The position numbers were made by a program, and so were the translations under genes. Positions 1-64,000 of a stretch of 64,000 nucleotides of DNA are shown piece by piece. Under the pieces are notes generated by a model. It had not been told where the DNA came from. It ran no database searches and saw nothing but the letters and a program-made list of their open reading frames with translations. Positions within the stretch are counted from its first letter, which is position 1, and every line of letters starts with the position of its first letter. This stretch comes from a virus, in IMG/VR virus record IMGVR_UViG_3300020446_001812, positions 32,001-96,000 of that record; one strand, written 5' to 3'.

Positions 1-1110
1 AGTGCAGATAAAATTTCAACTCCTACAACATTTAGAATATCAGGTGATGTAGAAACTGTAGAACAAGTTTTTGATGGACAAGAAGGCGGTAATTTAAAAA
101 ACTTTGATGTAAGAATTAAAAATACAATTATATCTGGAAAAACGCAAGTTACTGATAGCTTGTCAAATGATGAATTTATTATTGACAGAATAAGCGGAAA
201 TAATACAGGATTAAGAAGAGTATCTCGACAAACATTATTTTCTAATATAGCTGGACTTTCACCTATAGGGAGTATAATGCCTTATGCAGGCGTAGCCGAA
301 CCTACTGGTTGGAAATTTTGTAATGGACAAGAATTAAGCACAGGTGTTTTTAGTAGTTTGTTTGAACTAATTGGATATAATTACAAAGCAAAAGATTTAG
401 TAACAGCAGGCACATTTGCAACTCCTGATTTACGCGGTAGATTTCCTTTAGGTATGCTTACAATGGGCGGCACGGAACCTCCAGTAAAAGAACCAGATCT
501 TGCAATAGTTGCAGGTAATCAAGTATCACCAGTTACAACAGTTTCAGATCAATTCAGCATTAATGGTGTAACAGTTACTTTGACAGGCACAAATTTAGCA
601 AGTGCAATTTTAGATATTACAAATGCGGCAATACCAGGAGTTAGTGCGGCAAACAATGGTAACAATCAATTACAAATTACAGGTACAGATGTAGACATTG
701 TTTTAGCAAACGTCACTAATACACCATTGGCAGATTTAGGTTTTATAGCGGCAACCACATTAAAAATTAAAAGTCCTGATCCTAGGGTTCGAAGTGCTAA
801 TTCAACAGTGTTAGGAGCAGTTGATGGATCAGACGATGTTACAATTAATATTGACAACCTGCCTGAACACCAACATGATTTACGAGCAGAAGCTGGACGA
901 CAGTATTTGGCTATTAGTGCTGTTGATGGTAGAGCAGGAGATAAACCAGGAGACGCATCATTAAGTAAGATTCAAACTGGTCCAGATGAGTTGACACAAA
1001 CAATTAGTAATAGTGGAGGTGTATTGAATAACACAACAGGTGAAGAAATGAATGTTATGAATCCTTATCAAACAATTAATTATATTATATATACAGGAGT
1101 TGTAGCATGA
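1..1110 (+). CDS. Tail fibre/short tail fibre protein with phage tail collar domain (5' end outside window)
   Basis: Frame 1 is open from base 1. Collar motif PIGSIMPYAG..P.GWKFCNGQ...LFELIGYNY...PDLRGRFP and a typical C-terminus NLPEHQH...MNPYQTINYIIYTG. Confidence 0.85.
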   Translation, partial: SADKISTPTTFRISGDVETVEQVFDGQEGGNLKNFDVRIKNTIISGKTQVTDSLSNDEFIIDRISGNNTGLRRVSRQTLFSNIAGLSPIGSIMPYAGVAEPTGWKFCNGQELSTGVFSSLFELIGYNYKAKDLVTAGTFATPDLRGRFPLGMLTMGGTEPPVKEPDLAIVAGNQVSPVTTVSDQFSINGVTVTLTGTNLASAILDITNAAIPGVSAANNGNNQLQITGTDVDIVLANVTNTPLADLGFIAATTLKIKSPDPRVRSANSTVLGAVDGSDDVTINIDNLPEHQHDLRAEAGRQYLAISAVDGRAGDKPGDASLSKIQTGPDELTQTISNSGGVLNNTTGEEMNVMNPYQTINYIIYTGVVA

Positions 1111-3029
1111 GTTATAAACTAAACAAAACTGACGGATCTTTACTTGTAGAACTTCAAGACGGTGCAATAGATACAACAAGCTCTGATTTAACTTTAGTTG
1201 GTAGAAATTATAAAGGTTTTGGGGAATTCCTTAACGAAAATTACATAAAATTATTAGAAAATTTTGCATCTACAAGTGCTCCTAATAATCCTATATCAGG
1301 ACAACTTTGGTTTGATACATCAGACGCTCGTCTAAAAATTTATGACGGTACTACTTTTAGGGTAGCAGGCGGTCCTACTATAAGTGCTACACAACCTAAT
1401 ATGATTGCAGGCGACTTATGGATTAATAATGAAGAAAATAAATTATACTTTTTTGATGGCACTGAGATTGTAGCTGTAGGACCTAATTACAGTGCATCGC
1501 AAGGCAAAACATTATTAGAAGCTATTACAATGATTGATACTAGTGGACAAACCAGAGCTATTTTAGCTCAATATGTCCAAGGTAATTTAGTAGGAATACA
1601 TAGTAAAGCTGAATTTACACCGAGAACAGAAGATGTTCTTTTACCTTATCCAGCTGGTAGAGTTATTAAGGTTGGATTTAATCCGTTATACAAAGTAGAT
1701 GATGGTGATAATATTGCATATAGATGGCATGGCATTGCAGAGACAGCAGAAAATTTAGTTGACGGATCAGGCCAGAGTTTTGGTTCTATAGATTTTGTAA
1801 GAACAAATGAAAGAGATAGCCAAAACGTTATTGTAGACCAAACAATGGACGGAGGTTTATTTGTAAAAGGTGAAACTGGATTAAAAGTTGGTTTTGGTGA
1901 TACACAATATGGCGTATTAAAGGTTTTAGAAACAGATACCAAAACTGTTTTGGATATAGTAGAACAAAACAAAGATTTTGCTATTAGAAGAAAAGTAGGA
2001 AATGACTTTATAGATGCATTAACATTAGATACAAGCACAGGAAGATTTGGTTTATTTAACAACGCACCGACAGTAGAACTTGATGTAACAGGAAACGGAA
2101 AAATTTCAGGTGATTTAACTGTTACAGGAAACTTAAATATTACTGGAACTACATTTGCTGTTGATACTGTAAACATGCGTATCAAAGATCCACAAATAAA
2201 TTTAGGTGTGTCAGAAGATTCTACTGAACTAACAGATCCTCAAGTTGATGGCGGAGGATTTGTAATTAATAGTTTAAATGGTAGTAAAGATTTTGTGTGG
2301 CGTAACGCAACAGGAAACTTTACAAGTAATCAAAATATAGATCTTGAATTAGGAAAATCTTTTAGAATTAACAATAATAATGTATTAACTGCTAATACGT
2401 TAGGTAGCGGTGTTATCAATAGTTCTTTAACAAGTGTTGGTACTTTAACTTCATTAAATGTAAACGGAAATGCAGAAGTTGGCAGTTTAAGTTCTTACGG
2501 TCCTTTAAGTATTAGTTCCACTAGTGATATAACAATTAACAATCAAAAAATTACTGGAGTTTCCACACCTACAGGCAGTACAGATGTTGCTACTAAAGGT
2601 TATGTAGATAGTCAAATTGAACAGGATACATTGCCAATAGGTTTAGATATAACTGGTTTTACAAATCCAAACCCTCCAGGAACAGTAGCAGGACCAACGA
2701 CAGACGTAAGAAGTGTTTTGCAAAGCATTTATCCTGCGTCAAGTTCAAGTAATGGTAAAGTTGCAAAAATACACTGCACATCTTATGCAAATTCAGTAGT
2801 ATCAGGTATACAAGTTACAGTTGGTACTTCACCTGACGCAACAAAAGTTTTACAAAAATCAAGTATTGCAGTAGATGCAGCTGGTACACAAAACCAGACT
2901 GTAATACAAGATTTAGCGGCAACAAACACTGCATCAGGTACAGTGGCTTTATCACCTGATAGATACACAATGACATTTACAATTACAGGGGGCGTGTGGA
3001 CACACAACAGCACAGTAGCATATCCGTAA
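1107..3029 (+). CDS. Baseplate/tail fibre structural protein (LLENFA-type N-terminal domain)
   Basis: LVGRNYKGFGEFLNENYIKLLENFA...GQLWFD N-terminus, G/T/S/N-rich beta repeats and a ATKGYVD fibre motif. Paralogous with 3065-4594. Confidence 0.75.
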   Translation: MSYKLNKTDGSLLVELQDGAIDTTSSDLTLVGRNYKGFGEFLNENYIKLLENFASTSAPNNPISGQLWFDTSDARLKIYDGTTFRVAGGPTISATQPNMIAGDLWINNEENKLYFFDGTEIVAVGPNYSASQGKTLLEAITMIDTSGQTRAILAQYVQGNLVGIHSKAEFTPRTEDVLLPYPAGRVIKVGFNPLYKVDDGDNIAYRWHGIAETAENLVDGSGQSFGSIDFVRTNERDSQNVIVDQTMDGGLFVKGETGLKVGFGDTQYGVLKVLETDTKTVLDIVEQNKDFAIRRKVGNDFIDALTLDTSTGRFGLFNNAPTVELDVTGNGKISGDLTVTGNLNITGTTFAVDTVNMRIKDPQINLGVSEDSTELTDPQVDGGGFVINSLNGSKDFVWRNATGNFTSNQNIDLELGKSFRINNNNVLTANTLGSGVINSSLTSVGTLTSLNVNGNAEVGSLSSYGPLSISSTSDITINNQKITGVSTPTGSTDVATKGYVDSQIEQDTLPIGLDITGFTNPNPPGTVAGPTTDVRSVLQSIYPASSSSNGKVAKIHCTSYANSVVSGIQVTVGTSPDATKVLQKSSIAVDAAGTQNQTVIQDLAATNTASGTVALSPDRYTMTFTITGGVWTHNSTVAYP

Positions 3030-3035
3030 GGATAA

Positions 3036-3043
3036 GATAAATA
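3036..3043 (+). promoter_or_regulatory. T4-like late promoter (GATAAATA)
   Basis: ATAAATA lies ~20 nt upstream of a structural gene start, and the motif recurs before many genes in the window. Confidence 0.6.
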
Positions 3044-3064
3044 CTTGCAACAAGGGGTTATATA

Positions 3065-4594
3065 ATGGCGTATACAATAAACAAATATGATACTACCCAG
3101 CTTACAGTAGTGCAGGACGGTACTATTGACCAGACTACAGATATAAAATTAGTTGGTAAAAATTATGCAGGGTATGGTGAAATACAAAATGAAAATTTTG
3201 TTTTCCTTTTAGAAAATTTTGCAGGAGCAAATCAACCACCCAGGGCTATTAAGGGTCAAATTTGGTTTGATAGTGCAAACAGTAAATTAAAATTTTATGA
3301 TGGAGCAAAGTGGCGTACTACAGGTGGTGCAGAAATAAGTGCAACAGCACCTGCAGGTTTGTCGCAAGGTGATTTTTGGTGGGATACAACTAACCAACAA
3401 TTATACGCTTACAACGGCACAGATTTTGTATTAGTAGGACCCCAAGATGCAGGATCTGGTATCACTCAAATGCAAAGTAGAACAGTACGTGATACTGGAG
3501 ATATTAGCAGAAGTATAATTGCAGCCACTGTAAATGATGAAGTTATTTTTATTATTAGCCCAATTGAGTTTACAATAAACAGCACAGATGCAGAAAACGC
3601 CATATCTGGATTTGATGTTGTTAGACAGGGTGTAACATTAAAAAATACACAGAATGCTACCGCAGGAGTAACAAGCACTGATCATCAATTCCACGGAACA
3701 GCATCTAACTCTTTAAAATTAAATGGAATAGATGCAAGTAATTATGTTACAGCAAGCACTGGAGTGCCAACAGTATTTACGGAAATTACAAATTTCCAAA
3801 CAGATGCAGGTATTGCTATAGGTGCAGGACTTGATTTAAAAATATTCATTGAAAATGATAATGAAGGTGTTATACAAAATTCACAAGGTGACGAAATTAA
3901 ATTTCGTGTTAAAGAAAGCGGCGGCGCTAGTGTAAACGTTGTTGACATACGTCCAGGAGCAGTGTTACCAGGAATACAAAGCACTGGACCTACAGTATAT
4001 AAGCAAGTAGATTTAGGATCTACAACAGCAAAATTCCAAAACATATATGTAAACGATACTCCAGGATCAGCTGGAAAAATTTATGGGATATCAGAAAAAG
4101 CAGAATCTTTAATTGTAGGCGGAACAGCTAGAGTAGGAACAGTTGACAGTGACGGTGTTGGAACAGGAAATAGTATTGCTGTGAGAGATGCCGCAGGTAA
4201 TCTTAATGCTGAATTATTTCAAGGAATAGCAACAAGTGCAAGATATGCTGACTTAGCTGAAAAATATACTACAGATAAAGAATATCCAATTGGAACTGCA
4301 ATGTGTGTAGGAGGCGAAGCTGAAGCAACTGCTTGTAAATCAAGCGGAATGTGTATCGGTGTTATATCTGAAAAACCTGCATATTTAATGAATTCAGATT
4401 CAGAAGGACAGGCTATCGGACTAAAAGGTCGTGTTCCTGTGAGAGTCAAAGGAATAATTAAAAAGGGTGATGCTGTGTATGCGTGGGAAGATGGTATATG
4501 TTCTACTGTAGCTACCTCGGCACTAGTTGGTATTGCACTTGAATCAAATGATACAGAAGACGAAAATTTAATAGAGTGTGTATTGAAAGTATAA
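3065..4594 (+). CDS. Tail fibre/baseplate protein with C-terminal intramolecular chaperone (peptidase G2-like) domain
   Basis: LLENFA N-terminal domain; C-terminal ARYADLAEKY...GVISEKPAYLMN...LKGRVPVRVKG...VGIALE. Confidence 0.75.
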   Translation: MAYTINKYDTTQLTVVQDGTIDQTTDIKLVGKNYAGYGEIQNENFVFLLENFAGANQPPRAIKGQIWFDSANSKLKFYDGAKWRTTGGAEISATAPAGLSQGDFWWDTTNQQLYAYNGTDFVLVGPQDAGSGITQMQSRTVRDTGDISRSIIAATVNDEVIFIISPIEFTINSTDAENAISGFDVVRQGVTLKNTQNATAGVTSTDHQFHGTASNSLKLNGIDASNYVTASTGVPTVFTEITNFQTDAGIAIGAGLDLKIFIENDNEGVIQNSQGDEIKFRVKESGGASVNVVDIRPGAVLPGIQSTGPTVYKQVDLGSTTAKFQNIYVNDTPGSAGKIYGISEKAESLIVGGTARVGTVDSDGVGTGNSIAVRDAAGNLNAELFQGIATSARYADLAEKYTTDKEYPIGTAMCVGGEAEATACKSSGMCIGVISEKPAYLMNSDSEGQAIGLKGRVPVRVKGIIKKGDAVYAWEDGICSTVATSALVGIALESNDTEDENLIECVLKV

Positions 4595-4597
4595 ATA
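4590..4597 (+). promoter_or_regulatory. T4-like late promoter (TATAAATA)
   Basis: Exact T4 late consensus, 22 nt upstream of the ATG at 4620. Confidence 0.7.
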
Positions 4598-4619
4598 TAC
4601 GTAGTTTAAAGGAATTATT

Positions 4620-5534
4620 ATGGCAGTAACAGTAGGACAAACCATAGGTGAAACAGAATACACAACTTTAAGAAGTGGTATTCAAACAATTATGGGAACT
4701 CCAGCAGGAACTGGAGATGCGTCAACAGGGTACAACCAAACAATTGATGCTCCTAGTGTTAGTGTTGGTACAACAATCACTGCAACACAGTGGAATAACT
4801 TAAGAAGCGATATTAGAAAAGCATCTGCACACCAAGCAGGTGGTTCTAACGCTGTAGCATTACCAACAGTTGATGTTGATACAGGTATTACTGCAAGTAT
4901 ACACAATGACTTTGAAAATGCATTAACAACAGTAACAGCAAATAGATTTGTTTTAGCAACTGACCAGAGTACATTGAATACTGCGGCAAATCCTACTATT
5001 AGTAATTGGAACGGAATACAAACGCATGATTTAGAATTAACATGGGCAAGTCAAAATGATATGAAAGCATTTTGGAACGCAGGTGGTTCAGTAAAAGTTG
5101 CAAGTACTTTGTCCTATACAGGTAGCGAAGCAAAAACACTAGATTGGAAATCAATGTTAAACGATTCGCCACATGTAACTATCAACTACACACAGGCATT
5201 TGCAGACGGTGGAGGATCGACTGGTACAATTACTGACATAGGTTTTTATGATTTAAATACTAACGGAAACGAAGTACAAATATTTCAAAGACCGGGTATT
5301 ACACCATACAGTGAAAATGATTATCAAATATTCATTAGATATATAACTAACGGCGTTAGAGTACGTGTTGTATTTAGAGATGATGATGTAGGAGATCAAA
5401 CTGGATCAGGCGCACCGCAAGATGAGAATGTAAAGGGTACTCTAACTAGTGCTATCTATTACAGAAGAGCTACAGGGTCTAATGTTGAAGTAACTGCGCC
5501 TAGTGTAGCTAACGGTTCTGGCAATACATTCTAA
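4620..5534 (+). CDS. Putative virion structural protein (T/G/N-rich)
   Basis: Late promoter upstream; GYNQ...ITATQWNNLRSDI and ITASIHNDF repeats; structural-protein composition. Confidence 0.6.
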   Translation: MAVTVGQTIGETEYTTLRSGIQTIMGTPAGTGDASTGYNQTIDAPSVSVGTTITATQWNNLRSDIRKASAHQAGGSNAVALPTVDVDTGITASIHNDFENALTTVTANRFVLATDQSTLNTAANPTISNWNGIQTHDLELTWASQNDMKAFWNAGGSVKVASTLSYTGSEAKTLDWKSMLNDSPHVTINYTQAFADGGGSTGTITDIGFYDLNTNGNEVQIFQRPGITPYSENDYQIFIRYITNGVRVRVVFRDDDVGDQTGSGAPQDENVKGTLTSAIYYRRATGSNVEVTAPSVANGSGNTF

Positions 5535-5541
5535 ATTTCAC

Positions 5542-5570
5542 TTGACTATGAGGGCATTTTAGTGTATACT
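5542..5570 (+). promoter_or_regulatory. sigma70-like promoter TTGACT-17-TATACT
   Basis: Near-consensus -35/-10 with 17-nt spacer, in the intergenic gap before the AGGAG RBS and ATG at 5596. Confidence 0.7.
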
Positions 5571-5595
5571 TTTGGTATATGCAAAAGGAGCTTTT

Positions 5596-5943
5596 ATGGA
5601 CGAGAGATTAGAAAAAGCAATAAATTTTTCAAACTTTTTAGATACACAAAACAATCAAAAAAATATTTTTTACAAACAGTATCAAGAAAATTTAATACAT
5701 TATGCATTTGGACATAAATTTGTTGCAACTCCGCAACTTATAAATTTTCTATACACATTTGTAAAAGAACAAGAAAAAACTTGTATACTGATTGATGAAA
5801 ACAATACCCCTGTAGAAATACCTGATGTAAAAAGTTTTGCAAAAGAATTGTTAGGTGTTTACATCTTTGCCTCAAGAAAGTATGCAAAAGATTATAATGA
5901 TATAAAAACACACAGATCAGTTGAAGGATTAACTGACTTATGA
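5596..5943 (+). CDS. Hypothetical protein (first gene of tailoring island)
   Basis: AGGAG RBS before ATG 5596; overlaps the next gene by ATGA. Confidence 0.7.
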   Translation: MDERLEKAINFSNFLDTQNNQKNIFYKQYQENLIHYAFGHKFVATPQLINFLYTFVKEQEKTCILIDENNTPVEIPDVKSFAKELLGVYIFASRKYAKDYNDIKTHRSVEGLTDL

Positions 5944-6788
5944 CACATGGTGTTTTACTTTTTGCATTTAACAACAGTAATATAGATTATGTAAAGCAAG
6001 CAATATATTGTGCAAAACGTGTTAAAAAGCATTTAGGCTTGCAAGTACAATTAGTTACAGATGCTATTGATTATATAGAACAAACATATCCTTTTTATCA
6101 AAAATATATCGATCACATTACATACCAAGAGACGCCAAAATCTGCAAGGAAAAAATTTTATGACGGCATTTACTCAAACAAAACTTTAGAATGGAAAAAT
6201 AGTGCAAGGGACACAGCATACCATTTAAGTATATTTGATAAAACTTTAGTGATTGATACAGATTTAATTATATGTAACAACAAACTCTTAGAATGCTTTA
6301 CAAGCAATCAACAATTTATGATTGCAAAAAAATATAATCTTGTTAACACAAATAAAGTAGAACCTAGTTTTGATAAAATAAGCGATAAAAGTATTCCTAT
6401 GTTTTGGGCTACAATTTTATATTTTGAAAAATCAAAACAATCAAAATTAATTTTTGATTTAGTTTGTCATATAAAAGAAAATTACAACTATTACAGATTA
6501 GTTTATGATATTGTTGAAAAAAAATTTAGAAATGATTTTGCTTTTAGCATAGCAATACATATTATCAATAATTTTCAAAATAATAAAAGCTGGCCCTTAG
6601 CAATTCCAACAGATATGTGGGTATCGACTGACAAAGATATATTGGTAGATATTCAAAATGATAAAATTAAATTACTAGCACATAAAGAGTATGATTATAT
6701 CGTAGTCAAATTACAAGATGCAACTACACATATTATGAATAAATTTAGTCTTAACAAATATATTGATGAGGAATTTAAAAATGAGTAA
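5940..6788 (+). CDS. GT-A fold glycosyltransferase-like protein
   Basis: GVLLFAFN..DY..QA, ...R..AY.LS.FDKTLVIDTD (DxD), RNDFAFSIA. Confidence 0.65.
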   Translation: MTHGVLLFAFNNSNIDYVKQAIYCAKRVKKHLGLQVQLVTDAIDYIEQTYPFYQKYIDHITYQETPKSARKKFYDGIYSNKTLEWKNSARDTAYHLSIFDKTLVIDTDLIICNNKLLECFTSNQQFMIAKKYNLVNTNKVEPSFDKISDKSIPMFWATILYFEKSKQSKLIFDLVCHIKENYNYYRLVYDIVEKKFRNDFAFSIAIHIINNFQNNKSWPLAIPTDMWVSTDKDILVDIQNDKIKLLAHKEYDYIVVKLQDATTHIMNKFSLNKYIDEEFKNE

Positions 6789-7590
6789 CGGAATATGTAT
6801 TGTTGCTCAGAACAATAAGCAAACAGACTATGTGAGACAAACATATGGATTAGCACTAAGCATTTTAGCTAGTAACCCTAACACCAATATAAGCATTATT
6901 ACAAACGACATTGTTCAGCAAAAATACAAAAAAGTATTTGACCATATTATAGAAATACCATGGGATGACTTAGCAAAACAGCAATGGAAAATAGAGAATA
7001 GATGGAAAGTTTATCATTGTACTCCTTATAGAAACACTATGGTTTTTGATGCAGACATGTTAGTACTAGATAAAATCAATTGGGATTATCACGATCATAA
7101 TAATTTAGCATTTACAACAAACGTAAGCACGTATAGACAAGAAACAAGTAACAACAGGTATTATAGAAAAACGTTTGATGCAAATCTGTTACCTAACATT
7201 TATACTGCAATGTATTATTTTAAAAAACATCCAGAGGTAAAAGAATATTTTATACTTTTAGAACTTATTGTAAAAAATTGGCAGTATTTTTACAAAAAAT
7301 ACACTAACGTTAAAATGCAAAATTGGTGTAGCATGGATGTAAGTGCCGCCATTGCACTTAAAATATTAGGTATACAATCCTATTGTACTAATGAACAACT
7401 TACATTTACACATTTAAAACCTCACATGCAAAACTTTACACAAGTGCCTAGTAAAATATTTGACGCATGTAAAATTGATATAGATGATGGCATTTATATA
7501 AATGGATATAAACAAAAAGGTGTGTTACATTATGTAGAAGATGATTTTTTAACAGAAGATGTTTTATCTTGGTTAGAGGAGCAAGTCTAA
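6781..7590 (+). CDS. GT-A fold glycosyltransferase-like protein (paralog of 5940-6788)
   Basis: GICIVAQN..DY..Q, ENRWKVY..TPY..TMVFDADML (DxD), LHY near the C-terminus. Confidence 0.65.
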   Translation: MSNGICIVAQNNKQTDYVRQTYGLALSILASNPNTNISIITNDIVQQKYKKVFDHIIEIPWDDLAKQQWKIENRWKVYHCTPYRNTMVFDADMLVLDKINWDYHDHNNLAFTTNVSTYRQETSNNRYYRKTFDANLLPNIYTAMYYFKKHPEVKEYFILLELIVKNWQYFYKKYTNVKMQNWCSMDVSAAIALKILGIQSYCTNEQLTFTHLKPHMQNFTQVPSKIFDACKIDIDDGIYINGYKQKGVLHYVEDDFLTEDVLSWLEEQV

Positions 7591-8117
7591 TGTTTTATAT
7601 GCATTACGGAGAAGATGGAAATATTTTGTCAGTTGGTAATTCTATTGATAGTAATTTAAAATATATAGAAATAGACGAACAAATGTTTTTAGACTTCAAC
7701 GAAGGACGAAAACAAACTTTTGAATATAAGGTAATTGAAGATGTAAAACTAAACGGAAAAATGCATGTAGTGCCTGTAAACATAGACTTTATAGATCAGT
7801 TACAACATAAAAAAGGAGTGATTAAAGTAAGTAATAATGAAGATAATTGTATAAAAATTATGCAACATAAAGATAAATGGGAAATTATTAATTGCTTAAA
7901 TAATGAAACATCCTCTATTTTATCAGAAAATGATTACTATAGGGAATATTATATTACAAAAAATACAAACAAATACATCTTACTTGATAAGTTTGAAATA
8001 AATTTAAGAGATTTAGTATTTGAAAACATTTTTATAGAAGGGCACAGTGCGGAAAAGGAAGTTAGTATTATATGTTTTGAAAGTTATTTTAAACATATCC
8101 ATACCATATCAGTATAA
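7590..8117 (+). CDS. Hypothetical protein
   Basis: ORF translationally coupled on both sides; no recognisable motif. Confidence 0.6.
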   Translation: MFYMHYGEDGNILSVGNSIDSNLKYIEIDEQMFLDFNEGRKQTFEYKVIEDVKLNGKMHVVPVNIDFIDQLQHKKGVIKVSNNEDNCIKIMQHKDKWEIINCLNNETSSILSENDYYREYYITKNTNKYILLDKFEINLRDLVFENIFIEGHSAEKEVSIICFESYFKHIHTISV

Positions 8118-8818
8118 TGGATTTTACAAATTTTAAAAATTTAATTACATTTGGTTGTAGTCACACTTGGGGTGCGTGTATGCCTGATATATTTGACCCT
8201 AAGGATAAGCACGGTCAGCAAAGACACGACGGAAAAATATATCCAAGCAAATACGCTTGGGGCAATATCGTTGCTTCATTATTTGGTTTAACGCACAATA
8301 ACCAAGCGATGGCAGGAGCATCAAATAGATACATTTTATACAAAATTTTGAACCATGATTATGATAAAGATGTAGTATGTATACTTTGGTCGCATACACA
8401 CAGGCATACTGTTTTTAAAAGTGAAAAAAGATATGAAAATTGGGGGCCTTTTTCTGTAGACACTAGCAAAGCGGCAAAGATGTGGTATCAGCATTGTTAT
8501 CAAAGTTATGATAGTATTTTAGATACTGCACAGTGTATTAATCATGCAATGCTGTATTTGAATTCAAAGAATATTCCTAATTATCATATTTTGCAAACTA
8601 AACAAGGAAAAGATCTTTTTAAAGGATTTCCCAAAGAACCAATAAGATATATTTTAGATTCAAAAATACAAAATGTATTTTTTGATGAGTTTAGAAGGAT
8701 ACCACCTCTTGCACTTGATAATAAACATGCCGGTGAAAAAGCACATAGGAAATTTGGAAAAGCAGTTGCAAGATCTATCTTAAATAATAAACAAATTACA
8801 ATAGGAGAACTACTATGA
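8117..8818 (+). CDS. SGNH/GDSL-like hydrolase or acyltransferase
   Basis: Block I FGCSHTWG, block II NQAMAGASN, C-terminal DNKHAG (DxxH). Confidence 0.6.
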   Translation: MDFTNFKNLITFGCSHTWGACMPDIFDPKDKHGQQRHDGKIYPSKYAWGNIVASLFGLTHNNQAMAGASNRYILYKILNHDYDKDVVCILWSHTHRHTVFKSEKRYENWGPFSVDTSKAAKMWYQHCYQSYDSILDTAQCINHAMLYLNSKNIPNYHILQTKQGKDLFKGFPKEPIRYILDSKIQNVFFDEFRRIPPLALDNKHAGEKAHRKFGKAVARSILNNKQITIGELL

Positions 8819-9732
8819 AGGTTATAGATTATGATATAATATATCTATCATATGATGAACCCAATGCAGAAAAAAATTATGCTGACCTGTTAACGAAAGC
8901 ACCTTGGGCAAAACGTGTGCATGGAATCGAAGGATCAGATGCGGCACACAAGGCCTGTGCAGAATTATCTGAAACTGATAGGTTTATAACTGTTGACGGT
9001 GATAATATTATTAGAGCAGATTTCTTACAACAAGAATTAAATATTTCTAATGATGTTAAATTATCAGAAAGTGTAATTAGTTGGTGCGGAAAAAATTCTA
9101 TAAATGGATTAATGTATGGTAATGGTGGGTTAAAGTGTTGGCCTAAAGAATATGTATTAAATATGCGTACACATGAAAACGCAGATCCAAATAATGAAGC
9201 AGCTCAGGTTGATTTTTGTTGGGATTTGAAATACATTCAACAAAACAGTTGTTATTCAGATGTATATAACAATGCAACACCTCAACAGGCTTGGAGAGCT
9301 GGATTTAGAGAAGGTGTCAAGATGGCTCTTGATAGAGGAGTAAAACCTAGTGTTGAGGACTTTTTAAAAGGACATTGGAAAAACTTACATAGACTATGGA
9401 TATGGTTAATGGTAGGGTCTGATGTTGATAACGGATTATGGGCAATATATGGTGCCCGAGAAGGATTGGTTAAAACTATGTTAACGGATTGGGACTTTGT
9501 TAACGTTAGAGATTTTAAATATTTAAATAATTTATGGAAAGAAAAAGAAAAAGTAGATTCGCAAACTATGTTATTAGAAGCAATAGAAATATTAGGAGCA
9601 TCATTAATTGATAGTTTAGATATACCTATAGGACAAATGCCATTTGATGAACAGCAAAGTAAGTTTTTCAAGACTGTTTATCAAAATCCTAGTAGGAATC
9701 CAAAACAACAATTTGTAATAGACCCGGAATGA
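8815..9732 (+). CDS. GT-A fold glycosyltransferase-like protein
   Basis: YDIIYLSYDE, AAHKACA, FITVDGD (DxD), YGNGGLK, WRAGFREGVK. Confidence 0.65.
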   Translation: MKVIDYDIIYLSYDEPNAEKNYADLLTKAPWAKRVHGIEGSDAAHKACAELSETDRFITVDGDNIIRADFLQQELNISNDVKLSESVISWCGKNSINGLMYGNGGLKCWPKEYVLNMRTHENADPNNEAAQVDFCWDLKYIQQNSCYSDVYNNATPQQAWRAGFREGVKMALDRGVKPSVEDFLKGHWKNLHRLWIWLMVGSDVDNGLWAIYGAREGLVKTMLTDWDFVNVRDFKYLNNLWKEKEKVDSQTMLLEAIEILGASLIDSLDIPIGQMPFDEQQSKFFKTVYQNPSRNPKQQFVIDPE

Positions 9733-11063
9733 TCGATAATTTTCAACAGGTTAAAACAGAACTAGATAATGTAGGTTGCGGATTTTGCCTTGCTAAATGG
9801 ACGCAAGTTACAATTCATTTATCTTCCGGCATCACTCATAGTTGTCATCACGTAGGTGCTCATAAAATACCCCTTGATGAACTTAAACTAAATCCTAATG
9901 CATTACATAATACAAAAGAAAAGAAATTGCGTAGGAAAGAAATGCTTAACGGCGAACGTCCTAAAGAATGTGATTACTGTTGGAGAATTGAAGACAACAC
10001 TACAGAATATAGTGACAGAGTTCTAAAAAGTTCAAGGTCTTGGAGTCAAATAGATAAAGATAAAATATTACAAAATAATTGGGATGAAGATATATATCCT
10101 AGATATGTAGAAATAAGTTTTTCAAATGTTTGCAATTTTAAATGTGCATACTGTGGACCTCCTTTCAGTAGTAAATGGACAGAAGAAGTAAAATCATTAG
10201 GACCTTATAAATTAAAACAAAAACATTATAATGGAATTAAAAGCACAGAAGTTCCTTATACTAATAAAGAAGAGAATCCGTATATTGATGCATTTTGGAA
10301 ATGGTTTCCAGAATCAGTAAAACACATGAAAGTGTTTAGAATTACAGGAGGAGAGCCACTTTTATCTAAACATACATTACCTGTAATACAATATTTAATA
10401 GATAACCCACATCCAGATTTAGAATTTGCAATTAACACAAATGCATGTCCTCCGGATATTCTATGGAATATTTTTGTAGATAAAATTGTTGAATTAGAGA
10501 ATAATAAATCTGTTAAAAATTTTACTTTATATACAAGTGCTGAAAGTTACGGCAGTCAAGCAGAATATGTTAGAGATGGAATGGATTTTGATTTGTTTGA
10601 AAAAAATTTAACACATTTTATACAAAAAACAAAAAGGTCGAGAGTAACAATAATGAGTGCATTTAATATATTAAGTTTGCCTACATTGAAACCTTTTATA
10701 AGATGGTCAAATAAATTAAAAAGACTTTCGAGAGGCAGAGTGTTTTTAGATTTTGCATATGTAAGGCATCCAGAATTCTTAGATGTTAAAATTGCAGATA
10801 AAGATTTAATAGATCAGTATATTAAACCTGCTGTAGATTATATGATTGAAAAGGATGTATATACGGATTATGAAATATTTAAACTAGAAAGAATATATAA
10901 AGATTGTATTTCTAAATTAGAAAAAGAGTTTGATTTCAAATTAGAAAAATATCAATTTTACCAATTTGTAAATGAATACGACAAGAGACGTAATAAAAGT
11001 TTTTTGTTAACATTTCCAGAACTAAAAAACTTTTATAAAAAATGCGAGGCCTATTATGTATGA
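9729..11063 (+). CDS. Radical SAM protein with N-terminal Twitch/SPASM domain
   Basis: CNFKCAYC and TGGEP; N-terminal FCLAKW...HSCHH...ECDYCW. Confidence 0.9.
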   Translation: MIDNFQQVKTELDNVGCGFCLAKWTQVTIHLSSGITHSCHHVGAHKIPLDELKLNPNALHNTKEKKLRRKEMLNGERPKECDYCWRIEDNTTEYSDRVLKSSRSWSQIDKDKILQNNWDEDIYPRYVEISFSNVCNFKCAYCGPPFSSKWTEEVKSLGPYKLKQKHYNGIKSTEVPYTNKEENPYIDAFWKWFPESVKHMKVFRITGGEPLLSKHTLPVIQYLIDNPHPDLEFAINTNACPPDILWNIFVDKIVELENNKSVKNFTLYTSAESYGSQAEYVRDGMDFDLFEKNLTHFIQKTKRSRVTIMSAFNILSLPTLKPFIRWSNKLKRLSRGRVFLDFAYVRHPEFLDVKIADKDLIDQYIKPAVDYMIEKDVYTDYEIFKLERIYKDCISKLEKEFDFKLEKYQFYQFVNEYDKRRNKSFLLTFPELKNFYKKCEAYYV

Positions 11064-11739
11064 TATAGCATTTATAAGTTATAATGAAAAGCAAGCTGAT
11101 AAAAATTGGGAAATATTATCTAGTAAATTCAAATATGCCAAAAGAACGCACGGAGTAAAAGGTATACATCAAGCACATATAGAAGCGGCTAAAAAAGCAT
11201 TTACTCCAATGGTTTGGTTTGTAGATGCAGATGCTGAAATAAAAGAAGATTTTGATTTCAGCTATATTCCGCCAAGAAAAGATAGAGATGCTGTGCATGT
11301 ATGGAGAAGTCAAAATCCTATAAATGATTTAGAATATGGATACGGAGGCGTAAAACTTTTTCCAAGAATAGCTACTATAAATGTAGACGTTAATAAACCA
11401 GACATGACAACAAGTATTAGTAAAAAGTTTATACCTATGCATACTATAAGTAATACAACGATGTTTAATGTAGATGAATTTAGTACATGGAGAAGTGCAT
11501 TTCGAGAATGTGCAAAATTAGCAAGTAAAACAATTGATAGACAAAACGAGGAGGAAACAAATGCAAGACTTAAAACTTGGACAACCGTGGGACACACTAG
11601 AAAGTTTGGTGAATATGCGATTCGAGGTGCTTACGATGGTATGGAGTTTGGCCTTTCTAGGGGGGCTGATCTTCGGTTAATAAACAATTACGAATGGTTA
11701 AAGGAGCAGTTTGATGCAAACACAAGAATTATTAGATAA
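11056..11739 (+). CDS. GT-A fold glycosyltransferase-like protein (paralog of 8815-9732)
   Basis: YDIAFISYNE, HQAH, WFVDADA, YGYGGVK, WRSAFRECAK. Confidence 0.65.
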   Translation: MYDIAFISYNEKQADKNWEILSSKFKYAKRTHGVKGIHQAHIEAAKKAFTPMVWFVDADAEIKEDFDFSYIPPRKDRDAVHVWRSQNPINDLEYGYGGVKLFPRIATINVDVNKPDMTTSISKKFIPMHTISNTTMFNVDEFSTWRSAFRECAKLASKTIDRQNEEETNARLKTWTTVGHTRKFGEYAIRGAYDGMEFGLSRGADLRLINNYEWLKEQFDANTRIIR

Positions 11740-12670
11740 ATTTGAAATACTTTATCCAAATGTTGCTGATTTGCGTAGGGCTTACACTGATAAAGATTTA
11801 AGTAGTATTTTTAGATTACTAGATGCAAACGATGATTTACGCAAAGCAGTAATGGAAGAAAACTTACATAGTATATTTAGAATCATAAAAAATTATGATG
11901 TAGAAGAATTACGAAAAGCAGTCACAGAAAAAAATTTACACAGTATTTTCAGACTTGTAGATGACGAAGATTTACGTAAGTTTTTACTAGAGGATAATAT
12001 ATACAAATTATGGCCTTTACTACGTAGATTTACAAATACACAATTTGTAGATGCATTTAAAAGTTTTTTTATTAATAATATTGAAATTGACAATGATTGT
12101 TTTAGCAGAGGACAATTATTAAGTAAACAATGGTTAATTAAGGAATTGTTAAAAATTAATAAAAATTTAGGAACAGTGTATCTTTGTGCAGGATGGTATG
12201 CTACACTTGCAACAATGTTATTTGAAAGTAATATAAAGTTAGATAAAATTAGATCTTTTGATATAGATGAAACTTGTGTGCCTATAGCAAAAATATTTAA
12301 CAAGCCTTGGTTAAAAGAAAACTGGAAATTCCAAGCATCAACTATAGATATAAATGATATAGATTATAGAGAACACACGTATCAAGTAACAAGAGCAGAT
12401 GGTACTTCCTGCTCTGTTACTGATCAATGCGATACTGTTATAAACACAAGTTGTGAACATATTGGAAATTTTTCTAAATGGTATAACAATATTCCTGCAA
12501 ATACAATACTTGTGCTTCAAAGCAATAATTTTAATGAAGTGGAGGAACATACAAATTGTGTCAATAATATAGAAGAATTTGACAACATGACACCTATGCA
12601 AGAAACTTACTATAAAGGTGCACTTGAACTAGACAAATATACGAGGTACATGAAAATTGGATATAAATAA
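11714..12670 (+). CDS. Class I SAM-dependent methyltransferase-like protein with N-terminal helical repeats
   Basis: LCAGWYATL (motif I variant), SFDID, VINTSCEH, LQSNN; N-terminal LRKAVxExNLHSIFR repeats. Confidence 0.6.
   Translation: MQTQELLDKFEILYPNVADLRRAYTDKDLSSIFRLLDANDDLRKAVMEENLHSIFRIIKNYDVEELRKAVTEKNLHSIFRLVDDEDLRKFLLEDNIYKLWPLLRRFTNTQFVDAFKSFFINNIEIDNDCFSRGQLLSKQWLIKELLKINKNLGTVYLCAGWYATLATMLFESNIKLDKIRSFDIDETCVPIAKIFNKPWLKENWKFQASTIDINDIDYREHTYQVTRADGTSCSVTDQCDTVINTSCEHIGNFSKWYNNIPANTILVLQSNNFNEVEEHTNCVNNIEEFDNMTPMQETYYKGALELDKYTRYMKIGYK
11771..12013 (+). repeat. 3-4 imperfect ~22-aa tandem repeats inside the methyltransferase-like gene
   Basis: LRRAYTDKDLSSIFR / LRKAVMEENLHSIFR / LRKAVTEKNLHSIFR / LRKFLLEDNIYKLW. 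Confidence 0.8.
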
Positions 12671-12893
12671 TTTTAGTCTAAGAAAATTGCAGACAGAAAG
12701 TTCCCGTGCTTTAAGTGCTATGCAAGCTACTAATAATAATATTCATCAATTCAATAAACAAGCTCATCATAATAGCCAAAATTGGTACAAAGCAGTAATT
12801 GAATGGTATATAAAAGAATATGGCGACATACCAAGTAAAGTAGGTCCGGGTAAAGATGTAAAATTAGTCTTAGGAGAAAACGTTGATACATGA
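12657..12893 (+). CDS. Small hypothetical protein (78 aa)
   Basis: TTG start; overlaps both neighbours and fills the gap in the operon. Confidence 0.6.
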   Translation: MDINNFSLRKLQTESSRALSAMQATNNNIHQFNKQAHHNSQNWYKAVIEWYIKEYGDIPSKVGPGKDVKLVLGENVDT

Positions 12894-13830
12894 TATAAAT
12901 TTACTAATTCAAGAAAAAACCAATATTATAGAATCTTGTGTCAAATATCAAAAGAGGAAATATCCTAATAGAACAAGAGATTATGACAAGTGTAGAAGAG
13001 ATTTAAATTACATACTAGATGCAATGCTTTTTGATGTAGAGAATAACACAACACACAATACAATTTATATAGGAAACAAGTTTTGGATTAGAAACGAACG
13101 GCAGATATCAGTATACCAGGTAGAACTGGACGTTTACAATAAAATGTTTTCAATTATAGAAAATAATGAAAATTTTTCTGATGAAACAGTAAAACGTATG
13201 AAAGATTTGACAGCAATACTTTCAAATATAATTAAACAAGGACCTATGGAAGAACCAAATAGTTGGCATCATAGTGCATCGTTAAGGCTTAACACATATA
13301 ATTGGCAACTTAAAGTTCCTAAGGTCGAAGAAATTAATGGCATTTTAGATGACCTTCATAACTATTCACCTAGTAAACAAAAAATGGTAAGATACCATAT
13401 AGATGTATACAGGAATGATAATGATGAAAATAAGAAAAAAATTTATCGAGCTCATGCCGCGACTACAGAAAAAAAAGCTAGACACAATCCGCAAGTATTA
13501 GCTCCTTGGTTGTTGTTTTTTCGACCAAGAGATGAAGCAACTTTAAAGGACGATTTTAGACTTGCAGATTTTTATATGGATTTAGGTATAGCCACTAGTA
13601 ATATTATTTACAGTGCCGCAAGTAGAGGGTTGGATACAGGAATATCTAAATGTATAAATTATGATGATTTGATTAAAGAGGTAATTGGATATGTTCCAGA
13701 ATTAGTCATTGGTATTGGATATAGAAACAATGATAGACGATATATGTGTTTACATTATAATAAAATAATTGAGATCCCAGATTATGATGTTCCTAAACCA
13801 GAAATGGATGAATATATAACATATGTATAA
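12883..13830 (+). CDS. Nitroreductase-family protein with N-terminal phycobiliprotein-like (KCRRDLNYILDA) helical domain
   Basis: C-terminal SPSKQ...QVLAPWLL...DLGIATSNIIYSAASRGLDTG..IGIGY fits the nitroreductase pattern; N-terminal KCRRDLNYILDAMLFD. Confidence 0.6.
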   Translation: MIHDINLLIQEKTNIIESCVKYQKRKYPNRTRDYDKCRRDLNYILDAMLFDVENNTTHNTIYIGNKFWIRNERQISVYQVELDVYNKMFSIIENNENFSDETVKRMKDLTAILSNIIKQGPMEEPNSWHHSASLRLNTYNWQLKVPKVEEINGILDDLHNYSPSKQKMVRYHIDVYRNDNDENKKKIYRAHAATTEKKARHNPQVLAPWLLFFRPRDEATLKDDFRLADFYMDLGIATSNIIYSAASRGLDTGISKCINYDDLIKEVIGYVPELVIGIGYRNNDRRYMCLHYNKIIEIPDYDVPKPEMDEYITYV

Positions 13831-14890
13831 TTACGAAGATATTAAAACAATTCATCTAGAGGTTACACAAAATTGCCAAGCCGCATGTCCTATGTGTGAT
13901 AGAAATATGAATGGTAAAGGAATAAATCCTCATATTAATCTTGATGAGCTTTCTTATCAAGATTGTACAAATATATTTCCTGCATCTTTCATCAAACAAT
14001 TACATACTATGTACATGTGTGGCAATTTAGGTGATCCTATTGTTGCTAGAGACACATTAGAAATATTTGAATATTTCCGTTGGGCTAATCCTAACATGTG
14101 GTTAAGTATGAATACAAATGGCGGAGCAAAAAATGAAATCTGGTGGCGTAAACTTGCAAAAGTTTTTAACAATAAAGGTGCAGTAATCTTTAGTGTAGAC
14201 GGATTAGAAGATACTAATCACATATATAGACAAAATGTAGTTTGGAAAAATGTAGAACGTAATATGCGGGCATTCATCGATGCAGGTGGCAGAGCAAGAT
14301 GGGATTTTTTAATTTTTGAACATAACCAACATCAAGTAGAAGAAGCAGAAGCTCTTGCAAATGAGTGGGGTTGTGAAAAATTTATGAAAAAGAAAACTGG
14401 TAGGTTCATAACACAAGATTCAAAAAAGAAAGAGTCACACCAAGCAGTAAGTAAAAAAGGAAAAACAACTAAAGAACTTAAAAAGCCTGATAGCAAATAT
14501 CAAAATAAAGCATTAAAACAGCAAGATGCTGTAATTCAAAAATATAATACAATGGATACCTATTATGATAATGCCTTTATTGATTGTAAAGTAAAAAAAG
14601 ATAATAGTATTTTTATTACAGCAGAAGGTTTAGCACTACCTTGTTGCTGGACAGCAGGACGAATGTACAAATGGTGGCATAAAGATCCTAAAGTAGAACA
14701 AATATGGGACTTTATACCAGATAAATCTGCTTTAGATGCACGTAAAGGTTTAGACAAAGTTTTTGATACGGGCATATTTACAAATATACAGAATAGTTGG
14801 TCCAAACCAAGTTGCAAAGAAGGAAAATTAAAAGTGTGTGCAATGAAGTGTGGCACTGAATTTGATCCGTTTGGAGAGCAATTTAAATGA
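13823..14890 (+). CDS. Radical SAM protein with C-terminal SPASM/Twitch domain
   Basis: CQAACPMC, GNLGDP, TNGG, FSVDG; C-terminal DCK...SIFITAEG..LPCC...VCAMKC. Confidence 0.9.
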   Translation: MYNYEDIKTIHLEVTQNCQAACPMCDRNMNGKGINPHINLDELSYQDCTNIFPASFIKQLHTMYMCGNLGDPIVARDTLEIFEYFRWANPNMWLSMNTNGGAKNEIWWRKLAKVFNNKGAVIFSVDGLEDTNHIYRQNVVWKNVERNMRAFIDAGGRARWDFLIFEHNQHQVEEAEALANEWGCEKFMKKKTGRFITQDSKKKESHQAVSKKGKTTKELKKPDSKYQNKALKQQDAVIQKYNTMDTYYDNAFIDCKVKKDNSIFITAEGLALPCCWTAGRMYKWWHKDPKVEQIWDFIPDKSALDARKGLDKVFDTGIFTNIQNSWSKPSCKEGKLKVCAMKCGTEFDPFGEQFK

Positions 14891-15390
14891 TATTTAATTT
14901 CGCTACAATTGATGCTAATTTTGATGTGATAAAACAGAGTAGTCAATGGTATAACCTTGTCAATGAATTTAAAAAAGCAAAAAAGATTGGCTATATAGGA
15001 CATGGCGGTAATCTTGCAATCGCTGATCATGCATCAATAGACGCCGCAAGATTGACTGATAAACAAACCTTTAGTTTAGGTTCAGCAATATGGTGTACAT
15101 CTTTAATTAATGATCATAAAGAAAAATGGATTAGCAAATGGATAGGCATGACAGACGCAGATTTAGTTATACTTTTCACTGCAAGTGCGACAGATAAAGC
15201 ATTTGACATAGCTGTAAACCACTGCATTCAAAAAAACATAAACTATTGTGTGATATCTGGAGTAGACAAATATCCAAAACAAATACATCTAAATTTACTA
15301 ACCTATCATGAATATGAAGTAGCGGCGTTAGCGTTATCATACGAACTTTTAAATGCAGGAGGTTACCATTGTCCGGAAATAAAACAGTAG
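14887..15390 (+). CDS. SIS-domain sugar-phosphate isomerase (GmhA-like)
   Basis: IGYIGHGGNLAIADH, TSLIND, LVILFTAS, YHEYE. Confidence 0.65.
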   Translation: MIFNFATIDANFDVIKQSSQWYNLVNEFKKAKKIGYIGHGGNLAIADHASIDAARLTDKQTFSLGSAIWCTSLINDHKEKWISKWIGMTDADLVILFTASATDKAFDIAVNHCIQKNINYCVISGVDKYPKQIHLNLLTYHEYEVAALALSYELLNAGGYHCPEIKQ

Positions 15391-16091
15391 CATTACAGAC
15401 TGCAAGAGCAGGATCAAAAAGTATTCCAAAAAAGAATTTATTAGAAGTAGACATGCATCCATTGTTTGCCCATTCTATAATGGCAGCTACAGATTGTGAT
15501 TTAATAGACAGTGTTTGGTGTAGTACTGATGACGATACTATAAAAAGTTTAAGCACCTTTTATGAATTCAATATCATAGATAGACCTTTGGAGTTATCTG
15601 GTGATGATGACAGTCATCTAGACGTTATTAGACACGGCGTTACACATATAGAAGATAACATAGGCACTTGCGATATAGTAGTTTTACTTTTAGGTAATGT
15701 TGTTGGAATTGATAGTAAAAGTTTGACTGAAGCAATCAAAATGCTAGATGGATTCGATAGCGTTGTTAGTGTAAGTAAATTTAACATGTTTAATCCGTTT
15801 AGGGCGATGCAAATAAAAAACGGAGAACTTAACACATTTATTTCACAAGATCAAATACAAAGTTCTAAGCAGGCAAATGATAAAAATAGTGCTGGTGATA
15901 TTTACTATTGTAACGGAAATTTTTGGATTATGAAACGTGATATAATATTTAAAGATGACAATAAACTTCCATTTCAATGGTTAGGTAACAAGATTCGTCC
16001 TTATGTACAAGATACATTTTTAGAGTTAGATGCACCTTGGCAAAAGGATTATGTAATACAAAGCATTAGAAATGACAAAGGTTTGAAATGA
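15369..16091 (+). CDS. CMP-sugar synthetase / acylneuraminate cytidylyltransferase family
   Basis: ARAGSKSIPKKN, VWCSTD, DRPLELSGD, NG.FWI, ELD. Confidence 0.8.
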   Translation: MSGNKTVALQTARAGSKSIPKKNLLEVDMHPLFAHSIMAATDCDLIDSVWCSTDDDTIKSLSTFYEFNIIDRPLELSGDDDSHLDVIRHGVTHIEDNIGTCDIVVLLLGNVVGIDSKSLTEAIKMLDGFDSVVSVSKFNMFNPFRAMQIKNGELNTFISQDQIQSSKQANDKNSAGDIYYCNGNFWIMKRDIIFKDDNKLPFQWLGNKIRPYVQDTFLELDAPWQKDYVIQSIRNDKGLK

Positions 16092-17008
16092 ATTTTTGGG
16101 AACAAACAAAAAATATAAGGCCAGAAGAGTTTACAGATAGTAAATTATATGGTAGACGTTTTTGGAAAAACTTTCTAAAGACGCATGATTACTTTTTTGT
16201 AGAATTTCCGTTATCTATGAAAAATTATTTTTTACCTATGGGGTATTTTTTGTATACATCAAAATCAAAGAAAGATTATTTAAAATTTGTATATAAAAAG
16301 AAGACGTATGAAGAATACGTAAATTCTTGTAAATTAATACATGATACATTATGTAATTTTAATTATGAGATATTTAAAATACGCAAAGACGATCTATTTC
16401 GTGTAAAGGAATTCCCTCAATTTTGTATATTAATTAGAGAACTATACCAAAACGGATCTTACAATTATCCTTGCTGGAGATTATCAGACGGACTTGTATG
16501 TTCGCATCCTGGCCAACATTTAAATTTTTGTAAAATATTTTTAGGTATGCCTGTTAAAGGCTGGATATCTTTTCCTAAACAACGCACACAACAAAGTTTG
16601 CAATATTTACATGGCATGAACATAATTAAAAAGATTAATAATAATGATGATATAATAGATATACTAGGAACAAATATTATTTCAGCTTGTATACAAAAAT
16701 ATGATGATCAACAAGTTCCAAGCCTTTATCCTAGTATACCAAGACCAATTTGGTCTGATTATGACGGAAACGGAAACACAGCTTGGCCTTGGAACGATGT
16801 ATGGAATTTCAACGAACACCTGCGTAAATCTAGTTTTTTAAAAATTATAGATAAGATAATACAAAATCCAGACAGTGTTAATAAATTTGTTGAGGTTAAA
16901 GTAGATTTTCCTAGCAATGAAATTTTAATTAATAACTTTTTTGCTTTTTTGCTTACTGAACAACAAGAAGATAATAAATTTAAATTGAAAGTTGCCAGAC
17001 GTACTTAA
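16088..17008 (+). CDS. Hypothetical protein
   Basis: 306-aa ORF coupled to the upstream gene; no confident motif. Confidence 0.6.
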   Translation: MNFWEQTKNIRPEEFTDSKLYGRRFWKNFLKTHDYFFVEFPLSMKNYFLPMGYFLYTSKSKKDYLKFVYKKKTYEEYVNSCKLIHDTLCNFNYEIFKIRKDDLFRVKEFPQFCILIRELYQNGSYNYPCWRLSDGLVCSHPGQHLNFCKIFLGMPVKGWISFPKQRTQQSLQYLHGMNIIKKINNNDDIIDILGTNIISACIQKYDDQQVPSLYPSIPRPIWSDYDGNGNTAWPWNDVWNFNEHLRKSSFLKIIDKIIQNPDSVNKFVEVKVDFPSNEILINNFFAFLLTEQQEDNKFKLKVARRT

Positions 17009-17024
17009 CATTGGCTTTTTTGCT

Positions 17025-17032
17025 GATAAGTA
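17025..17032 (+). promoter_or_regulatory. Late-promoter variant GATAAGTA
   Basis: One mismatch to GATAAATA, in the intergenic gap 8 nt before ATG 17041. Confidence 0.4.
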
Positions 17033-17040
17033 TGTATATA

Positions 17041-18453
17041 ATGAAAAAAGAATTACCATCAAAAACCTTTTGTTTACTTCCTTGGGTGCATCTTAGCACA
17101 AGACCAGATGGAAGTATGCGTGTATGTTGTACAGCAAATGCAAGTTCTGTAGGGCCGACTAATGACAAAGAACATGGTGGTCAAGTTGGTATTTTAAAGA
17201 CAGAAGACGGAAAGCCTAATAATCTCAATGTTAGCGATTTTGAAACTGCCTGGAACAGTACCTACATGAAAAACGTAAGAATGCAAATGCTTAACGGTGA
17301 ACAACCTCCTAGTTGTATAAAATGTTACAAGGAAGAGGCTGCAGGTCATAATTCGAAACGTATGTGGGAAACTGAATACTGGAGACAAAGAGTTGATCTT
17401 GACCAAATAATTGCAAACACAGCAGAAGATGGCAGTGTGCCTCCTAATCTTGCATACATTGATTTAAGATTCGGTACTAAATGTCAACTAGCGTGTGTAA
17501 TGTGTTCGCCGCATGATAGTTCAGGTTGGATAAAAGATTGGAAAGCTGTATTTCCTGCTGTAGAAAATGCAAGTTTAAAAGAAACTATGCAGTGGAAAGA
17601 CAAAGGTAGTTACAATGGAAGCAGTTACAATTGGCACAAACAAAATCCTACATTTTGGAAACAGTTTTATGAACAAATGCCAAGTATGCAACAAATTTAT
17701 TTTGCAGGTGGTGAAAGTTTAATAATTGAAGAACATTATGAAATATTAGAACATGCTATCAAAATGGGTTATGCAAAAGATCTTGAACTTAGATATAACA
17801 GTAATGGAGTAGAATGGCGTGATGATCTATTTGATCTGTGGAAGCAATTCAAACTAGTACGTTTCCATTATTCTATTGATAGTATAGAAAAAATGAATGA
17901 TTATATAAGATATCCAAGTGATTGGACTAGACAAAGTCAAGTCTTTCATATACTAGATAATTATACATCTAATAATGTAGAAGTAACTGTGGCTTGTGCT
18001 GTACAAGCATTAAACATTTATTACATACCTGATTTAATAAAATGGAAATTAAATCAAGGTTTTAAAAAAATTAACATGTGGCCGTTTGGGGCAGGAGGCG
18101 TAAATTATCACTTTGTGTATCATCCGCCGCATTTAAATGTAAAGGTTTTACCTAAATGGTTTAAAGAAGAATGTCGTAAAAAGTATGAAGAATTTTATCC
18201 TTGGTGGGAGGCTAATTGGGAAAAAGGAGTACCTAGTTGGCACAAAGGAAAAGTTGATTATAATAAATGGCGGAGTGCTAGTTATGGTATAAGTAGGCTG
18301 GAAGGTATGTTAAAATTTATGGAAAGCGAAGATTGGAGCATACGTTTGCCTGAAATGAAAGAGTTTTTAGATTTGTGTGACAAACAAAGGGGCGTCACAT
18401 TTTCTGAAACTTTTCCAGAAATGAAGGATATATTTAATGTTTGCAAAAATTAA
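17041..18453 (+). CDS. Radical SAM protein with N-terminal Twitch/SPASM domain
   Basis: CQLACVMC, AGGE, YNSNG; N-terminal FCLLPW...RVCC...SCIKCY. Confidence 0.9.
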   Translation: MKKELPSKTFCLLPWVHLSTRPDGSMRVCCTANASSVGPTNDKEHGGQVGILKTEDGKPNNLNVSDFETAWNSTYMKNVRMQMLNGEQPPSCIKCYKEEAAGHNSKRMWETEYWRQRVDLDQIIANTAEDGSVPPNLAYIDLRFGTKCQLACVMCSPHDSSGWIKDWKAVFPAVENASLKETMQWKDKGSYNGSSYNWHKQNPTFWKQFYEQMPSMQQIYFAGGESLIIEEHYEILEHAIKMGYAKDLELRYNSNGVEWRDDLFDLWKQFKLVRFHYSIDSIEKMNDYIRYPSDWTRQSQVFHILDNYTSNNVEVTVACAVQALNIYYIPDLIKWKLNQGFKKINMWPFGAGGVNYHFVYHPPHLNVKVLPKWFKEECRKKYEEFYPWWEANWEKGVPSWHKGKVDYNKWRSASYGISRLEGMLKFMESEDWSIRLPEMKEFLDLCDKQRGVTFSETFPEMKDIFNVCKN

Positions 18454-19306
18454 TAGAATAAATGATGTTGAACCATATAAAGTGTTAGAGTATGAAAATT
18501 ACATGCCAAATCTTAAAGATCAAAATGTAATTCGAAATATAGCAGAAAATTTTCAAAAAGCAATAGCACATGATATAATGTTTGACGAAGATGATTTACA
18601 ATGGCTATATGGCTTTGCATATAGTAGATGTCATACAGTGAGGCATAATGATAACGGAACAGTTTTCATAAGCGGAAATTTACAAACTATATACAAGAAG
18701 TTCAAAGATAAAATTGACAATATTATACCTGGTGCTGAAAACTCACCAGTCGTAGGTGGAAACTTTTTTATTACTCCTAGTCAATACGGTTTACATAATG
18801 ATAGTACAAGAGAAAAAGATTGGCAAGATACTTTAAAAAATACTCCTTTAGATAGTGATCGGAGACGTTTTGTTCCTTGGAGAAATGTAATTATTCCTAT
18901 ATATACATGTCTGCCAGGAGTTGAAAGCCATGGCGTATTTTTTGATCAGCGTCACATAGATTTTGCCCATGTTTATCATCATGGTAGAAAACCAGATCAA
19001 AAAGTTGCTACTACATATCCATTAGTTGATGATCATAAGGATATTGATTTTCATTTATTAGATGGAACAAAGCAAGATAGAGAAAAAAATTTATTACCAT
19101 ATAATGAAAATCACTTCGATCGTTACTTATATTATACGCCTAAAAGGAGACTTACTGGGCTAACACCAGAACTAACATGCAAATGGGAAGTAGGTAAACC
19201 TATAGTGTTTGATGCTGTTCAACTACATGCAACAAATAAAGGATTAAAGGATAGACAATGGAATACAAAAATGGGACTGTTGTTGACTTTCCTTAGAGAA
19301 ATGTAA
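18437..19306 (+). CDS. 2OG-Fe(II) oxygenase-like (DSBH) protein
   Basis: LHND (HxD) with distal FDAVQLH. Paralog of 25306-26001. Confidence 0.6.
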   Translation: MFAKINRINDVEPYKVLEYENYMPNLKDQNVIRNIAENFQKAIAHDIMFDEDDLQWLYGFAYSRCHTVRHNDNGTVFISGNLQTIYKKFKDKIDNIIPGAENSPVVGGNFFITPSQYGLHNDSTREKDWQDTLKNTPLDSDRRRFVPWRNVIIPIYTCLPGVESHGVFFDQRHIDFAHVYHHGRKPDQKVATTYPLVDDHKDIDFHLLDGTKQDREKNLLPYNENHFDRYLYYTPKRRLTGLTPELTCKWEVGKPIVFDAVQLHATNKGLKDRQWNTKMGLLLTFLREM

Positions 19307-19974
19307 TGAAAAAACTTGCGGTATTTGGTTGTAGTTGGTCATATGGTGTTCCTGGTGTAGGTGAAAAACGTAATAGATTATATGACTGCTGGCCTATAAG
19401 ATTTGCCTTGCAAAATAAGGATTATGAGGTGTATAACTTTGCTAGAGGTGGTACGTGTGTAAATTGGAGTATTGCAAGATTATTACAATTTTTACAAACA
19501 CCTTTATCAAAAGATTGTAAAATTGTTTTTCAAGTTACACAACCATATAGATTTACTTCTAATGTAGATGTTTGTACACAAGGTAATTACAATTTTTTAC
19601 AATACGAAAATTATTTTGTAGATAGAGGTACAGATCCTATTACGCATATGCCTGGAAATATAGCACTTAGAAAATCCGTAGAAGCAAAACTTTATAGAAG
19701 TATGATAAAACATTATCCTGATACATATAGTTTTATTGAGCATGAAGCACAAATTGCTTACCTAAAAAATATTTGTGATTTTGTTTATAGGCATAATTCT
19801 ATAAATTATAAAATTTTACCAAATTTGCAAAACGAGCATACAAAAATATTTAATGTAAGAGAAAAACTTACTAAGGTAAAATGGAAAGAATATGTTGCTG
19901 ATGCTGGTGATCATTTTGGTCCTGATGGATTAGAATGGATAGCAAACATAGTCAAGGAAAAACTTAATGACTAA
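19306..19974 (+). CDS. SGNH/GDSL-like hydrolase or acyltransferase
   Basis: FGCSWSYG, NFARGG, C-terminal DAGDHFG. Confidence 0.6.
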   Translation: MKKLAVFGCSWSYGVPGVGEKRNRLYDCWPIRFALQNKDYEVYNFARGGTCVNWSIARLLQFLQTPLSKDCKIVFQVTQPYRFTSNVDVCTQGNYNFLQYENYFVDRGTDPITHMPGNIALRKSVEAKLYRSMIKHYPDTYSFIEHEAQIAYLKNICDFVYRHNSINYKILPNLQNEHTKIFNVREKLTKVKWKEYVADAGDHFGPDGLEWIANIVKEKLND

Positions 19975-21148
19975 TACACTTTGTCCTGCACCGTGGGAAC
20001 ACCATTGTGTTAACACTAATGGTCGTAATAGGCTATGTTGTAATGCTGTGACAAGTGCATCTAAGTTTTTAGATGGGTTCGAAGAATATTGGAATGGAGA
20101 AGAATTACAAAAAGTCAGACAACAAATGATTGCTGGAGAGCGTCCAGACGCTTGTATAAGTTGTTGGAACAAAGAAGATGCAGGCATAAAAAGTTTACGT
20201 CAAGGAATGATAGAAGGTTTAAAAAATAGAGAAGGAGAATGGGAAAAATTTACAAATGATTTAAATTATGTTCATAAATATCCATTATCTTTGGATTTGA
20301 AGTTAGGAAACTATTGTAATTTATCGTGTCGAATGTGTAGTAGTTATAGTAGCAGTACATATGCATTAGAATTTAAAAAAATCCTTAAGGAAACAGGAAT
20401 AGACCTTGGTATAAATGATTATGAAAAGTATAATGTACAATCTAAATGGTATAACGAACCTAAATTTGTAGATACAATTAAAAAAATGATAAATGATGGA
20501 TTACGACATCTAAAATTTACAGGAGGCGAACCATTAATGGTACCATCTGTAAAAAAATTATTAAATTATTGTATTGAACAGAATAAAGCAAAAAATATAG
20601 AACTTGTACTGATAACTAATGGCACACTACTAAATCAAGAGTGGATAGATATTTTTGCACATTTCAAAAATATTTCAATAATTTTTAGTATTGACGGCAC
20701 TGAGGATACATTTGAATTTATAAGACATCCTGCCAAATGGATGGTTATAAAAGAAAAATTAAATTTATTAGATAAGATACAAGATGATAAATTTTTTATA
20801 TGTATTTCCTTCACATATCAAATATATAATATACTTCAAATTAGAAATATGATAGAATTAATTAGAGAGCATAAAATTAGCATAAGTCCTACAATTTTAG
20901 ATACACCTAATTATTTAGATGTAAGTTATGCACCTGATGCTTTGAAGAATGTTGCTATCACAATGATTGATAATATTAATCCATTAAATAATACGGAAAA
21001 GATATTTCTACGGGACTGCAAAAATGCATTAGGTAGAAATATTTTTGATAAAGATAAAAGTAAAAAAATGATAGAGGTTACATTGTTGAAAGACAAGTAC
21101 AAAAATCAAAACTTTAGTGACACAGAGATAAGCAAATATTATGATTAA
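19967..21148 (+). CDS. Radical SAM protein with N-terminal Twitch/SPASM domain
   Basis: CNLSCRMC, TGGEP, ITNG; N-terminal LCPAPW...RLCC...ACISCW. Confidence 0.9.
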   Translation: MTNTLCPAPWEHHCVNTNGRNRLCCNAVTSASKFLDGFEEYWNGEELQKVRQQMIAGERPDACISCWNKEDAGIKSLRQGMIEGLKNREGEWEKFTNDLNYVHKYPLSLDLKLGNYCNLSCRMCSSYSSSTYALEFKKILKETGIDLGINDYEKYNVQSKWYNEPKFVDTIKKMINDGLRHLKFTGGEPLMVPSVKKLLNYCIEQNKAKNIELVLITNGTLLNQEWIDIFAHFKNISIIFSIDGTEDTFEFIRHPAKWMVIKEKLNLLDKIQDDKFFICISFTYQIYNILQIRNMIELIREHKISISPTILDTPNYLDVSYAPDALKNVAITMIDNINPLNNTEKIFLRDCKNALGRNIFDKDKSKKMIEVTLLKDKYKNQNFSDTEISKYYD

Positions 21149-22292
21149 ATGTTGGGCAACAGAAAATAGTGTGCAAATTGATCCACAAGGTTTTGTCAGG
21201 CCTTGCTGTAAGTTTGAAGGAAATTTTGGCAAATTTGAAAACTACGATAGCATAGATGCTATACTGAATGGTAAAGATTATACTTTACTTCGTAAACGGC
21301 ATTCATTAGGAAATATGACAAAAGCATGCTGGAGATGTAAAGAAGCAGAAGATAGGGGTTATAGGAGTAGACGCCAGGCATATGAAACTAGATATAGCGA
21401 AAATGATTTTCAATTAGACATAAGTCCTGGATTATATTGTAACCTGAAATGTAGAATGTGTGGCCCTATTAACAGCACAGGTTGGTTTAGTGATAACGAT
21501 AAGTTATATGATTTAGGCATTCATGGCATGCATAGTAGTAAATATAACGTTTATAACATGCCTCAGTATGATGTAGATAAGATAGTAAAGTTTATTGAAT
21601 CCAACACAAAAAATATTGATATAGAGTTGAAAGGTGGAGAGCCTTTAATGTTGCCAGCAACAAAACATTTACTCCAGACATTATCAAAATGGGGAGATAG
21701 AATCCAAATTAATATGATTACAAATGGAACATATACTCCCGATTGGCTGCCGAACATATTGGAAAAATTTAGAATGGTAACTATAGGTATTAGTGCTGAC
21801 GGTGTAGGCGAAGTTTATAATTATATAAGAGGTGATGAAGTAAAAAATACGTGGAAAGTATTTCAAAAAAATATATCTTGGTATAAAAAATTAAAATGTA
21901 AGATAAGATTTAATTTTACTTTGCAGAATACAAATATCCATCATTTATATAAATTTGCAAATGAAGTAGGAGCAGAGAATGTACATGTTATAAATTTAGT
22001 AAATCCTAAATTTAATTCAATTAAAATTATTCCTAAACAAGCACGTGCCTATATATTAGATCAAGTAGAACCTTGGATAGATATCTTAGGTAAACATCAC
22101 CTTTATTATCAAAAAAAAGATGCACTTATTATTAAAAAAGAATTACTTAGAGACGAAGAAGTAGATTTAAAATTATATAATGAATATATTACTTACAACG
22201 CCCATTTAGATAAATTGAGATCACAAAATTTATTAGAAGTTGTTCCGCATTTAATTACAACAGAAGGTAGAAAATTGTATGAGTCAATCTAA
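21141..22292 (+). CDS. Radical SAM protein with N-terminal Twitch/SPASM domain
   Basis: CNLKCRMC, GGEP, ITNG; N-terminal KCW...RPCC...ACWRC. Confidence 0.9.
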   Translation: MIKCWATENSVQIDPQGFVRPCCKFEGNFGKFENYDSIDAILNGKDYTLLRKRHSLGNMTKACWRCKEAEDRGYRSRRQAYETRYSENDFQLDISPGLYCNLKCRMCGPINSTGWFSDNDKLYDLGIHGMHSSKYNVYNMPQYDVDKIVKFIESNTKNIDIELKGGEPLMLPATKHLLQTLSKWGDRIQINMITNGTYTPDWLPNILEKFRMVTIGISADGVGEVYNYIRGDEVKNTWKVFQKNISWYKKLKCKIRFNFTLQNTNIHHLYKFANEVGAENVHVINLVNPKFNSIKIIPKQARAYILDQVEPWIDILGKHHLYYQKKDALIIKKELLRDEEVDLKLYNEYITYNAHLDKLRSQNLLEVVPHLITTEGRKLYESI

Positions 22293-23436
22293 AACTTTTT
22301 GTATATTACCATGGATGCATCTTGCTACAAATGCAAGCGGAAATCTGCGTGTTTGTTGTAATAGCACACCTGGCGAAAATTTTATTATGAACAACGATAA
22401 ACCTTTCAAGATTCAAAAAGATGATTTAGAAGTTGCTTGGAATAGTCCTACATATAAAAAAATTAGATCTGAGTTGTTAAATGATATACGACCTAAAATG
22501 TGTACAAGATGTTTTAGGGAAGAAGATTCAGGTATTAAAAGTGCTAGACAAGGATGGAATGAAAAATGGAAAGAGGATATTGAATATATTATTAATGCAC
22601 CTTTTAATATTAAGTATGTAGACATACGCTTAGGAAATTTGTGTAATTTGAAATGTAGAATGTGTAATCCTTACGCAAGTAATCAATGGGTAAAAGAATG
22701 GAACTTAATAGAAGACGCTTTAAGTCCGTCGGAATATAATAGATTAAAAAGTATGGACTGGCCTGAGAACAAAAAAACATGGCAAAATTTGTTTAGTCTT
22801 GCAAATACAGTAGAAGAAATATATTTGACAGGCGGCGAGCCTACTATAATAAAAGAGCAACATAAATTATTAGATTACTTAATAAAAAATGGACAAAGTA
22901 AAAATATTAAATTAAAATATAACACAAATCTTACTAATGTTCCTAAACACTTGCTAGATAAATGGTTGAAGTTTAAAAGAGTGCAATTAAATTGCAGTAT
23001 AGATGCCACAGGTGAACTAGATAGATATATTAGATATCCTAGTAATTGGAATAAAATTGTTGAAAATTTTGAAACAGTAAGGAAGTTACCTAATGTTGGA
23101 ATAGAAATACATTGTACAGTACAGATGTACAACATACTTAGACTGCAAAATTTAATTGAATGGGCAACTCCATATAATCATAAAATTTATTTCAACATAT
23201 TAAATCATCCTGAGTATTTGAATATTAGATGCTTACCTCAGGATTTAAAGGCACAAGTTCAAAGTACATTAAATAATTATATAGAATTACCTAAAGTAAA
23301 AGGAATAATAAATTATATGTTTGCAGAAGATTGGAGCAATAAATTACCAAAATTTAAGCAATATACTGAGGAGTTAGATAAAAGCAGGAACGAAGATGTA
23401 TATAAATTACTTCCAGAATTAAAGGAGATATTATGA
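22279..23436 (+). CDS. Radical SAM protein with N-terminal Twitch/SPASM domain
   Basis: CNLKCRMC, TGGEP; N-terminal FCILPW...RVCC...MCTRCF. Confidence 0.9.
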   Translation: MSQSKTFCILPWMHLATNASGNLRVCCNSTPGENFIMNNDKPFKIQKDDLEVAWNSPTYKKIRSELLNDIRPKMCTRCFREEDSGIKSARQGWNEKWKEDIEYIINAPFNIKYVDIRLGNLCNLKCRMCNPYASNQWVKEWNLIEDALSPSEYNRLKSMDWPENKKTWQNLFSLANTVEEIYLTGGEPTIIKEQHKLLDYLIKNGQSKNIKLKYNTNLTNVPKHLLDKWLKFKRVQLNCSIDATGELDRYIRYPSNWNKIVENFETVRKLPNVGIEIHCTVQMYNILRLQNLIEWATPYNHKIYFNILNHPEYLNIRCLPQDLKAQVQSTLNNYIELPKVKGIINYMFAEDWSNKLPKFKQYTEELDKSRNEDVYKLLPELKEIL

Positions 23437-24164
23437 CAGATAAAAAAGTACCATTAGCCCAAAGACATGCACAAGCAAATTATTGGTTTAATTTCAAAAG
23501 AGATCCTTCATCTGTTGAACCTAGTGCAGAAGATATTAAATGTGAATTACAACTACAAGCATTAAGTGATTTTGAGAGATTAAAATTTGATATAGATTAT
23601 GACCAGTTTAGAAAACAAATGAAACCCTATGAGGATTCGTGGGTACCTTATTTACAGCGTGAAGGTTTGAGTAATCCAAGACAAGGATTATGCTTATTTG
23701 GATTACCTGGTGATTCTTGTAGTGATAGTTTAAGTTTGCCTGAGGCTAGAATAAGAACAGGAAATAAACAATTACATGAATTAGACTTTAATACACCCAC
23801 GCAACTATATAAAGATTTGACTTGCTTACACGAGTTAGTAGGATATTGGAATCCAATAGGTCGAAGTATGCTTGTAAAAACTAACGAAGGTGGATATTTC
23901 CCTCCACATAAAGATCATCCTTTACTTAACAGAACATGTTTTAGAGTAATTGCATTTATTGGACATCACGTTGATCACGAAGCATATGAATGGGAAATGA
24001 ATGGCAGGGTTTGGAGAATCAAACAGAATGCATCTTATTATGTAGATACAAGGAAAACACACAGGACACATAGTTGGCAAAATGATAGTATACATTTAAT
24101 TATGAATGTGCCTAAAACATGGGAAAACGTAATGAAATTAATGGCAGTGACCAAAAATTTCTAG
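23433..24164 (+). CDS. 2OG-Fe(II) oxygenase, aspartyl/asparaginyl beta-hydroxylase-like
   Basis: GGYFPPHKD (HxD) ... YYVDTRKTH ... IHLIMN. Confidence 0.65.
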   Translation: MTDKKVPLAQRHAQANYWFNFKRDPSSVEPSAEDIKCELQLQALSDFERLKFDIDYDQFRKQMKPYEDSWVPYLQREGLSNPRQGLCLFGLPGDSCSDSLSLPEARIRTGNKQLHELDFNTPTQLYKDLTCLHELVGYWNPIGRSMLVKTNEGGYFPPHKDHPLLNRTCFRVIAFIGHHVDHEAYEWEMNGRVWRIKQNASYYVDTRKTHRTHSWQNDSIHLIMNVPKTWENVMKLMAVTKNF

Positions 24165-24166
24165 CG

Positions 24167-24195
24167 TTGACAAAAAAAGTGTTGTGTGTTATAAT
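24167..24195 (+). promoter_or_regulatory. Perfect sigma70 consensus promoter TTGACA-17-TATAAT
   Basis: TTGACA 24167-24172 and TATAAT 24190-24195. The ATG at 24201 follows almost immediately, suggesting a leaderless transcript. Confidence 0.85.
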
Positions 24196-24200
24196 TATAT

Positions 24201-25328
24201 ATGAATGAAGATTTAAAATGGAGTAACTATGACTTTACCAAAATCCCGTTTGAGGACATTGTTAGTGTCGGCCAGCGGACACTCTTATATAGAGACCTGT
24301 TTACTGTTAGCTGGCTCCTCGGAAGATTCTGTAACTACAGATGTAGCTACTGCTGGCCCTACGCAAGAAGCGACAGAAAAGATCATAGACCAACAGAACT
24401 CTGTCTTAAAACAATAGATAGTATAAAGGAGCAAGCACGTGGAAATGGCTTTAATAGTTTTCATTTTTCTCTTAGCGGCGGCGAGCCTACCTTTCACCCT
24501 GGATACTTGGACATACTCAACTATCTCGCTGATGATGTTAGCAACACTAATTACACTAGTGTTCATATGACTTCTAATTGTTCAAGACCTATGAAATGGT
24601 TTGAACAATATGTAGAAGTTGCTAAACCTTTTCACAGGGCTAGTATTACAGCAAGTCTGCATACAGAGCATGTAAATACAAAAGATAAGATGCAAGACTT
24701 TGCAGACAAACTTATTTTTTGTCAAGAGCATGATATACAAATTACAATTAATCAAGTTATGGTTCCGGAATGGTTTGAAAGAGATTGGGAAAACGCCCTT
24801 TTCTTTCACGAACAAGGAATCAACGTTACTCTTAAGCCGCAATCAGATCCTACTGCAAGTCGTGTTGTCGATGGTTATAAAAAAGAAGATTTAGAAAAAT
24901 TATGGAATGGCATGCCTCAACGTGCATATACTGAAAGTAAACGTAAATGGGCAGAAAGACCTAAAGCAAAATGGTTAAGTTGGAAAGATTTCAACACTGA
25001 AGAATCTGTACCGCCACATTTTCAAGTTGAATTTGAAGATAGCAAAGGCAAAAAATGGTATATGGATCAGGCAGAAAGATTTAATGCTTTTAATTTTAAC
25101 AAGTTCAAGGGCTGGAGATGTAATGCAGGATTCAGCGGAATAATTATAAGAGAACCTGACGGTAGTATTAAAAGAAGCTATTCTTGTCATGATGATCCTT
25201 TAGGAAACATTGAAACAGGATTTAAACTTTTTAATGCGCCTCAAACCTGCATAACAGATAGTTGTGTTAGTTCGGCTGACAGTAAAATACCAAAAAGGAA
25301 AACTAATGCGTCAACAACAGCAGATTAA
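24201..25328 (+). CDS. Radical SAM protein with C-terminal SPASM-like domain
   Basis: CNYRCSYC, SGGEPTFHP; C-terminal WRCNAG...PDG...SC...TC...C. Confidence 0.9.
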   Translation: MNEDLKWSNYDFTKIPFEDIVSVGQRTLLYRDLFTVSWLLGRFCNYRCSYCWPYARSDRKDHRPTELCLKTIDSIKEQARGNGFNSFHFSLSGGEPTFHPGYLDILNYLADDVSNTNYTSVHMTSNCSRPMKWFEQYVEVAKPFHRASITASLHTEHVNTKDKMQDFADKLIFCQEHDIQITINQVMVPEWFERDWENALFFHEQGINVTLKPQSDPTASRVVDGYKKEDLEKLWNGMPQRAYTESKRKWAERPKAKWLSWKDFNTEESVPPHFQVEFEDSKGKKWYMDQAERFNAFNFNKFKGWRCNAGFSGIIIREPDGSIKRSYSCHDDPLGNIETGFKLFNAPQTCITDSCVSSADSKIPKRKTNASTTAD

Positions 25329-26001
25329 CAAAATAAAACAAACTCATAGTGACCCTACACAGTTTGTAAATATTCTTTCTGAAGATAAGATAAATTTTTT
25401 AATTGAACATTATGAACAATCGGATAAAAAAATAGAAAAAAATACAGGACCGATTATGCTTACTGTAAACGAAGGTGATGGCATAATAGATGATATATTA
25501 AAATTACTTAGACAAATGTATGGAAATTTTAATGTGCGTTCTGCCCATTTTTTTGATGTGAAAGATCCGCATATCATACATGTAGATGATGGCAAGGAGT
25601 TACCAGATAGTTTTAAAGCATTTACAATTCCTTTACGAGTAATTGGCAATGATGCAAGTAAGGCTAAATTAATTATGTTTGACCAATATTACTATGGCGG
25701 TGCAGCCAAGTTTATGAAAAATGGTCCTGCAGTCAAAAAAACTTTTTATAATACGCATTTGTACATTTATGACGATGTGCAAGGGTTGAATGACAAAGGT
25801 ATTCCCGAAGAATATAAAGGCATGTTAAGTCATCTCAAAGAATCTTGGTATGATGGCTTGAGTATTAAAAGTTATTTTCCATGGACTATCGGATCTATAA
25901 TTTGTTTTGATAGTTTAAGATTACATTGTGCAAGTAATTTTAAGACAGAAAATATAGAAAGGAAACTAGGCCTAAGTATTTTTACCACTCAGCCTAATTA
26001 A
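25306..26001 (+). CDS. 2OG-Fe(II) oxygenase-like (DSBH) protein
   Basis: IIHVD (HxD) ... FDSLRLH. Paralog of 18437-19306. Confidence 0.6.
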   Translation: MRQQQQINKIKQTHSDPTQFVNILSEDKINFLIEHYEQSDKKIEKNTGPIMLTVNEGDGIIDDILKLLRQMYGNFNVRSAHFFDVKDPHIIHVDDGKELPDSFKAFTIPLRVIGNDASKAKLIMFDQYYYGGAAKFMKNGPAVKKTFYNTHLYIYDDVQGLNDKGIPEEYKGMLSHLKESWYDGLSIKSYFPWTIGSIICFDSLRLHCASNFKTENIERKLGLSIFTTQPN

Positions 26002-26003
26002 TT

Positions 26004-26471
26004 ATGGAATTAGTAATTAGTGAATTACATTTGAAAAAGCCACCTTGGACTTTGAGAAATAAATTAATTGCAGAACATTTAGAACCAAATAAATCTGTAA
26101 TTGATATAGGAGGTGGAGCCGGAGATATTTTGAAATATTACAAGCCTAGTAAATATTGTAATATTGATGGGATGCCAGTTGATAATGTTGATATTATTTT
26201 AGATTTAGATTCAGATTATCATTTGGAATTAGAGGAAGGTTGGGATTATTCTATCAACAGTGGCATCTTAGAATGGGTAAAAAGGGTAGACTATTTCTTA
26301 GACAAACAAAAAAATTTAGCAAACAATTATATTTTTACATGGCATCACGATCCATTATGGGGAAGGATGAGTTTTAGTCGAATAGAAAGTATAATTAATG
26401 AAAATTATATTATAAATGATACCATACCTTGGGGCGGTAAGCAAAAAATATATAAATGTAAAGCAAAATGA
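26004..26471 (+). CDS. Class I SAM-dependent methyltransferase
   Basis: VIDIGGGAG motif I; SGILEWV. Confidence 0.75.
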   Translation: MELVISELHLKKPPWTLRNKLIAEHLEPNKSVIDIGGGAGDILKYYKPSKYCNIDGMPVDNVDIILDLDSDYHLELEEGWDYSINSGILEWVKRVDYFLDKQKNLANNYIFTWHHDPLWGRMSFSRIESIINENYIINDTIPWGGKQKIYKCKAK

Positions 26472-27490
26472 AGAAATGTGTCTATCCTAATAATATTTTA
26501 ATTGTAGGTAACGATGGTTACACTGATTCCTGTCCATTAGAAACTGCTAATTTACGTTTAGAAAATATTAATCAAGGAATACAAAAATCCTGGCAAAGTC
26601 CAAAGTATGCTGATTTTAGAAATAATTTAGAAGAGTATCTTAATAATAAAGATAAAATATGTTGGCAGTGCAACATGCTAGAAAAAAATGGTGGTATTAG
26701 TTTAAGAACAGAAACACCATTAATCACAGATTCTCCAGAACTGAAGGCTATCCAGTTTAAGTTAAGTAATCGTTGTCAACTTGTTTGTGCTCATTGCGGA
26801 CCTAATTTAAGTAGTAGTTGGGGTAAATTTGTTGGCCAAAAAAATTATATTAAGCAGTTTGAAATCAAGGATCATGTATTAGATGAACTTAAAACATTAG
26901 TCCCACAAATGAACTTTATAAGATTTACAGGTGGAGAACCATGGATGGATCCAATGCATTGGAAAATACTTAAATCCTTAAAAGGTATAGATAAAAAAGA
27001 CTGTGAATTACATTATATAACCAACGGACTATCAACTATAAGACCTGAACTATGGGAGGGTTGGAAGAAAATACAAATTATGTTAAGCGTTGATGGGTTT
27101 GGTGAAAGCTATGAATGGTTCAGAAGACAGGCATTGTGGAAAGATCTTTTACAAGCATATGAAAATTTATCTAAGCATCCAAATGTTAAATTAAAAATTA
27201 ATTTTTCACTTACACCATGGACAGTAGATAGTCTAGCATCTGCGAAAGAATATTTTCAAAATCCATTTTTAGTTGTTCCGATTATGTCACCTTGGCATTG
27301 TAGTTTAGGAAGTTTGACCGAAGACGAATATAATAATTTGGGCTTGACAAAGTACGTAGAATATAGTAAAATAATAGGAAGTAATCCAAAAGGTGCAAAA
27401 TATTTAAAGACCTGGGCGTTAAGTTGGGACAATAGATGGAATACACCAGGATTAGCAGAAAAGGTACATCCATGGTTGAACAAAATATAA
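26468..27490 (+). CDS. Radical SAM protein with N-terminal Twitch/SPASM domain
   Basis: CQLVCAHC, TGGEP, ITNG, SVDG; N-terminal KCVYP...DSC...ICWQC. Confidence 0.9.
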   Translation: MKKCVYPNNILIVGNDGYTDSCPLETANLRLENINQGIQKSWQSPKYADFRNNLEEYLNNKDKICWQCNMLEKNGGISLRTETPLITDSPELKAIQFKLSNRCQLVCAHCGPNLSSSWGKFVGQKNYIKQFEIKDHVLDELKTLVPQMNFIRFTGGEPWMDPMHWKILKSLKGIDKKDCELHYITNGLSTIRPELWEGWKKIQIMLSVDGFGESYEWFRRQALWKDLLQAYENLSKHPNVKLKINFSLTPWTVDSLASAKEYFQNPFLVVPIMSPWHCSLGSLTEDEYNNLGLTKYVEYSKIIGSNPKGAKYLKTWALSWDNRWNTPGLAEKVHPWLNKI

Positions 27491-28092
27491 CAACAGCTAT
27501 AGTAAACAAAAAAACACAATCTAAAGAAATTCTTGATTTTTGCGGATATGCAAGTACATTTACTAATGATCCTGCACATGTAAATATGTACCATAAAAAT
27601 TGGGCAGACAGACCAGAAACGTTGCCATACTTAATTTATATAAGTGAACGATTTAGAAATAATAACGGCGACTTTTATGTTTTAAAAATTAATAATGTAA
27701 TTAAGGCAATATCGGGCGTACAAATTAGTCCATTTGATACTAATGTAGCAATGGCAGGCATAAGGAGTTGGATAGATCCTAGTCTACGAGCTAAAATGTA
27801 TATAGGACACCACCTTTTACCTTTACATTTATCTTGGGCAAAAGAAAAGGATTTAAAAACTATTTTGTTATCTTTTAATAGTTATAACAAACGGTTGATG
27901 AATTATTTTAAAAGATCAGGTATGGGAGTGCCTAAACAGCGTAATGAAACAAGATTATTTAATAACGGTGTACATGAAGTTCCGTTTAGTGTAGATATAC
28001 AATATACAGAGCAATGGGTGTTGTACCACAAAATAGACGAGTCTTACGAACCTGATTGGAAAAAAATAATGTGGAATAAAAATAGTCGATAA
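27472..28092 (+). CDS. GNAT-like acyltransferase
   Basis: AISGV...GIRSWIDPSLR..YIGHHLL....WAKEKDLKTILLSFN resembles GNAT motif A/B. Confidence 0.45.
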   Translation: MVEQNITTAIVNKKTQSKEILDFCGYASTFTNDPAHVNMYHKNWADRPETLPYLIYISERFRNNNGDFYVLKINNVIKAISGVQISPFDTNVAMAGIRSWIDPSLRAKMYIGHHLLPLHLSWAKEKDLKTILLSFNSYNKRLMNYFKRSGMGVPKQRNETRLFNNGVHEVPFSVDIQYTEQWVLYHKIDESYEPDWKKIMWNKNSR

Positions 28093-28095
28093 ATA
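28088..28095 (+). promoter_or_regulatory. Late promoter GATAAATA
   Basis: Motif lies 5 nt before ATG 28101. Confidence 0.5.
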
Positions 28096-28100
28096 GCTAT

Positions 28101-28859
28101 ATGCAAGATATTATAAAATCAAACACCAACACTTTATCTTATATACAATACATTGCATTGTTCATTGTTGTTGTAGGGTTTGTCTATGTGGATTTTACCT
28201 GGCAATTCATTGCATTATCGATATTAAGTTTTTATATATTTTCTATACTTGGTTTGAGTTTGACGTTGCATAGATATTATAGTCATAAGAATTTTGAATT
28301 CAAGAACAATATTTTGCGTAAATTATTTACATATATTGCTATATTAGCAGGTAGGGGTAGTCCGTTAGGATGGGTCTACATACATAGAATACATCATAGG
28401 CATGCTGATACAGAATCAGACCCGCATGGACCTAAGACTACTGGTTTAAGATTTTTTGGATTCAAACCTAAAGATACAGAAAATAAAATGAAGGTTTTTT
28501 TAGTAAAAGATTTACTTAATAAAGAACAATTATTTTATCATAATTATTATTTGTTGTTTATTTTAGGATTTATGGCTATTCTTGGTATAATAAATTTTGA
28601 TTTTTTATATTTTGGTTACGCTATTCCGTTACTTGGTATACAATTTAGTCAAAACTTTTTTAACTTTTTTGCACACAAATTAGGGTATAGAAATCATAAT
28701 ACTAAAGATGATAGTACTAATAATATTTTACTATGGCCTCTTATTTGGGGAGATGCATGGCACAATAATCATCACAACAATTTAGCTAAATTTACTACAA
28801 AAGAAAAATGGTGGGAATTAGATCCTGTTGTGAGTATAGCAGGAGTAATTAAAAAATGA
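28101..28859 (+). CDS. Membrane-bound delta-9-type fatty acid desaturase
   Basis: His boxes HRYYSH, HRIHH..D...DPH, HNNHH; transmembrane helices; WWELD. Confidence 0.9.
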   Translation: MQDIIKSNTNTLSYIQYIALFIVVVGFVYVDFTWQFIALSILSFYIFSILGLSLTLHRYYSHKNFEFKNNILRKLFTYIAILAGRGSPLGWVYIHRIHHRHADTESDPHGPKTTGLRFFGFKPKDTENKMKVFLVKDLLNKEQLFYHNYYLLFILGFMAILGIINFDFLYFGYAIPLLGIQFSQNFFNFFAHKLGYRNHNTKDDSTNNILLWPLIWGDAWHNNHHNNLAKFTTKEKWWELDPVVSIAGVIKK

Positions 28860-29626
28860 ATTATTTAAAAAGTAATACAATAGTTGCACAAATAGTTCTT
28901 GCTATATCATTAGCTGGAACAATTTTTGGTTATTACAGTTACGGCATTACATTAGGAACCGTATTACTGCCTATATTAGGATACTTTTTATATGTAGGTT
29001 TAGGAATAAGTGTTACCTTTCACAGACAACTTACGCATAGATCATACAAAACACATCCTTGGATTATAAAATTAGGAACAATTCTTGGAACATTAAGCAA
29101 CACAGGAAGTAGCATTGTGTGGGTAGCAATACATATGAATCATCATAGACACGCAGATACTGAAAAAGACCCTCATAGTCCAAGACATCAAGGATTAAAA
29201 ACTTTTGCATTAGAGTATGATTTAGACACAAGCCGAGTGAAATGGAAAATGAAACATCTAATAGGAGATCCATTTCATATGTTTCTACACAAATATTATT
29301 TTGCAGTAATTGCTCTATGGAGTTTAATTCTATATATTATTGGCGGATTTTATCTAATGGTATTTCTACATTGGTTTCCAATGATAATAAGCGGAGCAAT
29401 GAGTAATATTGTAAACTATATAGGGCATAAACCTAATTGGTGGGGTGGCTATCGTAGATATAATACACGAGATGATAGTATAAACAACTGGCTATGGGCG
29501 ATTCCAAGCTGGGGAGAAACATTACACAACAATCATCATAAAAGACCTTATTCATACAGCCATGGTGAAAAGTGGTGGGAAATTGATATTGGGGCATATA
29601 TTGTTAAGCTAATAAAGGCTAGATAA
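28856..29626 (+). CDS. Membrane-bound delta-9-type fatty acid desaturase (tandem paralog)
   Basis: His boxes HRQLTH, HMNHH..D...DPHSP, HNNHH; WWEID. Confidence 0.9.
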   Translation: MNYLKSNTIVAQIVLAISLAGTIFGYYSYGITLGTVLLPILGYFLYVGLGISVTFHRQLTHRSYKTHPWIIKLGTILGTLSNTGSSIVWVAIHMNHHRHADTEKDPHSPRHQGLKTFALEYDLDTSRVKWKMKHLIGDPFHMFLHKYYFAVIALWSLILYIIGGFYLMVFLHWFPMIISGAMSNIVNYIGHKPNWWGGYRRYNTRDDSINNWLWAIPSWGETLHNNHHKRPYSYSHGEKWWEIDIGAYIVKLIKAR

Positions 29627-29629
29627 TAT

Positions 29630-31252
29630 ATGACGCAAGTTATTATTTTTACTGGGACATCCCGAACTGATCCCAAAAATAAAATTTATTCTCAACAAGA
29701 CATGACAGCAAGTATCTTGATGCGACCATTAGGTGCGTATCAGATTGCTTCTATATTAAGAGCAAATGGATATACAGTACAGGTTATAGATCGCTTCCAT
29801 TGGTTAATTAGAGAAAAAGGTCGTGAATTTTACCGGGAAGTTATCCGGCCTCATATAGGAGCTGATACATTATGGATAGGATGGAGCAATACCTTTTGGG
29901 AAGGTGAACCAAGAGCTGGGCCTGAAGATTTAAAAAACATAGGATATTTGGCAGAGGCAGCACGTTCTGTAGGCATGCGAGAAGAAGGGTTGCAGGCAAT
30001 GCAAAACTATAGGCAGGAGATAAATCCAAATATTAAATTTGTAGTTGGTGGCGCAAAAACTTGGAGATGGAGTCAACAGGATTTTAAGTTTTTTGATTAT
30101 TATGTAGAAGGCTATGCTGATGTAATGGCTTTAGAATTGACCAATTGGTTAGCTGGCAAAGGAGATAAGCCTGCTTGTAGACCTAACGATGACGGTTCTG
30201 AAATACTAGATTACGATAAACGTGGTGATAAATTTGACTTTGTAAATCATGTTCATAGATGGCATCCTACAGATTATTTAAATCAAGGAACTTCTTTACC
30301 TATAGAAATTGCAAGAGGTTGTATATTTAGATGTGCTTATTGTAGCTTTCCGTTAAACAATAAAAAGAAATTAGATTTTATTAGAGAACCAGAGCAACTG
30401 AAAGAAGAATTTGTAAGAAACTACGAAGAGTATGGAGTGACAAAATATTACTATGGAGATGATACTCATAATGATAGTGTAGAAAAACTAGAATTTTTGT
30501 ATGATAAAGTATACTCTCAGCTACCTTTCAAAATAGAATTCGCAACATATCTAAGATTAGATTTGCTTGCCGCACATCCACAAACTATACCATTGCTGTT
30601 AGAAAGTGGATTAGTAGGAACATTTTTTGGTATAGAAAGTTTCAACAAAGATGCTAATAAAACCGTAGGCAAAGGAGCTACAGAGGAAAAAATTTATGAA
30701 AATTTATACAAATGTAAAGATGTTTGGAAAGATAAGGTCCACATTCACGCTGGTCTAATAACAGGTTTGCCTAATGATAGCGAAGATACTATACTAGATT
30801 GGGGAATGAGAGCTACTAGTAAAGAATCACCTATTGACTATGCTATGATTACTGAATTACATTTATTTCCTAAATGGGGTAAAGACACTCATTGGCTTAA
30901 TAAAATGGAATTAAATCCTGCTTTTTATGGTTATGAGTTTGAAGAAGATGGCATTCAATATACAAATAATGTAGGATTAACAAAAAGCAGAGCGGCTCAA
31001 CTAGCAGTTCATTTATTAAAAAATATGGATGAGCAAAAAAAGGGCAAAGATTGGTCTATGAATAAGAGTCAAATGCAAGGATGGTATAGTTTTGCACATG
31101 CCGCAAATTGTGGTATGACCACCCATGAATACTTAAATAAGGGTCGATTAGATATTTTAAACCGTAGAGAAAGTATTTTAAATAATTATTATGCAAAATT
31201 AAAAAACGGTGCTAAAATAGAACAAAACAGAAAGGATAGTTATGATGGCTGA
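29630..31252 (+). CDS. Cobalamin-binding (class B) radical SAM protein
   Basis: N-terminal PLGAYQIASILR..G..VQVID and VVGGA; EIARGCIFRCAYC; GIES; GLITGLP. Confidence 0.85.
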   Translation: MTQVIIFTGTSRTDPKNKIYSQQDMTASILMRPLGAYQIASILRANGYTVQVIDRFHWLIREKGREFYREVIRPHIGADTLWIGWSNTFWEGEPRAGPEDLKNIGYLAEAARSVGMREEGLQAMQNYRQEINPNIKFVVGGAKTWRWSQQDFKFFDYYVEGYADVMALELTNWLAGKGDKPACRPNDDGSEILDYDKRGDKFDFVNHVHRWHPTDYLNQGTSLPIEIARGCIFRCAYCSFPLNNKKKLDFIREPEQLKEEFVRNYEEYGVTKYYYGDDTHNDSVEKLEFLYDKVYSQLPFKIEFATYLRLDLLAAHPQTIPLLLESGLVGTFFGIESFNKDANKTVGKGATEEKIYENLYKCKDVWKDKVHIHAGLITGLPNDSEDTILDWGMRATSKESPIDYAMITELHLFPKWGKDTHWLNKMELNPAFYGYEFEEDGIQYTNNVGLTKSRAAQLAVHLLKNMDEQKKGKDWSMNKSQMQGWYSFAHAANCGMTTHEYLNKGRLDILNRRESILNNYYAKLKNGAKIEQNRKDSYDG

Positions 31253-31610
31253 ACATTGGGGTTACCATGCTTTATTTGATTGTGCTGAATGCAATTTGCC
31301 TAGTGTGACTAGTAAAGATAATGTGCTTAATTTTCTAAAAGAGCTTGTTTTAGAAATAGATATGGTGCCTTTTGGTGATCCATTCATTGAACACTTTGCT
31401 ACACACGATCCGCAAAAAGCAGGTATTAGTTTTTTTCAAATGATTGAAACAAGTAACATAAGCGGACATCTTTGTGATATAAATGGTGATGCATATATAG
31501 ATGTTTTTTCATGCAAAGAATATGATGTAGAGAAAGCACAGGCAGTAGTACAAAAATATTTTTCACCTAAGAAAATTAGATTAAATTATATCACTAGATC
31601 TGCAAGTTAA
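31242..31610 (+). CDS. speD: S-adenosylmethionine decarboxylase proenzyme-like
   Basis: GYHALFDC, GIS....IETSNISGH, YIDVFSCK pattern; typical size. Confidence 0.7.
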   Translation: MMAEHWGYHALFDCAECNLPSVTSKDNVLNFLKELVLEIDMVPFGDPFIEHFATHDPQKAGISFFQMIETSNISGHLCDINGDAYIDVFSCKEYDVEKAQAVVQKYFSPKKIRLNYITRSAS

Positions 31611-31616
31611 GGATAT

Positions 31617-33065
31617 GTGATGATTCTTTTGTTCACAGATGTTAGTCATACTCCTGGTATAGGCAAATATGCTGGAACATATAAAGTTGCGACAGAATTA
31701 CGCAAAAATAAGTTTGATACCCAAGTTATTGATTGTTTTAAATACTTGGGTATTAAAAGGTTGAAAAAGATTCTTGATAAGTTCTTAACAAATAAAATTA
31801 TTTTGATTGGTATTAGTAATACCTTAATGTATAATCAAAAATTTATGTGGGGCATCACTGACAAAGAATTCGAGGAATTTGTAACTTATGCAAAAAAAAT
31901 AAATCCTAACATAAAATTTATGGTAGGAGGAGCAGGCGTTACACAATATTCTAATTGGCCATATATAGATTATTCTATAATAGGTAAAGGCGACTCAGCC
32001 ATAGTTGCTTTAGCTAAACATATTTATTCTGGCACACCATTGATTTATAGACAAAATGCTTTTACTAAATTAGTAAACGGCGATGACTATTTTTATACCC
32101 AAGATGAATTTGCAAAAAGTTATATTAGGTTTGAAGATAATGATGTTGTTTTAGATGGTGAAGCATTGCCAATAGAAATAGCAAGAGGCTGTATTTTTAA
32201 ATGTGCATTTTGCTTTTTTGACTTAATAGGTAAACGTAAAGGAGACTGGACAAAAACAGAGGATACTATATATAATGAAATGATGTATAATTATAAAAAG
32301 TTTGGCACTACACAATATATGGTAAGTGACGAATTGGTAAATGAAAGTGTTGAAAAAGTAAAAATGTTAGCAAGAATAGCAAACAAATTACCTTTCAAGC
32401 TAGAATATACTGCTTATGCTAGATTAGATTTAATTGTGCGATACCCTGAAATGATTCCATTGTTGCAAGAAAGCGGAGCAGTCGGACTTTCCTTTGGAGT
32501 TGAAACATTTAATCATTCTGCAGGCAAAGCAGTAGGCAAAGGTGTTGACCCTAATGTTTTAAAGGACACATTAGTTGAATGTAAAAGACAATGGAAAAAT
32601 AATGTTGTCATAAGTGCAAATTTTATAATAGGTTTGCCAGGCGAGTCAAAAAAGGATATTGAGCAGACAATTGAATATTTGTTAACTGTTGATTGCCCTA
32701 TTGATGCATTTGAATTAAATTTATTAACAATTAAGGATGACAGTGATGGTAGGCACGGAAATAAAATGGGCAATGATCCAAAAAAATATGGATATACTTT
32801 AGAAGATAAACAATGGAAAAATAATCAAATGAATAGAGTTGAAGCCAATAATTTTTTAAATACTATAAAGAATGATCCTTTAGTAAAAAATAAGAGAAAA
32901 TTTATGAGTGCTACATACATAGGAAGAATAATGAGTTTAGGTTATACTATAGAAGATATTTTTGATTTAATGAACAACAAAACTTTTATAGAAACAATAC
33001 AACAGGTAAATTATAAAACTTACCAAAAGAAAGAAGAATATTTTAAAAGGATTATGTCTCTATGA
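31617..33065 (+). CDS. Cobalamin-binding (class B) radical SAM protein (paralog of 29630-31252)
   Basis: GTYKVATELR..FDTQVID, MVGGA, EIARGCIFKCAFC, GVET, FIIGLPGE. Confidence 0.85.
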   Translation: MMILLFTDVSHTPGIGKYAGTYKVATELRKNKFDTQVIDCFKYLGIKRLKKILDKFLTNKIILIGISNTLMYNQKFMWGITDKEFEEFVTYAKKINPNIKFMVGGAGVTQYSNWPYIDYSIIGKGDSAIVALAKHIYSGTPLIYRQNAFTKLVNGDDYFYTQDEFAKSYIRFEDNDVVLDGEALPIEIARGCIFKCAFCFFDLIGKRKGDWTKTEDTIYNEMMYNYKKFGTTQYMVSDELVNESVEKVKMLARIANKLPFKLEYTAYARLDLIVRYPEMIPLLQESGAVGLSFGVETFNHSAGKAVGKGVDPNVLKDTLVECKRQWKNNVVISANFIIGLPGESKKDIEQTIEYLLTVDCPIDAFELNLLTIKDDSDGRHGNKMGNDPKKYGYTLEDKQWKNNQMNRVEANNFLNTIKNDPLVKNKRKFMSATYIGRIMSLGYTIEDIFDLMNNKTFIETIQQVNYKTYQKKEEYFKRIMSL

Positions 33066-33694
33066 TTGATTTTACATTTTGTGCTTTTGATTTAGGAATT
33101 ACTACAGAACAAAAAAATAATATGTTACAAGAAATTCTTGCTTGTCCTGATCCTTTTTGGTATTATGATAAATTTCGAGGTTGTAAAATGTTGCCAATAT
33201 ATAACGGAGGAAGTCTTACAAATCACACTGCTAAAGGCAACCTAATGTTTACTAAAGCTGGATTAAAATGTGATACACTTATGCACGTATTAACACATAA
33301 AGTATTTCCATTTATGGACCCAGTTGGTCGTGTTACTATTCTAAAAACTGATAAAAATACAGCACTTAATGAGCATATAGATTGTAACGAAGATGAAGTC
33401 GGTTCCTTACAGCACAAGTTTAGAATAGCATTAAAAGGGCAGATAAATACTTTATATTTTATAGATAAGAAGTTACAAAAAGTTTACATACCAAATAGTT
33501 TTGATACATATGTGTTAGATGGTGGACATCCTCATGCACTTGATCCTGGATCTGAAGAAAAAATTACTTTATGTGTAGGAGCGCCTTGGAAAGGAAATCA
33601 TATTGCTAGTTACAAAAAGGTTTTAGATAGTGCTATACATAAGTTAAAGGTAAGTAGACCAGATATAATAAAAGAGGAATGGAAGAATGGTTGA
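33062..33694 (+). CDS. 2OG-Fe(II) oxygenase-like protein
   Basis: GRVTIL...NEHID (HxD) ... YVLDGGHPH. Confidence 0.55.
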   Translation: MIDFTFCAFDLGITTEQKNNMLQEILACPDPFWYYDKFRGCKMLPIYNGGSLTNHTAKGNLMFTKAGLKCDTLMHVLTHKVFPFMDPVGRVTILKTDKNTALNEHIDCNEDEVGSLQHKFRIALKGQINTLYFIDKKLQKVYIPNSFDTYVLDGGHPHALDPGSEEKITLCVGAPWKGNHIASYKKVLDSAIHKLKVSRPDIIKEEWKNG

Positions 33695-34145
33695 TATATT
33701 AATATACGTTTTTATATTTTTTGCATGGACATTTATATTATATTGGATGCACAGAATTTGTCATTATGTGCCATACCTGAAGCAAATACATTGGCATCAT
33801 CATAAATTTGTTACAGGACAACAACCAACATGGATGTGGCAAAATCTTTTTCTTTATAGTGATGATTGGATGAGTACATTAGATATTGTTGTTACAGAAA
33901 TAATTCCTACACTTATATTTTGTTATTTTACAGGTCATTGGTGGGTAGCTGTTTGGTATTACGTCTGGACAGCATTTATTCAAGAATGGTTTGAACACAA
34001 TCCTAATTTTAACCTATGGCCGTTTAGTGCAGGAAAATATCATTTGAATCATCACAAATATTGGCGATATAATTTTTCTTTATTTTTTCCTATTTGGGAT
34101 ATAGTATTCGGCACTCATAAACCAATTACCACAAACAATAGTTAG
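33687..34145 (+). CDS. Sterol desaturase / fatty acid hydroxylase family membrane protein
   Basis: YWMHRICH, IHWHHH, EWFEH, YHLNHH..YNFSLFFPIWDIVFGT. Confidence 0.85.
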   Translation: MVDILIYVFIFFAWTFILYWMHRICHYVPYLKQIHWHHHKFVTGQQPTWMWQNLFLYSDDWMSTLDIVVTEIIPTLIFCYFTGHWWVAVWYYVWTAFIQEWFEHNPNFNLWPFSAGKYHLNHHKYWRYNFSLFFPIWDIVFGTHKPITTNNS

Positions 34146-34157
34146 ATATATATTATT

Positions 34158-35096
34158 ATGATACCTCTTTCTGAAAATAGTTGGAATGCTTGGAAGTATG
34201 ACGACGGACCTTTATTTAGTAGGTCAAAAAACCCACAAGAAAAATTAATTCCTGTATATAAAAAAATGGATAGAAAAATCCTATCATTAAAAGAAGAAGT
34301 AATACTTGCCGCAAAAAGCACAAAGGATCATTTTCCAAATCAAAAATTAAATTTATTTTTCAGTGGTGGCTTGGACAGTGAATTGATGTTGAAGGCTTTT
34401 TTAGAAATAGGAGAAAAGCCTAATATTTTTATTGTAAGATACGAGAATGACATAAACTTATACGATGTAAGTTATGCTGTTTCTATTTGCGGGTCGCTGA
34501 ATCTTGACTTTAAAATTATTGATATGAATTTAAAACATTTTTTTGAACAAGATGCAGAAAAAGTTGCGGAAGATGCACAATGTGACAGACCTCGTATGCT
34601 ACCTAGTATGACTTATGCGGATAATGTTGATGGTCTATCAATATTGTCAATGGGTGATATGTATTGGGCAAGACCGCATGATAATTATAATGTAAAAGCC
34701 CAATGGGTAGCAATAGAACTTGAAAGTGATTTTGCGGCTGATCGATATAATATATTACATAATAGGCCATGTATACATTTATGGGCTAGATGGTCACCTG
34801 GCATGATGATGGCTCATACGAAATGGAAGTGGTTTCATAGATTAATCAATGATGAAATTAAAGGAAAGTTAGGAAATAGTTCTAGCAAAATGCAAGGTTG
34901 GAAAGAAGAGTTTCCACACATAATGCAAAGAGAAAAAGTACACGGATTTGAAAAAATAGATCCTTTGATAGAAGAGTTTGAAAAGTTCTTAGAAAGTAAA
35001 TGGAACGGGCTTCCTTATAGAAGACAGTATGATATGACTTTAGATGAATTATATAAAATGGTTACAGGTTTGGATTACGCTGAATATAACGCTTAG
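34158..35096 (+). CDS. PP-loop (adenine nucleotide alpha-hydrolase) ATP pyrophosphatase-like protein
   Basis: LFFSGGLDSE; C-terminal REKVHGFE reminiscent of the asparagine synthetase C-terminus. Confidence 0.65.
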   Translation: MIPLSENSWNAWKYDDGPLFSRSKNPQEKLIPVYKKMDRKILSLKEEVILAAKSTKDHFPNQKLNLFFSGGLDSELMLKAFLEIGEKPNIFIVRYENDINLYDVSYAVSICGSLNLDFKIIDMNLKHFFEQDAEKVAEDAQCDRPRMLPSMTYADNVDGLSILSMGDMYWARPHDNYNVKAQWVAIELESDFAADRYNILHNRPCIHLWARWSPGMMMAHTKWKWFHRLINDEIKGKLGNSSSKMQGWKEEFPHIMQREKVHGFEKIDPLIEEFEKFLESKWNGLPYRRQYDMTLDELYKMVTGLDYAEYNA

Positions 35097-35967
35097 TTTT
35101 TGTGCCATTTACTAAATGATCTAATAAATCTTTTATCTCTATAAACATATGATTTTCTCTATAATTGTGTATCATTCCATTTACAATAAAATCTATTTTT
35201 TCACAGCCTTGATATTTTGGAAAGTATAAAAGATCATTGCTCCAGTTTTTTCCATAAAAAGTAGGTTTAATAAACAAGTCCCAATAGTTTATTATACTAA
35301 TGGGTTCTTCACCTTCATAAGATAAACCTGGAATATTGTAGTAATTCCATGCATTGCACACAGAGGTCAGTGTACCCTCCATTAGCACACTTGCAAGTAA
35401 ATGCTCGTCTTTTTCAAAGCCCACCACTGTATGACGCTTATTTCGCTGTTTATAGGCCCTTAATCGTGCATATTCTACACTGTTAGCTGACTCTAATATG
35501 TAGTGTTTTCCATTATGCACATATGGATCTGGCCCGTTAAATCCTTCTATCCATGTAAGTTTATCAGATATTTTTTCTAAAAATATGCTATGTAAAATTT
35601 GGTTAGGTGGAATTTTATGTTCTTGCGATTGGGCTAGTATAGTATCTTTTTCTTTGTAAGGATCTATTTCAACTATTGTTACATCTATATTCCATTTAGA
35701 TATACATTGTTGTACATTTTCATATTCGTTATCATTATATCCCTTCATACGCATAAAAGCACAAGGAATATTGACACCAACGTCTTTGAAAGCTAGGTAT
35801 GTTGCTTGACTGTCAGTGCCACCGCTAAAGCTAAGAATACAATCATTGTAGGTCTGTAAAATAGAATTAGCCCGCTCAGCAAATTCAACTCTAGGAGAAC
35901 CAACTGGGCGGGCTAACGGGGTTACATCAATATAAAAATTATTTTTATCGTCGAACCCATATGACAT
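35062..35967 (-). CDS. PP-loop ATP pyrophosphatase-like protein
   Basis: LSFSGGTDSQ; C-terminal PKYQGCEKI. Confidence 0.65.
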   Translation of the reverse strand: MSYGFDDKNNFYIDVTPLARPVGSPRVEFAERANSILQTYNDCILSFSGGTDSQATYLAFKDVGVNIPCAFMRMKGYNDNEYENVQQCISKWNIDVTIVEIDPYKEKDTILAQSQEHKIPPNQILHSIFLEKISDKLTWIEGFNGPDPYVHNGKHYILESANSVEYARLRAYKQRNKRHTVVGFEKDEHLLASVLMEGTLTSVCNAWNYYNIPGLSYEGEEPISIINYWDLFIKPTFYGKNWSNDLLYFPKYQGCEKIDFIVNGMIHNYRENHMFIEIKDLLDHLVNGTKTKRYIQRNPNL

Positions 35968-36480
35968 TTAGGCAGTAGTAGATTTTGGTTTTCTACCAGC
36001 CTTCTTAGGTGCTTTATCCTTTAGGCTTGGGTCAACAACTTGTGCAATTATTTTTGCCCATGGTACAACGTTCCATGTACGTTCATGTGCATAGTATAAG
36101 AACATGTTTATTGCTGTTGCTAGACCTGCAAAAATTGTTGCGTTACCCCAACTACCTGTAACAAGGAATGGGATAATAAAATTGTTTGATGTAATAACAA
36201 TTCTCCAGGTAATCATCTTAGCGGCAGATCTACCTTCTTGATCATCAAATGCTCTTGCAGGATTTTCTTTCCTCCATATTTGGAAATAATTCCAGGCTCT
36301 TTCGTGTAACCAATACAATGTACTGTTTATTAGTGTCGCCCAGCCTGCAATTTTTAAGCCCACTAAAAGACTTCCCGTAGCAAGAAAGCCATTCACTATG
36401 TGAGATATAGTAAGCAACACTCTCCAGGAAACCATTTTAGCAATAGTTCTAGGGTGTCTTTCATTAAACTTAGTAAACAT
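35968..36480 (-). CDS. Membrane protein with two tandem DUF2061-like repeats
   Basis: RTIAKMVSWR...TGS...LYWLHERAWN repeated as RSAAKMITWR...TGS...LYYAHERTWN; AGGAG RBS. Confidence 0.75.
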   Translation of the reverse strand: MFTKFNERHPRTIAKMVSWRVLLTISHIVNGFLATGSLLVGLKIAGWATLINSTLYWLHERAWNYFQIWRKENPARAFDDQEGRSAAKMITWRIVITSNNFIIPFLVTGSWGNATIFAGLATAINMFLYYAHERTWNVVPWAKIIAQVVDPSLKDKAPKKAGRKPKSTTA

Positions 36481-36491
36481 TTTTTCTCCTT

Positions 36492-36499
36492 TATTTATT
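36492..36499 (-). promoter_or_regulatory. Late promoter AATAAATA
   Basis: Upstream of the RBS of 35968-36480. Confidence 0.45.
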
Positions 36500-36502
36500 A
36501 AG

Positions 36503-36517
36503 TGCGTATATAACTAT
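36503..36517 (-). repeat. 15-bp inverted repeat, left copy (ATAGTTATATACGCA on - strand)
   Basis: Exact reverse complement of 37721-37735. Confidence 0.85.
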
Positions 36518-37704
36518 TTATTCCATTTTAGACTAGCTGGATTTATTTTTGGTACAATTGGACCTATTTTATAATTGACAGAATACACTTGTAAACCGTC
36601 TGCAAAGCCATGTTCTGTGTTAACAAACCTACTTGCGTTTGTCTTTACATAATTAATACCTTCTTGCCAAATAGTATGGTGTTTTGTACCTTTATGGCCT
36701 TCAATATACCAATGATCAAATTCACTGTACCAATCTAGCGTTGCTTTATCAGCTTGATACCATGAATTATTCCAAGAACTATACAGTAATGGCCTAAGCT
36801 CTCGTTCATGCATAGTTCTAAATAGATCAGCTGTCATATTTTTTCCATACCAAAAAGGCTGTTTTTCTGGTGTCAATTCTAACCAGTGTTTTATTGTGTA
36901 TGCTTGTTTGCATAATATATCTACACTTTCAGGCGCCCAATAAAAATACTCTACTGTGCTGTTATCATAATCTCGTATATGGTTTTCTATAGTTATGATA
37001 TTAGTCGATCTATCATTAAATCTAAGATAAAAATCTCCGTTTGAGTGTATGAAAGTCCTAGGTTTTTCAATACCAAGTATCAATCCTATTTTTTTACTTT
37101 TGTCAAATTGTTTTCTAACATCATTAAAATGTATGTAATTAAACCTTGTAACATTTAATGGATTTAGTCCTTCACGCTTATCCATTATCCAACTAGCATC
37201 GCCTTTGGAAAGCCAAGAATCAAATAAGTAATCAGACATATCTAATATTGTAATTTTTGTTTTCGGAGACAGTTTCTGTATTTCTTTTAGTCTTGGTATA
37301 GTTTGTAAATAATGCTCGGCCGCCGCATTTTTAGGATCTTTATTATTAGGGTCTATATCAGTGTAAGATAAATTTGCTTTTTCCATTGTGTTTACAATAA
37401 TTTCATCTATGATCAATCCTTGCCTAATAAAACTATTTGCTATATTTTGACTGTCACTACCTCCACTATAACTTAGTATTAAATAATCATAAGTGTCTCT
37501 TAATTGTTGAGCACGGACATCATATAATTTATCTAATGTTTGAGTAGGCTCAATATGCCAATTGTAGTTTTTAAAAGTATCAGTATTAAAATGCCATTGT
37601 ACATCTTGATTTGTAGATTGAGCAAAAAAACAAGCCTGAATTTTGCTATCAAATTCTATATTGCCAACGGTGTAGTATCCTAATTTTTTGTTAATTTCAT
37701 GCAT
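36514..37704 (-). CDS. PP-loop ATP pyrophosphatase-like protein (paralog of 41012-42208)
   Basis: LSYSGGSDSQ; LGYY..., GIEKPRT, EYFYW. Start placed at the second Met because a GATAAGTA motif at 37713-37720 lies upstream of it. Confidence 0.7.
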   Translation of the reverse strand: MHEINKKLGYYTVGNIEFDSKIQACFFAQSTNQDVQWHFNTDTFKNYNWHIEPTQTLDKLYDVRAQQLRDTYDYLILSYSGGSDSQNIANSFIRQGLIIDEIIVNTMEKANLSYTDIDPNNKDPKNAAAEHYLQTIPRLKEIQKLSPKTKITILDMSDYLFDSWLSKGDASWIMDKREGLNPLNVTRFNYIHFNDVRKQFDKSKKIGLILGIEKPRTFIHSNGDFYLRFNDRSTNIITIENHIRDYDNSTVEYFYWAPESVDILCKQAYTIKHWLELTPEKQPFWYGKNMTADLFRTMHERELRPLLYSSWNNSWYQADKATLDWYSEFDHWYIEGHKGTKHHTIWQEGINYVKTNASRFVNTEHGFADGLQVYSVNYKIGPIVPKINPASLKWNK

Positions 37705-37720
37705 CTCATGAGTACTTATC

Positions 37721-37735
37721 ATAGTTATATACGCA
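37721..37735 (+). repeat. 15-bp inverted repeat, right copy (ATAGTTATATACGCA)
   Basis: Exact reverse complement of 36503-36517; directly followed by GATAAATA. Confidence 0.85.
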
Positions 37736-37743
37736 GATAAATA
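37736..37743 (+). promoter_or_regulatory. Late promoter GATAAATA (divergent from GATAAGTA at 37713-37720, - strand)
   Basis: 6 nt before ATG 37750. Confidence 0.55.
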
Positions 37744-37749
37744 TTACTG

Positions 37750-38679
37750 ATGGAATCCAAAATCCCTATAATTGCAGCACCTATGAATCAAGTTTCCGAT
37801 GCAAATTTAGCTATTGCCTGCCACCGAGCAGGTATAATGCCTAGTATAAGTTTTCTTAACTTTGTAGACAAAGATACCCATACATGTGATTTTGAATCTT
37901 TTTTACGAGATGTTGAATACTTTACATCTTCAACTAATACAAACAAACTTATTATAAGTGTCAGTAGTAAAACCTTACTTAGAAAAGGAATACAAGATCA
38001 AGTTGTCAAATATTTTAACAAAATAAAATTTTCTCATTTAGAAATAATATTAACAGAAAGATTAGAATTTACAAATAAAAAATTAACACAAAACGATAAA
38101 GATCTTTTTGATAGTATAGAAGAAGCATTAAAAAGTTTACCTAAAGTAAAAATTATGTATAAAGCACTTGATGTATATAGTATTATACAAATTGCAAAAT
38201 ATACTGAATTTATAGATTGTTATGTACTTAAATCTAACAAAGGAGCAGGAACAATATCAAATTATACAAGCAATATATATGAAAGTATAAATTTGTTTAA
38301 AACAGAATGTCCTGGAAAAGAAATAATTGCAAGTGGCGGAATATCTACTGCTAAGGAAATAAAAAAATGTATCAAAGCTGGAGCAAAAGCAGTAGCAATA
38401 GGTACTTTGTTTGCTTTTGCAAAAGAAAGTAAAATTTCTAATGAATCAAAAAAAGTTATGATACAAAAAAATAAAAATGATTTAGACATAATTTCTGGTT
38501 ATCAGAATGGAGTTGTCTTTAATAAATTAGAGAAAGATGATAGTAACAACACATTTAGTCTTATAGAAGGCATTAAATCCCCTCACAAGGGTCATTTATT
38601 TGCTGGGCATGGATTAAATAATATAACAAATATTTTGTCAGTGCAAGAGATAGTGGATAAATTATGGCCGAAAAAATGA
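37750..38679 (+). CDS. FMN-dependent TIM-barrel oxidoreductase (nitronate monooxygenase/FabK-like)
   Basis: PIIAAPM..VS...LA.A...AG, IIASGGI, GAKAVAIGTLF...KES. Confidence 0.75.
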   Translation: MESKIPIIAAPMNQVSDANLAIACHRAGIMPSISFLNFVDKDTHTCDFESFLRDVEYFTSSTNTNKLIISVSSKTLLRKGIQDQVVKYFNKIKFSHLEIILTERLEFTNKKLTQNDKDLFDSIEEALKSLPKVKIMYKALDVYSIIQIAKYTEFIDCYVLKSNKGAGTISNYTSNIYESINLFKTECPGKEIIASGGISTAKEIKKCIKAGAKAVAIGTLFAFAKESKISNESKKVMIQKNKNDLDIISGYQNGVVFNKLEKDDSNNTFSLIEGIKSPHKGHLFAGHGLNNITNILSVQEIVDKLWPKK

Positions 38680-40061
38680 AATTTAGCTTAGACAGTTTTT
38701 GTCCTGAAGCATGGAATCAAATAGAAATAGATGCACAAGGTGATTATAAAATTTGCTGTTTAGCAAATTATGATAATGATTTCGGTATGGCTCTTGATAA
38801 AGACGGTAATGTAATGAATGTTAAAACACACACTATACAAGAAGCAATGAATAGTGAAACACATAAACAACATAGAAAAGAAATGAGCCAAAACATAAAG
38901 CCAAAAAGATGTAGGAACTGTTGGGATAGTGAAGAAAGCACAAGAAATCAAGAAGGTTTTGGTTATAAAGATAAATTTAAAAAATATGGCATAAGCAAAA
39001 GACAGCGTGTAATAAGAAATACGAGTAATGTAATTCCTGAGTATACCAAATGGAACGAGGCACATCTAGTTACAAGCGAAGATGGAACCTTGGATGTTGA
39101 AAATGTAAAACATGTAAATTTAGATTTGAGATTTGGAAACTTATGTAATCAAAAATGTATTATGTGTAGTCCGCAACATAGTAATCAATGGTACGATGAT
39201 TGGGTAGCAATAGGATACGGAGCTCCACAATATAATAGAAAAAAAGGAAGATATAAAAAAGGTAAAGCGAAAGAGTTCGAGTTTTTCTATGATGAACATA
39301 ATAGAGTCAAAATGGCTGGAATGGAACCTTGGTGGGAAAGTGAACAATGGTGGACTATGTTTGAGAAACAAGCAATGGACTTAAGGTACATATATTTTAC
39401 AGGAGGCGAACCATTAATTGTTCCACAAATGCAACAATGTTTAGATAGGTTAATAAACAAAGGGTATAGTAAGGACATTCAGCTAAGGTATGATACAAAT
39501 TTATCTGTAATAAACCAAAAGGTTATTGACAAATGGAAAAATTTTAAAGATGTTTTTTTATGTATCAGCGTTGATGATACCGATGAAAGATATAACACAA
39601 TAAGATATCCAGGAAATTTTGAAAGGTTAGAACAAAATATTATTAAATTAAAAGAAAACGGTATAGATATACATTACATAAGCACCTGTGTTGGCATTGC
39701 AAGTCCTTACAGTGTCCAACGTATATATGAGTTTGGAAAAAAATATAACATAGATACAAATTTTAGATTTTTAGAAGGTCCTAATTGGCTTGATATTAGA
39801 AACTATCCTGCAGATGCTAAAAAAGAAATAATTGAAAATTTACGCGATTATTCTACAGATAAAAAATATACTAGATGGGCAAACGCCGAAATAAAATTAT
39901 TAGAAAAATATATGGATCATAGTGAAGAAAAACATCTTAAAGAATTTATTAGAGTCATGGATGTTCTTGACAAACAAAGATCGACAGACTGGAGGAAAGC
40001 GATGCCAGATGTAGTAGATCTTTACAAAACATATTGCCCCGACATATATAAGGAAAAATAA
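38664..40061 (+). CDS. Radical SAM protein with N-terminal Twitch/SPASM domain
   Basis: CNQKCIMC, TGGEP; N-terminal FCPEAW...KICC...RCRNCW. Confidence 0.9.
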   Translation: MAEKMKFSLDSFCPEAWNQIEIDAQGDYKICCLANYDNDFGMALDKDGNVMNVKTHTIQEAMNSETHKQHRKEMSQNIKPKRCRNCWDSEESTRNQEGFGYKDKFKKYGISKRQRVIRNTSNVIPEYTKWNEAHLVTSEDGTLDVENVKHVNLDLRFGNLCNQKCIMCSPQHSNQWYDDWVAIGYGAPQYNRKKGRYKKGKAKEFEFFYDEHNRVKMAGMEPWWESEQWWTMFEKQAMDLRYIYFTGGEPLIVPQMQQCLDRLINKGYSKDIQLRYDTNLSVINQKVIDKWKNFKDVFLCISVDDTDERYNTIRYPGNFERLEQNIIKLKENGIDIHYISTCVGIASPYSVQRIYEFGKKYNIDTNFRFLEGPNWLDIRNYPADAKKEIIENLRDYSTDKKYTRWANAEIKLLEKYMDHSEEKHLKEFIRVMDVLDKQRSTDWRKAMPDVVDLYKTYCPDIYKEK

Positions 40062-40664
40062 ATGCATTATTATAGAATAGGAAAACTTAAAAAAGAAATT
40101 GTGCAAGAAATGCTTGCCGCAGTGTTAGAAAAAAGTGAACCAAGTAAAGGTTATCATTGGATTGAATTTGATGATAATTTAAATTCAATGTGGAATAATA
40201 TTTGGGAGAACAAAAATTTAAAAGTTAGACGCTGGGATAATAAATGGATACAAAAAGCATTTTACAGTCCTGTCGGTAAAGGTTGGAAAATACATAAAGA
40301 TGGAATAGATTGTAAAGTTGCATTGAACATTGCATTACAATCAAACGAATCTGATTGGGTGCGGTGGTATGACGAAGAATTAATAAATGATCTAGCAGAT
40401 ATAAATGTTACAGACGGTGACAAGGGAAAAGGACATAGTAGAAATATACCTATTAATGAGTACGAAGATATTTCTTTTATAGATGAATTAAAAGTTGAAC
40501 AAGGGGAAGTATATCTTGTTAATACAGATGTATTTCATAGTTTCTATTGTGGAGGTCCTAAAGATAGAGTAATTGTGCAAACTAAATTTCAGAATAATCC
40601 AAACTGGAATACTGTATTAGAAAATGTAAAGAAAAGTAATTTTACTCTTCAAGCCCGTGATTAA
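40062..40664 (+). CDS. 2OG-Fe(II) oxygenase-like protein
   Basis: IHKDG (HxD), ALNI, YLVNTDVFH...R.IV. Confidence 0.6.
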   Translation: MHYYRIGKLKKEIVQEMLAAVLEKSEPSKGYHWIEFDDNLNSMWNNIWENKNLKVRRWDNKWIQKAFYSPVGKGWKIHKDGIDCKVALNIALQSNESDWVRWYDEELINDLADINVTDGDKGKGHSRNIPINEYEDISFIDELKVEQGEVYLVNTDVFHSFYCGGPKDRVIVQTKFQNNPNWNTVLENVKKSNFTLQARD

Positions 40665-40950
40665 GACAAACAATTTCCCATGCTTCATTCCATTCTTTTT
40701 CAGCTGTCAAATTGTTTTGCCATTGATCTTTAGCCATTTCTTCTTCTAAATCTAATCCTTTATCATCTGCCCATGTAGATTTTATTTTCATCACTAATTG
40801 AGAAGAATCTGTGTATTCCATTACTCTCCAAGAAAGGCATTTTCCAGTATCTAGATATTCTGATTTAATCCATGCTTTGAATTCATCAGATGGTGTATAC
40901 CATTCGGCGTCAGTATGGGGTCTCATAAAAGTTTTGCTGTAAATTGCCAT
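40642..40950 (-). CDS. Small hypothetical protein (102 aa) with its own late promoter
   Basis: AGGAG RBS and GATAAATA (40968-40975) upstream. Confidence 0.75.
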   Translation of the reverse strand: MAIYSKTFMRPHTDAEWYTPSDEFKAWIKSEYLDTGKCLSWRVMEYTDSSQLVMKIKSTWADDKGLDLEEEMAKDQWQNNLTAEKEWNEAWEIVCLNHGLEE

Positions 40951-40967
40951 AATCTATCTCCTACTAT

Positions 40968-40975
40968 TATTTATC
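40968..40975 (-). promoter_or_regulatory. Late promoter GATAAATA
   Basis: TATTTATC on the + strand, upstream of the RBS of 40642-40950. Confidence 0.55.
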
Positions 40976-41011
40976 ACTAAATATCATGTAATAGATATAA
41001 AGAGGTTACCG

Positions 41012-42208
41012 ATGAAAGTCCCCCATAAAGAATTAGGTTACTATATATGTGATAACAAAGTATTTACATCTAAAATACATGCTTGTATATATGCAACTCA
41101 GCATAAAAAACAAATAGAATGGGTTTTTAACAATGATGTTTTTGATAATTTCCCATGGCAAATAGAACCTCAAGAATCACTAGATGAACTGTATTTCCAA
41201 AGGGCTAGGCAGATTAGAGAACAATATGATTACATATGTTTGGCATTCAGTGGTGGTGGAGATAGTAATAATATACTTGAAGCATTTCTAAGACAAGGCA
41301 TTTTTATAGATGAAGTCGTTACAAATGTAATGGAAGACTTGAATAATTTGACAACTGTAAATCGCAATGAAATAAACAATTGGAACGAGGGTGCAGAATA
41401 TAAATTACAAACAGAAGATAGACTAAAAGCACTTAAGAATAGAAGTCCTAATACAAAAATAAGTGTAATTGATCTTAGTAAAGGACTTTTTGAATTATTT
41501 AATTCTTATGGTGATGCTGGATGGATTGAAAAAACTAGAGAGAGAATGAATCCTAGTGGTTTCATGAGGCATAATTTCCTCCATATGAAAGAAATACGTA
41601 AAAGATTTGATAAAGATAAAAAAATATGTATGTTACTTGGAATAGAAAAACCTCGTACATATATCAAAGGAAACACTTTTAAAATGTGTTTTAGTGATAA
41701 AGCTGTTAATATTGCAACAGTAGGAGAATTTATTCCTGAATATAATAATACTAGTATAGAATATTTTTACTGGCATCCAGAAGGCGCAAAAATAATTGCA
41801 AAGCAATGCCATGTTATTAAAAGATGGTTAGAACACAATCCTAATTATTTGCCATATTGGAAACCTAGAAGTATAGGAGACATATGGACTAATCATAGAA
41901 AGTATCATGAACGTATTTTAAGACCATTAATTTATAATAGTACTTGGCACCAAAATTACTGGCAAGCAAACAAAAGCACAAAAGATTGGTATAGTGAGAT
42001 AGATGATTGGTTTTGGACTGCTCATAAAAACACTAAAGAACATGCTATATGGAGGCAGGGTCTTGATTACGTAAAAGATAATGCAAAAGACTGGATGATG
42101 CCTGGCGATGTAGAAGGTTTAAAGGGTTTCTTGCATGCATACGAAATTGGCGAAATGAATCCTATAAAATTAGAATTACCTACAAATAATGTTGTTTTAG
42201 CTGATTAG
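41012..42208 (+). CDS. PP-loop ATP pyrophosphatase-like protein (paralog of 36514-37704)
   Basis: LAFSGGGDSN; collinear similarity with 36514-37704. Confidence 0.7.
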   Translation: MKVPHKELGYYICDNKVFTSKIHACIYATQHKKQIEWVFNNDVFDNFPWQIEPQESLDELYFQRARQIREQYDYICLAFSGGGDSNNILEAFLRQGIFIDEVVTNVMEDLNNLTTVNRNEINNWNEGAEYKLQTEDRLKALKNRSPNTKISVIDLSKGLFELFNSYGDAGWIEKTRERMNPSGFMRHNFLHMKEIRKRFDKDKKICMLLGIEKPRTYIKGNTFKMCFSDKAVNIATVGEFIPEYNNTSIEYFYWHPEGAKIIAKQCHVIKRWLEHNPNYLPYWKPRSIGDIWTNHRKYHERILRPLIYNSTWHQNYWQANKSTKDWYSEIDDWFWTAHKNTKEHAIWRQGLDYVKDNAKDWMMPGDVEGLKGFLHAYEIGEMNPIKLELPTNNVVLAD

Positions 42209-43860
42209 TTTAAGTCTACCCAAGCTGCGCCAGTATATCCTTGGAATTTTGTTCCTGTAGTGTTAAAGATCATCATACCTGCTGTCGGGCTTGTAATTGC
42301 GGCGTCACGTGTTGCATCGTCTGCATATGTAGCTAATTTAATTGCACCACCAAATTGGACTTCTGCCGCATCTGCTTTGACTGTTATTGCAGTGTTTACT
42401 ACACCAGAACCGTCCATTGTTTTGATTGCTAGTTGCGTTGGGACAATGCCTGTTGCTATTGTTCCATCAGCTTCTGCTGTAATAAATGCGCCATCTACAT
42501 AATTTGTGCCATCATGTCCACCAAAAACAACTCTGTGTAATACATCATTGTTTTGTACTGCTAGAGGTGTATCATATGTTCCTCTTGATCTACGCATTAA
42601 AAATCTAGGACCATCACTTACAACATTTGAGTTTGCAAGTGAGTAAAAAGGAATTCCTGTTGGCGCTGTTGTTCTACCATTAAGTACACCAAATGTTGTA
42701 AATGTACCTGTGTAATCAATTGTTGCTCTTGTTAGAGGTACACCTGCATTATTGTTTACTATAAATCTCATTAATCCTGGAACTACTGACGCACCAAGTG
42801 TACCATTAGGGTCAACATCAACACTTATTTGCGCCGCACTAACATTTTTACTTAATTCTCCCCAAACTATGGCACCTATATTATCACCAAGTTGTAAATC
42901 TGTAGGCGATGCCTTTGTACCTCTAGCTCTAGATATTCCTAAGTAATGTCCATCTGCGTTATCATAATAACCTGCCGCAGAAACTACTGTTTGATCTTGT
43001 GCTGTTGCTGTACCACTAATTTGGTTTGCGGCTATGTTACCAGTTGCTGTTGCGTTTCCATTTATATTAAGTGTTGTAACTGTAACAGTGTTAGAATTTA
43101 CATCAGCTACAACAATACCATTTTCGCCATCTAATATCATTGCAGAGTCGTCAGCAAAAACACTGCCTTTTACATCACCTGTATGATAACCAGTTGTGTT
43201 ACCTACTACATTTCCTGTAAGGTCGCCAGTTAAATTAAATGCCGCATTTTGAACTGTTGCTCCATTTAAATTTAAAGTTCCACTGAAAGCACTTGTACCT
43301 GCACTTGTGATATTTCCAACAACATCTCCTGTCATTGTTCCTGATATCTGTGCCGCTGCAATTTGTCCTGTAGCTGAATTAAAAACAACTGTACTATCGT
43401 CTGCAATTAGGTCCGCTTGTACTCTTTCAGCTGTAATTTGGCTGTCTATATTTAATTGATTAAACCATGCTTCGTTCCAGTATTTTGATGGTGAGCCTAG
43501 ATTATGAGTCGCATCAACATCAGGCACTAGATGCCCTTGTATAGCACCACCAATAACGAGAATGTCACTACCTACGCCATCACCTAAGTTAACTGTTCCA
43601 GATGCTGTAATTGTTCCGGTAATATCAATACTACCAGTTCCATTTATGTTAAAATTATTCAGGTCAAGATTTCCGCCTAGTTGCGGTGAAGTGTCAGCTA
43701 ATACAGAATCAATTGTGTTTGCAATAGTAGTTGTTCCACCTTGTGTAGAACCATCTCCTACATATAATTGCTTTGTATCGGTAACGTATATTAATTCTCC
43801 CTCTGCAGGGGTAATGCCTAATCTTTCTGCATTTGTGCCGCGTCTTACTTGTAAAGCCAT
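42205..43860 (-). CDS. Tail fibre protein with Mtd/hyaluronidase-like N-terminal domain
   Basis: MALQVRRGT....P.EGELIY.TDTK.LYVGDG, DTSPQLGGNLDLN, duplicated SRGT...P....D module, GMMIFN...FQGY....W C-terminus. Confidence 0.8.
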   Translation of the reverse strand: MALQVRRGTNAERLGITPAEGELIYVTDTKQLYVGDGSTQGGTTTIANTIDSVLADTSPQLGGNLDLNNFNINGTGSIDITGTITASGTVNLGDGVGSDILVIGGAIQGHLVPDVDATHNLGSPSKYWNEAWFNQLNIDSQITAERVQADLIADDSTVVFNSATGQIAAAQISGTMTGDVVGNITSAGTSAFSGTLNLNGATVQNAAFNLTGDLTGNVVGNTTGYHTGDVKGSVFADDSAMILDGENGIVVADVNSNTVTVTTLNINGNATATGNIAANQISGTATAQDQTVVSAAGYYDNADGHYLGISRARGTKASPTDLQLGDNIGAIVWGELSKNVSAAQISVDVDPNGTLGASVVPGLMRFIVNNNAGVPLTRATIDYTGTFTTFGVLNGRTTAPTGIPFYSLANSNVVSDGPRFLMRRSRGTYDTPLAVQNNDVLHRVVFGGHDGTNYVDGAFITAEADGTIATGIVPTQLAIKTMDGSGVVNTAITVKADAAEVQFGGAIKLATYADDATRDAAITSPTAGMMIFNTTGTKFQGYTGAAWVDLN

Positions 43861-43891
43861 CTATTAACTCCTGAATAGTATTTGTTATTAG

Positions 43892-43899
43892 TATTTATG
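43892..43899 (-). promoter_or_regulatory. Late promoter CATAAATA
   Basis: Upstream of the AGGAG RBS of the tail fibre gene. Confidence 0.55.
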
Positions 43900-43903
43900 C
43901 CTT

Positions 43904-44215
43904 TTACTTCCTTTTCTTCATAAAGATTTCAGTACGCTTTTTTATGTCTCTTTTTACTTTTGCAGTATCAAGACGGAAGTCAACATTTTGTATATTTTTT
44001 TCGTATTGATTGAATAGGTCGTCCAAAGCCGTTTCTATATTGAGATCTGGCTTTGTTTTAGACTTTTTAACATCTATTTCCCATATTTTTCCGTCCTTAA
44101 AGTAAACTTTGACACTGTGCAGATATTCAATAGGTACTACATCTATTTTAATATCTTTAAAAATTTCAGGCCATGCATTAACTATGTCAGGAGGAAGTAC
44201 CCCTTTTTTAGCCAT
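43904..44215 (-). CDS. Hypothetical protein
   Basis: Coupled ORF, 103 aa. Confidence 0.65.
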   Translation of the reverse strand: MAKKGVLPPDIVNAWPEIFKDIKIDVVPIEYLHSVKVYFKDGKIWEIDVKKSKTKPDLNIETALDDLFNQYEKNIQNVDFRLDTAKVKRDIKKRTEIFMKKRK

Positions 44216-44819
44216 CTACTGTTGACTTTGACTTGCGTTTTGTAGGAACAAGTTCTTCAGCTTGTTCTCTAAGACGCTTTGCTTCTTTAAACATTGCGTC
44301 TGCTTGCGAACGGTATTGTGCCGCAAGTGCTTCGTCAGTCAACACTTCAGAAGTAGCTTGAGTATAAGTATCTGTGGCATTTACAGGAGAAGCGTTCTCT
44401 TGAGGTTCTGGAACTGTATTTCCTGAGGTATCTTTCAGTGCAAGATCGTTGACAGTTACGCCCTTTTGTTCAGCAATATTTTGATTGAGAACATTTAAAG
44501 GAACACTAGTAACATTATTAGGTGTCATTTCAACAAGATCTGATTTTACTTTTTGAAACTTTCCTGTTGTATGAAAACCAGCTAACATATTTCTACCATC
44601 TGGTAGTTGTGTCCTAGCCATTGCTTCACCTAGTTCGTATGAATCTTGTCCTGATGCAGATTCTATCAAGTTCATTAATGCATCGTGTTCGCCTGCATCT
44701 AAACTTTCAGTAAGTGCAATTAAACAATGCTCAGGGTCTCCAGGCAGGACTCTATATGCTACTGCACATTTTTTCTTTGTTTTTATAACTCTACCAACAT
44801 GCTTGTATGCTGTCGCCAT
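44208..44819 (-). CDS. Hypothetical protein
   Basis: 203-aa ORF with AGGAG RBS. Confidence 0.7.
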   Translation of the reverse strand: MATAYKHVGRVIKTKKKCAVAYRVLPGDPEHCLIALTESLDAGEHDALMNLIESASGQDSYELGEAMARTQLPDGRNMLAGFHTTGKFQKVKSDLVEMTPNNVTSVPLNVLNQNIAEQKGVTVNDLALKDTSGNTVPEPQENASPVNATDTYTQATSEVLTDEALAAQYRSQADAMFKEAKRLREQAEELVPTKRKSKSTVDG

Positions 44820-44820
44820 A

Positions 44821-45093
44821 TTATTCTCCTTTTTTCTCTGCAGGTGCCGGCTGTTGGGCTACCGCATTGAGAAATGTTTCTAATTTACTGTATGTTGAAC
44901 CAACCGTCATCATTTCGTTTGGCTTAAAAGCACCTCTACCACTAGCAACATCAATAATCTGTTTTAAATTGCTTAAATCTTGAATAGTTAGTTCGGTAGA
45001 TTGTTGTGGCGCAGAAGGTGTCGCTTGCGGTGCATCAGATGGTGCCGCAGTTGACGTATCCTTAGATACAGTAGTTTTACTTTCATTCGTCAT
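44821..45093 (-). CDS. Hypothetical protein
   Basis: AGGAG RBS; upstream GTAAATA motif. Confidence 0.7.
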   Translation of the reverse strand: MTNESKTTVSKDTSTAAPSDAPQATPSAPQQSTELTIQDLSNLKQIIDVASGRGAFKPNEMMTVGSTYSKLETFLNAVAQQPAPAEKKGE

Positions 45094-45131
45094 TATTATC
45101 TCCTATGTAATTTTATAAACTACGCATATAT

Positions 45132-45413
45132 TTACTTGTATTTCAAAAGTGGGCATGCCAAAGTGAAATAAGAAAGTTCTTTCGGATCTTCAAATCCTAC
45201 TTTACAAACGGTTTCAACACCGCTATTAGTGCTTAAAGACATACTTTTTCCAACATAAAATCTTCCTTTTAGATTTTCTGTAATCCATTTTACAAGGCTT
45301 TGCTCTAAGTTATACTTTAAGGGCAAGTTTATAAATTCACAATGCGGGCTAGGTAATTTTAGCCTACGTATTTCGAATAAATTATATGGATTAGGCTCTT
45401 TGACTTTCAGCAT
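45132..45413 (-). CDS. Hypothetical protein
   Basis: ORF overlapping the end of the vWA gene. Confidence 0.6.
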   Translation of the reverse strand: MLKVKEPNPYNLFEIRRLKLPSPHCEFINLPLKYNLEQSLVKWITENLKGRFYVGKSMSLSTNSGVETVCKVGFEDPKELSYFTLACPLLKYK

Positions 45414-46725
45414 GGTCTTCATAGTGTGTAGTTATTCCAAACGGTGCTTGTAAATTTCTGTCTCTGTTTGAATGAATTACAAATACAGTTTCACAATAGT
45501 TTTCGTCACCCCAACTATCCCAAGGATAGCCATCAGTAAACATAATAAATTTTTTAGGTTGGATATCATTTTCTTTCATATAATTAAAATTACAATCAAA
45601 GTCAGTGCCACCGCCACCCATTATTTCATAGTCCATTAAATCTTCGCCGCCATCTGCAGTGAATTCTTGTTCATTATAAACCTTTGTATCAAAACACCAT
45701 AAAACAATTTTGTAATCTTTATATTGATCCATGATACCTTTTACTTCTGATAAAAAGTCTTTACCCTGTGCATTACCAATTGAGCCACTCATATCAATTC
45801 CGATAGCAAGATCAATACTTTCGTCAAAATTCATACCGGGTAAAACAGCACCAGTATGCCATCCTTTTCTTGATGGCCTCATAAATGTGTAATCAGTTTT
45901 AATTGTTGATTGTATCTGCTGGCGTAATATTTCTCTCCAATTCATTTTAGGTTCAGTAAGTTCTTTAATCATACGTTGCACTTCTGCTGGTGTATTTCCT
46001 GCACCTGCGGCCTGTGCGGCACTAAGCATTCCTTCTTTAATTTCGTCTTTGATCTTACGCATTTCTTCCTTAGAATACTTAGGTTTCTTTTTGCTTACAT
46101 TATTACCATTTGCATCTTTTTCTTCGCCTGCATCTCCATCACCTTCTTCATCACCTAATCCATCAAGGTGTTCATCTAACATTTCACCTAATTGTTTAAG
46201 GAATTCTTCTCCGTTCTTTTTAGCAATTTCATATATATCATCGTATACTTCTTCTGAAATCCAACCATCATATTTAAAATCTTGATAACAATCAACAATC
46301 TTAGGTTTTTCACCAATTCGATCTCTTACAAGCAAATTGTTAACAATATAATCAGCGGCAATATTATAGATCATTGGATTTCTATCTTCTCTACGCATCA
46401 AATGATCAAATACACAATGTAATATTTCATGTGCAATAACAAATTCAATCTCTTTGTTGTTCATTGCATTGAAAAATTGTGTATTGAAGTATAAATTTCT
46501 ACCATCAACTGCGGCAGTTGGCAACCAATCATCAGCGGCAACAATACGTAAACGAGTTGCCATATTTCCAAAGAATGGATGCCTTAGTAGTAAACCTACT
46601 CTTGCAACAATTATTCTATCAAGAACCTCTATTCTCATTTCTTCTAATTGTTCTTGAGTAATATTTGGGTCTGGGGACCAGTTCTTTAATTTGCTTGCTG
46701 TATCTTTTGTACTCATCAGTGCCAT
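45391..46725 (-). CDS. Metallopeptidase-like + vWA domain protein (DUF2201-like), MoxR partner
   Basis: TAAVDG, AHEILH (HExxH), MIDAS DMSGS, GGGGTDF, FTDG. Confidence 0.85.
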   Translation of the reverse strand: MALMSTKDTASKLKNWSPDPNITQEQLEEMRIEVLDRIIVARVGLLLRHPFFGNMATRLRIVAADDWLPTAAVDGRNLYFNTQFFNAMNNKEIEFVIAHEILHCVFDHLMRREDRNPMIYNIAADYIVNNLLVRDRIGEKPKIVDCYQDFKYDGWISEEVYDDIYEIAKKNGEEFLKQLGEMLDEHLDGLGDEEGDGDAGEEKDANGNNVSKKKPKYSKEEMRKIKDEIKEGMLSAAQAAGAGNTPAEVQRMIKELTEPKMNWREILRQQIQSTIKTDYTFMRPSRKGWHTGAVLPGMNFDESIDLAIGIDMSGSIGNAQGKDFLSEVKGIMDQYKDYKIVLWCFDTKVYNEQEFTADGGEDLMDYEIMGGGGTDFDCNFNYMKENDIQPKKFIMFTDGYPWDSWGDENYCETVFVIHSNRDRNLQAPFGITTHYEDHAESQRA

Positions 46726-46744
46726 CCTTCTAAGTTATACATTT

Positions 46745-46773
46745 ACTATAGCAATATTTACTATAAAAGTCAA
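46745..46773 (-). promoter_or_regulatory. sigma70-like promoter TTGACT-17-TATAGT
   Basis: Intergenic with 17-nt spacer. Confidence 0.7.
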
Positions 46774-46776
46774 GAG

Positions 46777-46803
46777 AAAAAGGACGTTTTGGAGAGATCG
46801 TCC
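46777..46803 (-). terminator. Possible intrinsic terminator after the MoxR ATPase
   Basis: GGACG-12nt-CGTCC stem followed by TTTTT on the - strand; short stem and large loop. Confidence 0.3.
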
Positions 46804-46815
46804 AACTCTTTCATG

Positions 46816-47907
46816 TTACACCTGTTGTGCGGCTGTGATATACTTGCCAAATCTATCATGAAATTCATCAAAACATGCAACTTCATCTGGATCAATTGGC
46901 AACGAATATTGTGTAAGAGCAAGTTTTATACCCATTACAACCAATTCTGTATCGAAGTTATCCATTGCAAATCTTAAGAAATTGTTAACCTTGTCATCAA
47001 ATTTCTTATCATTTTTATTAGATGCTTCTTTCAGTTCGTAGCAGAGTGAGACTGTTAAGGAATACATGGCACTGATTTCTTTAGCCTTCATCTCTTTTAC
47101 TTTGCCGTCCAAAATATGTGTTGGGTTAGGCATTGTTGCCGCAACCTTACGGTGTGCCATAAATTTTACTGCTAGGCCTTCGCCAACAGCACCACTTACC
47201 AAATCGGTAGTAGTTTGTTCGTCATCGTCATCTTCAAGTAATTCTGAAACAAACGACCAGGAACGAGGTGTAGCAAAAGAACGACTAGGACTTTTTGGGT
47301 CAAAGTCATATAAGTCTTTCTTTGCAAAAGTCAAATAACCAACAACATCTGAATGTATGTTGTTCTGTGGTGCAACAGCCCATGCAAACCAATCATCAAA
47401 ATCAACACGTAACTCTAAGTGTACAAATCTATTTGCTAACGGAGCAGGCATTCTATAAGTAACACCTTTGTCAGCTTCTCGGTTACCAGCCGCTACAATA
47501 AGTACGTTATCTGGTAAATTATATTGTCCAACTTTTCTATTTAGGATTAATTGATACGCTGCCGCTTGTACTGCCGGTGCCGCAGAGTTCATTTCATCTA
47601 AGAACAAAATAATATTTTTATATTTTTTTGCTAATTCTGCTGTTGGTAGTTCTTGTGGAGGTGCCCACATCATGCAGTTATCATTTGCCGCATAATATGG
47701 AATACCTTTAATATCTGTAGGTTCCCAAAGTGATAATCTTATATCAATTACAAGTGATTCCATTGAATCACCAATCTGGTGAATAATATCAGATTTACCA
47801 ATACCTGGAGGACCCCATAAAAATATAGGACGTTTTTTCTTAAATGCCCTAATAATACTTTTCTTTGCTCCATTAGGAGTAACAGTTCTAAGTGCCGTAG
47901 ATTCCAT
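46816..47907 (-). CDS. MoxR-family AAA+ ATPase
   Basis: Walker A GPPGIGKS, Walker B LFLDE, AAGN, PLANRF; GAGG RBS before MEST. Confidence 0.9.
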   Translation of the reverse strand: MESTALRTVTPNGAKKSIIRAFKKKRPIFLWGPPGIGKSDIIHQIGDSMESLVIDIRLSLWEPTDIKGIPYYAANDNCMMWAPPQELPTAELAKKYKNIILFLDEMNSAAPAVQAAAYQLILNRKVGQYNLPDNVLIVAAGNREADKGVTYRMPAPLANRFVHLELRVDFDDWFAWAVAPQNNIHSDVVGYLTFAKKDLYDFDPKSPSRSFATPRSWSFVSELLEDDDDEQTTTDLVSGAVGEGLAVKFMAHRKVAATMPNPTHILDGKVKEMKAKEISAMYSLTVSLCYELKEASNKNDKKFDDKVNNFLRFAMDNFDTELVVMGIKLALTQYSLPIDPDEVACFDEFHDRFGKYITAAQQV

Positions 47908-47963
47908 TGTGTATTCCTCTTCTTTGTTTAACAGTGCCATATCTTATTTCTAAGTATGTATAT

Positions 47964-47992
47964 AATATAACACCGTTTGAAGTAAAGGTCAA
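47964..47992 (-). promoter_or_regulatory. sigma70-like promoter TTGACC-17-TATATT
   Basis: Intergenic with 17-nt spacer. Confidence 0.6.
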
Positions 47993-47993
47993 C

Positions 47994-48386
47994 CTATTTT
48001 GGTACTTTTTTTTGTCTTGTGAGTGCTTTTTGGAGACCGTATTTGCGTACATCTCCGCTAAAAAGACTTAATTCCATAGCCTTTTTTTCGTTGGTGACTA
48101 TTATACCTTTTCTATCAAGGTAATATGGACAATCTATAAAATTATCCATCCATATTAGAGTATTTGTAGTCAATTCAAAATTTGCAGGATAAGGTATTTG
48201 ATATGTTTGTAGATCTAAAGTTTCTTTAATAAAGTCGTATCCTACATCTGTAAGTCTTAATCCACCACTATCTTTTGATCTTGTATTTTGCCACCACAAA
48301 GGTAAGTATTCTTTTACAGATAATTCACTTACACTTTTACCGGATTGTTTTAAAAATACCTTGGTGTATGTTTCTTTCCAGTTCAT
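47994..48386 (-). CDS. Hypothetical protein
   Basis: 130-aa coupled ORF (WWQN...GGLRLT). Confidence 0.7.
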   Translation of the reverse strand: MNWKETYTKVFLKQSGKSVSELSVKEYLPLWWQNTRSKDSGGLRLTDVGYDFIKETLDLQTYQIPYPANFELTTNTLIWMDNFIDCPYYLDRKGIIVTNEKKAMELSLFSGDVRKYGLQKALTRQKKVPK

Positions 48387-48673
48387 TCTTCCGTCACAGT
48401 TTCACCGCTTGTTAATTTTACAACTGTAAATTTATCAGAATTAAAAAGATTATTTAATTTACTTGCTAAATTATGGGCATGTCCAGGATTAGAAAAACTG
48501 GTTTTTTTATATTTGGGTCCTGGATAACTAGTAAGAACATTTGAGCTTTTCAAGTTAAATGGAGCATTATCATAAAATACTGCCCATATTGCTTCTGCTT
48601 GTAAAACTTGTTCTGCTTTATATGTTTTTTTATCAATATATTCAACAAGCACTGTTGGCTTCGGTCTACTCAT
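48383..48673 (-). CDS. Hypothetical protein
   Basis: 96 aa, AGGA RBS, GATAAATA at 48700-48707 upstream. Confidence 0.7.
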   Translation of the reverse strand: MSRPKPTVLVEYIDKKTYKAEQVLQAEAIWAVFYDNAPFNLKSSNVLTSYPGPKYKKTSFSNPGHAHNLASKLNNLFNSDKFTVVKLTSGETVTEE

Positions 48674-48712
48674 ATGCGTTCCTTTATTAAGTACGCATAT
48701 ATTTATCTCTTT

Positions 48713-48952
48713 TTACCAGCCTGTGCCGCCATCCATGTTAATACTTACAACTTCTTCATTAGTCTTTTTAGCAATTAACGTTTCTAAATCACCATTTAAT
48801 CTAGTCATAACAATGCCTAGTGTAAATGCAAGATTTTTAGCTTGTTGTATATTTAATTTTATTTCTTTTTCTTGTCCTGCATCTGCACTTTTAACTTGAG
48901 CAATAAATTGTTGTATTGGAGATGTGTTTAATGGACTATTTTGCGTTGACAC
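48713..48952 (-). CDS. Hypothetical protein
   Basis: 79-aa coupled ORF. Confidence 0.6.
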   Translation of the reverse strand: MSTQNSPLNTSPIQQFIAQVKSADAGQEKEIKLNIQQAKNLAFTLGIVMTRLNGDLETLIAKKTNEEVVSINMDGGTGW

Positions 48953-49400
48953 GTGATAACTCCGTTCTCATTTCCAACTCAGTCTTAAATGGACCTTCAT
49001 AATTATATCTTTCAATTGTAATTAATTTAGGACAAAAACTTTTTACCCAACCTTTTTCAAATTGTATACAATAATAGCCTGCACAATATAAACTTTTAGA
49101 CTTTTTGCTTTTTGTAAACAACGGCAATTTTCTTTTTACATCAAACATACTATTATAAGGATGTGTGCTTGTTGGAAATGTGTTTACTTCTTTAGTAGGT
49201 TTAGATTCTTTAATTTCTAATTGTTGCCAGCTTACACTTGTCTGTAGTGTTTTTTCTAAATCATTTGTATCGTTAAAAAATCTACTGCCAGATGCATCAC
49301 TCAACATATATTGTTCGTCATTAAAACTTATTGTTCCAATATTTTGACCTTTATCTTGAACAATCCAGAATTTATTTTTTACTATTTCTTTTGCATTCAT
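48936..49400 (-). CDS. Hypothetical protein
   Basis: 154-aa coupled ORF. Confidence 0.65.
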   Translation of the reverse strand: MNAKEIVKNKFWIVQDKGQNIGTISFNDEQYMLSDASGSRFFNDTNDLEKTLQTSVSWQQLEIKESKPTKEVNTFPTSTHPYNSMFDVKRKLPLFTKSKKSKSLYCAGYYCIQFEKGWVKSFCPKLITIERYNYEGPFKTELEMRTELSRVNAK

Positions 49401-50386
49401 ATAGGATACCTCGCTTGTAATGGTTCTGAATACTGACCTGCGTTATCTGCGATGCGTTGCATATCCCATTTAGCACAGAATTTCATAAGACGCATGCCAA
49501 CTTGACTAATATCTTTTGGTGTCATATGTTCTTCAACAACATCATTTATAATACTTCTGATATTACCTGGCTGTGCAGTCAAGTCACATAGTATTACATT
49601 TCTATTATAATCATCTAGTACACGATGTTCGTCACCGTTATGATCTACCCAACGTTGAAGCATTAAATTATTCCAGTTGTAACCTTTTGTGTCCTTATCT
49701 GCGTATGCTTCAATAAGTCCTACTTTGTTACGAGTCCCTTTCTTACGTACACCAGGATAAGCACTGAATACATTATCGCTAGTATCACCACGCATGCACT
49801 TCTCAAACAACATAAAAGCAGGATCAGGTGCAAGCCTAGGCTCGCCAGTTTTCTTATCTATTACAGGCTGTTTCTTCTTGTCATCAAAATAACCTTCATG
49901 TGTAATAATTGTATTGCTAACACCATTGTACTGTTTTACGTTAGGTGCAATAAGTTGTGCAAAGTCGCCATCAGTAGAAATAATCACATGATTATCATTA
50001 GGATGTGCTTGTATCCAACCTGCAATAAGATCATCTGCTTCTAGCTGTGGATGATGCATCATTGTACAATTTGTTTTTGTACCTACAAACTCTTTGAACT
50101 CGTCAAATATTTCCCAAAATACTTTATCTTCATCTGCTTGTGCAGGAGTCATTGCATCACGTGTTTCTTGTCTATTGCGTTTGTAGGGCTCATAAAAATC
50201 TTTACGCCAACTGCGTCCTTCTAGGCAAAATACAACATGATCTGCGTCAAAGTCATTCCACGCTTTCTTAACACTGTTCAAAGTAATATGTAGTGCCATT
50301 CCTACTTTTGTATCTAGGTCACCACGTACAACGTGTCTTGCACGGAAAAAAGTATTTGCTGTGTCTACTAATATGTATGTATTCAT
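49397..50386 (-). CDS. rnh: T4 RNase H-like 5'-3' exonuclease (FEN family)
   Basis: ILVD..N, SWRK....YK.NR, EADDLIA, STDGDF.QL, GDTSDN. Confidence 0.85.
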   Translation of the reverse strand: MNTYILVDTANTFFRARHVVRGDLDTKVGMALHITLNSVKKAWNDFDADHVVFCLEGRSWRKDFYEPYKRNRQETRDAMTPAQADEDKVFWEIFDEFKEFVGTKTNCTMMHHPQLEADDLIAGWIQAHPNDNHVIISTDGDFAQLIAPNVKQYNGVSNTIITHEGYFDDKKKQPVIDKKTGEPRLAPDPAFMLFEKCMRGDTSDNVFSAYPGVRKKGTRNKVGLIEAYADKDTKGYNWNNLMLQRWVDHNGDEHRVLDDYNRNVILCDLTAQPGNIRSIINDVVEEHMTPKDISQVGMRLMKFCAKWDMQRIADNAGQYSEPLQARYPI

Positions 50387-50775
50387 GATACTGAACTCTT
50401 GCCTTTGTCTATTGGTATAACATTAATATAACCCATTTCACGTGCTGTGTCAAGTCCTTGTTCGCCCAAAACCTGCATTGCTATTGTTTTGAACCATGCA
50501 TCAACAATATCTTCTTGCTTTTCACCTGTATAACCTGCATCAATTAGTTCTTCTATAAATTCATTGTTCCAATCTAATTCAAAAAATCCGTTCTTAATAT
50601 CATCTGGATTAATTTGTGTATCTAAGACTGCAACCCAAGGTTCGCCTTTACTAGTTGCTTCAGCTTTTTCTTTGGCAAGGATATCTCTACGTTGTTCTTC
50701 TGTAGTTTTTTTTGGTTGCATAATCTTAGGTTGTATACCTATTGCTTTTTTTAATTTATTCCAATCCATTACCAA
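50383..50775 (-). CDS. Hypothetical protein
   Basis: 130-aa ORF (GEPWV...GFFELDWN). Confidence 0.65.
   Translation of the reverse strand: MVMDWNKLKKAIGIQPKIMQPKKTTEEQRRDILAKEKAEATSKGEPWVAVLDTQINPDDIKNGFFELDWNNEFIEELIDAGYTGEKQEDIVDAWFKTIAMQVLGEQGLDTAREMGYINVIPIDKGKSSVS
50425..50453 (-). promoter_or_regulatory. sigma70-like promoter TTGACA-17-TATATT upstream of rnh
   Basis: Lies in the 3' end of the upstream gene; 17-nt spacer. Confidence 0.55.
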
Positions 50776-50862
50776 CCTGCCTTTCTTATTGCATCGGAAG
50801 GATCTTTTATTTCTGCCTTCATTGCTTTCTCATGTTGTTTGTTTTTGTATTCATTGTCATAT

Positions 50863-51792
50863 CTAGGTTCCCCAGGCATTCCCGAATAAGCTGATGTGGA
50901 GTCTTGGTGTGAATCGCCAACCTCGCTCCATACATGCTTCTGCAACGTCTTTAACATTGAGATTATACTCTTCCGAACGTCCGCCAAGCGGCATAAGATA
51001 TACCGGACATTGTACCCCGGCACCTCTATACGCCTCCACAGCTCTTGTAACTTCGTCAAAGTCATCTTGAGTAGCGACAACAAACTTAAGATAGATGTCA
51101 CTACCAGCAACACGACTATACTGCAAAGCAACATCAGGCTTAATAGCAGTATCCCAAGGTTCTCCGCTAACTGCAAGTTTCGGGGAACAACTCCAAGTGA
51201 CTTCAAACCGACTTTGATCTGTGAGATACTCAAAGAACTCTGGGTGTAGAGTTTGTGTAGTATTTGTTTCAAATGTAACATTTTTTAGATCTCGCATACG
51301 TGGATGTTCGAACAAGTCAATATACAGCCTCTGCCACGCTAACAAAGGCTCTCCACCTGTCATTATCAAATGTATGTCTTGTCCATTGTCTTGTGTCCAC
51401 TTACTATTAGGCGTAAGCGATAACAAATGTTCAACCACTTCATCTACTGTCCTTAGCATATTGAAATGTTTGAATTCTGGGTATATACTTGCATAAGTAT
51501 CACAACCTGTATGTACAATAGGTAAGTCGTTAAACTCTTTTGTAGTTTGATGTACACCTTTATCAAGAAGATCCTTTACTTCATCATTATATCTTTTGCC
51601 TTCTTTGTGCAAAGTCCAACGATCTTTTTTCTCACCTGTACCAAAGTTCATACAACGAAAGTTACAACCAAAAGTACGTAGAAATACACTAGGTACTCCT
51701 ACAAATTTACCTTCACCTTGTACACTATAAAATGCTTCAGAATATCTTAATTGTTTAACCTTTTGTTTAGGTCGTTCTAGAACGTCAATCAT
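50863..51792 (-). CDS. queE: 7-carboxy-7-deazaguanine synthase (radical SAM)
   Basis: EAFYSVQGEG...G.PSVFLRTFGCNFRC...GCDT, TGGEPL, FETN, SPKL, YLMP, PRLH. Confidence 0.85.
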   Translation of the reverse strand: MIDVLERPKQKVKQLRYSEAFYSVQGEGKFVGVPSVFLRTFGCNFRCMNFGTGEKKDRWTLHKEGKRYNDEVKDLLDKGVHQTTKEFNDLPIVHTGCDTYASIYPEFKHFNMLRTVDEVVEHLLSLTPNSKWTQDNGQDIHLIMTGGEPLLAWQRLYIDLFEHPRMRDLKNVTFETNTTQTLHPEFFEYLTDQSRFEVTWSCSPKLAVSGEPWDTAIKPDVALQYSRVAGSDIYLKFVVATQDDFDEVTRAVEAYRGAGVQCPVYLMPLGGRSEEYNLNVKDVAEACMERGWRFTPRLHISLFGNAWGT

Positions 51793-51793
51793 T

Positions 51794-52483
51794 TTAGTTT
51801 CCGCAAGCAAATTCTTGTTGCAGTTTTACATTATCTATAAACTCTTTTTTAGTTGCAGGATCTTGTTTGAAAGCACCACGCAATACTGTAGTTTGTGTCA
51901 AACTGCTCTTGGCTCTAATACCTCTGTTTTCACAACAACCATGTGTCGCTTGTACATAAACACCTACATGTTCACTACCTGTCTGCTTTTGTATTTCATT
52001 AGCAATCATAACATTTAGTTCTTCTTGTAGTGTTCCTCGCATAGCACACCATTGTGCAATACGTGTATATTTACTCAAACCTAATAGCTTAGGACCAGCA
52101 ATAATACCAATGTATGCTACACCTTTTACAGTTTGATGATGATGTGAACATAAACTTGTAAGTTCACTTCGTACAACCAACATACCTTCGTAACCATTTT
52201 CAATATAGTTAGGAAATGCACTTGGATTAGGCATAGGATCATAACGACCAGACATAATCTCATTGATATACATCTTAGCCATACGTCTTGCAGTATCAAT
52301 ACTGTTAGGATCTGTTTTAGTATCGATTAACAACTTTTGCAATACGTTTTCAAAAGCAGGAATAGCTTCTTCAATAAGAGCTTCTTTATCACCCTTTTGA
52401 AGTACTTCGCTAATGTTATCATTAGCCCAGTACCTTATACCTGCTTCTTCTAGTTTTTGTTTTATTTCATTTACTTTGCTCAA
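51794..52483 (-). CDS. folE: GTP cyclohydrolase I
   Basis: TARRMAKMY, SLCSHH, GLSKY.RI, LQEEL, H.C...RG. Confidence 0.95.
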   Translation of the reverse strand: MSKVNEIKQKLEEAGIRYWANDNISEVLQKGDKEALIEEAIPAFENVLQKLLIDTKTDPNSIDTARRMAKMYINEIMSGRYDPMPNPSAFPNYIENGYEGMLVVRSELTSLCSHHHQTVKGVAYIGIIAGPKLLGLSKYTRIAQWCAMRGTLQEELNVMIANEIQKQTGSEHVGVYVQATHGCCENRGIRAKSSLTQTTVLRGAFKQDPATKKEFIDNVKLQQEFACGN

Positions 52484-52528
52484 TTCAATTCTCCGAGTTA
52501 TAGACGAGGATGTCTCATCATTGTGTTA

Positions 52529-52557
52529 ATTATATGATATATTTAGGTTTTTGTCAA
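52529..52557 (-). promoter_or_regulatory. Perfect sigma70 consensus promoter TTGACA-17-TATAAT upstream of folE-queE
   Basis: tgtcaa at 52552-52557 and attata at 52529-52534. Confidence 0.85.
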
Positions 52558-52787
52558 CCATTAAGTACAGTTTTATCGTCACCAAAATACTTATCAAGCA
52601 TTTCTAAACGATCATGTGCAGATGCCAATTTGTCTAATTCTGCAATTACTGCTTCTGTAATATCAGAATGTTCACCTATACCTGCTGGCATAGTCCTATA
52701 TACTTCAATATTTGCTCTGTGTACTGAAATTTCACCTTCAGCTTGTTTCCGAGCCGCTTCTAATAAAAGATCTCCTGCTTTAGCCAT
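52554..52787 (-). CDS. Hypothetical protein
   Basis: 77 aa, GGAGG RBS (P.GIGEHSD motif). Confidence 0.7.
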   Translation of the reverse strand: MAKAGDLLLEAARKQAEGEISVHRANIEVYRTMPAGIGEHSDITEAVIAELDKLASAHDRLEMLDKYFGDDKTVLNG

Positions 52788-53184
52788 AATATTCCTCCTT
52801 GATGTACCTTTTCAATTCATGATCCCCAACATTATCAGGAACCCTTCTTTTATAAAATAGTTCATAACTATCAGAACCATATTTACCTATACCATATAGT
52901 TCAGTAGCGTCTTCACCATTCCAATCTTCAAACTGCTCACTCATTCGATATAATCTTTCTGCTCTTACTCGACGCATACCTAAAGGAGCAATAACTTCTT
53001 CTATTTCATTTTTTGTAGCATGTAATAGTGCTTTATGTGTAGGCCATTTGGCAAAAAACTTTGGTAATACTGCTTTTACTTGCTTTCTACCTGTAAGATT
53101 CAGACATATGACACCAACCATGTGTTGCCAAACATTTTCTACCTGTTGTTGTACCATTAAATCGTCACGCATATAAGCCAACAT
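52780..53184 (-). CDS. HhH-GPD DNA glycosylase (MBD4/endonuclease III-like)
   Basis: WQHMVGVICLNLT, PLG...RA, LYGIGKYGSDSY, D.EL..Y. Confidence 0.8.
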   Translation of the reverse strand: MLAYMRDDLMVQQQVENVWQHMVGVICLNLTGRKQVKAVLPKFFAKWPTHKALLHATKNEIEEVIAPLGMRRVRAERLYRMSEQFEDWNGEDATELYGIGKYGSDSYELFYKRRVPDNVGDHELKRYIKEEYYG

Positions 53185-53701
53185 TTTCCCATGGATAAAC
53201 TAACCAAATGTCTTCATCTTTTTTATTTACTTCATGTGTAGAATAGTTTACCATAAACTTAAAGTCACTTGCACCATTATCTGTCAATACTGCGAAACGA
53301 ACATTTTCACACCAAACATCACGCCAGCCTGTATCACCTGGCATACAACTTTTTTCCCAATCATCTACAATCCAGTTGAATGTTGCTCCTGTATCATTTA
53401 TATCATCTACAATTAAAATATTTTTTCCTTCGTTTTTCGTTTGTCCTTGTTGAAACATGCCAAAGGCATCTTCTGCCATCCAAGTGTTACTTTCTAGTTT
53501 ACTGTCATCTCTTAAACTTACCTTTATAGATTCACATGGTATTCCAGTCAAATTACTTATGATAGTAGCAGGAACATTACCTCCTCTAGTTATTCCTACA
53601 ATGTAATCAGGGCGCCAATTGTCTTTATACATTTGGTTGACTATGCTTATACACATTTTTTCAACATCATTCCAAGTATAAAAGTGTTTCTTAATTGTCA
53701 T
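53165..53701 (-). CDS. Purine phosphoribosyltransferase (Gpt-like)
   Basis: VGITRGG.VPA, ILIVDDINDTGAT (PRPP loop), WLVYPWE. Confidence 0.85.
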   Translation of the reverse strand: MTIKKHFYTWNDVEKMCISIVNQMYKDNWRPDYIVGITRGGNVPATIISNLTGIPCESIKVSLRDDSKLESNTWMAEDAFGMFQQGQTKNEGKNILIVDDINDTGATFNWIVDDWEKSCMPGDTGWRDVWCENVRFAVLTDNGASDFKFMVNYSTHEVNKKDEDIWLVYPWENVGLYA

Positions 53702-53921
53702 TTTTTTTATATTCCATTTCAGTTTTTATCTCATCGCCTTCTTTATCATAAGCAATTTCTAAAGCCATTGCTTGTATGCCATCTAATATATGATTACAGG
53801 TAATTTTATCATAACTTTTTCCTGAGAGTTCGCTATATTGATTCCTTATCCTGTGTAGTTCAACTGCTTTATCATGCATTGCATTTATTTTTTGTATTAA
53901 TTGTTCAATAGTGTGTTGCAT
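53691..53921 (-). CDS. Hypothetical protein
   Basis: 76-aa coupled ORF. Confidence 0.6.
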   Translation of the reverse strand: MQHTIEQLIQKINAMHDKAVELHRIRNQYSELSGKSYDKITCNHILDGIQAMALEIAYDKEGDEIKTEMEYKKNDN

Positions 53922-54241
53922 TAAAATGGAATCTCCTCATCTTTTTCGTGATTACCTATATAATCTTGATCTACCATTTTATAAATTGCATAAAAATTTT
54001 CCCATGCTTTTTTAAGTGCAGGATAATGTTCATTCATTTTTTCTATTCTAGTAATTTCAATACTCTTTTGAGTTAGATCAATATCATATTCAGGAACATT
54101 ATAAGTAAATTCACTTCCTGTATCATTAATACAATTAGATATATTATCTAAAGTTATTGTATGATTATTAGCCCATCCGCCTATATCTTCACTTAAATTA
54201 TTAATAGTAATTGTATAATCGTTATCATTCCCCATCTGCAA
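53921..54241 (-). CDS. Hypothetical protein
   Basis: 106-aa coupled ORF ending in acidic EEIPF. Confidence 0.6.
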   Translation of the reverse strand: MQMGNDNDYTITINNLSEDIGGWANNHTITLDNISNCINDTGSEFTYNVPEYDIDLTQKSIEITRIEKMNEHYPALKKAWENFYAIYKMVDQDYIGNHEKDEEIPF

Positions 54242-55274
54242 TCACCCTATAAAGTTTTTTACCACTGAAAAAGTGTTTGTTTAACTTACTTACTTGTTTA
54301 CTAATACTAGGCAAGAAGTCTTCATAATTTTCCATATATTCGATTATTTGTTTAACAACTTTATCTCTATGTAACAAGTATGAATCATAATCTTCTGTCC
54401 ATTCACTTTTATACTTGAATTCTGGCTGTGCCATTTCACTATAACTTAATCTATCAGGCACCATAGGAATAGCATCTACAAGTGCGCCTTCATACCAACT
54501 TATGCCTAATGTTTCTTGTAAATTAGCACTAAAAACAAGTTTTGCTTCTCCTAGTAAATTATGATATTCGTTTTTAGTAAGCTCTCTTTCTTGACATACT
54601 ACAAATTCATACTGTGGAAGTTGTTGCGATAAATCTTTAAATATTTCAACTTGTTTTTCTGGAGCAATACGATGTGGAAATAATATTACATTTTTCTTTT
54701 CCATACCTTTATATTGTGCAAGACTGTTATGTAAATATTCCATAGGCCATCCAACAATATGATTTTTATTTTCTGAAATTCTAAATGACTTAGAAAATAA
54801 TTCTAAATGGAATTTTGTTGCAAAAAAATTATCGTCATAACAATCATACATAGATTGTTCAGCATTTCTTACCCAATCAGCGTCCCCGATCAATCTTCCT
54901 AAGAAGTCTTGTGGATCATAGCTACCAGCATGCCAAAGACCTCCTAAAATTATATCTTTTTTAAGTAAACTTGCCATATACTTTAGTTGTATTACTGTTG
55001 GATTCCATGCATCTGTATACAAAAAGTAATCACCATCATTTATCTGACCTTTACAAAACATTGTAGCAATTTGTTGTAATTGATTTGATTTATATACATT
55101 TGTTCCACCAAAATTGAGAAATGCCCCAGGCGTAGTAGCCTGGGGTACTTCTCCTCCACTAATTACTTTTACTTCTTCATTTGTAGCACGTTGCATTTGA
55201 TTGGGTAGATACTCTTTCCATTGTTTTGTGTACCTAGTATCAACTGCTTCAATGTCTACAATGTAAATTGTCAT
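54225..55274 (-). CDS. GT-B fold glycosyltransferase (GT4-like)
   Basis: WHAGSYD, FPHRIAPEK, QETLGISWYEG (Ex7E), PDRLSY.E. Confidence 0.75.
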   Translation of the reverse strand: MTIYIVDIEAVDTRYTKQWKEYLPNQMQRATNEEVKVISGGEVPQATTPGAFLNFGGTNVYKSNQLQQIATMFCKGQINDGDYFLYTDAWNPTVIQLKYMASLLKKDIILGGLWHAGSYDPQDFLGRLIGDADWVRNAEQSMYDCYDDNFFATKFHLELFSKSFRISENKNHIVGWPMEYLHNSLAQYKGMEKKNVILFPHRIAPEKQVEIFKDLSQQLPQYEFVVCQERELTKNEYHNLLGEAKLVFSANLQETLGISWYEGALVDAIPMVPDRLSYSEMAQPEFKYKSEWTEDYDSYLLHRDKVVKQIIEYMENYEDFLPSISKQVSKLNKHFFSGKKLYRVIADGE

Positions 55275-55486
55275 CAGTTCCTCCGATTATTATACTTTCT
55301 TCCAGCATTGCGTGCCTTTGCTCGCAACCAGCCTTGATGCTTTTGATACGCCTGCCAAACAGACGATTCGCTTTTATACAAATTTGCTTCATTGAAGACT
55401 TTGCCTTCAAATCTACAGTAGTCCCTAAACTTTTCCAAGTCGTTGAAAACTTTGTTGTATGCTTCACGATTGAATTTAATATCCAT
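55274..55486 (-). CDS. Hypothetical protein
   Basis: 70 aa, AGGA RBS (FNDLEKFRDYCRFEG). Confidence 0.6.
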   Translation of the reverse strand: MDIKFNREAYNKVFNDLEKFRDYCRFEGKVFNEANLYKSESSVWQAYQKHQGWLRAKARNAGRKYNNRRN

Positions 55487-55506
55487 TTTTGTGTTTTTCC
55501 TTGCAT

Positions 55507-56019
55507 CTAAATTTTAGGATATGTGATTGAACAGCCGTTTTCGCCGTCTTCGGCAACATCAATAACAACAAACCGGCCTGGGTATCTGCTGTTAATTTGA
55601 TTATATAAATCATCTGCAATCATTTCACAGGATTTATAATCAAGCTCTATAATAGATTCATTATATAATGATTCTAACCAACGTTTAAATTGTATAAATT
55701 CAATATCGCGATCATTATGATGAACTTCTATTTGTACTTTGAAATGAAAAATATGCCTATGTGGATAACCTAAAAAACTTACATCATACTCATCACCTGT
55801 AGCAAGTTTTGGATCTTCTAGTGCGGCTGGGTATTTATGTATGCCTTCTTTTTTAAACGTAACCCATATACTTCTTTGAACTTTATTTTCCATATATATT
55901 TTCCTATCTGCTTCACGACTTTCTCTTAACATATAATCGTAATAGCCTTCTCTTTGGTTGACAGCATCAAAACTAGGATAACCTTTTTCAAATACTGGTT
56001 CTATATTACTTGCTTTCAT
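55507..56019 (-). CDS. T-fold QueD-paralog, DpdL-like (start codon uncertain)
   Basis: EGIH...LGYPHRHIF...DRDIEF...SCEMIA...VAEDGENG: T-fold metal site with LxxxHRHxF in place of the QueD CxxxHGH. Confidence 0.65.
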   Translation of the reverse strand: MKASNIEPVFEKGYPSFDAVNQREGYYDYMLRESREADRKIYMENKVQRSIWVTFKKEGIHKYPAALEDPKLATGDEYDVSFLGYPHRHIFHFKVQIEVHHNDRDIEFIQFKRWLESLYNESIIELDYKSCEMIADDLYNQINSRYPGRFVVIDVAEDGENGCSITYPKI

Positions 56020-56046
56020 TGTATACTCATTTGATTACTTTGTCAA
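56018..56046 (-). promoter_or_regulatory. sigma70-like promoter TTGACA-17-TACAAT
   Basis: The -10 box overlaps the ATG at 56017-56019. Confidence 0.5.
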
Positions 56047-56545
56047 GCCCATATTTACTCCAATCTGTAAATTTTTGATCATCTAGCAGATTGTGTAGTC
56101 TATGGCACCAAACGCCTGGATTAGATGCCTTAAAGTCTTTGTCGTCAATTTTCAACATAGTGTTGTAATTCCACTGTCGTATGTAAGGCACAGGAACACG
56201 CAGTTGTGGAATAAAATTATCATACTCTGTTAAACCGCTTTCTAAAAAATCTTCAGCTACAGCAATAGGAATATCAAGTGAACAAAGATAACCTTCTTTC
56301 AAAAATTCTTTTATCATATTTGTCCATTCACTCAAATGTTCAGAAGTAGTAGGATTAAAACTATGATTAGCACCAAAGAAAACATGTTCACATTTTTGTT
56401 TTGCATAATAGTACATTATGTTTTCAACATCCTGCACACCATCAACAAACAATGTTTTCAAACCATAAGCAGGTGTTTTTTCAACTTCAGTACCTACAAA
56501 CAATGTAGGTGTATCCAAAGATCCTTGCTGGTAATCTCTTTTCAT
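56027..56545 (-). CDS. Hypothetical protein in the deazaguanine neighbourhood
   Basis: 172 aa; FVGTEVE.TP, HVFFGAN.SF, KIDD..F..SNPGVWCH. Confidence 0.7.
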   Translation of the reverse strand: MKRDYQQGSLDTPTLFVGTEVEKTPAYGLKTLFVDGVQDVENIMYYYAKQKCEHVFFGANHSFNPTTSEHLSEWTNMIKEFLKEGYLCSLDIPIAVAEDFLESGLTEYDNFIPQLRVPVPYIRQWNYNTMLKIDDKDFKASNPGVWCHRLHNLLDDQKFTDWSKYGLDKVIK

Positions 56546-56700
56546 CCAGCAAACCTATCGATTAATGCTAATACAGTTACATAACCAAAATATAAAAATA
56601 CACATGTAATACAGAACTTTAGGAACTTGTTCATTCCGTCATCTGCCATTATTTCCCAGTGTGGGCGTGTATCTGGTTTTCTGTTCCATGGTAGTTTCAT
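56542..56700 (-). CDS. Small membrane protein (52 aa, not in ORF track)
   Basis: MKLPWNRKPDTRPHWEIMADDGMNKFLKFCITCVFLYFGYVTVLALIDRFAG; GGAG RBS; ATGA overlap with the next gene. Confidence 0.6.
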   Translation of the reverse strand: MKLPWNRKPDTRPHWEIMADDGMNKFLKFCITCVFLYFGYVTVLALIDRFAG

Positions 56701-56702
56701 TC

Positions 56703-56876
56703 TTATCTCCCTAAAAATCTTTTAGCGGCATTTATAGGATTTCTTAAACCTTCATATGTATCATTTATAAATCCTATATGTTTATTAAGTTTAGCATTAA
56801 GTTCATCTAAAGTCAACTGTATTTTGTCTACTTTTTTCTTTAATTCTTCAATATCTTTTTCTAAATTTTTACTCAT
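56703..56876 (-). CDS. Small coiled-coil protein (57 aa, not in ORF track)
   Basis: MSKNLEKDIEELKKKVDKIQLTLDELNAKLNKHIGFINDTYEGLRNPINAAKRFLGR; fills the gap between coupled genes. Confidence 0.6.
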   Translation of the reverse strand: MSKNLEKDIEELKKKVDKIQLTLDELNAKLNKHIGFINDTYEGLRNPINAAKRFLGR

Positions 56877-57267
56877 CACGCATAGCCTTTTTTTGTAAAC
56901 TTAATTTTTCTTTTGCACTCATTAAATATGCCGCACCAGCTAATACAAGTATAGCGGCCGCTTCTGCAATAAGCACCCAAGGATCAGCATCTTTAGAATG
57001 TAATACTATCAATCTACATAAAGCAGTCATAGCAATAATAATTGGTAATGTTACAGGAATTCTATTGCTTATAAAGTAAGCACCAACCATACCTACTATT
57101 TCTGTATATATAAAAAGTAAAAATAAATCAGCAAGCTCTATTTTTCTGACTAGAAACATATCATATACATCTAATCCTGCCGCAAACACAGTTAATATTC
57201 CAATTACTGCCAACATAACTTTTTCTGTTGCAACAGTTGTCCAATGTAATCTATTATTATTAAACAT
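56869..57267 (-). CDS. psiE: Phosphate-starvation-inducible PsiE family membrane protein
   Basis: LADLFLLFIYTEIVGMV..YF...RIPV.LPIIIAMTAL.RLIVL; 4 TM segments. Confidence 0.8.
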   Translation of the reverse strand: MFNNNRLHWTTVATEKVMLAVIGILTVFAAGLDVYDMFLVRKIELADLFLLFIYTEIVGMVGAYFISNRIPVTLPIIIAMTALCRLIVLHSKDADPWVLIAEAAAILVLAGAAYLMSAKEKLSLQKKAMRDE

Positions 57268-57470
57268 TATCCTAAAGCCTTTAATTCTCTTTCTATACGG
57301 TGTATTTCATCTTTTAACCATAATTTTTTTGTTTTCATCCGGTTTACAATTTCTTCTTTTTCAAAACTTTTGTATAAACTTTTTATTTCATCATCTAATG
57401 TTCGATGTTTTTTATAAAGTTCTTGCAAATGTATTGCTAACTTATTGTGTTTCTCCGTAAAGTTGCTCAT
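57267..57470 (-). CDS. DUF465/YdcH-like small coiled-coil protein
   Basis: L...HR.LD.EI......RMK.KKL.LKDEI. Confidence 0.7.
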   Translation of the reverse strand: MSNFTEKHNKLAIHLQELYKKHRTLDDEIKSLYKSFEKEEIVNRMKTKKLWLKDEIHRIERELKALG

Positions 57471-58989
57471 TTTCTAAATCCTCCAGTTTTGTTTCATCTA
57501 ATACAGGTTCATCATCTTGCTCTTTGTCATCACCAACGTCAAACATAGCATAAAATTGTGTGTCCGCATTCAAAGTTTTCTTTCCTACATTACCTCTAGT
57601 GCCAGGAATAGCCATATAAAATCTACTGTGTTCTTCAATTAATTTTAATGCCTTTTCTTTGTCATCAGTTGCAAATATTGCTTCCACAACATCTCTGAAA
57701 AATACCCTGTCAAATTGTTCTTGTACAAGCATTTTAGGAATTGTTCCCGCATCATACTGTCTGTTTGCTTCTTGTACTGCATTTATATGACTCCAAACAT
57801 TGTGTCCCATTTGTATTGCATAGCTGAAGCTATCCCAGCTAGTTTTGCCTTCTTTACCTATTTTATTCAAGTCTCCAGGAGCATATGTACAAACGTCTGA
57901 TACTTTGAGTTCTGAAGTGATAGGTGAGTCTTCAAAGTTTTTAAATATCCCATCTGATATAACAGCGTCTTTAAACAAGCGGTTGTCTGAAGCATATTTT
58001 TTATCGTCAACTGACGGCACCATTCGATATGTCCATTTCGTTCTGTCCGCAGTTTCATTTTGTATGTATAATTGTCCATTTGCGGTGGCAAGAAAAGGAC
58101 TAGCACAATCAAAAGTAATAGTATAGTTTTCATTATGATGCTTTCTTATTGCTCGTTGAATATCAGTCAGTAATACTGCCCATTCTAATTTACTTGTACC
58201 TAGAAAATGCATTATATCTTGTACACCTTTTTCTAGTAATCCATCATAACGCAATGACACAAGGCGTTTAAGTACAAGATGAACGTCACACATATTTTGT
58301 CCGCCCATTGACCAGCCATTAAAATGTTCGTTTGGATACTGTTTTGGGTCTGAATATTTTTTCATTCTCTGATACCAATCTTCTGCATCAGCATGTGTTT
58401 CACCTTGTAAAACATTTAGAAACTTACAGTTACCATTTCTCTTTTTAATAAACCAATCATTGTTTATATAAGTACCTTCAACTGCTTCCGCATATGTTGT
58501 TATACCAGTTGCTTTTTGTCCAGCTGGAGAACGTGCTACCCAAGCCGGAATATCAAGGATCATACCATAGTCCATATAGGCATCCATCCAAGTTAACACT
58601 TGTTCACGTTTCTTTTGTGCTTTTGGGCAGTTAGGATCTTTCCAATTGCCCTCCCAAACACCTTTACCAATTTGGAAGCCTCCTGAATCACCTAAAATCC
58701 AGCTTGTCTTCCTATCTCTGTTTCGGACCATGTCTTCTTTTGGTGAATGTTTATTTGTATCAAGTTCAGCATGTCCTGCACTGTATAGAGTAAAATGGTA
58801 ATTAAACAATCCTTGTTTTGGATTTAGATAGTTTAGACTTTCAACACCATTTGTAAAGTTAGACGGAATACGTGATTTTTCTACATATTCGTCAAACCTT
58901 TGCTTGCCTACATAAGTTGCAAAAAAGCCACTTAGTGCAGGTAAAAAAACAGCATAATCATTTTGTGTTGCAGTTAAGTCTTTATTCAT
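57442..58989 (-). CDS. TGT-fold guanine transglycosylase, DpdA-like (DNA 7-deazaguanine insertion)
   Basis: GDSGGFQ, LDIP, NVLQG, GWSMGG, HFLG and FDCAS appear in TGT order; no C-terminal Zn Cys motif; folE and queE nearby. Confidence 0.75.
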   Translation of the reverse strand: MNKDLTATQNDYAVFLPALSGFFATYVGKQRFDEYVEKSRIPSNFTNGVESLNYLNPKQGLFNYHFTLYSAGHAELDTNKHSPKEDMVRNRDRKTSWILGDSGGFQIGKGVWEGNWKDPNCPKAQKKREQVLTWMDAYMDYGMILDIPAWVARSPAGQKATGITTYAEAVEGTYINNDWFIKKRNGNCKFLNVLQGETHADAEDWYQRMKKYSDPKQYPNEHFNGWSMGGQNMCDVHLVLKRLVSLRYDGLLEKGVQDIMHFLGTSKLEWAVLLTDIQRAIRKHHNENYTITFDCASPFLATANGQLYIQNETADRTKWTYRMVPSVDDKKYASDNRLFKDAVISDGIFKNFEDSPITSELKVSDVCTYAPGDLNKIGKEGKTSWDSFSYAIQMGHNVWSHINAVQEANRQYDAGTIPKMLVQEQFDRVFFRDVVEAIFATDDKEKALKLIEEHSRFYMAIPGTRGNVGKKTLNADTQFYAMFDVGDDKEQDDEPVLDETKLEDLENEQLYGETQ

Positions 58990-58992
58990 CCG

Positions 58993-59721
58993 TTACTTAC
59001 TCTGTGCTGGAAGAATATAATCGTATTTTGTCATGCCGCTATCTACACTTATCATCATTGCGCCTTGATCTGAAATACTCATAGTAGCATCTCCATCTAA
59101 GTTTAGGATTGCTTGTACTTGTGCAACTGGCCAACTCCATGTATGTGCAAGTGTACCTTCAATACCGTGTTGGAATACAAATTCACCTGCGTGTGTACTT
59201 GCATCGCCAAAACTAAAAACTAAATTGTTATCTACAGTTTTAACATTGAACACAGGTTCTTCAGTATGAGCCGCACTCATTAACTTCATTCTTGCAATTG
59301 ATGCTACACTTGGTTGAAAAGTAACGTTCCAAGTTGCTCCTTTAAATTTAACTGTCTTTAGTTTCTCTTCGATAATTTGTTTGTTCATAAACCTATAATC
59401 GTTTTGAAAGTCACCTGCGGCATTTTCAAAGTGAATATGCGTAGGAACAGTTTCACCATTGCGTTCTGCCTCGACAACATCAATCTTTGCATCTTTTTGA
59501 TACTCAGGATTTTTTAAATGTAGTGCAAGTTTATCTAAATTTGGCATTCCGAAAGTACCTTTAAACTCAGATACTGGCGAATGTGTCTGTGCTGATAGAA
59601 TAACGCTTCTATCTTCCGCCATTGAGTCTATAGCAGTGCCTTCTTCGTTGCTTATTTTAACTAAACTTAGAAATCCTAGCGAATGTGTATGTGCTACGAT
59701 ATCTTGTAAAATGTCTTTCAT
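58993..59721 (-). CDS. Probable DNA polymerase sliding clamp
   Basis: 242 aa, alternating beta/alpha pattern, clamp-like C-terminal YDYILPA; near the DNA polymerase. Confidence 0.5.
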   Translation of the reverse strand: MKDILQDIVAHTHSLGFLSLVKISNEEGTAIDSMAEDRSVILSAQTHSPVSEFKGTFGMPNLDKLALHLKNPEYQKDAKIDVVEAERNGETVPTHIHFENAAGDFQNDYRFMNKQIIEEKLKTVKFKGATWNVTFQPSVASIARMKLMSAAHTEEPVFNVKTVDNNLVFSFGDASTHAGEFVFQHGIEGTLAHTWSWPVAQVQAILNLDGDATMSISDQGAMMISVDSGMTKYDYILPAQSK

Positions 59722-60494
59722 GTGGTTTCTCCTATTTCAAGTTTTATTATATTATCTTTATTCAAAGAAGTCAAGTAGTTTTCTACACTATATTTAGGTT
59801 TAAATCCTAATGACTTAATTTTTTCCATATTTGCACAAGTCCATTGTCTTTCATATGGTGTATTTAGGCGAACAGGTACATCTGGAGCAAAGTCTGAAAT
59901 TTTAAATGGATGTCCTGTGCCTATATCTATAGTACCTGTATACTTGCTTTTCATGCAAAGTTCAATTGCATCGCATAAATCTTCTAAATGTATAAAATCT
60001 CTATAATGGGTTGTTGTATATTCTAATTTACCATCTATAAGTTTTTGTAGAAACATACCTTGTCTTGGCGAGCTGTTATATACAGTGTGAAATCTCATAC
60101 CTAATGTATTAACATATCTTTCTGCGGCTTCTTCTACACAATATTTCGAAGCGGCATATGGGTTTAGGTCTGGTTCATACGCACTGCTTGAACTTGCGTA
60201 TAGTATACGTGTGTTAGGATATCTCGCAAATAATCTTTTTGATACTTCTACATTGTTCCGCCAATAACTTGCCGGGTCATTTATACTTTCCCGTACACCG
60301 CTTTTTCCAGCAAGATGTATTATCAAATCAAAATTCTCATTTAATTCACAATCGTATAAATCATGACTATTGTTAAAATGATCTCTATCCCATCCGTCTT
60401 GTAAATCGAACCCAACTACAGAATATTTTTTTGTTAATCTCTGTAATAATCTACTGCCTATAAAACCTCTATGACCAGTAAGCATTATATGCAT
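59718..60494 (-). CDS. NAD-dependent epimerase/dehydratase (extended SDR)
   Basis: TGHRGFIG, IHLAG, ASSS, YAASK (YxxxK), RDFIH. Confidence 0.9.
   Translation of the reverse strand: MHIMLTGHRGFIGSRLLQRLTKKYSVVGFDLQDGWDRDHFNNSHDLYDCELNENFDLIIHLAGKSGVRESINDPASYWRNNVEVSKRLFARYPNTRILYASSSSAYEPDLNPYAASKYCVEEAAERYVNTLGMRFHTVYNSSPRQGMFLQKLIDGKLEYTTTHYRDFIHLEDLCDAIELCMKSKYTGTIDIGTGHPFKISDFAPDVPVRLNTPYERQWTCANMEKIKSLGFKPKYSVENYLTSLNKDNIIKLEIGETT
59746..59774 (-). promoter_or_regulatory. sigma70-like promoter TTGACT-17-TATAAT upstream of the clamp gene
   Basis: agtcaa at 59769-59774 and attata at 59746-59751, followed by an AGGAG RBS. Confidence 0.7.
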
Positions 60495-61186
60495 TTTAGT
60501 TTCTCCCAAGTGTCTTGCCAGCCTGTTACTTCAATTGCATGTCCTAAATCAGCATCTATAATTATTTTCTTTAACGGATAATCGTTACCCATAACATCCA
60601 TCCTATCACCATAAAAATGTAATACATCATCTGGATGAAAGTCAATAACAATTTGACTTTTATCTTTGCCTTTAGGAGATATATCAATACCGGTTTCTCC
60701 TCCTGGTCTTGCAATAAGTTCTGGAAATTCATTGTTAAACTGTTTAGCAATTATATCACGTTCTTTAGTAGCATTATCATGATTTACATAAAGTTTACGT
60801 TCACCCATTGTTGCATTACGGCCAACTACACTAAAATTAACCATGCCAGGACGCTCTTCTATATGCAATCCTGTTCTTAAGGGAAATTTGCTTTCTTCTA
60901 GTTGTCTTATTAAAAATGCTCTTGTTATTGGTCCGATATGCCAATCATCTGTGCGTATATGTTTTTCTCCTTGCCATACATCACTGCCAGAACAGTTATA
61001 TACTCTTTGTGCAAGACTATATATTTCCTCTCCTATTTGTTCAATTGTTTTTTCTTTATCGCTACCTGTGACAAGATAGACAGAATTATTAACACAAAAG
61101 TCTGAAAAAAATACAGCAAAATCTGAATCAATTTGTCCCCTACTTGGTGTTATTGTTCCGTCAACATCAAAAATATATCTATTCAC
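60485..61186 (-). CDS. HAD-IIB phosphomannomutase-like enzyme
   Basis: FDVDGT, VTGSD, IEER.GMVNFS.VGR, GG..GIDI.P.G.DK, GD....GND. Confidence 0.85.
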   Translation of the reverse strand: MNRYIFDVDGTITPSRGQIDSDFAVFFSDFCVNNSVYLVTGSDKEKTIEQIGEEIYSLAQRVYNCSGSDVWQGEKHIRTDDWHIGPITRAFLIRQLEESKFPLRTGLHIEERPGMVNFSVVGRNATMGERKLYVNHDNATKERDIIAKQFNNEFPELIARPGGETGIDISPKGKDKSQIVIDFHPDDVLHFYGDRMDVMGNDYPLKKIIIDADLGHAIEVTGWQDTWEKLKCI

Positions 61187-61583
61187 AAACTCTCCTCCTA
61201 AGATCACTTGAACTAAAACGATGATCTCTTTTGTTAAAATGTATTTCTATATCTCTTTTCCTGCAAATATCTTTTCCTGTAAAATCTTTATCCCTATATT
61301 CTTCTCCAAGTATTCTTATATTAATTGGATACATAGATAATATATCTTCTAGATCAGATTCGGTTGCATAAGGAATAATTTCATCTACATACTCAACACC
61401 TTTCAATTGTGTATAACGTTCAACAACAGTTTGTATAGGTGCATTTTTCTCGTCTCTATCAACACTTGGATCTATTTGTAGACCACATATTAAATAATCG
61501 CATTGTTCTTTTGCTTCACGCAACATAATTACATGTCCTGCATGTAATAAATCAAATGTGCTACATGTAAATCCTACTTTCAT
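61179..61583 (-). CDS. Glycerol-3-phosphate cytidylyltransferase-like (TagD family)
   Basis: TFDLLHAGH (HxGH), YVDEII, R...SSS.LR. Confidence 0.85.
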   Translation of the reverse strand: MKVGFTCSTFDLLHAGHVIMLREAKEQCDYLICGLQIDPSVDRDEKNAPIQTVVERYTQLKGVEYVDEIIPYATESDLEDILSMYPINIRILGEEYRDKDFTGKDICRKRDIEIHFNKRDHRFSSSDLRRRVCE

Positions 61584-61584
61584 T

Positions 61585-62187
61585 TTACACTCCGTAATTA
61601 AAACTTATACTAAATCTATCTTTGTCAGAATTATTTTTTGTGACTCTGTGTGGTATCCAACTGCTGAATATATATAAATCATTAAGTTTACTTTTATATT
61701 GTGTTCTTGGTATATTATAAGATGTTGTTTCCTTAACTAATAATTTAGGAATATGCATTTCACTATTATCATTTCTTTCAAATACAATATCGCCTTGGTC
61801 TAAGTTTTCATCTGCTTCTAAATACCACACTCCACTAAATAGAGCTCCTAGTTTATCTCCATGATGTAAGTGGTTATGAACAGGATTGTCAACTCCCGGA
61901 GGATTCCTATTCACCCATATGTTATATAATTGAACATTATAAAATCCTACATCTTCACAAATATTTGACATACATTTATCGAGGTTAGTTACTAATTCTT
62001 GCACAGCATCACATTCTTCTAGGAAAATATCAGTACTATCCCAAGGTCTTTCATCCTTCATAAGTGGATTTGTTCTTTTTTGTTTGATTTTATCTAGCGA
62101 ATAATTTTTTATTTTTTTATTATCTAAATTTCCTATATTACCCTTCCAAATAACATGAGGAAATAAAACATCACTATCTAGTATCAT
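61585..62187 (-). CDS. 2OG-Fe(II) oxygenase (TIGR02466-like)
   Basis: WVN...HNH...FSGVWYL...F.SW.PH.V......R.SISFN. Confidence 0.8.
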   Translation of the reverse strand: MILDSDVLFPHVIWKGNIGNLDNKKIKNYSLDKIKQKRTNPLMKDERPWDSTDIFLEECDAVQELVTNLDKCMSNICEDVGFYNVQLYNIWVNRNPPGVDNPVHNHLHHGDKLGALFSGVWYLEADENLDQGDIVFERNDNSEMHIPKLLVKETTSYNIPRTQYKSKLNDLYIFSSWIPHRVTKNNSDKDRFSISFNYGV

Positions 62188-62576
62188 TGTAGGCTTTCCG
62201 GCATTGTAAAAAGTGCTTTAACTCCTGATCTATCTTCAGGTTGTTTTCTAGCAAATACGACCCACTTAGGGTTATAATCAAAAGACATTGTTCTATAATG
62301 TTCATAACAATATTCTTTAAAACTTGCACCAGTTGTATATACATCATCAACAATCATAGGTGGACCTACAGTTGCATATGGTTTCAATGCTCTTGCTAAA
62401 GGTAATCCTCCTCTAGGTATGCCTTCAACTGAACCGAAAGGTCTTGTTTCATAGTCCATAATCATACGAGCTATTCCCTTCCAATCATCTTTTGTAAGAG
62501 CATCACATTCTATTTTCCAATTCAGAGGTAATCCTGCATGACTTATAAAAAATTTTTTTTGAAATAAATTAGTCAA
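62184..62576 (-). CDS. Phosphoribosyltransferase (orotate PRTase-like, short)
   Basis: FISHAG...WKIEC, GIPRGG, IVDDVYTTGAS. Confidence 0.75.
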   Translation of the reverse strand: MTNLFQKKFFISHAGLPLNWKIECDALTKDDWKGIARMIMDYETRPFGSVEGIPRGGLPLARALKPYATVGPPMIVDDVYTTGASFKEYCYEHYRTMSFDYNPKWVVFARKQPEDRSGVKALFTMPESLQ

Positions 62577-62844
62577 TTAAGTCACTCCATATTTTCAATT
62601 TTTCTTTCTTTGCACCACTTCGGGCATAAACATGTTTCCAATCTAAAATACCATGTTCACACATTAAATCAATCATGCAATATACATCGCCTACTTCATC
62701 TAAAAGTTTGTTTCTTTGATCGTCTTCAATTTGTTCTTTCTCATTGTATTTTCTTATTATTTTTGAACATCTTTGTGTCAATTCTCCGCATTCCTCAGCA
62801 GTGATAATCATTAATTGTTGCAGTTTGTTAATAGGACTGTTCAT
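62569..62844 (-). CDS. MazG-like nucleotide pyrophosphohydrolase
   Basis: EECGEL...DEVGDV. Confidence 0.75.
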   Translation of the reverse strand: MNSPINKLQQLMIITAEECGELTQRCSKIIRKYNEKEQIEDDQRNKLLDEVGDVYCMIDLMCEHGILDWKHVYARSGAKKEKLKIWSDLID

Positions 62845-62845
62845 A

Positions 62846-64000
62846 TTATACTCCAAAATCAAATAGTGTATTAAAAGTTGTATTTTGTTTTGTATCTTCT
62901 AATGGATAATTCAAAACACCGATTAAGTTATCAAGTTTATTATCGATAATTGTTTCAGCCATTGCTGAATCATCAAATGGAAGTTCTTTGAACCATTCAG
63001 GCAAACGTAATTCATCTGTTGGATATGCAACACTTGTATAACCTAATGGATTTTGTTTTAGTTTACAAACAATAACCTTCATACCATCTACAATTTCTTG
63101 CGAATACTTGTCTCCGTTCATACGTTTTAGTGTATTCCAGTTGATGCTTGCTCTTACATGTCCAGGCATGTTGGCTTTACCTTGTTTTTCTTCAAGTCTT
63201 TGATAATGCCCAATTTTGTTTGCACGTTTTGGAGATCCTTTTTCCCATCCTGGCCTAGCAGAAAATTCTTTTCTAAATTGCGTAATTCTTTCTAGTACTT
63301 CTTCCTGCGGTTTTTCTTGTAATACCATCATTAGTATTTCACTTAAAAATTCTTGCATGAACACAGGAGTATCAGATCTACGCAAATCTAAGCCCATTGC
63401 TTTGACTTTGCCTGGCTTGCCATCTACATCACTTCTAAAACCTTCTACATCATAAACTAATGCCGCATAACGTTTCTTTGTAATATACAATCCGCTTTCT
63501 GCAACAATTTCTCTACCTGCCGCGATAACATCTGCTCTGCTTTTAGGACAATGAAATGCATCATACATAAAATCTTCAAATGTAGAATTTGCTTCTTCTG
63601 CAACTTGGTCATATAGGGTAATCACATTGTCTTTTGACCAAGGCAAGTTACCGTTATCTATTTCAGTTTTTAATGTAGGATAAGCCGAAAAATATACTGA
63701 GTCAGTATCTCCATAAATTACACTTTCACCTGTATGATCATACGTGCCTGTAATTACCTTGTTTACTTCTGCACTCATATGCTTTACAATAGTTCTACCA
63801 GAAAGTGTAGTAGATTGTCCAATACGTTTGTCAAAAAATCTACAACCAGGATTAAGAATAGCACCATACAAACTGTTCAAATTAATTTTCTTAACAAGTT
63901 GTCGCTTGTCCCAATATTCAATTTCAATTGCGTTGCCTGCATCTTTTGCTTTTTTAAGTTGTGCTTGTAAGTCTTTACGTTCTGAATACCAACGTTTTAG
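62846..64000 (-). CDS. Family B DNA polymerase, C-terminal part (5' end outside window)
   Basis: KINLNSLYG (motif B), YGDTDS (motif C), KKRYA, MGL...RSDTP; frame stays open to base 64000. Confidence 0.95.
   Translation of the reverse strand, partial: LKRWYSERKDLQAQLKKAKDAGNAIEIEYWDKRQLVKKINLNSLYGAILNPGCRFFDKRIGQSTTLSGRTIVKHMSAEVNKVITGTYDHTGESVIYGDTDSVYFSAYPTLKTEIDNGNLPWSKDNVITLYDQVAEEANSTFEDFMYDAFHCPKSRADVIAAGREIVAESGLYITKKRYAALVYDVEGFRSDVDGKPGKVKAMGLDLRRSDTPVFMQEFLSEILMMVLQEKPQEEVLERITQFRKEFSARPGWEKGSPKRANKIGHYQRLEEKQGKANMPGHVRASINWNTLKRMNGDKYSQEIVDGMKVIVCKLKQNPLGYTSVAYPTDELRLPEWFKELPFDDSAMAETIIDNKLDNLIGVLNYPLEDTKQNTTFNTLFDFGV

What the first reader, a model, noticed from the sequence alone, without database searches (positions are those of the whole stretch)
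5596..42208. ~37-kb phage-encoded tailoring island (11 radical SAM enzymes plus oxygenases, GTs, PP-loop ligases, desaturases) between tail-fibre genes
Seen: 43 tightly coupled genes, mostly modifying enzymes, flanked by tail/baseplate genes on the left (1-5534) and a tail fibre on the right (42205-43860). Several internal genes are preceded by the same (G)ATAAATA motif that precedes the structural genes. No scaffold-building enzyme (NRPS, PKS, terpene cyclase, NeuB) is recognisable in the island. Known: radical SAM/SPASM proteins, B12 radical SAM methylases, 2OG oxygenases, GNATs and AsnB-like PP-loop enzymes are the standard tailoring kit of RiPP and glycan pathways. Inference: the substrate is supplied from outside the island, most plausibly virion proteins or a glycan on them. 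That would be a virion hypermodification system affecting host range, stability or defence evasion. Alternative targets are the host surface or lipids.
Basis: partly seen in the sequence, partly recalled or inferred. Interest (0 to 1): 0.92.

Follow-up and report, generated by a model that had tools for sequence, protein, structure and literature searches.

The report
Fibre-linked radical-SAM and glycosyltransferase island
An uncultured marine giant phage devotes about 37 kb between its tail-fibre genes to four sugar-transferase-like enzymes, eleven radical SAM enzymes and changeable accessory genes; the block is real and shared by the phage's relatives, it most likely builds and edits a sugar-type decoration late in infection, but its product and target are unmeasured.

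Summary
Window 5572-42208 carries 43 tightly packed genes, 11 of them radical SAM (rSAM), bracketed by tail-fibre genes. It is not a mis-assembly. Independent metagenomic contigs of related phages carry an island at the same site, 17 to 54 kb long.

The island is not one uniform 43-gene pathway. Around this sits cargo that differs from phage to phage.

Seven of the rSAMs have the N-terminal-twitch architecture of NCBIfam NF033640, a catalogued but uncharacterised family; six pass its cut-off. The relatives carry 8-10 each.

An rSAM/methyltransferase core also lies in Bdellovibrionales chromosomes.

A depleted ATAAATA motif sits upstream of fibre genes and some island genes. This suggests late co-expression with the fibres.

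Best reading (about 0.45): a soluble, late-expressed glycan-tailoring system. A virion target is plausible but unshown.

Claimed 2OG oxygenases and AsnB-like enzymes were not confirmed. PP-loop proteins, desaturases and B12-rSAMs were.

Comparable hypervariable fibre-linked islands with GT8 genes and rSAM cassettes are published for pelagimyophages. This scan has met the same island type on many other genomes.

The parts
1..5534 (+). Left boundary: tail collar/fibre paralogues (1-1110, 1107-3029, 3065-4594) and a Ser/Thr/Gly-rich protein read as fibre-like (4620-5534). ATAAATA motifs lie at 3037 and 4591.
   Evidence: PHROG tail-fibre and virion-structural hits for 1-4594; 4620-5534 has no PHROG hit and is fibre-like only by composition and by its conserved position after the fibre genes. 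Homologues of 3065 and 4620 flank the island in G001, G002, G005 and L006.
5572..5943 (+). Conserved 123-aa protein of unknown function, the first island gene.
   Evidence: Homologues at the same position in G001, G002, G005 and L006. No Pfam hit.
5940..7590 (+). Tandem pair of GT8-like (GT-A, DxD 'DTD') glycosyltransferase-like proteins, 5940-6788 and 6763-7590.
   Evidence: Tandem pair conserved in all full-length relatives. All 19 PDB hits of profile A3 are glycogenins, E 0.004-0.2, and the Asp of the DxD motif is invariant.
8815..11739 (+). GT2-like paralogues 8815-9732 and 11056-11739, with an N_Twi rSAM (9729-11063) between them.
   Evidence: Pfam Glycos_transf_2 E 4e-4, below cut-off. 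Atlas clusters are named GT2-like. The two are paralogous. In G001 they are fused with the MT-like protein in one 827-aa ORF.
11711..12670 (+). Methyltransferase-like protein: helical repeats plus a Rossmann-like C-terminal half.
   Evidence: Sequence features. Homologues are present in phage relatives and in the Bdellovibrionales clusters. The MT assignment rests on motif reading, not on an HMM hit.
12657..12893 (+). Previously unlisted 78-aa protein (TTG start). It is nearly invariant and always lies just upstream of the 13823-type rSAM.
   Evidence: 61-78% identity in 7 related loci. 1320 metagenomic clusters, no Pfam domain, 40 invariant positions. Natural fusions exist to a GT2-like domain (P0296) and to another domain (P0325, P0329).
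12883..13830 (+). Nitroreductase-domain protein, accessory.
   Evidence: Pfam PF00881, 27.6 bits, above cut-off. The position is not conserved in relatives.
13823..14890 (+). Core rSAM with a C-terminal twitch-like Cys domain.
   Evidence: 45-83% identity in phage relatives and 42-45% in Bdellovibrionales.
14887..17008 (+). Window-specific three-gene insert: unknown 167 aa, a PseF-like cytidylyltransferase (15369-16091) and unknown 306 aa.
   Evidence: CTP_transf_3 E 7e-11. PseF E 7e-25, below cut-off. No homologues in relatives. The 306-aa protein folds confidently (pLDDT 84) but matches no known fold.
17011..23436 (+). N_Twi rSAM run (17011, 19967, 21141, 22279) with unknowns 18437 and 19306. 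The 17011 and 22279 genes belong to the conserved orthogroups.
   Evidence: NF033640 scores of 212-419 bits against a 170 cut-off. Tree.
24201..25328 (+). The most conserved core rSAM: 75-91% identity in phages, 60-67% in bacteria.
   Evidence: The AF2 model's nearest structures are viperin, MoaA and BlsE, at low TM.
25264..35096 (+). Variable cargo: unknowns; an N_Twi-like rSAM at 26468 (160 bits, below cut-off); a weak GNAT; two DesA-like desaturases; two B12-type rSAMs; AdoMet decarboxylase; FA hydroxylase; a PP-loop protein at 34158. An ATAAATA motif lies at 28089.
   Evidence: Homologues in relatives are mostly absent or below 35% identity.
35062..37722 (-). Minus-strand cassette: PP-loop protein (35062-35967), DUF2061 membrane protein, PP-loop protein (36514-37722). 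ATAAATA motifs lie at 36492 and 36515.
37750..42208 (+). FMN TIM-barrel (NMO/IMPDH-like) protein; N_Twi rSAM at 38664; unknown 200 aa; a 102-aa ORF at 40642-40950(-); PP-loop protein at 41012 (paralogue of 36514).
   Evidence: ATAAATA motifs at 37737 and 40968(-).
42205..43860 (-). Right boundary: fibre protein with an Mtd_N domain, preceded by ATAAATA at 43892.
   Evidence: Pfam Mtd_N E 1.7e-11. Divergent homologues lie at the right end of the G001 and G002 islands. No DGR-type repeats.

Best explanation
The region is the fibre-linked hypervariable island of a marine giant myovirus. The contig is about 30% complete by CheckV. Its DNA polymerase is nearest to Rak2/GAP32/Atu_ph07-type jumbo phages.

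The island has two layers.

Layer 1 is a conserved, co-linear backbone transcribed behind the fibre-like gene 4620. It holds two GT8-like and two GT2-like soluble glycosyltransferases, a methyltransferase-like protein, a nearly invariant 74-78-aa protein that is physically tied to the GT2-like enzyme, and four radical SAM enzymes: 13823, 17011, 22279 and 24201.

Layer 2 is fast-turning cargo. It holds further N-terminal-twitch rSAM paralogues, B12-type rSAMs, PP-loop ATPases, a PseF-like cytidylyltransferase, membrane di-iron desaturases and a hydroxylase, and AdoMet decarboxylase.

Most likely mechanism. All of the following is inferred. Late in infection the soluble transferases assemble a sugar-type decoration in the cytoplasm. 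The rSAM array and the other tailoring enzymes edit its building blocks or the finished chain, through reactions such as C-methylation, deoxygenation, epimerisation or amidation. Each phage therefore displays a different chemistry. The acceptor is most plausibly a virion (fibre) protein or the small invariant protein.

What is shown: gene content, conservation pattern, position, and motif placement. What is inferred: the sugar chemistry, the timing and the target.
For: The island is real and lineage-wide.
- Relatives G001, G002, G005 and L006/L007, from different metagenomes, carry an island at this site. In G001, G002 and L006 it lies between homologues of 3065/4620 and of 43904-46816; in G005 only the 44208 and 45391 homologues and a partial 3065 match mark the ends. 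Island lengths run from about 17 to 54 kb.
- The ordered backbone is conserved.

Sugar theme.
- The GT8-like profile hits only glycogenins.
- The GT2-like call rests on a sub-threshold Pfam hit and Atlas cluster names.
- GT2+GT2+MT are fused in G001.
- The small protein is fused to a GT2-like domain in P0296.
- There is a PseF-like cytidylyltransferase, with weak WbuX and WbuZ/AglZ-type hits.
- The relatives' islands hold a carbamoyltransferase, a GDP-mannose-dehydratase/epimerase, Glyco_transf_7C and an FkbM methyltransferase.
- Structurally, rSAM 24201 is nearest to the nucleotide-acting enzymes viperin, MoaA and BlsE, and it has a sub-threshold viperin HMM hit.

Soluble machinery.
- A crude hydropathy scan finds no polytopic flippase- or polymerase-like protein.
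- Its only TM-like segments are in the desaturases, the hydroxylase, DUF2061 and one in the cytidylyltransferase.

Timing and linkage.
- ATAAATA is depleted about five-fold.
- 12 of 21 sites lie within 45 nt upstream of starts, including the fibre genes 3065 and 43860(-), the fibre-like gene 4620, and island genes 28101, 37750, 36480(-) and 40950(-).
- Genes 5572-28092 have no motif of their own upstream and are packed behind 4620.

Diversification.
- The phages carry 7-10 N_Twi paralogues each.
- Only two orthogroups are conserved.
Against: - No glycan, modified protein or transcript has been measured.
- Both GT families are below curated thresholds, and the GT2-like profile finds nothing in the PDB.
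- The island lacks a recognisable nucleotide-sugar synthesis core: no NeuB/PseI and no aminotransferase. The PseF hit is far below cut-off (88 against 206 bits).
- The homologous bacterial core (Bdellovibrionales) has no GT-like genes. Its nearest PF01370 epimerase is 42-45 kb away. The rSAM core can therefore work without these transferases.
- Desaturases, a hydroxylase and AdoMet decarboxylase are known marine-phage host-metabolism genes. They need not belong to the same pathway.
- SPASM/twitch rSAMs are more often peptide-modifying than sugar-modifying.
- The promoter role of ATAAATA is inferred by analogy with the T4 late promoter TATAAATA, which I cite from my own knowledge.
Confidence: 0.45

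Rival explanations
1. Host-surface or host-metabolism remodelling. The island is a plastic 'host recognition cluster' in the sense used for pelagimyophages. Its transferases and tailoring enzymes would act on host envelope glycans or lipids to block superinfection, and its desaturases, hydroxylase and SpeD would act on host membranes or metabolism. In this reading the region is a collection of separate auxiliary modules, not one pathway.
For: - The published pelagimyophage and cyanomyophage hypervariable island holds fibres, GT8 genes, LPS-type genes and rSAM cassettes, and is read that way (PMC7029224).
- The cargo turns over, and in relatives it includes unrelated genes such as ThyA, DHFR, an S8 peptidase and a SET domain.
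- The desaturases and hydroxylase are membrane proteins.
- The PseF/KdsB-like cytidylyltransferase fits envelope sugars.
Against: - No flippase, polymerase, Und-P-linked or polytopic GT among the 43 genes by a crude hydropathy scan.
- All four GT-like proteins are soluble.
- The promoter-like motif is shared with fibre genes, which suggests late expression. That is late for superinfection exclusion.
- The backbone order is strongly conserved, and rSAMs are enriched far beyond random cargo: 11 of 43 genes here and 40 of 143 in relatives.
Confidence: 0.22
2. Protein or peptide maturation, RiPP-like. The nearly invariant 74-78-aa protein, or the fibre proteins themselves, would be the substrate. 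The twitch/SPASM-type rSAMs would cross-link, methylate or epimerise it, and the transferases would then decorate it, as in glycosylated peptide-derived products such as mycofactocin.
For: - The small gene always lies directly upstream of rSAM 13823 and is extremely conserved.
- The best sub-threshold HMM neighbours of the N_Twi enzymes are peptide maturases and MoaA.
- The relatives' islands carry 8 Asp/Asn beta-hydroxylase-type genes, an S8 protease and a SET domain.
- An FMN TIM-barrel protein, a GT2-like protein and an MT-like protein loosely echo the mycofactocin gene set; this comparison is from my own knowledge.
Against: - The small protein is conserved along its whole length, not split into a leader and a variable core, and it has no Cys.
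- It is absent from the bacterial clusters that keep the same four rSAMs.
- It occurs fused to a GT2-like enzyme, which is more like a domain or subunit than a precursor.
- No RRE/PqqD domain was detected.
- The Cys-His-tailed small proteins reported by earlier notes for other phages are not present here.
Confidence: 0.18
3. DNA or nucleotide hypermodification. The PP-loop ATPases, rSAMs, transferases and AdoMet decarboxylase would extend the phage's 7-deazaguanine pathway, or another base-modification pathway.
For: - The right arm encodes QueE-like, GTP cyclohydrolase and phosphoribosyltransferase-like genes.
- There are four PP-loop proteins with weak QueC-type hits.
- The viperin/MoaA-like fold of 24201 points to nucleotide substrates.
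- Phage GTs are known to glycosylate DNA (cited in PMC12619734).
Against: - The island lies inside the fibre module, away from the replication and deazaguanine genes.
- Its promoter-like motif is that of the structural genes, and only two of the twelve start-proximal sites lie in the right arm.
- No DpdA/TGT-like gene or hydroxymethylase was seen in the island.
- PP-loop matches cover only the nucleotide-binding loop.
Confidence: 0.07
4. Assembly artefact: a bacterial LPS/capsule locus joined to phage DNA.
For: GC is 4-5 points lower in the island than in the flanks. A homologous five-gene core exists in bacterial chromosomes.
Against: - Five or more independent contigs from other samples carry an island at this site. 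In G001, G002 and L006 both flanks match; in G005 only part of each flank does.
- Exact window proteins occur on up to 15-31 contigs, some 193-199 kb long.
- The same promoter-like motif and the same gene packing run across both junctions.
Confidence: 0.01

Closest known systems
Host recognition cluster (HRC), the hypervariable island of pelagimyophages and cyanomyophages (Zaragoza-Solas et al. 2020, PMC7029224; cyanophage hyperplastic region, Millard et al. 2009, as cited there)
   Same: - A large (mean 44.6 kb) non-syntenic island inside the structural module, containing tail fibres.
- Many glycosyltransferases, GT8 being the commonest.
- LPS-type genes, and radical SAM gene cassettes that differ between close relatives.
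- speH, desaturase and Asp/Asn hydroxylase genes occur in the same phages.
   Different: - The published phages are T4-like genomes of about 150 kb. Here the polymerase groups with Rak2/GAP32/Atu_ph07-type jumbo phages, and CheckV implies about 350 kb.
- Here the rSAM array is the dominant content: 11 of 43 genes, with 7-10 N-terminal-twitch paralogues per phage.
- There is a fixed backbone that includes an invariant small protein. Neither feature is described in that paper.
- The VrlC/gp14 borders were not tested.
NCBIfam NF033640, N_Twi_rSAM (twitch domain-containing radical SAM protein)
   Same: Six island proteins score 212-419 bits against a cut-off of 170. They have the N-terminal 4-Cys domain followed by CxxxCxxC.
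   Different: As far as my literature searches show, the family is a catalogue entry with no characterised member. The name therefore gives architecture, not function. Gene 26468 scores 160 bits, just below the cut-off.
Campylobacter phages CP220/CPt10 (11-12 radical SAM genes; PMC2853527) and marine environmental viral genome TARA_ERS488813_N000010 (12 radical SAM genes; PMC5332604)
   Same: Large myoviruses with about a dozen rSAM genes. Part of the set lies in an interchangeable module, and the function is unknown.
   Different: Sequence relatedness is only distant: the CP21 rSAM is 25% identical over half of 24201. The CP220 clusters go with amidinotransferases, not with GT8/GT2-like genes at the fibre locus.
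Virus-encoded virion glycosylation (mycobacteriophage capsid and tail-tube glycosylation, Freeman et al. 2023, as cited in PMC12619734; giant-virus and chlorovirus glycan clusters, from my own knowledge)
   Same: Soluble virus-encoded glycosyltransferases sit next to structural genes, and clade-specific sugar-tailoring gene sets vary between relatives.
   Different: Those systems have measured glycans and use ordinary sugar-nucleotide enzymes. None uses an array of radical SAM enzymes. Here no glycan has been observed.
Chromosomal rSAM cluster of Bdellovibrionales MAGs (L020-L025)
   Same: Some combination of MT-like protein and rSAMs homologous to 11711, 13823, 17011, 22279 and 24201, at 42-67% identity for the rSAMs. 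All five are present only in L020 and L023. L021, L022 and L025 lack a close 22279-type copy, and L024 lacks both that and the MT-like gene.
   Different: - In L023 the cluster is genuinely bacterial: it lies next to dnaG and rpoD and includes a carbamoyltransferase.
- By tblastn or HMM search with the phage proteins, it has no GT8/GT2-like genes, no small invariant protein and no fibre genes.
- The four Bdellovibrionales MAGs searched (G007-G010) lack the phage ATPase.

Membership tests
NF033640 N_Twi_rSAM | Whole-protein score at or above the curated cut-off of 170 bits | tested here: met
   9729: 316; 17011: 419; 19967: 308; 21141: 212; 22279: 410; 38664: 291 bits. Gene 26468 scores 160, just below. 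Genes 13823 and 24201 match only the core and are not members.
NF033640 N_Twi_rSAM | Auxiliary 4-Cys (twitch-like) domain N-terminal to the CxxxCxxC radical SAM motif | tested here: met
   In alignment A1, C8, C75, C78 and the CxxxCxxC Cys are invariant, and a CC pair is present in most. Pfam SPASM matches fall at residues 4-106, ahead of the Radical_SAM domain.
Class B (B12-binding) radical SAM enzymes | N-terminal B12-binding domain plus a radical SAM domain | tested here: met
   31617: B12-binding 34.4 bits (cut-off 32.1) plus Radical_SAM 62 bits. 29630: B12-binding only 20.6 bits, below cut-off. No equivalog cut-off is reached; for example PhpK scores 55-75 against 600, so the substrate is unknown.
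Glycosyltransferase family 8 (GT-A) | Recognisable GT8 sequence profile with a DxD motif | tested here: inconclusive
   No Pfam hit. Profile A3 hits only glycogenins across residues 3-107, at E 0.004-0.2. The Asp of 'DTD' is invariant.
Glycosyltransferase family 2 (GT-A) | Pfam PF00535 above the gathering score | tested here: not met
   11056 scores 20.7 bits against 23.3. 8815 has no Pfam hit but falls in Atlas clusters auto-named GT2-like. Profile A8 finds nothing in the PDB. I therefore write 'GT2-like', not member.
PP-loop ATP pyrophosphatases (adenine nucleotide alpha-hydrolases) | SGGxDS nucleotide-binding loop | tested here: met
   SGGLDS (34158), SGGTDS (35062-), SGGSDS (36514-) and SGGGDS (41012). 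QueC, LarE, WbuX and NadE HMM hits are all below cut-off and cover only the loop.
AsnB-type asparagine synthase | Pfam Asn_synthase domain | tested here: not met
   PF00733 has no match in the whole contig at E <= 1.
Fe(II)/2OG oxygenases | Match to 2OG-FeII_Oxy_3 or Asp_Arg_Hydrox inside the island | tested here: not met
   PF13640 hits only window 61594-61866(-), outside the island. PF05118 has no hit in this contig, but 7, 2 and 2 hits in G001, G002 and G005. Other 2OG families were not searched.
RiPP biosynthetic cluster | Short precursor with leader and core next to a maturase that has a peptide-recognition (RRE) domain | tested here: inconclusive
   A conserved 78-aa gene lies upstream of rSAM 13823. 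However, it is uniformly conserved, no RRE was detected, it is absent from the bacterial clusters, and it is fused to a GT2-like enzyme elsewhere.
Pseudaminic/nonulosonic acid pathway | PseF equivalog score, plus PseB/C/H/G/I partners | tested here: not met
   PseF scores 87.9 bits against a cut-off of 205.7. No NeuB/PseI, aminotransferase or dehydratase domain appears in the window island.
Diversity-generating retroelement target (Mtd-type fibre) | Template/variable repeat pair and a reverse transcriptase near the Mtd-like gene | tested here: not met
   Only the Mtd_N domain matches. There are no near-identical direct repeats of 40 nt or more in the window. No reverse transcriptase was searched for beyond the Pfam scans of the listed ORFs.
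Pelagimyophage-type host recognition cluster | Hypervariable island inside the structural module, containing fibres, GT8 genes and rSAM cassettes | tested here: met
   for this lineage. The definition comes from PMC7029224. The VrlC/gp14 borders were not tested, and the phage lineage differs.
Phage virion glycosylation system | Glycan demonstrated on virion proteins | not testable with these tools
   Only gene position and the shared promoter-like motif speak for it.

The most novel reading that the evidence does not exclude
The conserved backbone would be a new kind of viral post-translational chemistry. Four soluble glycosyltransferases would build a glycan on a virion fibre protein or on the invariant 74-78-aa protein. 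An array of N-terminal-twitch radical SAM enzymes, a family with no characterised member, would then perform C-H functionalisation directly on that sugar or glycopeptide. The swappable paralogues would give each phage a different surface chemistry, amounting to a radical-SAM-driven 'serotype' system for virions.
Probability: 0.2. Interest if true: 0.85.

Novelty: new variant of a known kind. Interest (0 to 1): 0.62.

Why it matters
Roughly a tenth of these abundant marine giant-phage genomes is spent on this island. Its dominant enzyme family, the N-terminal-twitch radical SAM proteins, has no known reaction.

If the product decorates virions, it would be a new layer of host-range or defence-evasion variation in ocean phages. 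It would also be a source of new radical glycan or glycopeptide chemistry. If instead it remodels the host envelope, it bears on superinfection exclusion in the sea.

The session also supplies a defined minimal set to test. That set is two GT8-like proteins, two GT2-like proteins, the MT-like protein, the 78-aa protein and four rSAMs. A bacterial counterpart that lacks the transferases can serve for comparison.

Tried and rejected
- Complex prediction of the 78-aa protein with rSAM 13823: no verdict (score 0.00). This is not evidence either way.
So there is no read-level junction check, no RNA evidence and no Pfam-annotated neighbourhoods of the long (343-346 kb) contigs.
- PDB sequence searches found nothing for 22279, 24201, 13823, P0325, P0296 or the GT2-like profile.
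- Protein 16088 gave a confident AF2 model, but Foldseek found nothing and VIA gave at best Z 3.6 (ParB/Srx-like, not interpretable).
- The model of 24201 is only moderate (pLDDT 62). Its viperin/MoaA/BlsE neighbours have TM 0.35-0.46, so they are a lead only.
- Plasmid collection: no homologue of 17011. GenBank phages: no near relative by DNA; only distant N_Twi hits in Vibrio and Ralstonia jumbo phages.
- Fe-S assembly gene (PF01521): none in the four phage fragments, all of which are incomplete.
- DGR repeats: none.
- Cys-His-tailed small proteins reported by earlier scan notes: none in this contig.
I could not confirm this: the nearest PF01370 epimerase is 42-45 kb away, although a carbamoyltransferase is inside the cluster.
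- My guess that the C-terminal domain of P0325/P0329 is GT9-like rests on one motif read by eye and is unverified.

Full report
**What is there**

The window is bases 32001-96000 of a single 106,431-bp virus contig with 33% GC and no terminal repeat. CheckV rates it about 30% complete.

The left end encodes tail collar/fibre and virion-structural proteins. Gene 42205-43860(-) carries an Mtd_N fibre domain. The right arm holds replication and 7-deazaguanine genes: DNA polymerase, exonuclease, a QueE-like protein and GTP cyclohydrolase. The polymerase is 45-51% identical to those of Rak2/GAP32/CBB/Atu_ph07/Phosso-type jumbo phages. Homologous proteins come largely from Tara and other marine data, on contigs up to 193-199 kb for near-identical copies and 343-346 kb for about 70% relatives.

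**Check of the observation**

Between 5572 and 42208 I count 43 ORFs, 39 on + and 4 on -. Of 38 same-strand junctions, 35 overlap or lie within 10 nt. GC is 31.1% against 36.0% and 34.6% in the flanks.

Eleven radical SAM proteins are confirmed. Six pass the curated cut-off of NCBIfam NF033640, 'twitch domain-containing radical SAM protein', and a seventh falls just below it. In all seven the auxiliary Cys domain precedes the CxxxCxxC motif. Two are B12-type.

Also confirmed:
- two DesA-like desaturases and a fatty-acid-hydroxylase-type protein, all with predicted membrane segments;
- AdoMet decarboxylase;
- a nitroreductase domain;
- a cytidylyltransferase whose best, sub-threshold match is PseF;
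- an FMN TIM-barrel protein;
- four proteins with the PP-loop motif SGGxDS.

The GNAT is a weak hit only.

**The ATAAATA motif**

ATAAATA is five-fold depleted. In the whole contig, 12 of 21 sites sit within 45 nt upstream of a start codon, where chance gives 2.2%. These include sites ahead of the fibre genes 3065 and 43860(-), the fibre-like gene 4620, and island genes 28101, 37750, 36480(-) and 40950(-). Only two of the twelve lie in the replication arm.

By analogy with the T4 late promoter TATAAATA (my own knowledge), I read it as a late-type promoter element. Genes 5572-28092 have no start-proximal site of their own and are packed behind 4620.

**Comparison with relatives**

A search with rSAM 22279 found nine IMG/VR loci. 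Boundary searches and tblastn locate the island at the same place in related contigs. In G001, G002 and L006 it lies between homologues of 3065/4620 and of 43904-46816; in G005 only the 44208 and 45391 homologues and a partial 3065 match mark the ends. Lengths differ widely: about 17 kb (L006/L007), 39 kb (G001), 43 kb (G005) and 54 kb (G002). This rules out a chimeric assembly.

A fixed, ordered backbone is shared: 5572, the 5940/6763 pair, 8815, 11056, 11711, 13823, 17011, 22279 and 24201. The last is 75-91% identical across phages. By tblastn at half-length coverage, about 17-19 window genes have no or only marginal counterparts in these relatives.

A Pfam census of 143 ORFs from the three large related islands gives 40 radical SAM, 13 SPASM and 8 Asp/Asn-hydroxylase-type proteins. 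It also gives single desaturase, carbamoyltransferase, GDP-mannose-dehydratase/epimerase, aminotransferase, FkbM, Glyco_transf_7C, S8 peptidase, SET, ThyA and DHFR domains.

N-terminal-twitch paralogues number 7 (window), 8, 9 and 9-10. In a tree, only the 17011 and 22279 groups are conserved orthogroups. The rest are deep, phage-specific branches. Divergent homologues of the Mtd_N fibre close the islands of G001 and G002, so the island sits inside the fibre module.

**The unknowns of the backbone**

The tandem pair 5940/6763 aligns with a DxD motif, and its profile hits only glycogenins (GT8) in the PDB, weakly. Genes 8815 and 11056 are paralogous and GT2-like. That call rests on a sub-threshold Pfam hit and on Atlas cluster names. 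Gene 11711 looks like a class I methyltransferase by motif. In G001 the two GT2-like proteins and the MT-like protein form one 827-aa ORF.

**A gene the ORF list missed**

In the 212-nt 'gap' at 12671-12882 lies a 78-aa gene, 12657-12893, with a TTG start. It is 61-78% identical in all seven related loci and always lies immediately upstream of the 13823-type rSAM, with at most one gene between. It forms 1320 clusters in public metagenomes, has no Pfam domain, and shows 40 invariant positions in a sample of 21 clusters.

A full profile search of 1.84 billion representatives found natural fusions. P0296 is a 11056-like GT2 domain with this protein as its C-terminal domain. P0325 and P0329 carry it at the N-terminus of another, unidentified domain.

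It was not found in the bacterial clusters. The fusion ties it to the transferases and weakens a simple precursor-peptide reading.

**Bacterial counterpart**

MAG contigs labelled Bdellovibrionales (GC 43-58%) carry 11711-, 13823-, 17011-, 22279- and 24201-like genes in varying combinations, at 42-67% identity for the rSAMs. All five are present only in L020 and L023. In L023 they lie next to dnaG and rpoD and include a carbamoyltransferase. The four Bdellovibrionales MAGs searched (G007-G010) lack the phage ATPase, so the cluster is genuinely chromosomal. By search with the phage proteins it has no GT-like genes. The nearest NAD-epimerase gene is 42-45 kb away.

A Crocinitomicaceae MAG contig (L019) is simply a close relative of the phage. 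It is 83% identical, and the MAG also holds the phage ATPase.

**Structure leads**

The rSAM 24201 gave a moderate model whose nearest solved structures are viperin, MoaA and BlsE, all acting on nucleotides or nucleoside sugars, but at low TM-scores. The window-specific protein 16088 folds confidently but matches nothing.

**Interpretation**

The best-supported reading is a two-layer island. One layer is a conserved, soluble, probably late-expressed transferase/rSAM backbone. The other is rapidly exchanged tailoring cargo. Together they most likely make and diversify a sugar-type decoration. The target is unknown; a virion protein is favoured only by position and promoter motif.

Rivals are host-envelope or host-metabolism remodelling, a RiPP-like protein maturation centred on the small protein, and DNA hypermodification. 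The first is the published reading for the analogous pelagimyophage island (PMC7029224). A crude hydropathy scan finds no flippase- or polymerase-like polytopic protein, which argues mildly against O-antigen work. The GT-less bacterial core argues that the rSAM chemistry does not intrinsically need these transferases.

**What is known already**

- Phage genomes with about a dozen radical SAM genes were reported for CP220/CPt10 (PMC2853527) and for a marine environmental genome (PMC5332604).
- Hypervariable fibre-linked islands with GT8 genes and rSAM cassettes were described in pelagimyophages.
- A paper on large aquatic 'moraphages' notes four core glycosyltransferase orthogroups (PMC12619734). 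Kinship to this phage was not tested.
- Earlier notes of this scan report the same island type on many other genomes and mostly reach the same 'sugar-tailoring' reading.

- the backbone/cargo split for this lineage;
- the invariant 78-aa protein and its fusion to a GT2-like enzyme;
- the quantified promoter-like motif;
- the checks that remove 2OG and AsnB enzymes from the inventory.

None of the chemistry has been measured.

Noticed in passing
window 50383-55274 (-): 7-deazaguanine-type gene set in the replication arm: QueE-like rSAM (50863-51810), GTP cyclohydrolase (51794-52483), phosphoribosyltransferase-like protein (53165-53701), and small or unknown ORFs beside them. No clear QueC was identified. 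This suggests modified guanine in the phage DNA.
   Followed up: no
G000:C1:15211-30093 (+), upstream of the window: A single 4960-aa ORF preceded by a 1211-aa ORF, both with ATAAATA sites close by (upstream of the 1211-aa ORF, and downstream of the 4960-aa ORF at its neighbour's start). This is probably a giant fibre or VrlC-like structural protein, which would parallel the VrlC border of the pelagimyophage island.
   Followed up: no
window 12883-13830 (+): The nitroreductase domain occupies only residues 137-271. The N-terminal ~130 aa are an unassigned helical region, which other first-reader notes on this genome compare to a phycobiliprotein helix. I did not test that.
   Followed up: no
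window 61585-62187 (-): The only 2OG-Fe(II) oxygenase-type match in the contig (PF13640, 24 bits, below cut-off). It lies in the replication arm, not in the island.
   Followed up: partly
L019 (MAG contig JBDNIA010000282.1, Crocinitomicaceae): A 33-kb contig binned in a Bacteroidota MAG is a close relative of this phage island (about 83% protein identity). Another contig of the same MAG holds the phage ATPase. This is either a host hint or bin contamination.
   Followed up: partly
L023 (Bdellovibrionales MAG, JANPLN010000015.1, about 185-210 kb): A chromosomal cluster of at least six rSAM genes plus an MT-like protein and a NodU/CmcH-type carbamoyltransferase, directly beside dnaG-rpoD. Similar clusters are conserved in L020-L022, with reduced versions in L024 and L025.
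   Followed up: partly
protein P0289 (1631 aa, metagenomic): Eighteen separate matches to positions 48-65 of the small-protein profile (the W-Y...G-D-L-P-S...G-P-G-K stretch) in one large protein. This is either a repeat protein built from that motif or a low-complexity artefact.
   Followed up: no
window 36514-37722 (-) and 41012-42208 (+): Two about 400-aa PP-loop paralogues on opposite strands flank the last rSAM cassette. Both lie in clusters that are purely viral in the ESM Atlas.
   Followed up: partly

Follow-up and report, generated by a model that had tools for sequence, protein, structure and literature searches.

Our data show that the five 2OG-Fe(II) oxygenase-like genes (OX1–OX5) in the enzyme island of a jumbo phage each lie directly downstream of a radical SAM (rSAM) gene, and that this order is not that of a general two-gene module, since in relatives just two of the five are retained, neither of them obligatorily. 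The five-of-five pattern is probably a composite of two facultative cassettes, a shuffled cassette containing the rSAM gene g24201, and neighbours specific to this genome. The island as a whole is best read as facultative tailoring cassettes within a hypervariable, fibre-linked island of a type already known from phages.

The window, that is the whole stretch of DNA analysed, comprises 64,000 nt of IMGVR_UViG_3300020446_001812:32001-96000, with the pairs located within positions 17,041–40,664. Its source is an uncultured marine jumbo myophage. PolB is closest (46–51% identity) to that of jumbo phages Phosso, Atu_ph07 and GAP32, and CheckV places the 106-kb contig at 30% completeness. The enzyme island is flanked by two genes:

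1–1110: collar/Gp10_C (tail-collar/gp10-like) gene
42205–43860 (−): Mtd_N fibre gene

With tail-fibre genes on either side and no shared synteny in relatives (gene order is widely different across related loci L001–L105), it is a fibre-linked hypervariable island like the host recognition cluster (HRC) of pelagimyophages and cyanomyophages (Zaragoza-Solas et al. 2020, PMC7029224). As many as 12 radical SAM genes have also been described in an environmental viral genome of the T4-like type (Nishimura et al. 2017, PMC5332604). Common to these systems and ours are a large non-syntenic island amid tail-fibre genes and variation of relatives by cassette gain and loss; the source phage is not a member of Kyanoviridae, and pairing of rSAM and oxygenase genes is not described in PMC7029224 or PMC5332604. 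Syn9-type cyanomyophages carry tandem dioxygenase arrays by tail-collar-type proteins, which were proposed as substrates (Iyer et al. 2010, PMC2938197). There too a single phage region brings together several 2OG-oxygenase families unrelated to one another, but in tandem, whereas in our island they are interleaved with rSAM genes. Other island genes encode GT2 glycosyltransferases, a cytidylyltransferase, FA-desaturase/hydroxylase-like, methyltransferase-like and PP-loop enzymes, and a cultured pelagiphage shares the enzyme repertoire of the island, in a different order.

The initial annotation had counted 11 rSAM genes in the island, and all 11 were confirmed by Pfam/NCBIfam and carry CxxxCxxC. 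They are given below together with the oxidoreductase gene that precedes g38664.

9729–11063 (+): g9729, N-twitch rSAM, next gene a GT2 glycosyltransferase rather than an oxygenase
13823–14890 (+): g13823, rSAM without N-terminal domain, followed by a 167-aa ORF
17011–18453 (+), alternative start 17041: g17011, N-twitch rSAM (NF033640, 418.8 bits), upstream partner of OX1
19967–22292 (+): g19967 and g21141, tandem N-twitch rSAMs, each followed by another rSAM gene
22279–23436 (+): g22279, N-twitch rSAM (NF033640, 409.5 bits), adjoins OX2 only in this genome
24201–25328 (+): g24201, rSAM without N-twitch domain (Pfam Radical_SAM, 50.4 bits), anchor of the OX2/OX3 cassette
26468–27490 (+): g26468, N-twitch-like rSAM (NF033640, 160 bits, narrowly missing the cut-off of 170 bits), next ORF GNAT-like
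29630–31252 (+): g29630, B12-type rSAM (B12 domain only 20.6 bits), paralogous to g31617, next gene AdoMet decarboxylase
31617–33065 (+): g31617, B12-binding rSAM (PF02310, 34.4 bits with a cut-off of 32.1; PF04055, 62 bits), adjoins OX4 only in this genome
37750–38679 (+): g37750, NMO/IMPDH-like FMN oxidoreductase (Pfam NMO, 52.6 bits)
38664–40061 (+): g38664, N-twitch rSAM (NF033640, 291.4 bits), upstream partner of OX5

Scores of g9729, g17011, g19967, g21141, g22279 and g38664 against NF033640 (N_Twi_rSAM, twitch domain-containing radical SAM protein; curated cut-off 170 bits) are 212–419 bits, and in the N-twitch rSAMs the match to the SPASM/twitch (auxiliary-cluster) domain is N-terminal, ahead of the CxxxCxxC core (CQLACVMC at residue 158 in g17011). 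The B12-binding domain joined to an rSAM core puts g31617 in class B. To our knowledge no reaction has been assigned to the NF033640 family, and a full-text literature search returned no paper on one.

The oxygenase-like genes are as follows, with residues invariant in their families.

18437–19306 (+): OX1 (P0001), predicted DSBH Fe(II)/2OG-oxygenase fold; H120-x-D122, H264, K278
23433–24164 (+): OX2 (P0002), putative Asp/Arg-hydroxylase-like cupin; H159-x-D161, H210
25306–26001 (+): OX3, paralog of OX1; H92-x-D94, H207, K220
33062–33694 (+): OX4 (P0004), predicted DSBH oxygenase fold; H105-x-D107, H156/H158, K167
40062–40664 (+): OX5 (P0005), probable AspH-like 2OG oxygenase; H78-x-D80, H159, R169

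None of the five has a Pfam match at E ≤ 10, let alone above the gathering score, or a match in PHROGs, while the HxD...H iron-binding triad is invariant in all five families. OX1 and OX4 are confidently predicted to fold into the 2OG-oxygenase DSBH. The AF2 model of OX1 (pLDDT 90.6) has DSBH matches with VIA Z 10–11 over 150–190 residues and is nearest SnoN/SnoK, AlkB and P4H (Z about 11). For the OX4 model (pLDDT 89.2) the best 50 matches, in a search not leaning on Foldseek, are all 2OG oxygenases (Z 9.5–12.6), ALKBH6, PHD, cis-P4H and AspH being nearest (Z about 12); 11% of the members of its nearest Atlas cluster are PF05118. OX3 should share the fold by homology, as its family aligns with that of OX1 with an hhalign probability of 99.1% (E 5e-19). 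OX2 and OX5 are less firmly placed among DSBH oxygenases, by converging sequence evidence. For OX2 this consists of a tblastn match to a phage Mosig protein annotated 'Asp_Arg_Hydrox' (E 2e-8), a weak profile match (E 0.12) to 4p7w, an L-Pro cis-4-hydroxylase, in which the HxD and H positions line up, and weak Cupin_2 matches in 7 of 19 family members. Distant relatives of OX5 give sub-threshold matches to PF05118 (4 of 25, at E ≥ 8.6e-4), PF13759, PF13640 and PF05721, and OX5, which has the canonical Arg, is probably a 2OG oxygenase of AspH-like type. The initial annotation had tied its interpretation to a DSBH fold of the HxD...H proteins, and by these models and matches they adopt or match it.

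In 2OG oxygenases a basic residue, usually Arg, 9–17 residues past the distal His binds the C5 carboxylate of 2OG. At the putative binding position OX5 has Arg (R169), whereas OX1, OX3 and OX4, in contrast to most members of the superfamily, have an invariant Lys (K278, K220 and K167); in OX2 the position is ambiguous. The description of the genes at 18437 and 25306 as Lys-bearing paralogs (KMGL/KLGL) is thus borne out. DSBH and HxD...H are shared with a superfamily that includes PF05118 (AspH, L-Pro cis-4-hydroxylase), the sugar-tailoring SnoN/SnoK and EvdO/AviO; structural Z values of 10–12 to Fe(II)/2OG enzymes assign no substrate to OX1 or OX4. OX1–OX5 represent four mutually unrelated virus-only oxygenase families without a model, OX1 and OX3 being paralogs. 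A sixth 2OG-oxygenase-like gene, at 61588–62187 (−), lies outside the island and has no rSAM neighbour.

Within the window the pattern reported initially is real: each of the five ORFs directly follows an rSAM gene, with spacings of −17 (g17011–OX1), −4 (g22279–OX2), −23 (g24201–OX3), −4 (g31617–OX4) and 0 nt (g38664–OX5). Such overlap or abutment is not pair-specific, because nearly all neighbouring island genes overlap or abut. Permutation of gene order gives nominal, post hoc P-values of 0.0006–0.0007 (41 genes) and 0.0019 (26-gene core) for five of five; the crude chance estimate of the initial annotation, likewise post hoc, was about 0.001.

Relatives give a different picture. Among about 190 related loci, which are phylogenetically non-independent, g17011–OX1 is kept in 15/24 related contexts and g38664–OX5 in 8/14, while g22279–OX2 (0/20), g31617–OX4 (0/18) and g24201–OX3 (1/9) are not retained. 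An rSAM gene is directly upstream of OX1 in 12 of 18 arrangements against a local rSAM density of 0.33, and of OX5 in 9 of 18 against 0.08; for OX2 (2/17), OX3 (3/13) and OX4 (1/14) there is no enrichment over the expected 2.5, 2.3 and 1.1. Conserved and enriched adjacency therefore holds for g17011–OX1 and g38664–OX5 and not for the other three pairs, so that the repeated two-gene module fails as a rule for all five. Orthologs of g17011 (67–89% identity) are directly ahead of OX1 in most relatives, and the g38664–OX5 pair is found down to 31–36% rSAM identity. The best-conserved rSAM-oxygenase pair is nevertheless optional in both directions, and g38664-type rSAMs have an oxygenase as the next gene in only 19–21 of 58 contexts. 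Partner distances of g38664 and OX5 are correlated (Mantel r = 0.81 for 17 pairs, 0.94 in the distant clade), but such co-divergence is expected from shared ancestry alone too. OX2 and OX3 occur in relatives as a shuffled cassette with g24201, which is strongly conserved (81–86% identity), and a nitroreductase-like gene; g24201 is within three genes of OX2-OX3 in seven loci (L001, L022, L024, L025, L027, L029, L031). Homologs of g37750 and g38664 are fused in L122–L125, where single ORFs of 767–775 aa span both, and no rSAM-oxygenase fusion was found in the approximately 190 loci. Some non-oxygenase pairs are retained equally or better (g11056–g11711 in 6/6, g19967–g21141 in 5/5); as adjacency retention of 57–63% is not above theirs, the conserved pairs could reflect plain synteny.

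Partner relationships contradict the suggestion of a module whose two genes are duplicated and exchanged together. The rSAM paralogs g17011, g22279 and g38664 precede oxygenases that are not detectably homologous to one another (hhalign <1% for OX1-OX2 and OX1-OX5, 3% for OX2-OX5). Conversely, the paralogs OX1 and OX3 follow rSAMs of different types, g17011 and g24201, which give no BLAST match to each other: g17011 belongs to the N-twitch type over its full length, and the match of g24201 to the NF033640 profile is confined to the core.

That each oxygenase needs an upstream rSAM, works in sequence with it on the same substrate and moves with it as a whole is largely refuted by non-conserved adjacency, and we regard it as very improbable. 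It would account for five of five in the window, for two pairs conserved over deep divergence and for further combinations in relatives, namely g31617-like genes before OX5-like ones (L074) and g38664-like genes before members of the OX1/OX3 family (L133, L144, L145). It does not accommodate the lack of rSAM enrichment ahead of OX2, OX3 and OX4, OX1 without a nearby rSAM gene in L007 and L095–L097, OX4 in rSAM-free contexts in L039–L048, the roughly two thirds of contexts in which g38664-type rSAMs have no oxygenase, or the incongruent partner paralogy. The opposite notion, that the adjacencies are functionless and simply reflect two abundant gene types in a tightly packed operon, is unlikely as well. 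It agrees with an island rSAM density of 0.27–0.36 per gene, with overlap or abutment of all genes, with unrelated neighbours conserved as well or better and with the post hoc nature of the pattern, but where the g38664 homolog is the sole rSAM gene within ±6 kb (density 0.04–0.13), OX5 is directly behind it in 8 of 13 orthologous arrangements, g17011-OX1 stays intact while surrounding genes are inserted or deleted, and the Mantel correlations for g38664/OX5 are high.

The two conserved pairs might instead be physical complexes, in which the oxygenase-fold subunit presents substrate to the rSAM or regulates it and is not an independent catalyst. Co-divergence of g38664 and OX5 is tight, the overlapping or abutting starts and stops are compatible with translational coupling, and the g37750-g38664 fusion shows a tendency of that cassette to physical coupling; yet the invariant HxD...H and basic, putatively 2OG-binding residue of OX1 and OX5 argue for catalysis, rSAM-oxygenase fusions are missing from the related loci and the pair is facultative, which leaves complexes a distinctly unlikely explanation. 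Cells have anaerobic/aerobic enzyme pairs such as HemN/HemF, BchE/AcsF and anSME/FGE, and the initial annotation had offered anaerobic and aerobic alternatives for one reaction; kept side by side, such isoenzymes would let the phage work at any oxygen level. This we find hardly credible: either/or occurrence, which it predicts, is supported by nothing in the data, no sequence feature ties any pair to one reaction, paralogous rSAMs are partnered with unrelated oxygenases, di-iron desaturase/hydroxylase genes that depend on O2 are present in the island too, and the names of the metagenome contigs hint at oxic surface samples from the sea and from lakes.

We thus return to the composite of cassettes. 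It would include two conserved but facultative units, g17011-OX1 and g38664-OX5 (the latter with the FMN oxidoreductase g37750), and a conserved, internally shuffled one with g24201, the nitroreductase-like gene, OX2 and OX3; g22279–OX2 and g31617–OX4 would be adjacencies peculiar to this genome, and likely ones since rSAM density is about 0.3 per gene. As the nominal P within the window is low (about 0.001), calling three adjacencies coincidental has a cost of roughly P = 0.02–0.05. As the likeliest mechanism for the conserved pairs we propose that the two enzymes would successively tailor one substrate carried on a sugar, lipid or protein, with H-atom-abstraction chemistry by the rSAM and O2-dependent hydroxylation or oxidation by the oxygenase, and dropping either step would diversify the product. 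In the polyoxin/nikkomycin nucleoside pathway the radical SAM enzyme PolH is followed by the Fe/2OG oxygenase PolD, the structure of which (9blq) is among the fold matches of OX4. The likeness is in radical C-H chemistry preceding O2-dependent oxidation on a sugar-like scaffold, but the island genes share no sequence relationship with this system beyond the superfamily. Tentatively, g17011-OX1 and g37750-g38664-OX5 could even be dedicated couples of an N-twitch rSAM and a Lys- or Arg-type 2OG oxygenase, making a fixed radical-then-oxygenative two-step edit of a glycan, lipid or virion protein and swapped by large phages to diversify surface structure, though we think this less probable than not.

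Radical-SAM-rich islands by tail fibres are common in large aquatic phages, and our results indicate that gene order in a single island says little about which enzymes are partners. Four virus-only oxygenase families without a model are now defined, and g17011-OX1 and FMN oxidoreductase-g38664-OX5 can be named as two cassettes which are small and recurrent and therefore expressible. Should the conserved pairs prove to be true couples, they would offer a practical start for finding the function of N_Twi_rSAM (NF033640) proteins.

The initial annotation placed five oxygenase-like ORFs of the island directly downstream of radical SAM (rSAM) genes and read the pairs as a repeated two-gene module. 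All five do sit there (genes are designated by start coordinate):

18437-19306, OX1, behind g17011
23433-24164, OX2, behind g22279
25306-26001, OX3, behind g24201
33062-33694, OX4, behind g31617
40062-40664, OX5, behind g38664

When gene order is permuted, all five oxygenases fall behind an rSAM gene at P = 0.0006–0.0007 (41 genes), or P = 0.0019 when only the rSAM-richest core of 26 genes is taken, with ∼1.3–1.7 such adjacencies expected; these P-values are only nominal, because inspection preceded the choice of the oxygenase class and of the pattern. Overlap or abutment is the norm for nearly all island genes and is therefore uninformative about the rSAM-oxygenase pairs specifically. In this genome the 5/5 pattern holds, but it is a composite of two conserved facultative cassettes, a shuffled g24201/OX2/OX3 cassette, and rSAM-oxygenase neighbours peculiar to this genome, set in an rSAM-dense, tightly packed operon.

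OX1–OX5 form four families without detectable homology between them, and none of the five ORFs matched Pfam (E ≤ 10) or PHROGs. The double-stranded beta-helix (DSBH) fold of Fe(II)/2-oxoglutarate (2OG) oxygenases, expected for these HxD…H proteins, is supported for OX1 and OX4 by structural models and for OX3 by homology; judging from sequence comparison, it may extend to OX2 and OX5. Residues H120-x-D122, H264 and K278 are invariant in the OX1 family, where none of 164 metagenomic homologs carries a Pfam domain. The AF2 model of OX1 (pLDDT 90.6) matches 2OG oxygenases only (Foldseek E down to 9e-6), and by VIA it reaches Z 10–11 over 150–190 residues to SnoN/SnoK, AlkB and prolyl hydroxylases. 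OX3 is a clear paralog of OX1, as had been proposed (hhalign 99.1%; invariant H92-x-D94, H207 and K220), and the Lys-for-Arg substitution noted in both was likewise correct (K278, K220). For OX4 (predicted structure pLDDT 89.2; invariant H105-x-D107, H156/H158 and K167), a structure search not leaning on Foldseek gave 2OG oxygenases for 50/50 of the best 50 chains (Z 9.5–12.6), AspH and L-Pro cis-4-hydroxylase among them. OX2 matches a protein of the cultured pelagiphage Mosig annotated Asp_Arg_Hydrox and, weakly, L-Pro cis-4-hydroxylase with HxD and His aligned; weak Cupin_2 matches occur in 7/19 of its relatives. Distant relatives of OX5 (invariant H78-x-D80, H159 and R169), found by whole-library profile search and homologous to it at hhalign 99.7%, singly match Asp_Arg_Hydrox, 2OG-FeII_Oxy_5/3, PhyH and Cupin_2, all below threshold.

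Nothing meaningful came from searching PDB sequences with profiles of the OX1, OX4 and OX5 families, and tblastn against 50,697 cultured-phage records matched OX2 to Mosig only and returned no match for OX1, OX4 or OX5. Scanning viral contigs for the pattern of OX3 alone found nothing, nor did a genome-contig scan with the OX5 family; the genome-contig scan with OX1 found two MAG contigs, phage-like DNA by appearance. No additional members of the OX families were found within the window. Two further genes, g7569 (with HKD) and g4620 (with HND and a fibre-like composition), were rejected as extra oxygenases for lack of a match to any OX profile. The window's sixth 2OG-Fe(II)-oxygenase-like gene (61588-62187, minus strand) is of 2OG-FeII_Oxy_3 type, with PF13640 at 24.2 bits (E 4.5e-6) and an R.S.SFN-type C-terminus; it is surrounded by replication genes and has no rSAM neighbour.

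Conservation of the adjacencies was assessed in 105 IMG/VR loci, each with ±6 kb flanks mapped onto the window's genes. In relatives a gene counted as rSAM on the basis of BLAST against genes of the window together with a CxxxCxxC motif, and the oxygenase counts cover the annotated genes of these loci.

Table. Context of the oxygenases in related loci: rSAM directly upstream; local rSAM density; window pair retained. Counts are distinct arrangements from loci that share ancestry and are not phylogenetically independent.
OX1: 12/18; 0.33; g17011>OX1 15/24
OX5: 9/18; 0.08; g38664>OX5 8/14
OX2: 2/17; 0.15; g22279>OX2 0/20
OX3: 3/13; 0.18; g24201>OX3 1/9
OX4: 1/14; 0.08; g31617>OX4 0/18

The expectation that adjacency is kept in relatives thus holds for OX1 and OX5 and fails for the other three. 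Orthologs of g17011 make up 11/12 of the rSAMs directly upstream of OX1, and g38664 homologs, with identity down to 31–36%, 8/9 of those upstream of OX5. OX1 also occurs without an rSAM gene nearby (L007), and tandem OX1-family copies in L095-L097 (56% and 49% identity to OX1; L095 ~6001–8000) have no rSAM within 6 kb. Some adjacent pairs that include no oxygenase are kept as well or better, for example g11056>g11711 (6/6). At 19306-19974 (plus strand) lies a 222-aa ORF with a GCSWSYG motif at its start, read as GDSL/SGNH-hydrolase-like, whose distant homologs (25–32% identity) adjoin OX1, OX3 and rSAM genes in L003, L004, L010, L024, L088, L090 and L093.

In relatives the gene after OX2 is usually OX3, and the one before OX2 is nitroreductase-like, a small ORF or again OX3. 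The non-twitch rSAM gene g24201 (24201-25328, plus strand) recurs upstream of OX2, at a distance of one to three genes, in seven types of arrangement, and g24201, OX2 and OX3 therefore form a cassette of variable internal order. The g24201 product keeps 81–86% amino-acid identity across relatives versus 45–59% for its oxygenase neighbours; its C-terminal ∼170 residues gave no family match. In Mosig (L106 4893-6169) the Asp_Arg_Hydrox gene precedes an FA_desaturase gene, and its transcription diverges from that of a nitroreductase gene and of MoaA-like rSAM genes. OX4 stands most often behind a fatty-acid-desaturase-like gene or an unknown ∼210-aa gene, and its contexts in L039-L048 are rSAM-free. 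It directly follows the desaturase-like gene in L038, L050, L052, L056 and L065, an oxygenase/di-iron-enzyme pairing that recurs more often than that of OX4 with rSAM.

Scanning metagenome contigs with the g38664 orthogroup alignment recovered 80 loci. An oxygenase lies directly downstream of the g38664-type rSAM in 8–10/15 contexts of the close clade, 1/18 of the middle clade and 10/25 of the distant clade, and the close relatives L114, L117, L120 and L121 have lost OX5 with all flanking genes kept; the pairing, though facultative, is therefore common and far exceeds chance. Distances among g38664 homologs correlate with those among their partners (Mantel r = 0.81, 17 pairs; 0.94 within the distant clade), consistent with inheritance of the two genes together, although shared ancestry alone would give the same. 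In L133, L144 and L145 a g38664-type rSAM (48–50% identity) precedes an OX1/OX3-family oxygenase, not one of the OX5 family, so the same rSAM lineage is paired there with a different oxygenase family. In the window (37750-40061), the NMO/IMPDH-like FMN oxidoreductase gene g37750 and the N-twitch rSAM gene g38664 overlap by 16 nt, and the two are one 767–775-aa ORF in four metagenome contigs (L122-L125; L122:2071-4374, L124:2050-4377). This fusion hints at joint action of flavoprotein and rSAM enzyme, and the Rosetta-stone link is at least as strong as that between g38664 and OX5.

The island does hold the 11 rSAM genes counted initially, all with CxxxCxxC; six exceed the cut-off (170 bits) of the N-terminal-twitch family NF033640, a seventh reaches 160 bits, and two are B12-type paralogs. 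The latter (34% identity) stand either side of an AdoMet decarboxylase gene (speD/speH-like) at 29630-33065; this arrangement is not seen in L035, the sole close relative spanning the region, where the second B12-type gene is absent. It had been suggested that the two-gene module may be duplicated and exchanged as a unit. g17011, g22279 and g38664 are mutually paralogous (23–29% identity), but the oxygenases behind them belong to unrelated families, and the paralogs OX1 and OX3 sit behind an N-twitch and a non-twitch rSAM gene, respectively. Paralogy of the two partners is incongruent, and we therefore reject such duplication. The proposal that the partners are anaerobic and aerobic alternatives for one reaction was also dropped, no result favouring this redundancy.

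The source contig (106 kb, IMG/VR virus) is 30% complete by CheckV. Two genes bound the island (about 5.5–42 kb):

1-1110, tail-collar/gp10-like protein gene
42205-43860, minus strand, Mtd_N fibre protein gene

The window also encodes an RNase H-type exonuclease and a family-B DNA polymerase, the latter nearest to those of the jumbo myophages Phosso, Atu_ph07 and GAP32 (46–51% identity). From the fibre genes and the polymerase, the source is taken to be an uncultured marine jumbo phage of the T4 superfamily, with the island lying between its fibre genes. Megablast with the island as query gave nothing. Pelagimyophages and cyanomyophages are known to carry hypervariable 'host recognition clusters' that contain radical SAM cassettes (PMC7029224), and one T4-like environmental genome has 12 radical SAM genes (PMC5332604). 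A peptide ending in Cys-His-x-Ser repeats, a candidate virion-protein substrate of rSAM enzymes, is absent from all frames of the window. Between g11711 and a nitroreductase-like gene lies a 78-aa ORF (12657-12893, plus strand), with a strongly conserved 72–74-aa counterpart in the same place in L001, L003, L004, L088, L098, L101 and L103 (core ATNNNI.QFNKQAHHNSQNWY); a role as small subunit, carrier or peptide substrate is conceivable.

The other island genes include two GT2 glycosyltransferases, a cytidylyltransferase, PP-loop enzymes, the AdoMet decarboxylase, two FA-desaturase-like genes, an FA-hydroxylase-like gene and a methyltransferase-like gene, and as annotated these suggest that a structure carried on sugar, lipid or protein is tailored step by step. 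Given such gene content, we propose that in the conserved cassettes an rSAM step would be followed by an O2-dependent oxygenase step, consecutive on one substrate, and that each of the two steps may be dropped independently.
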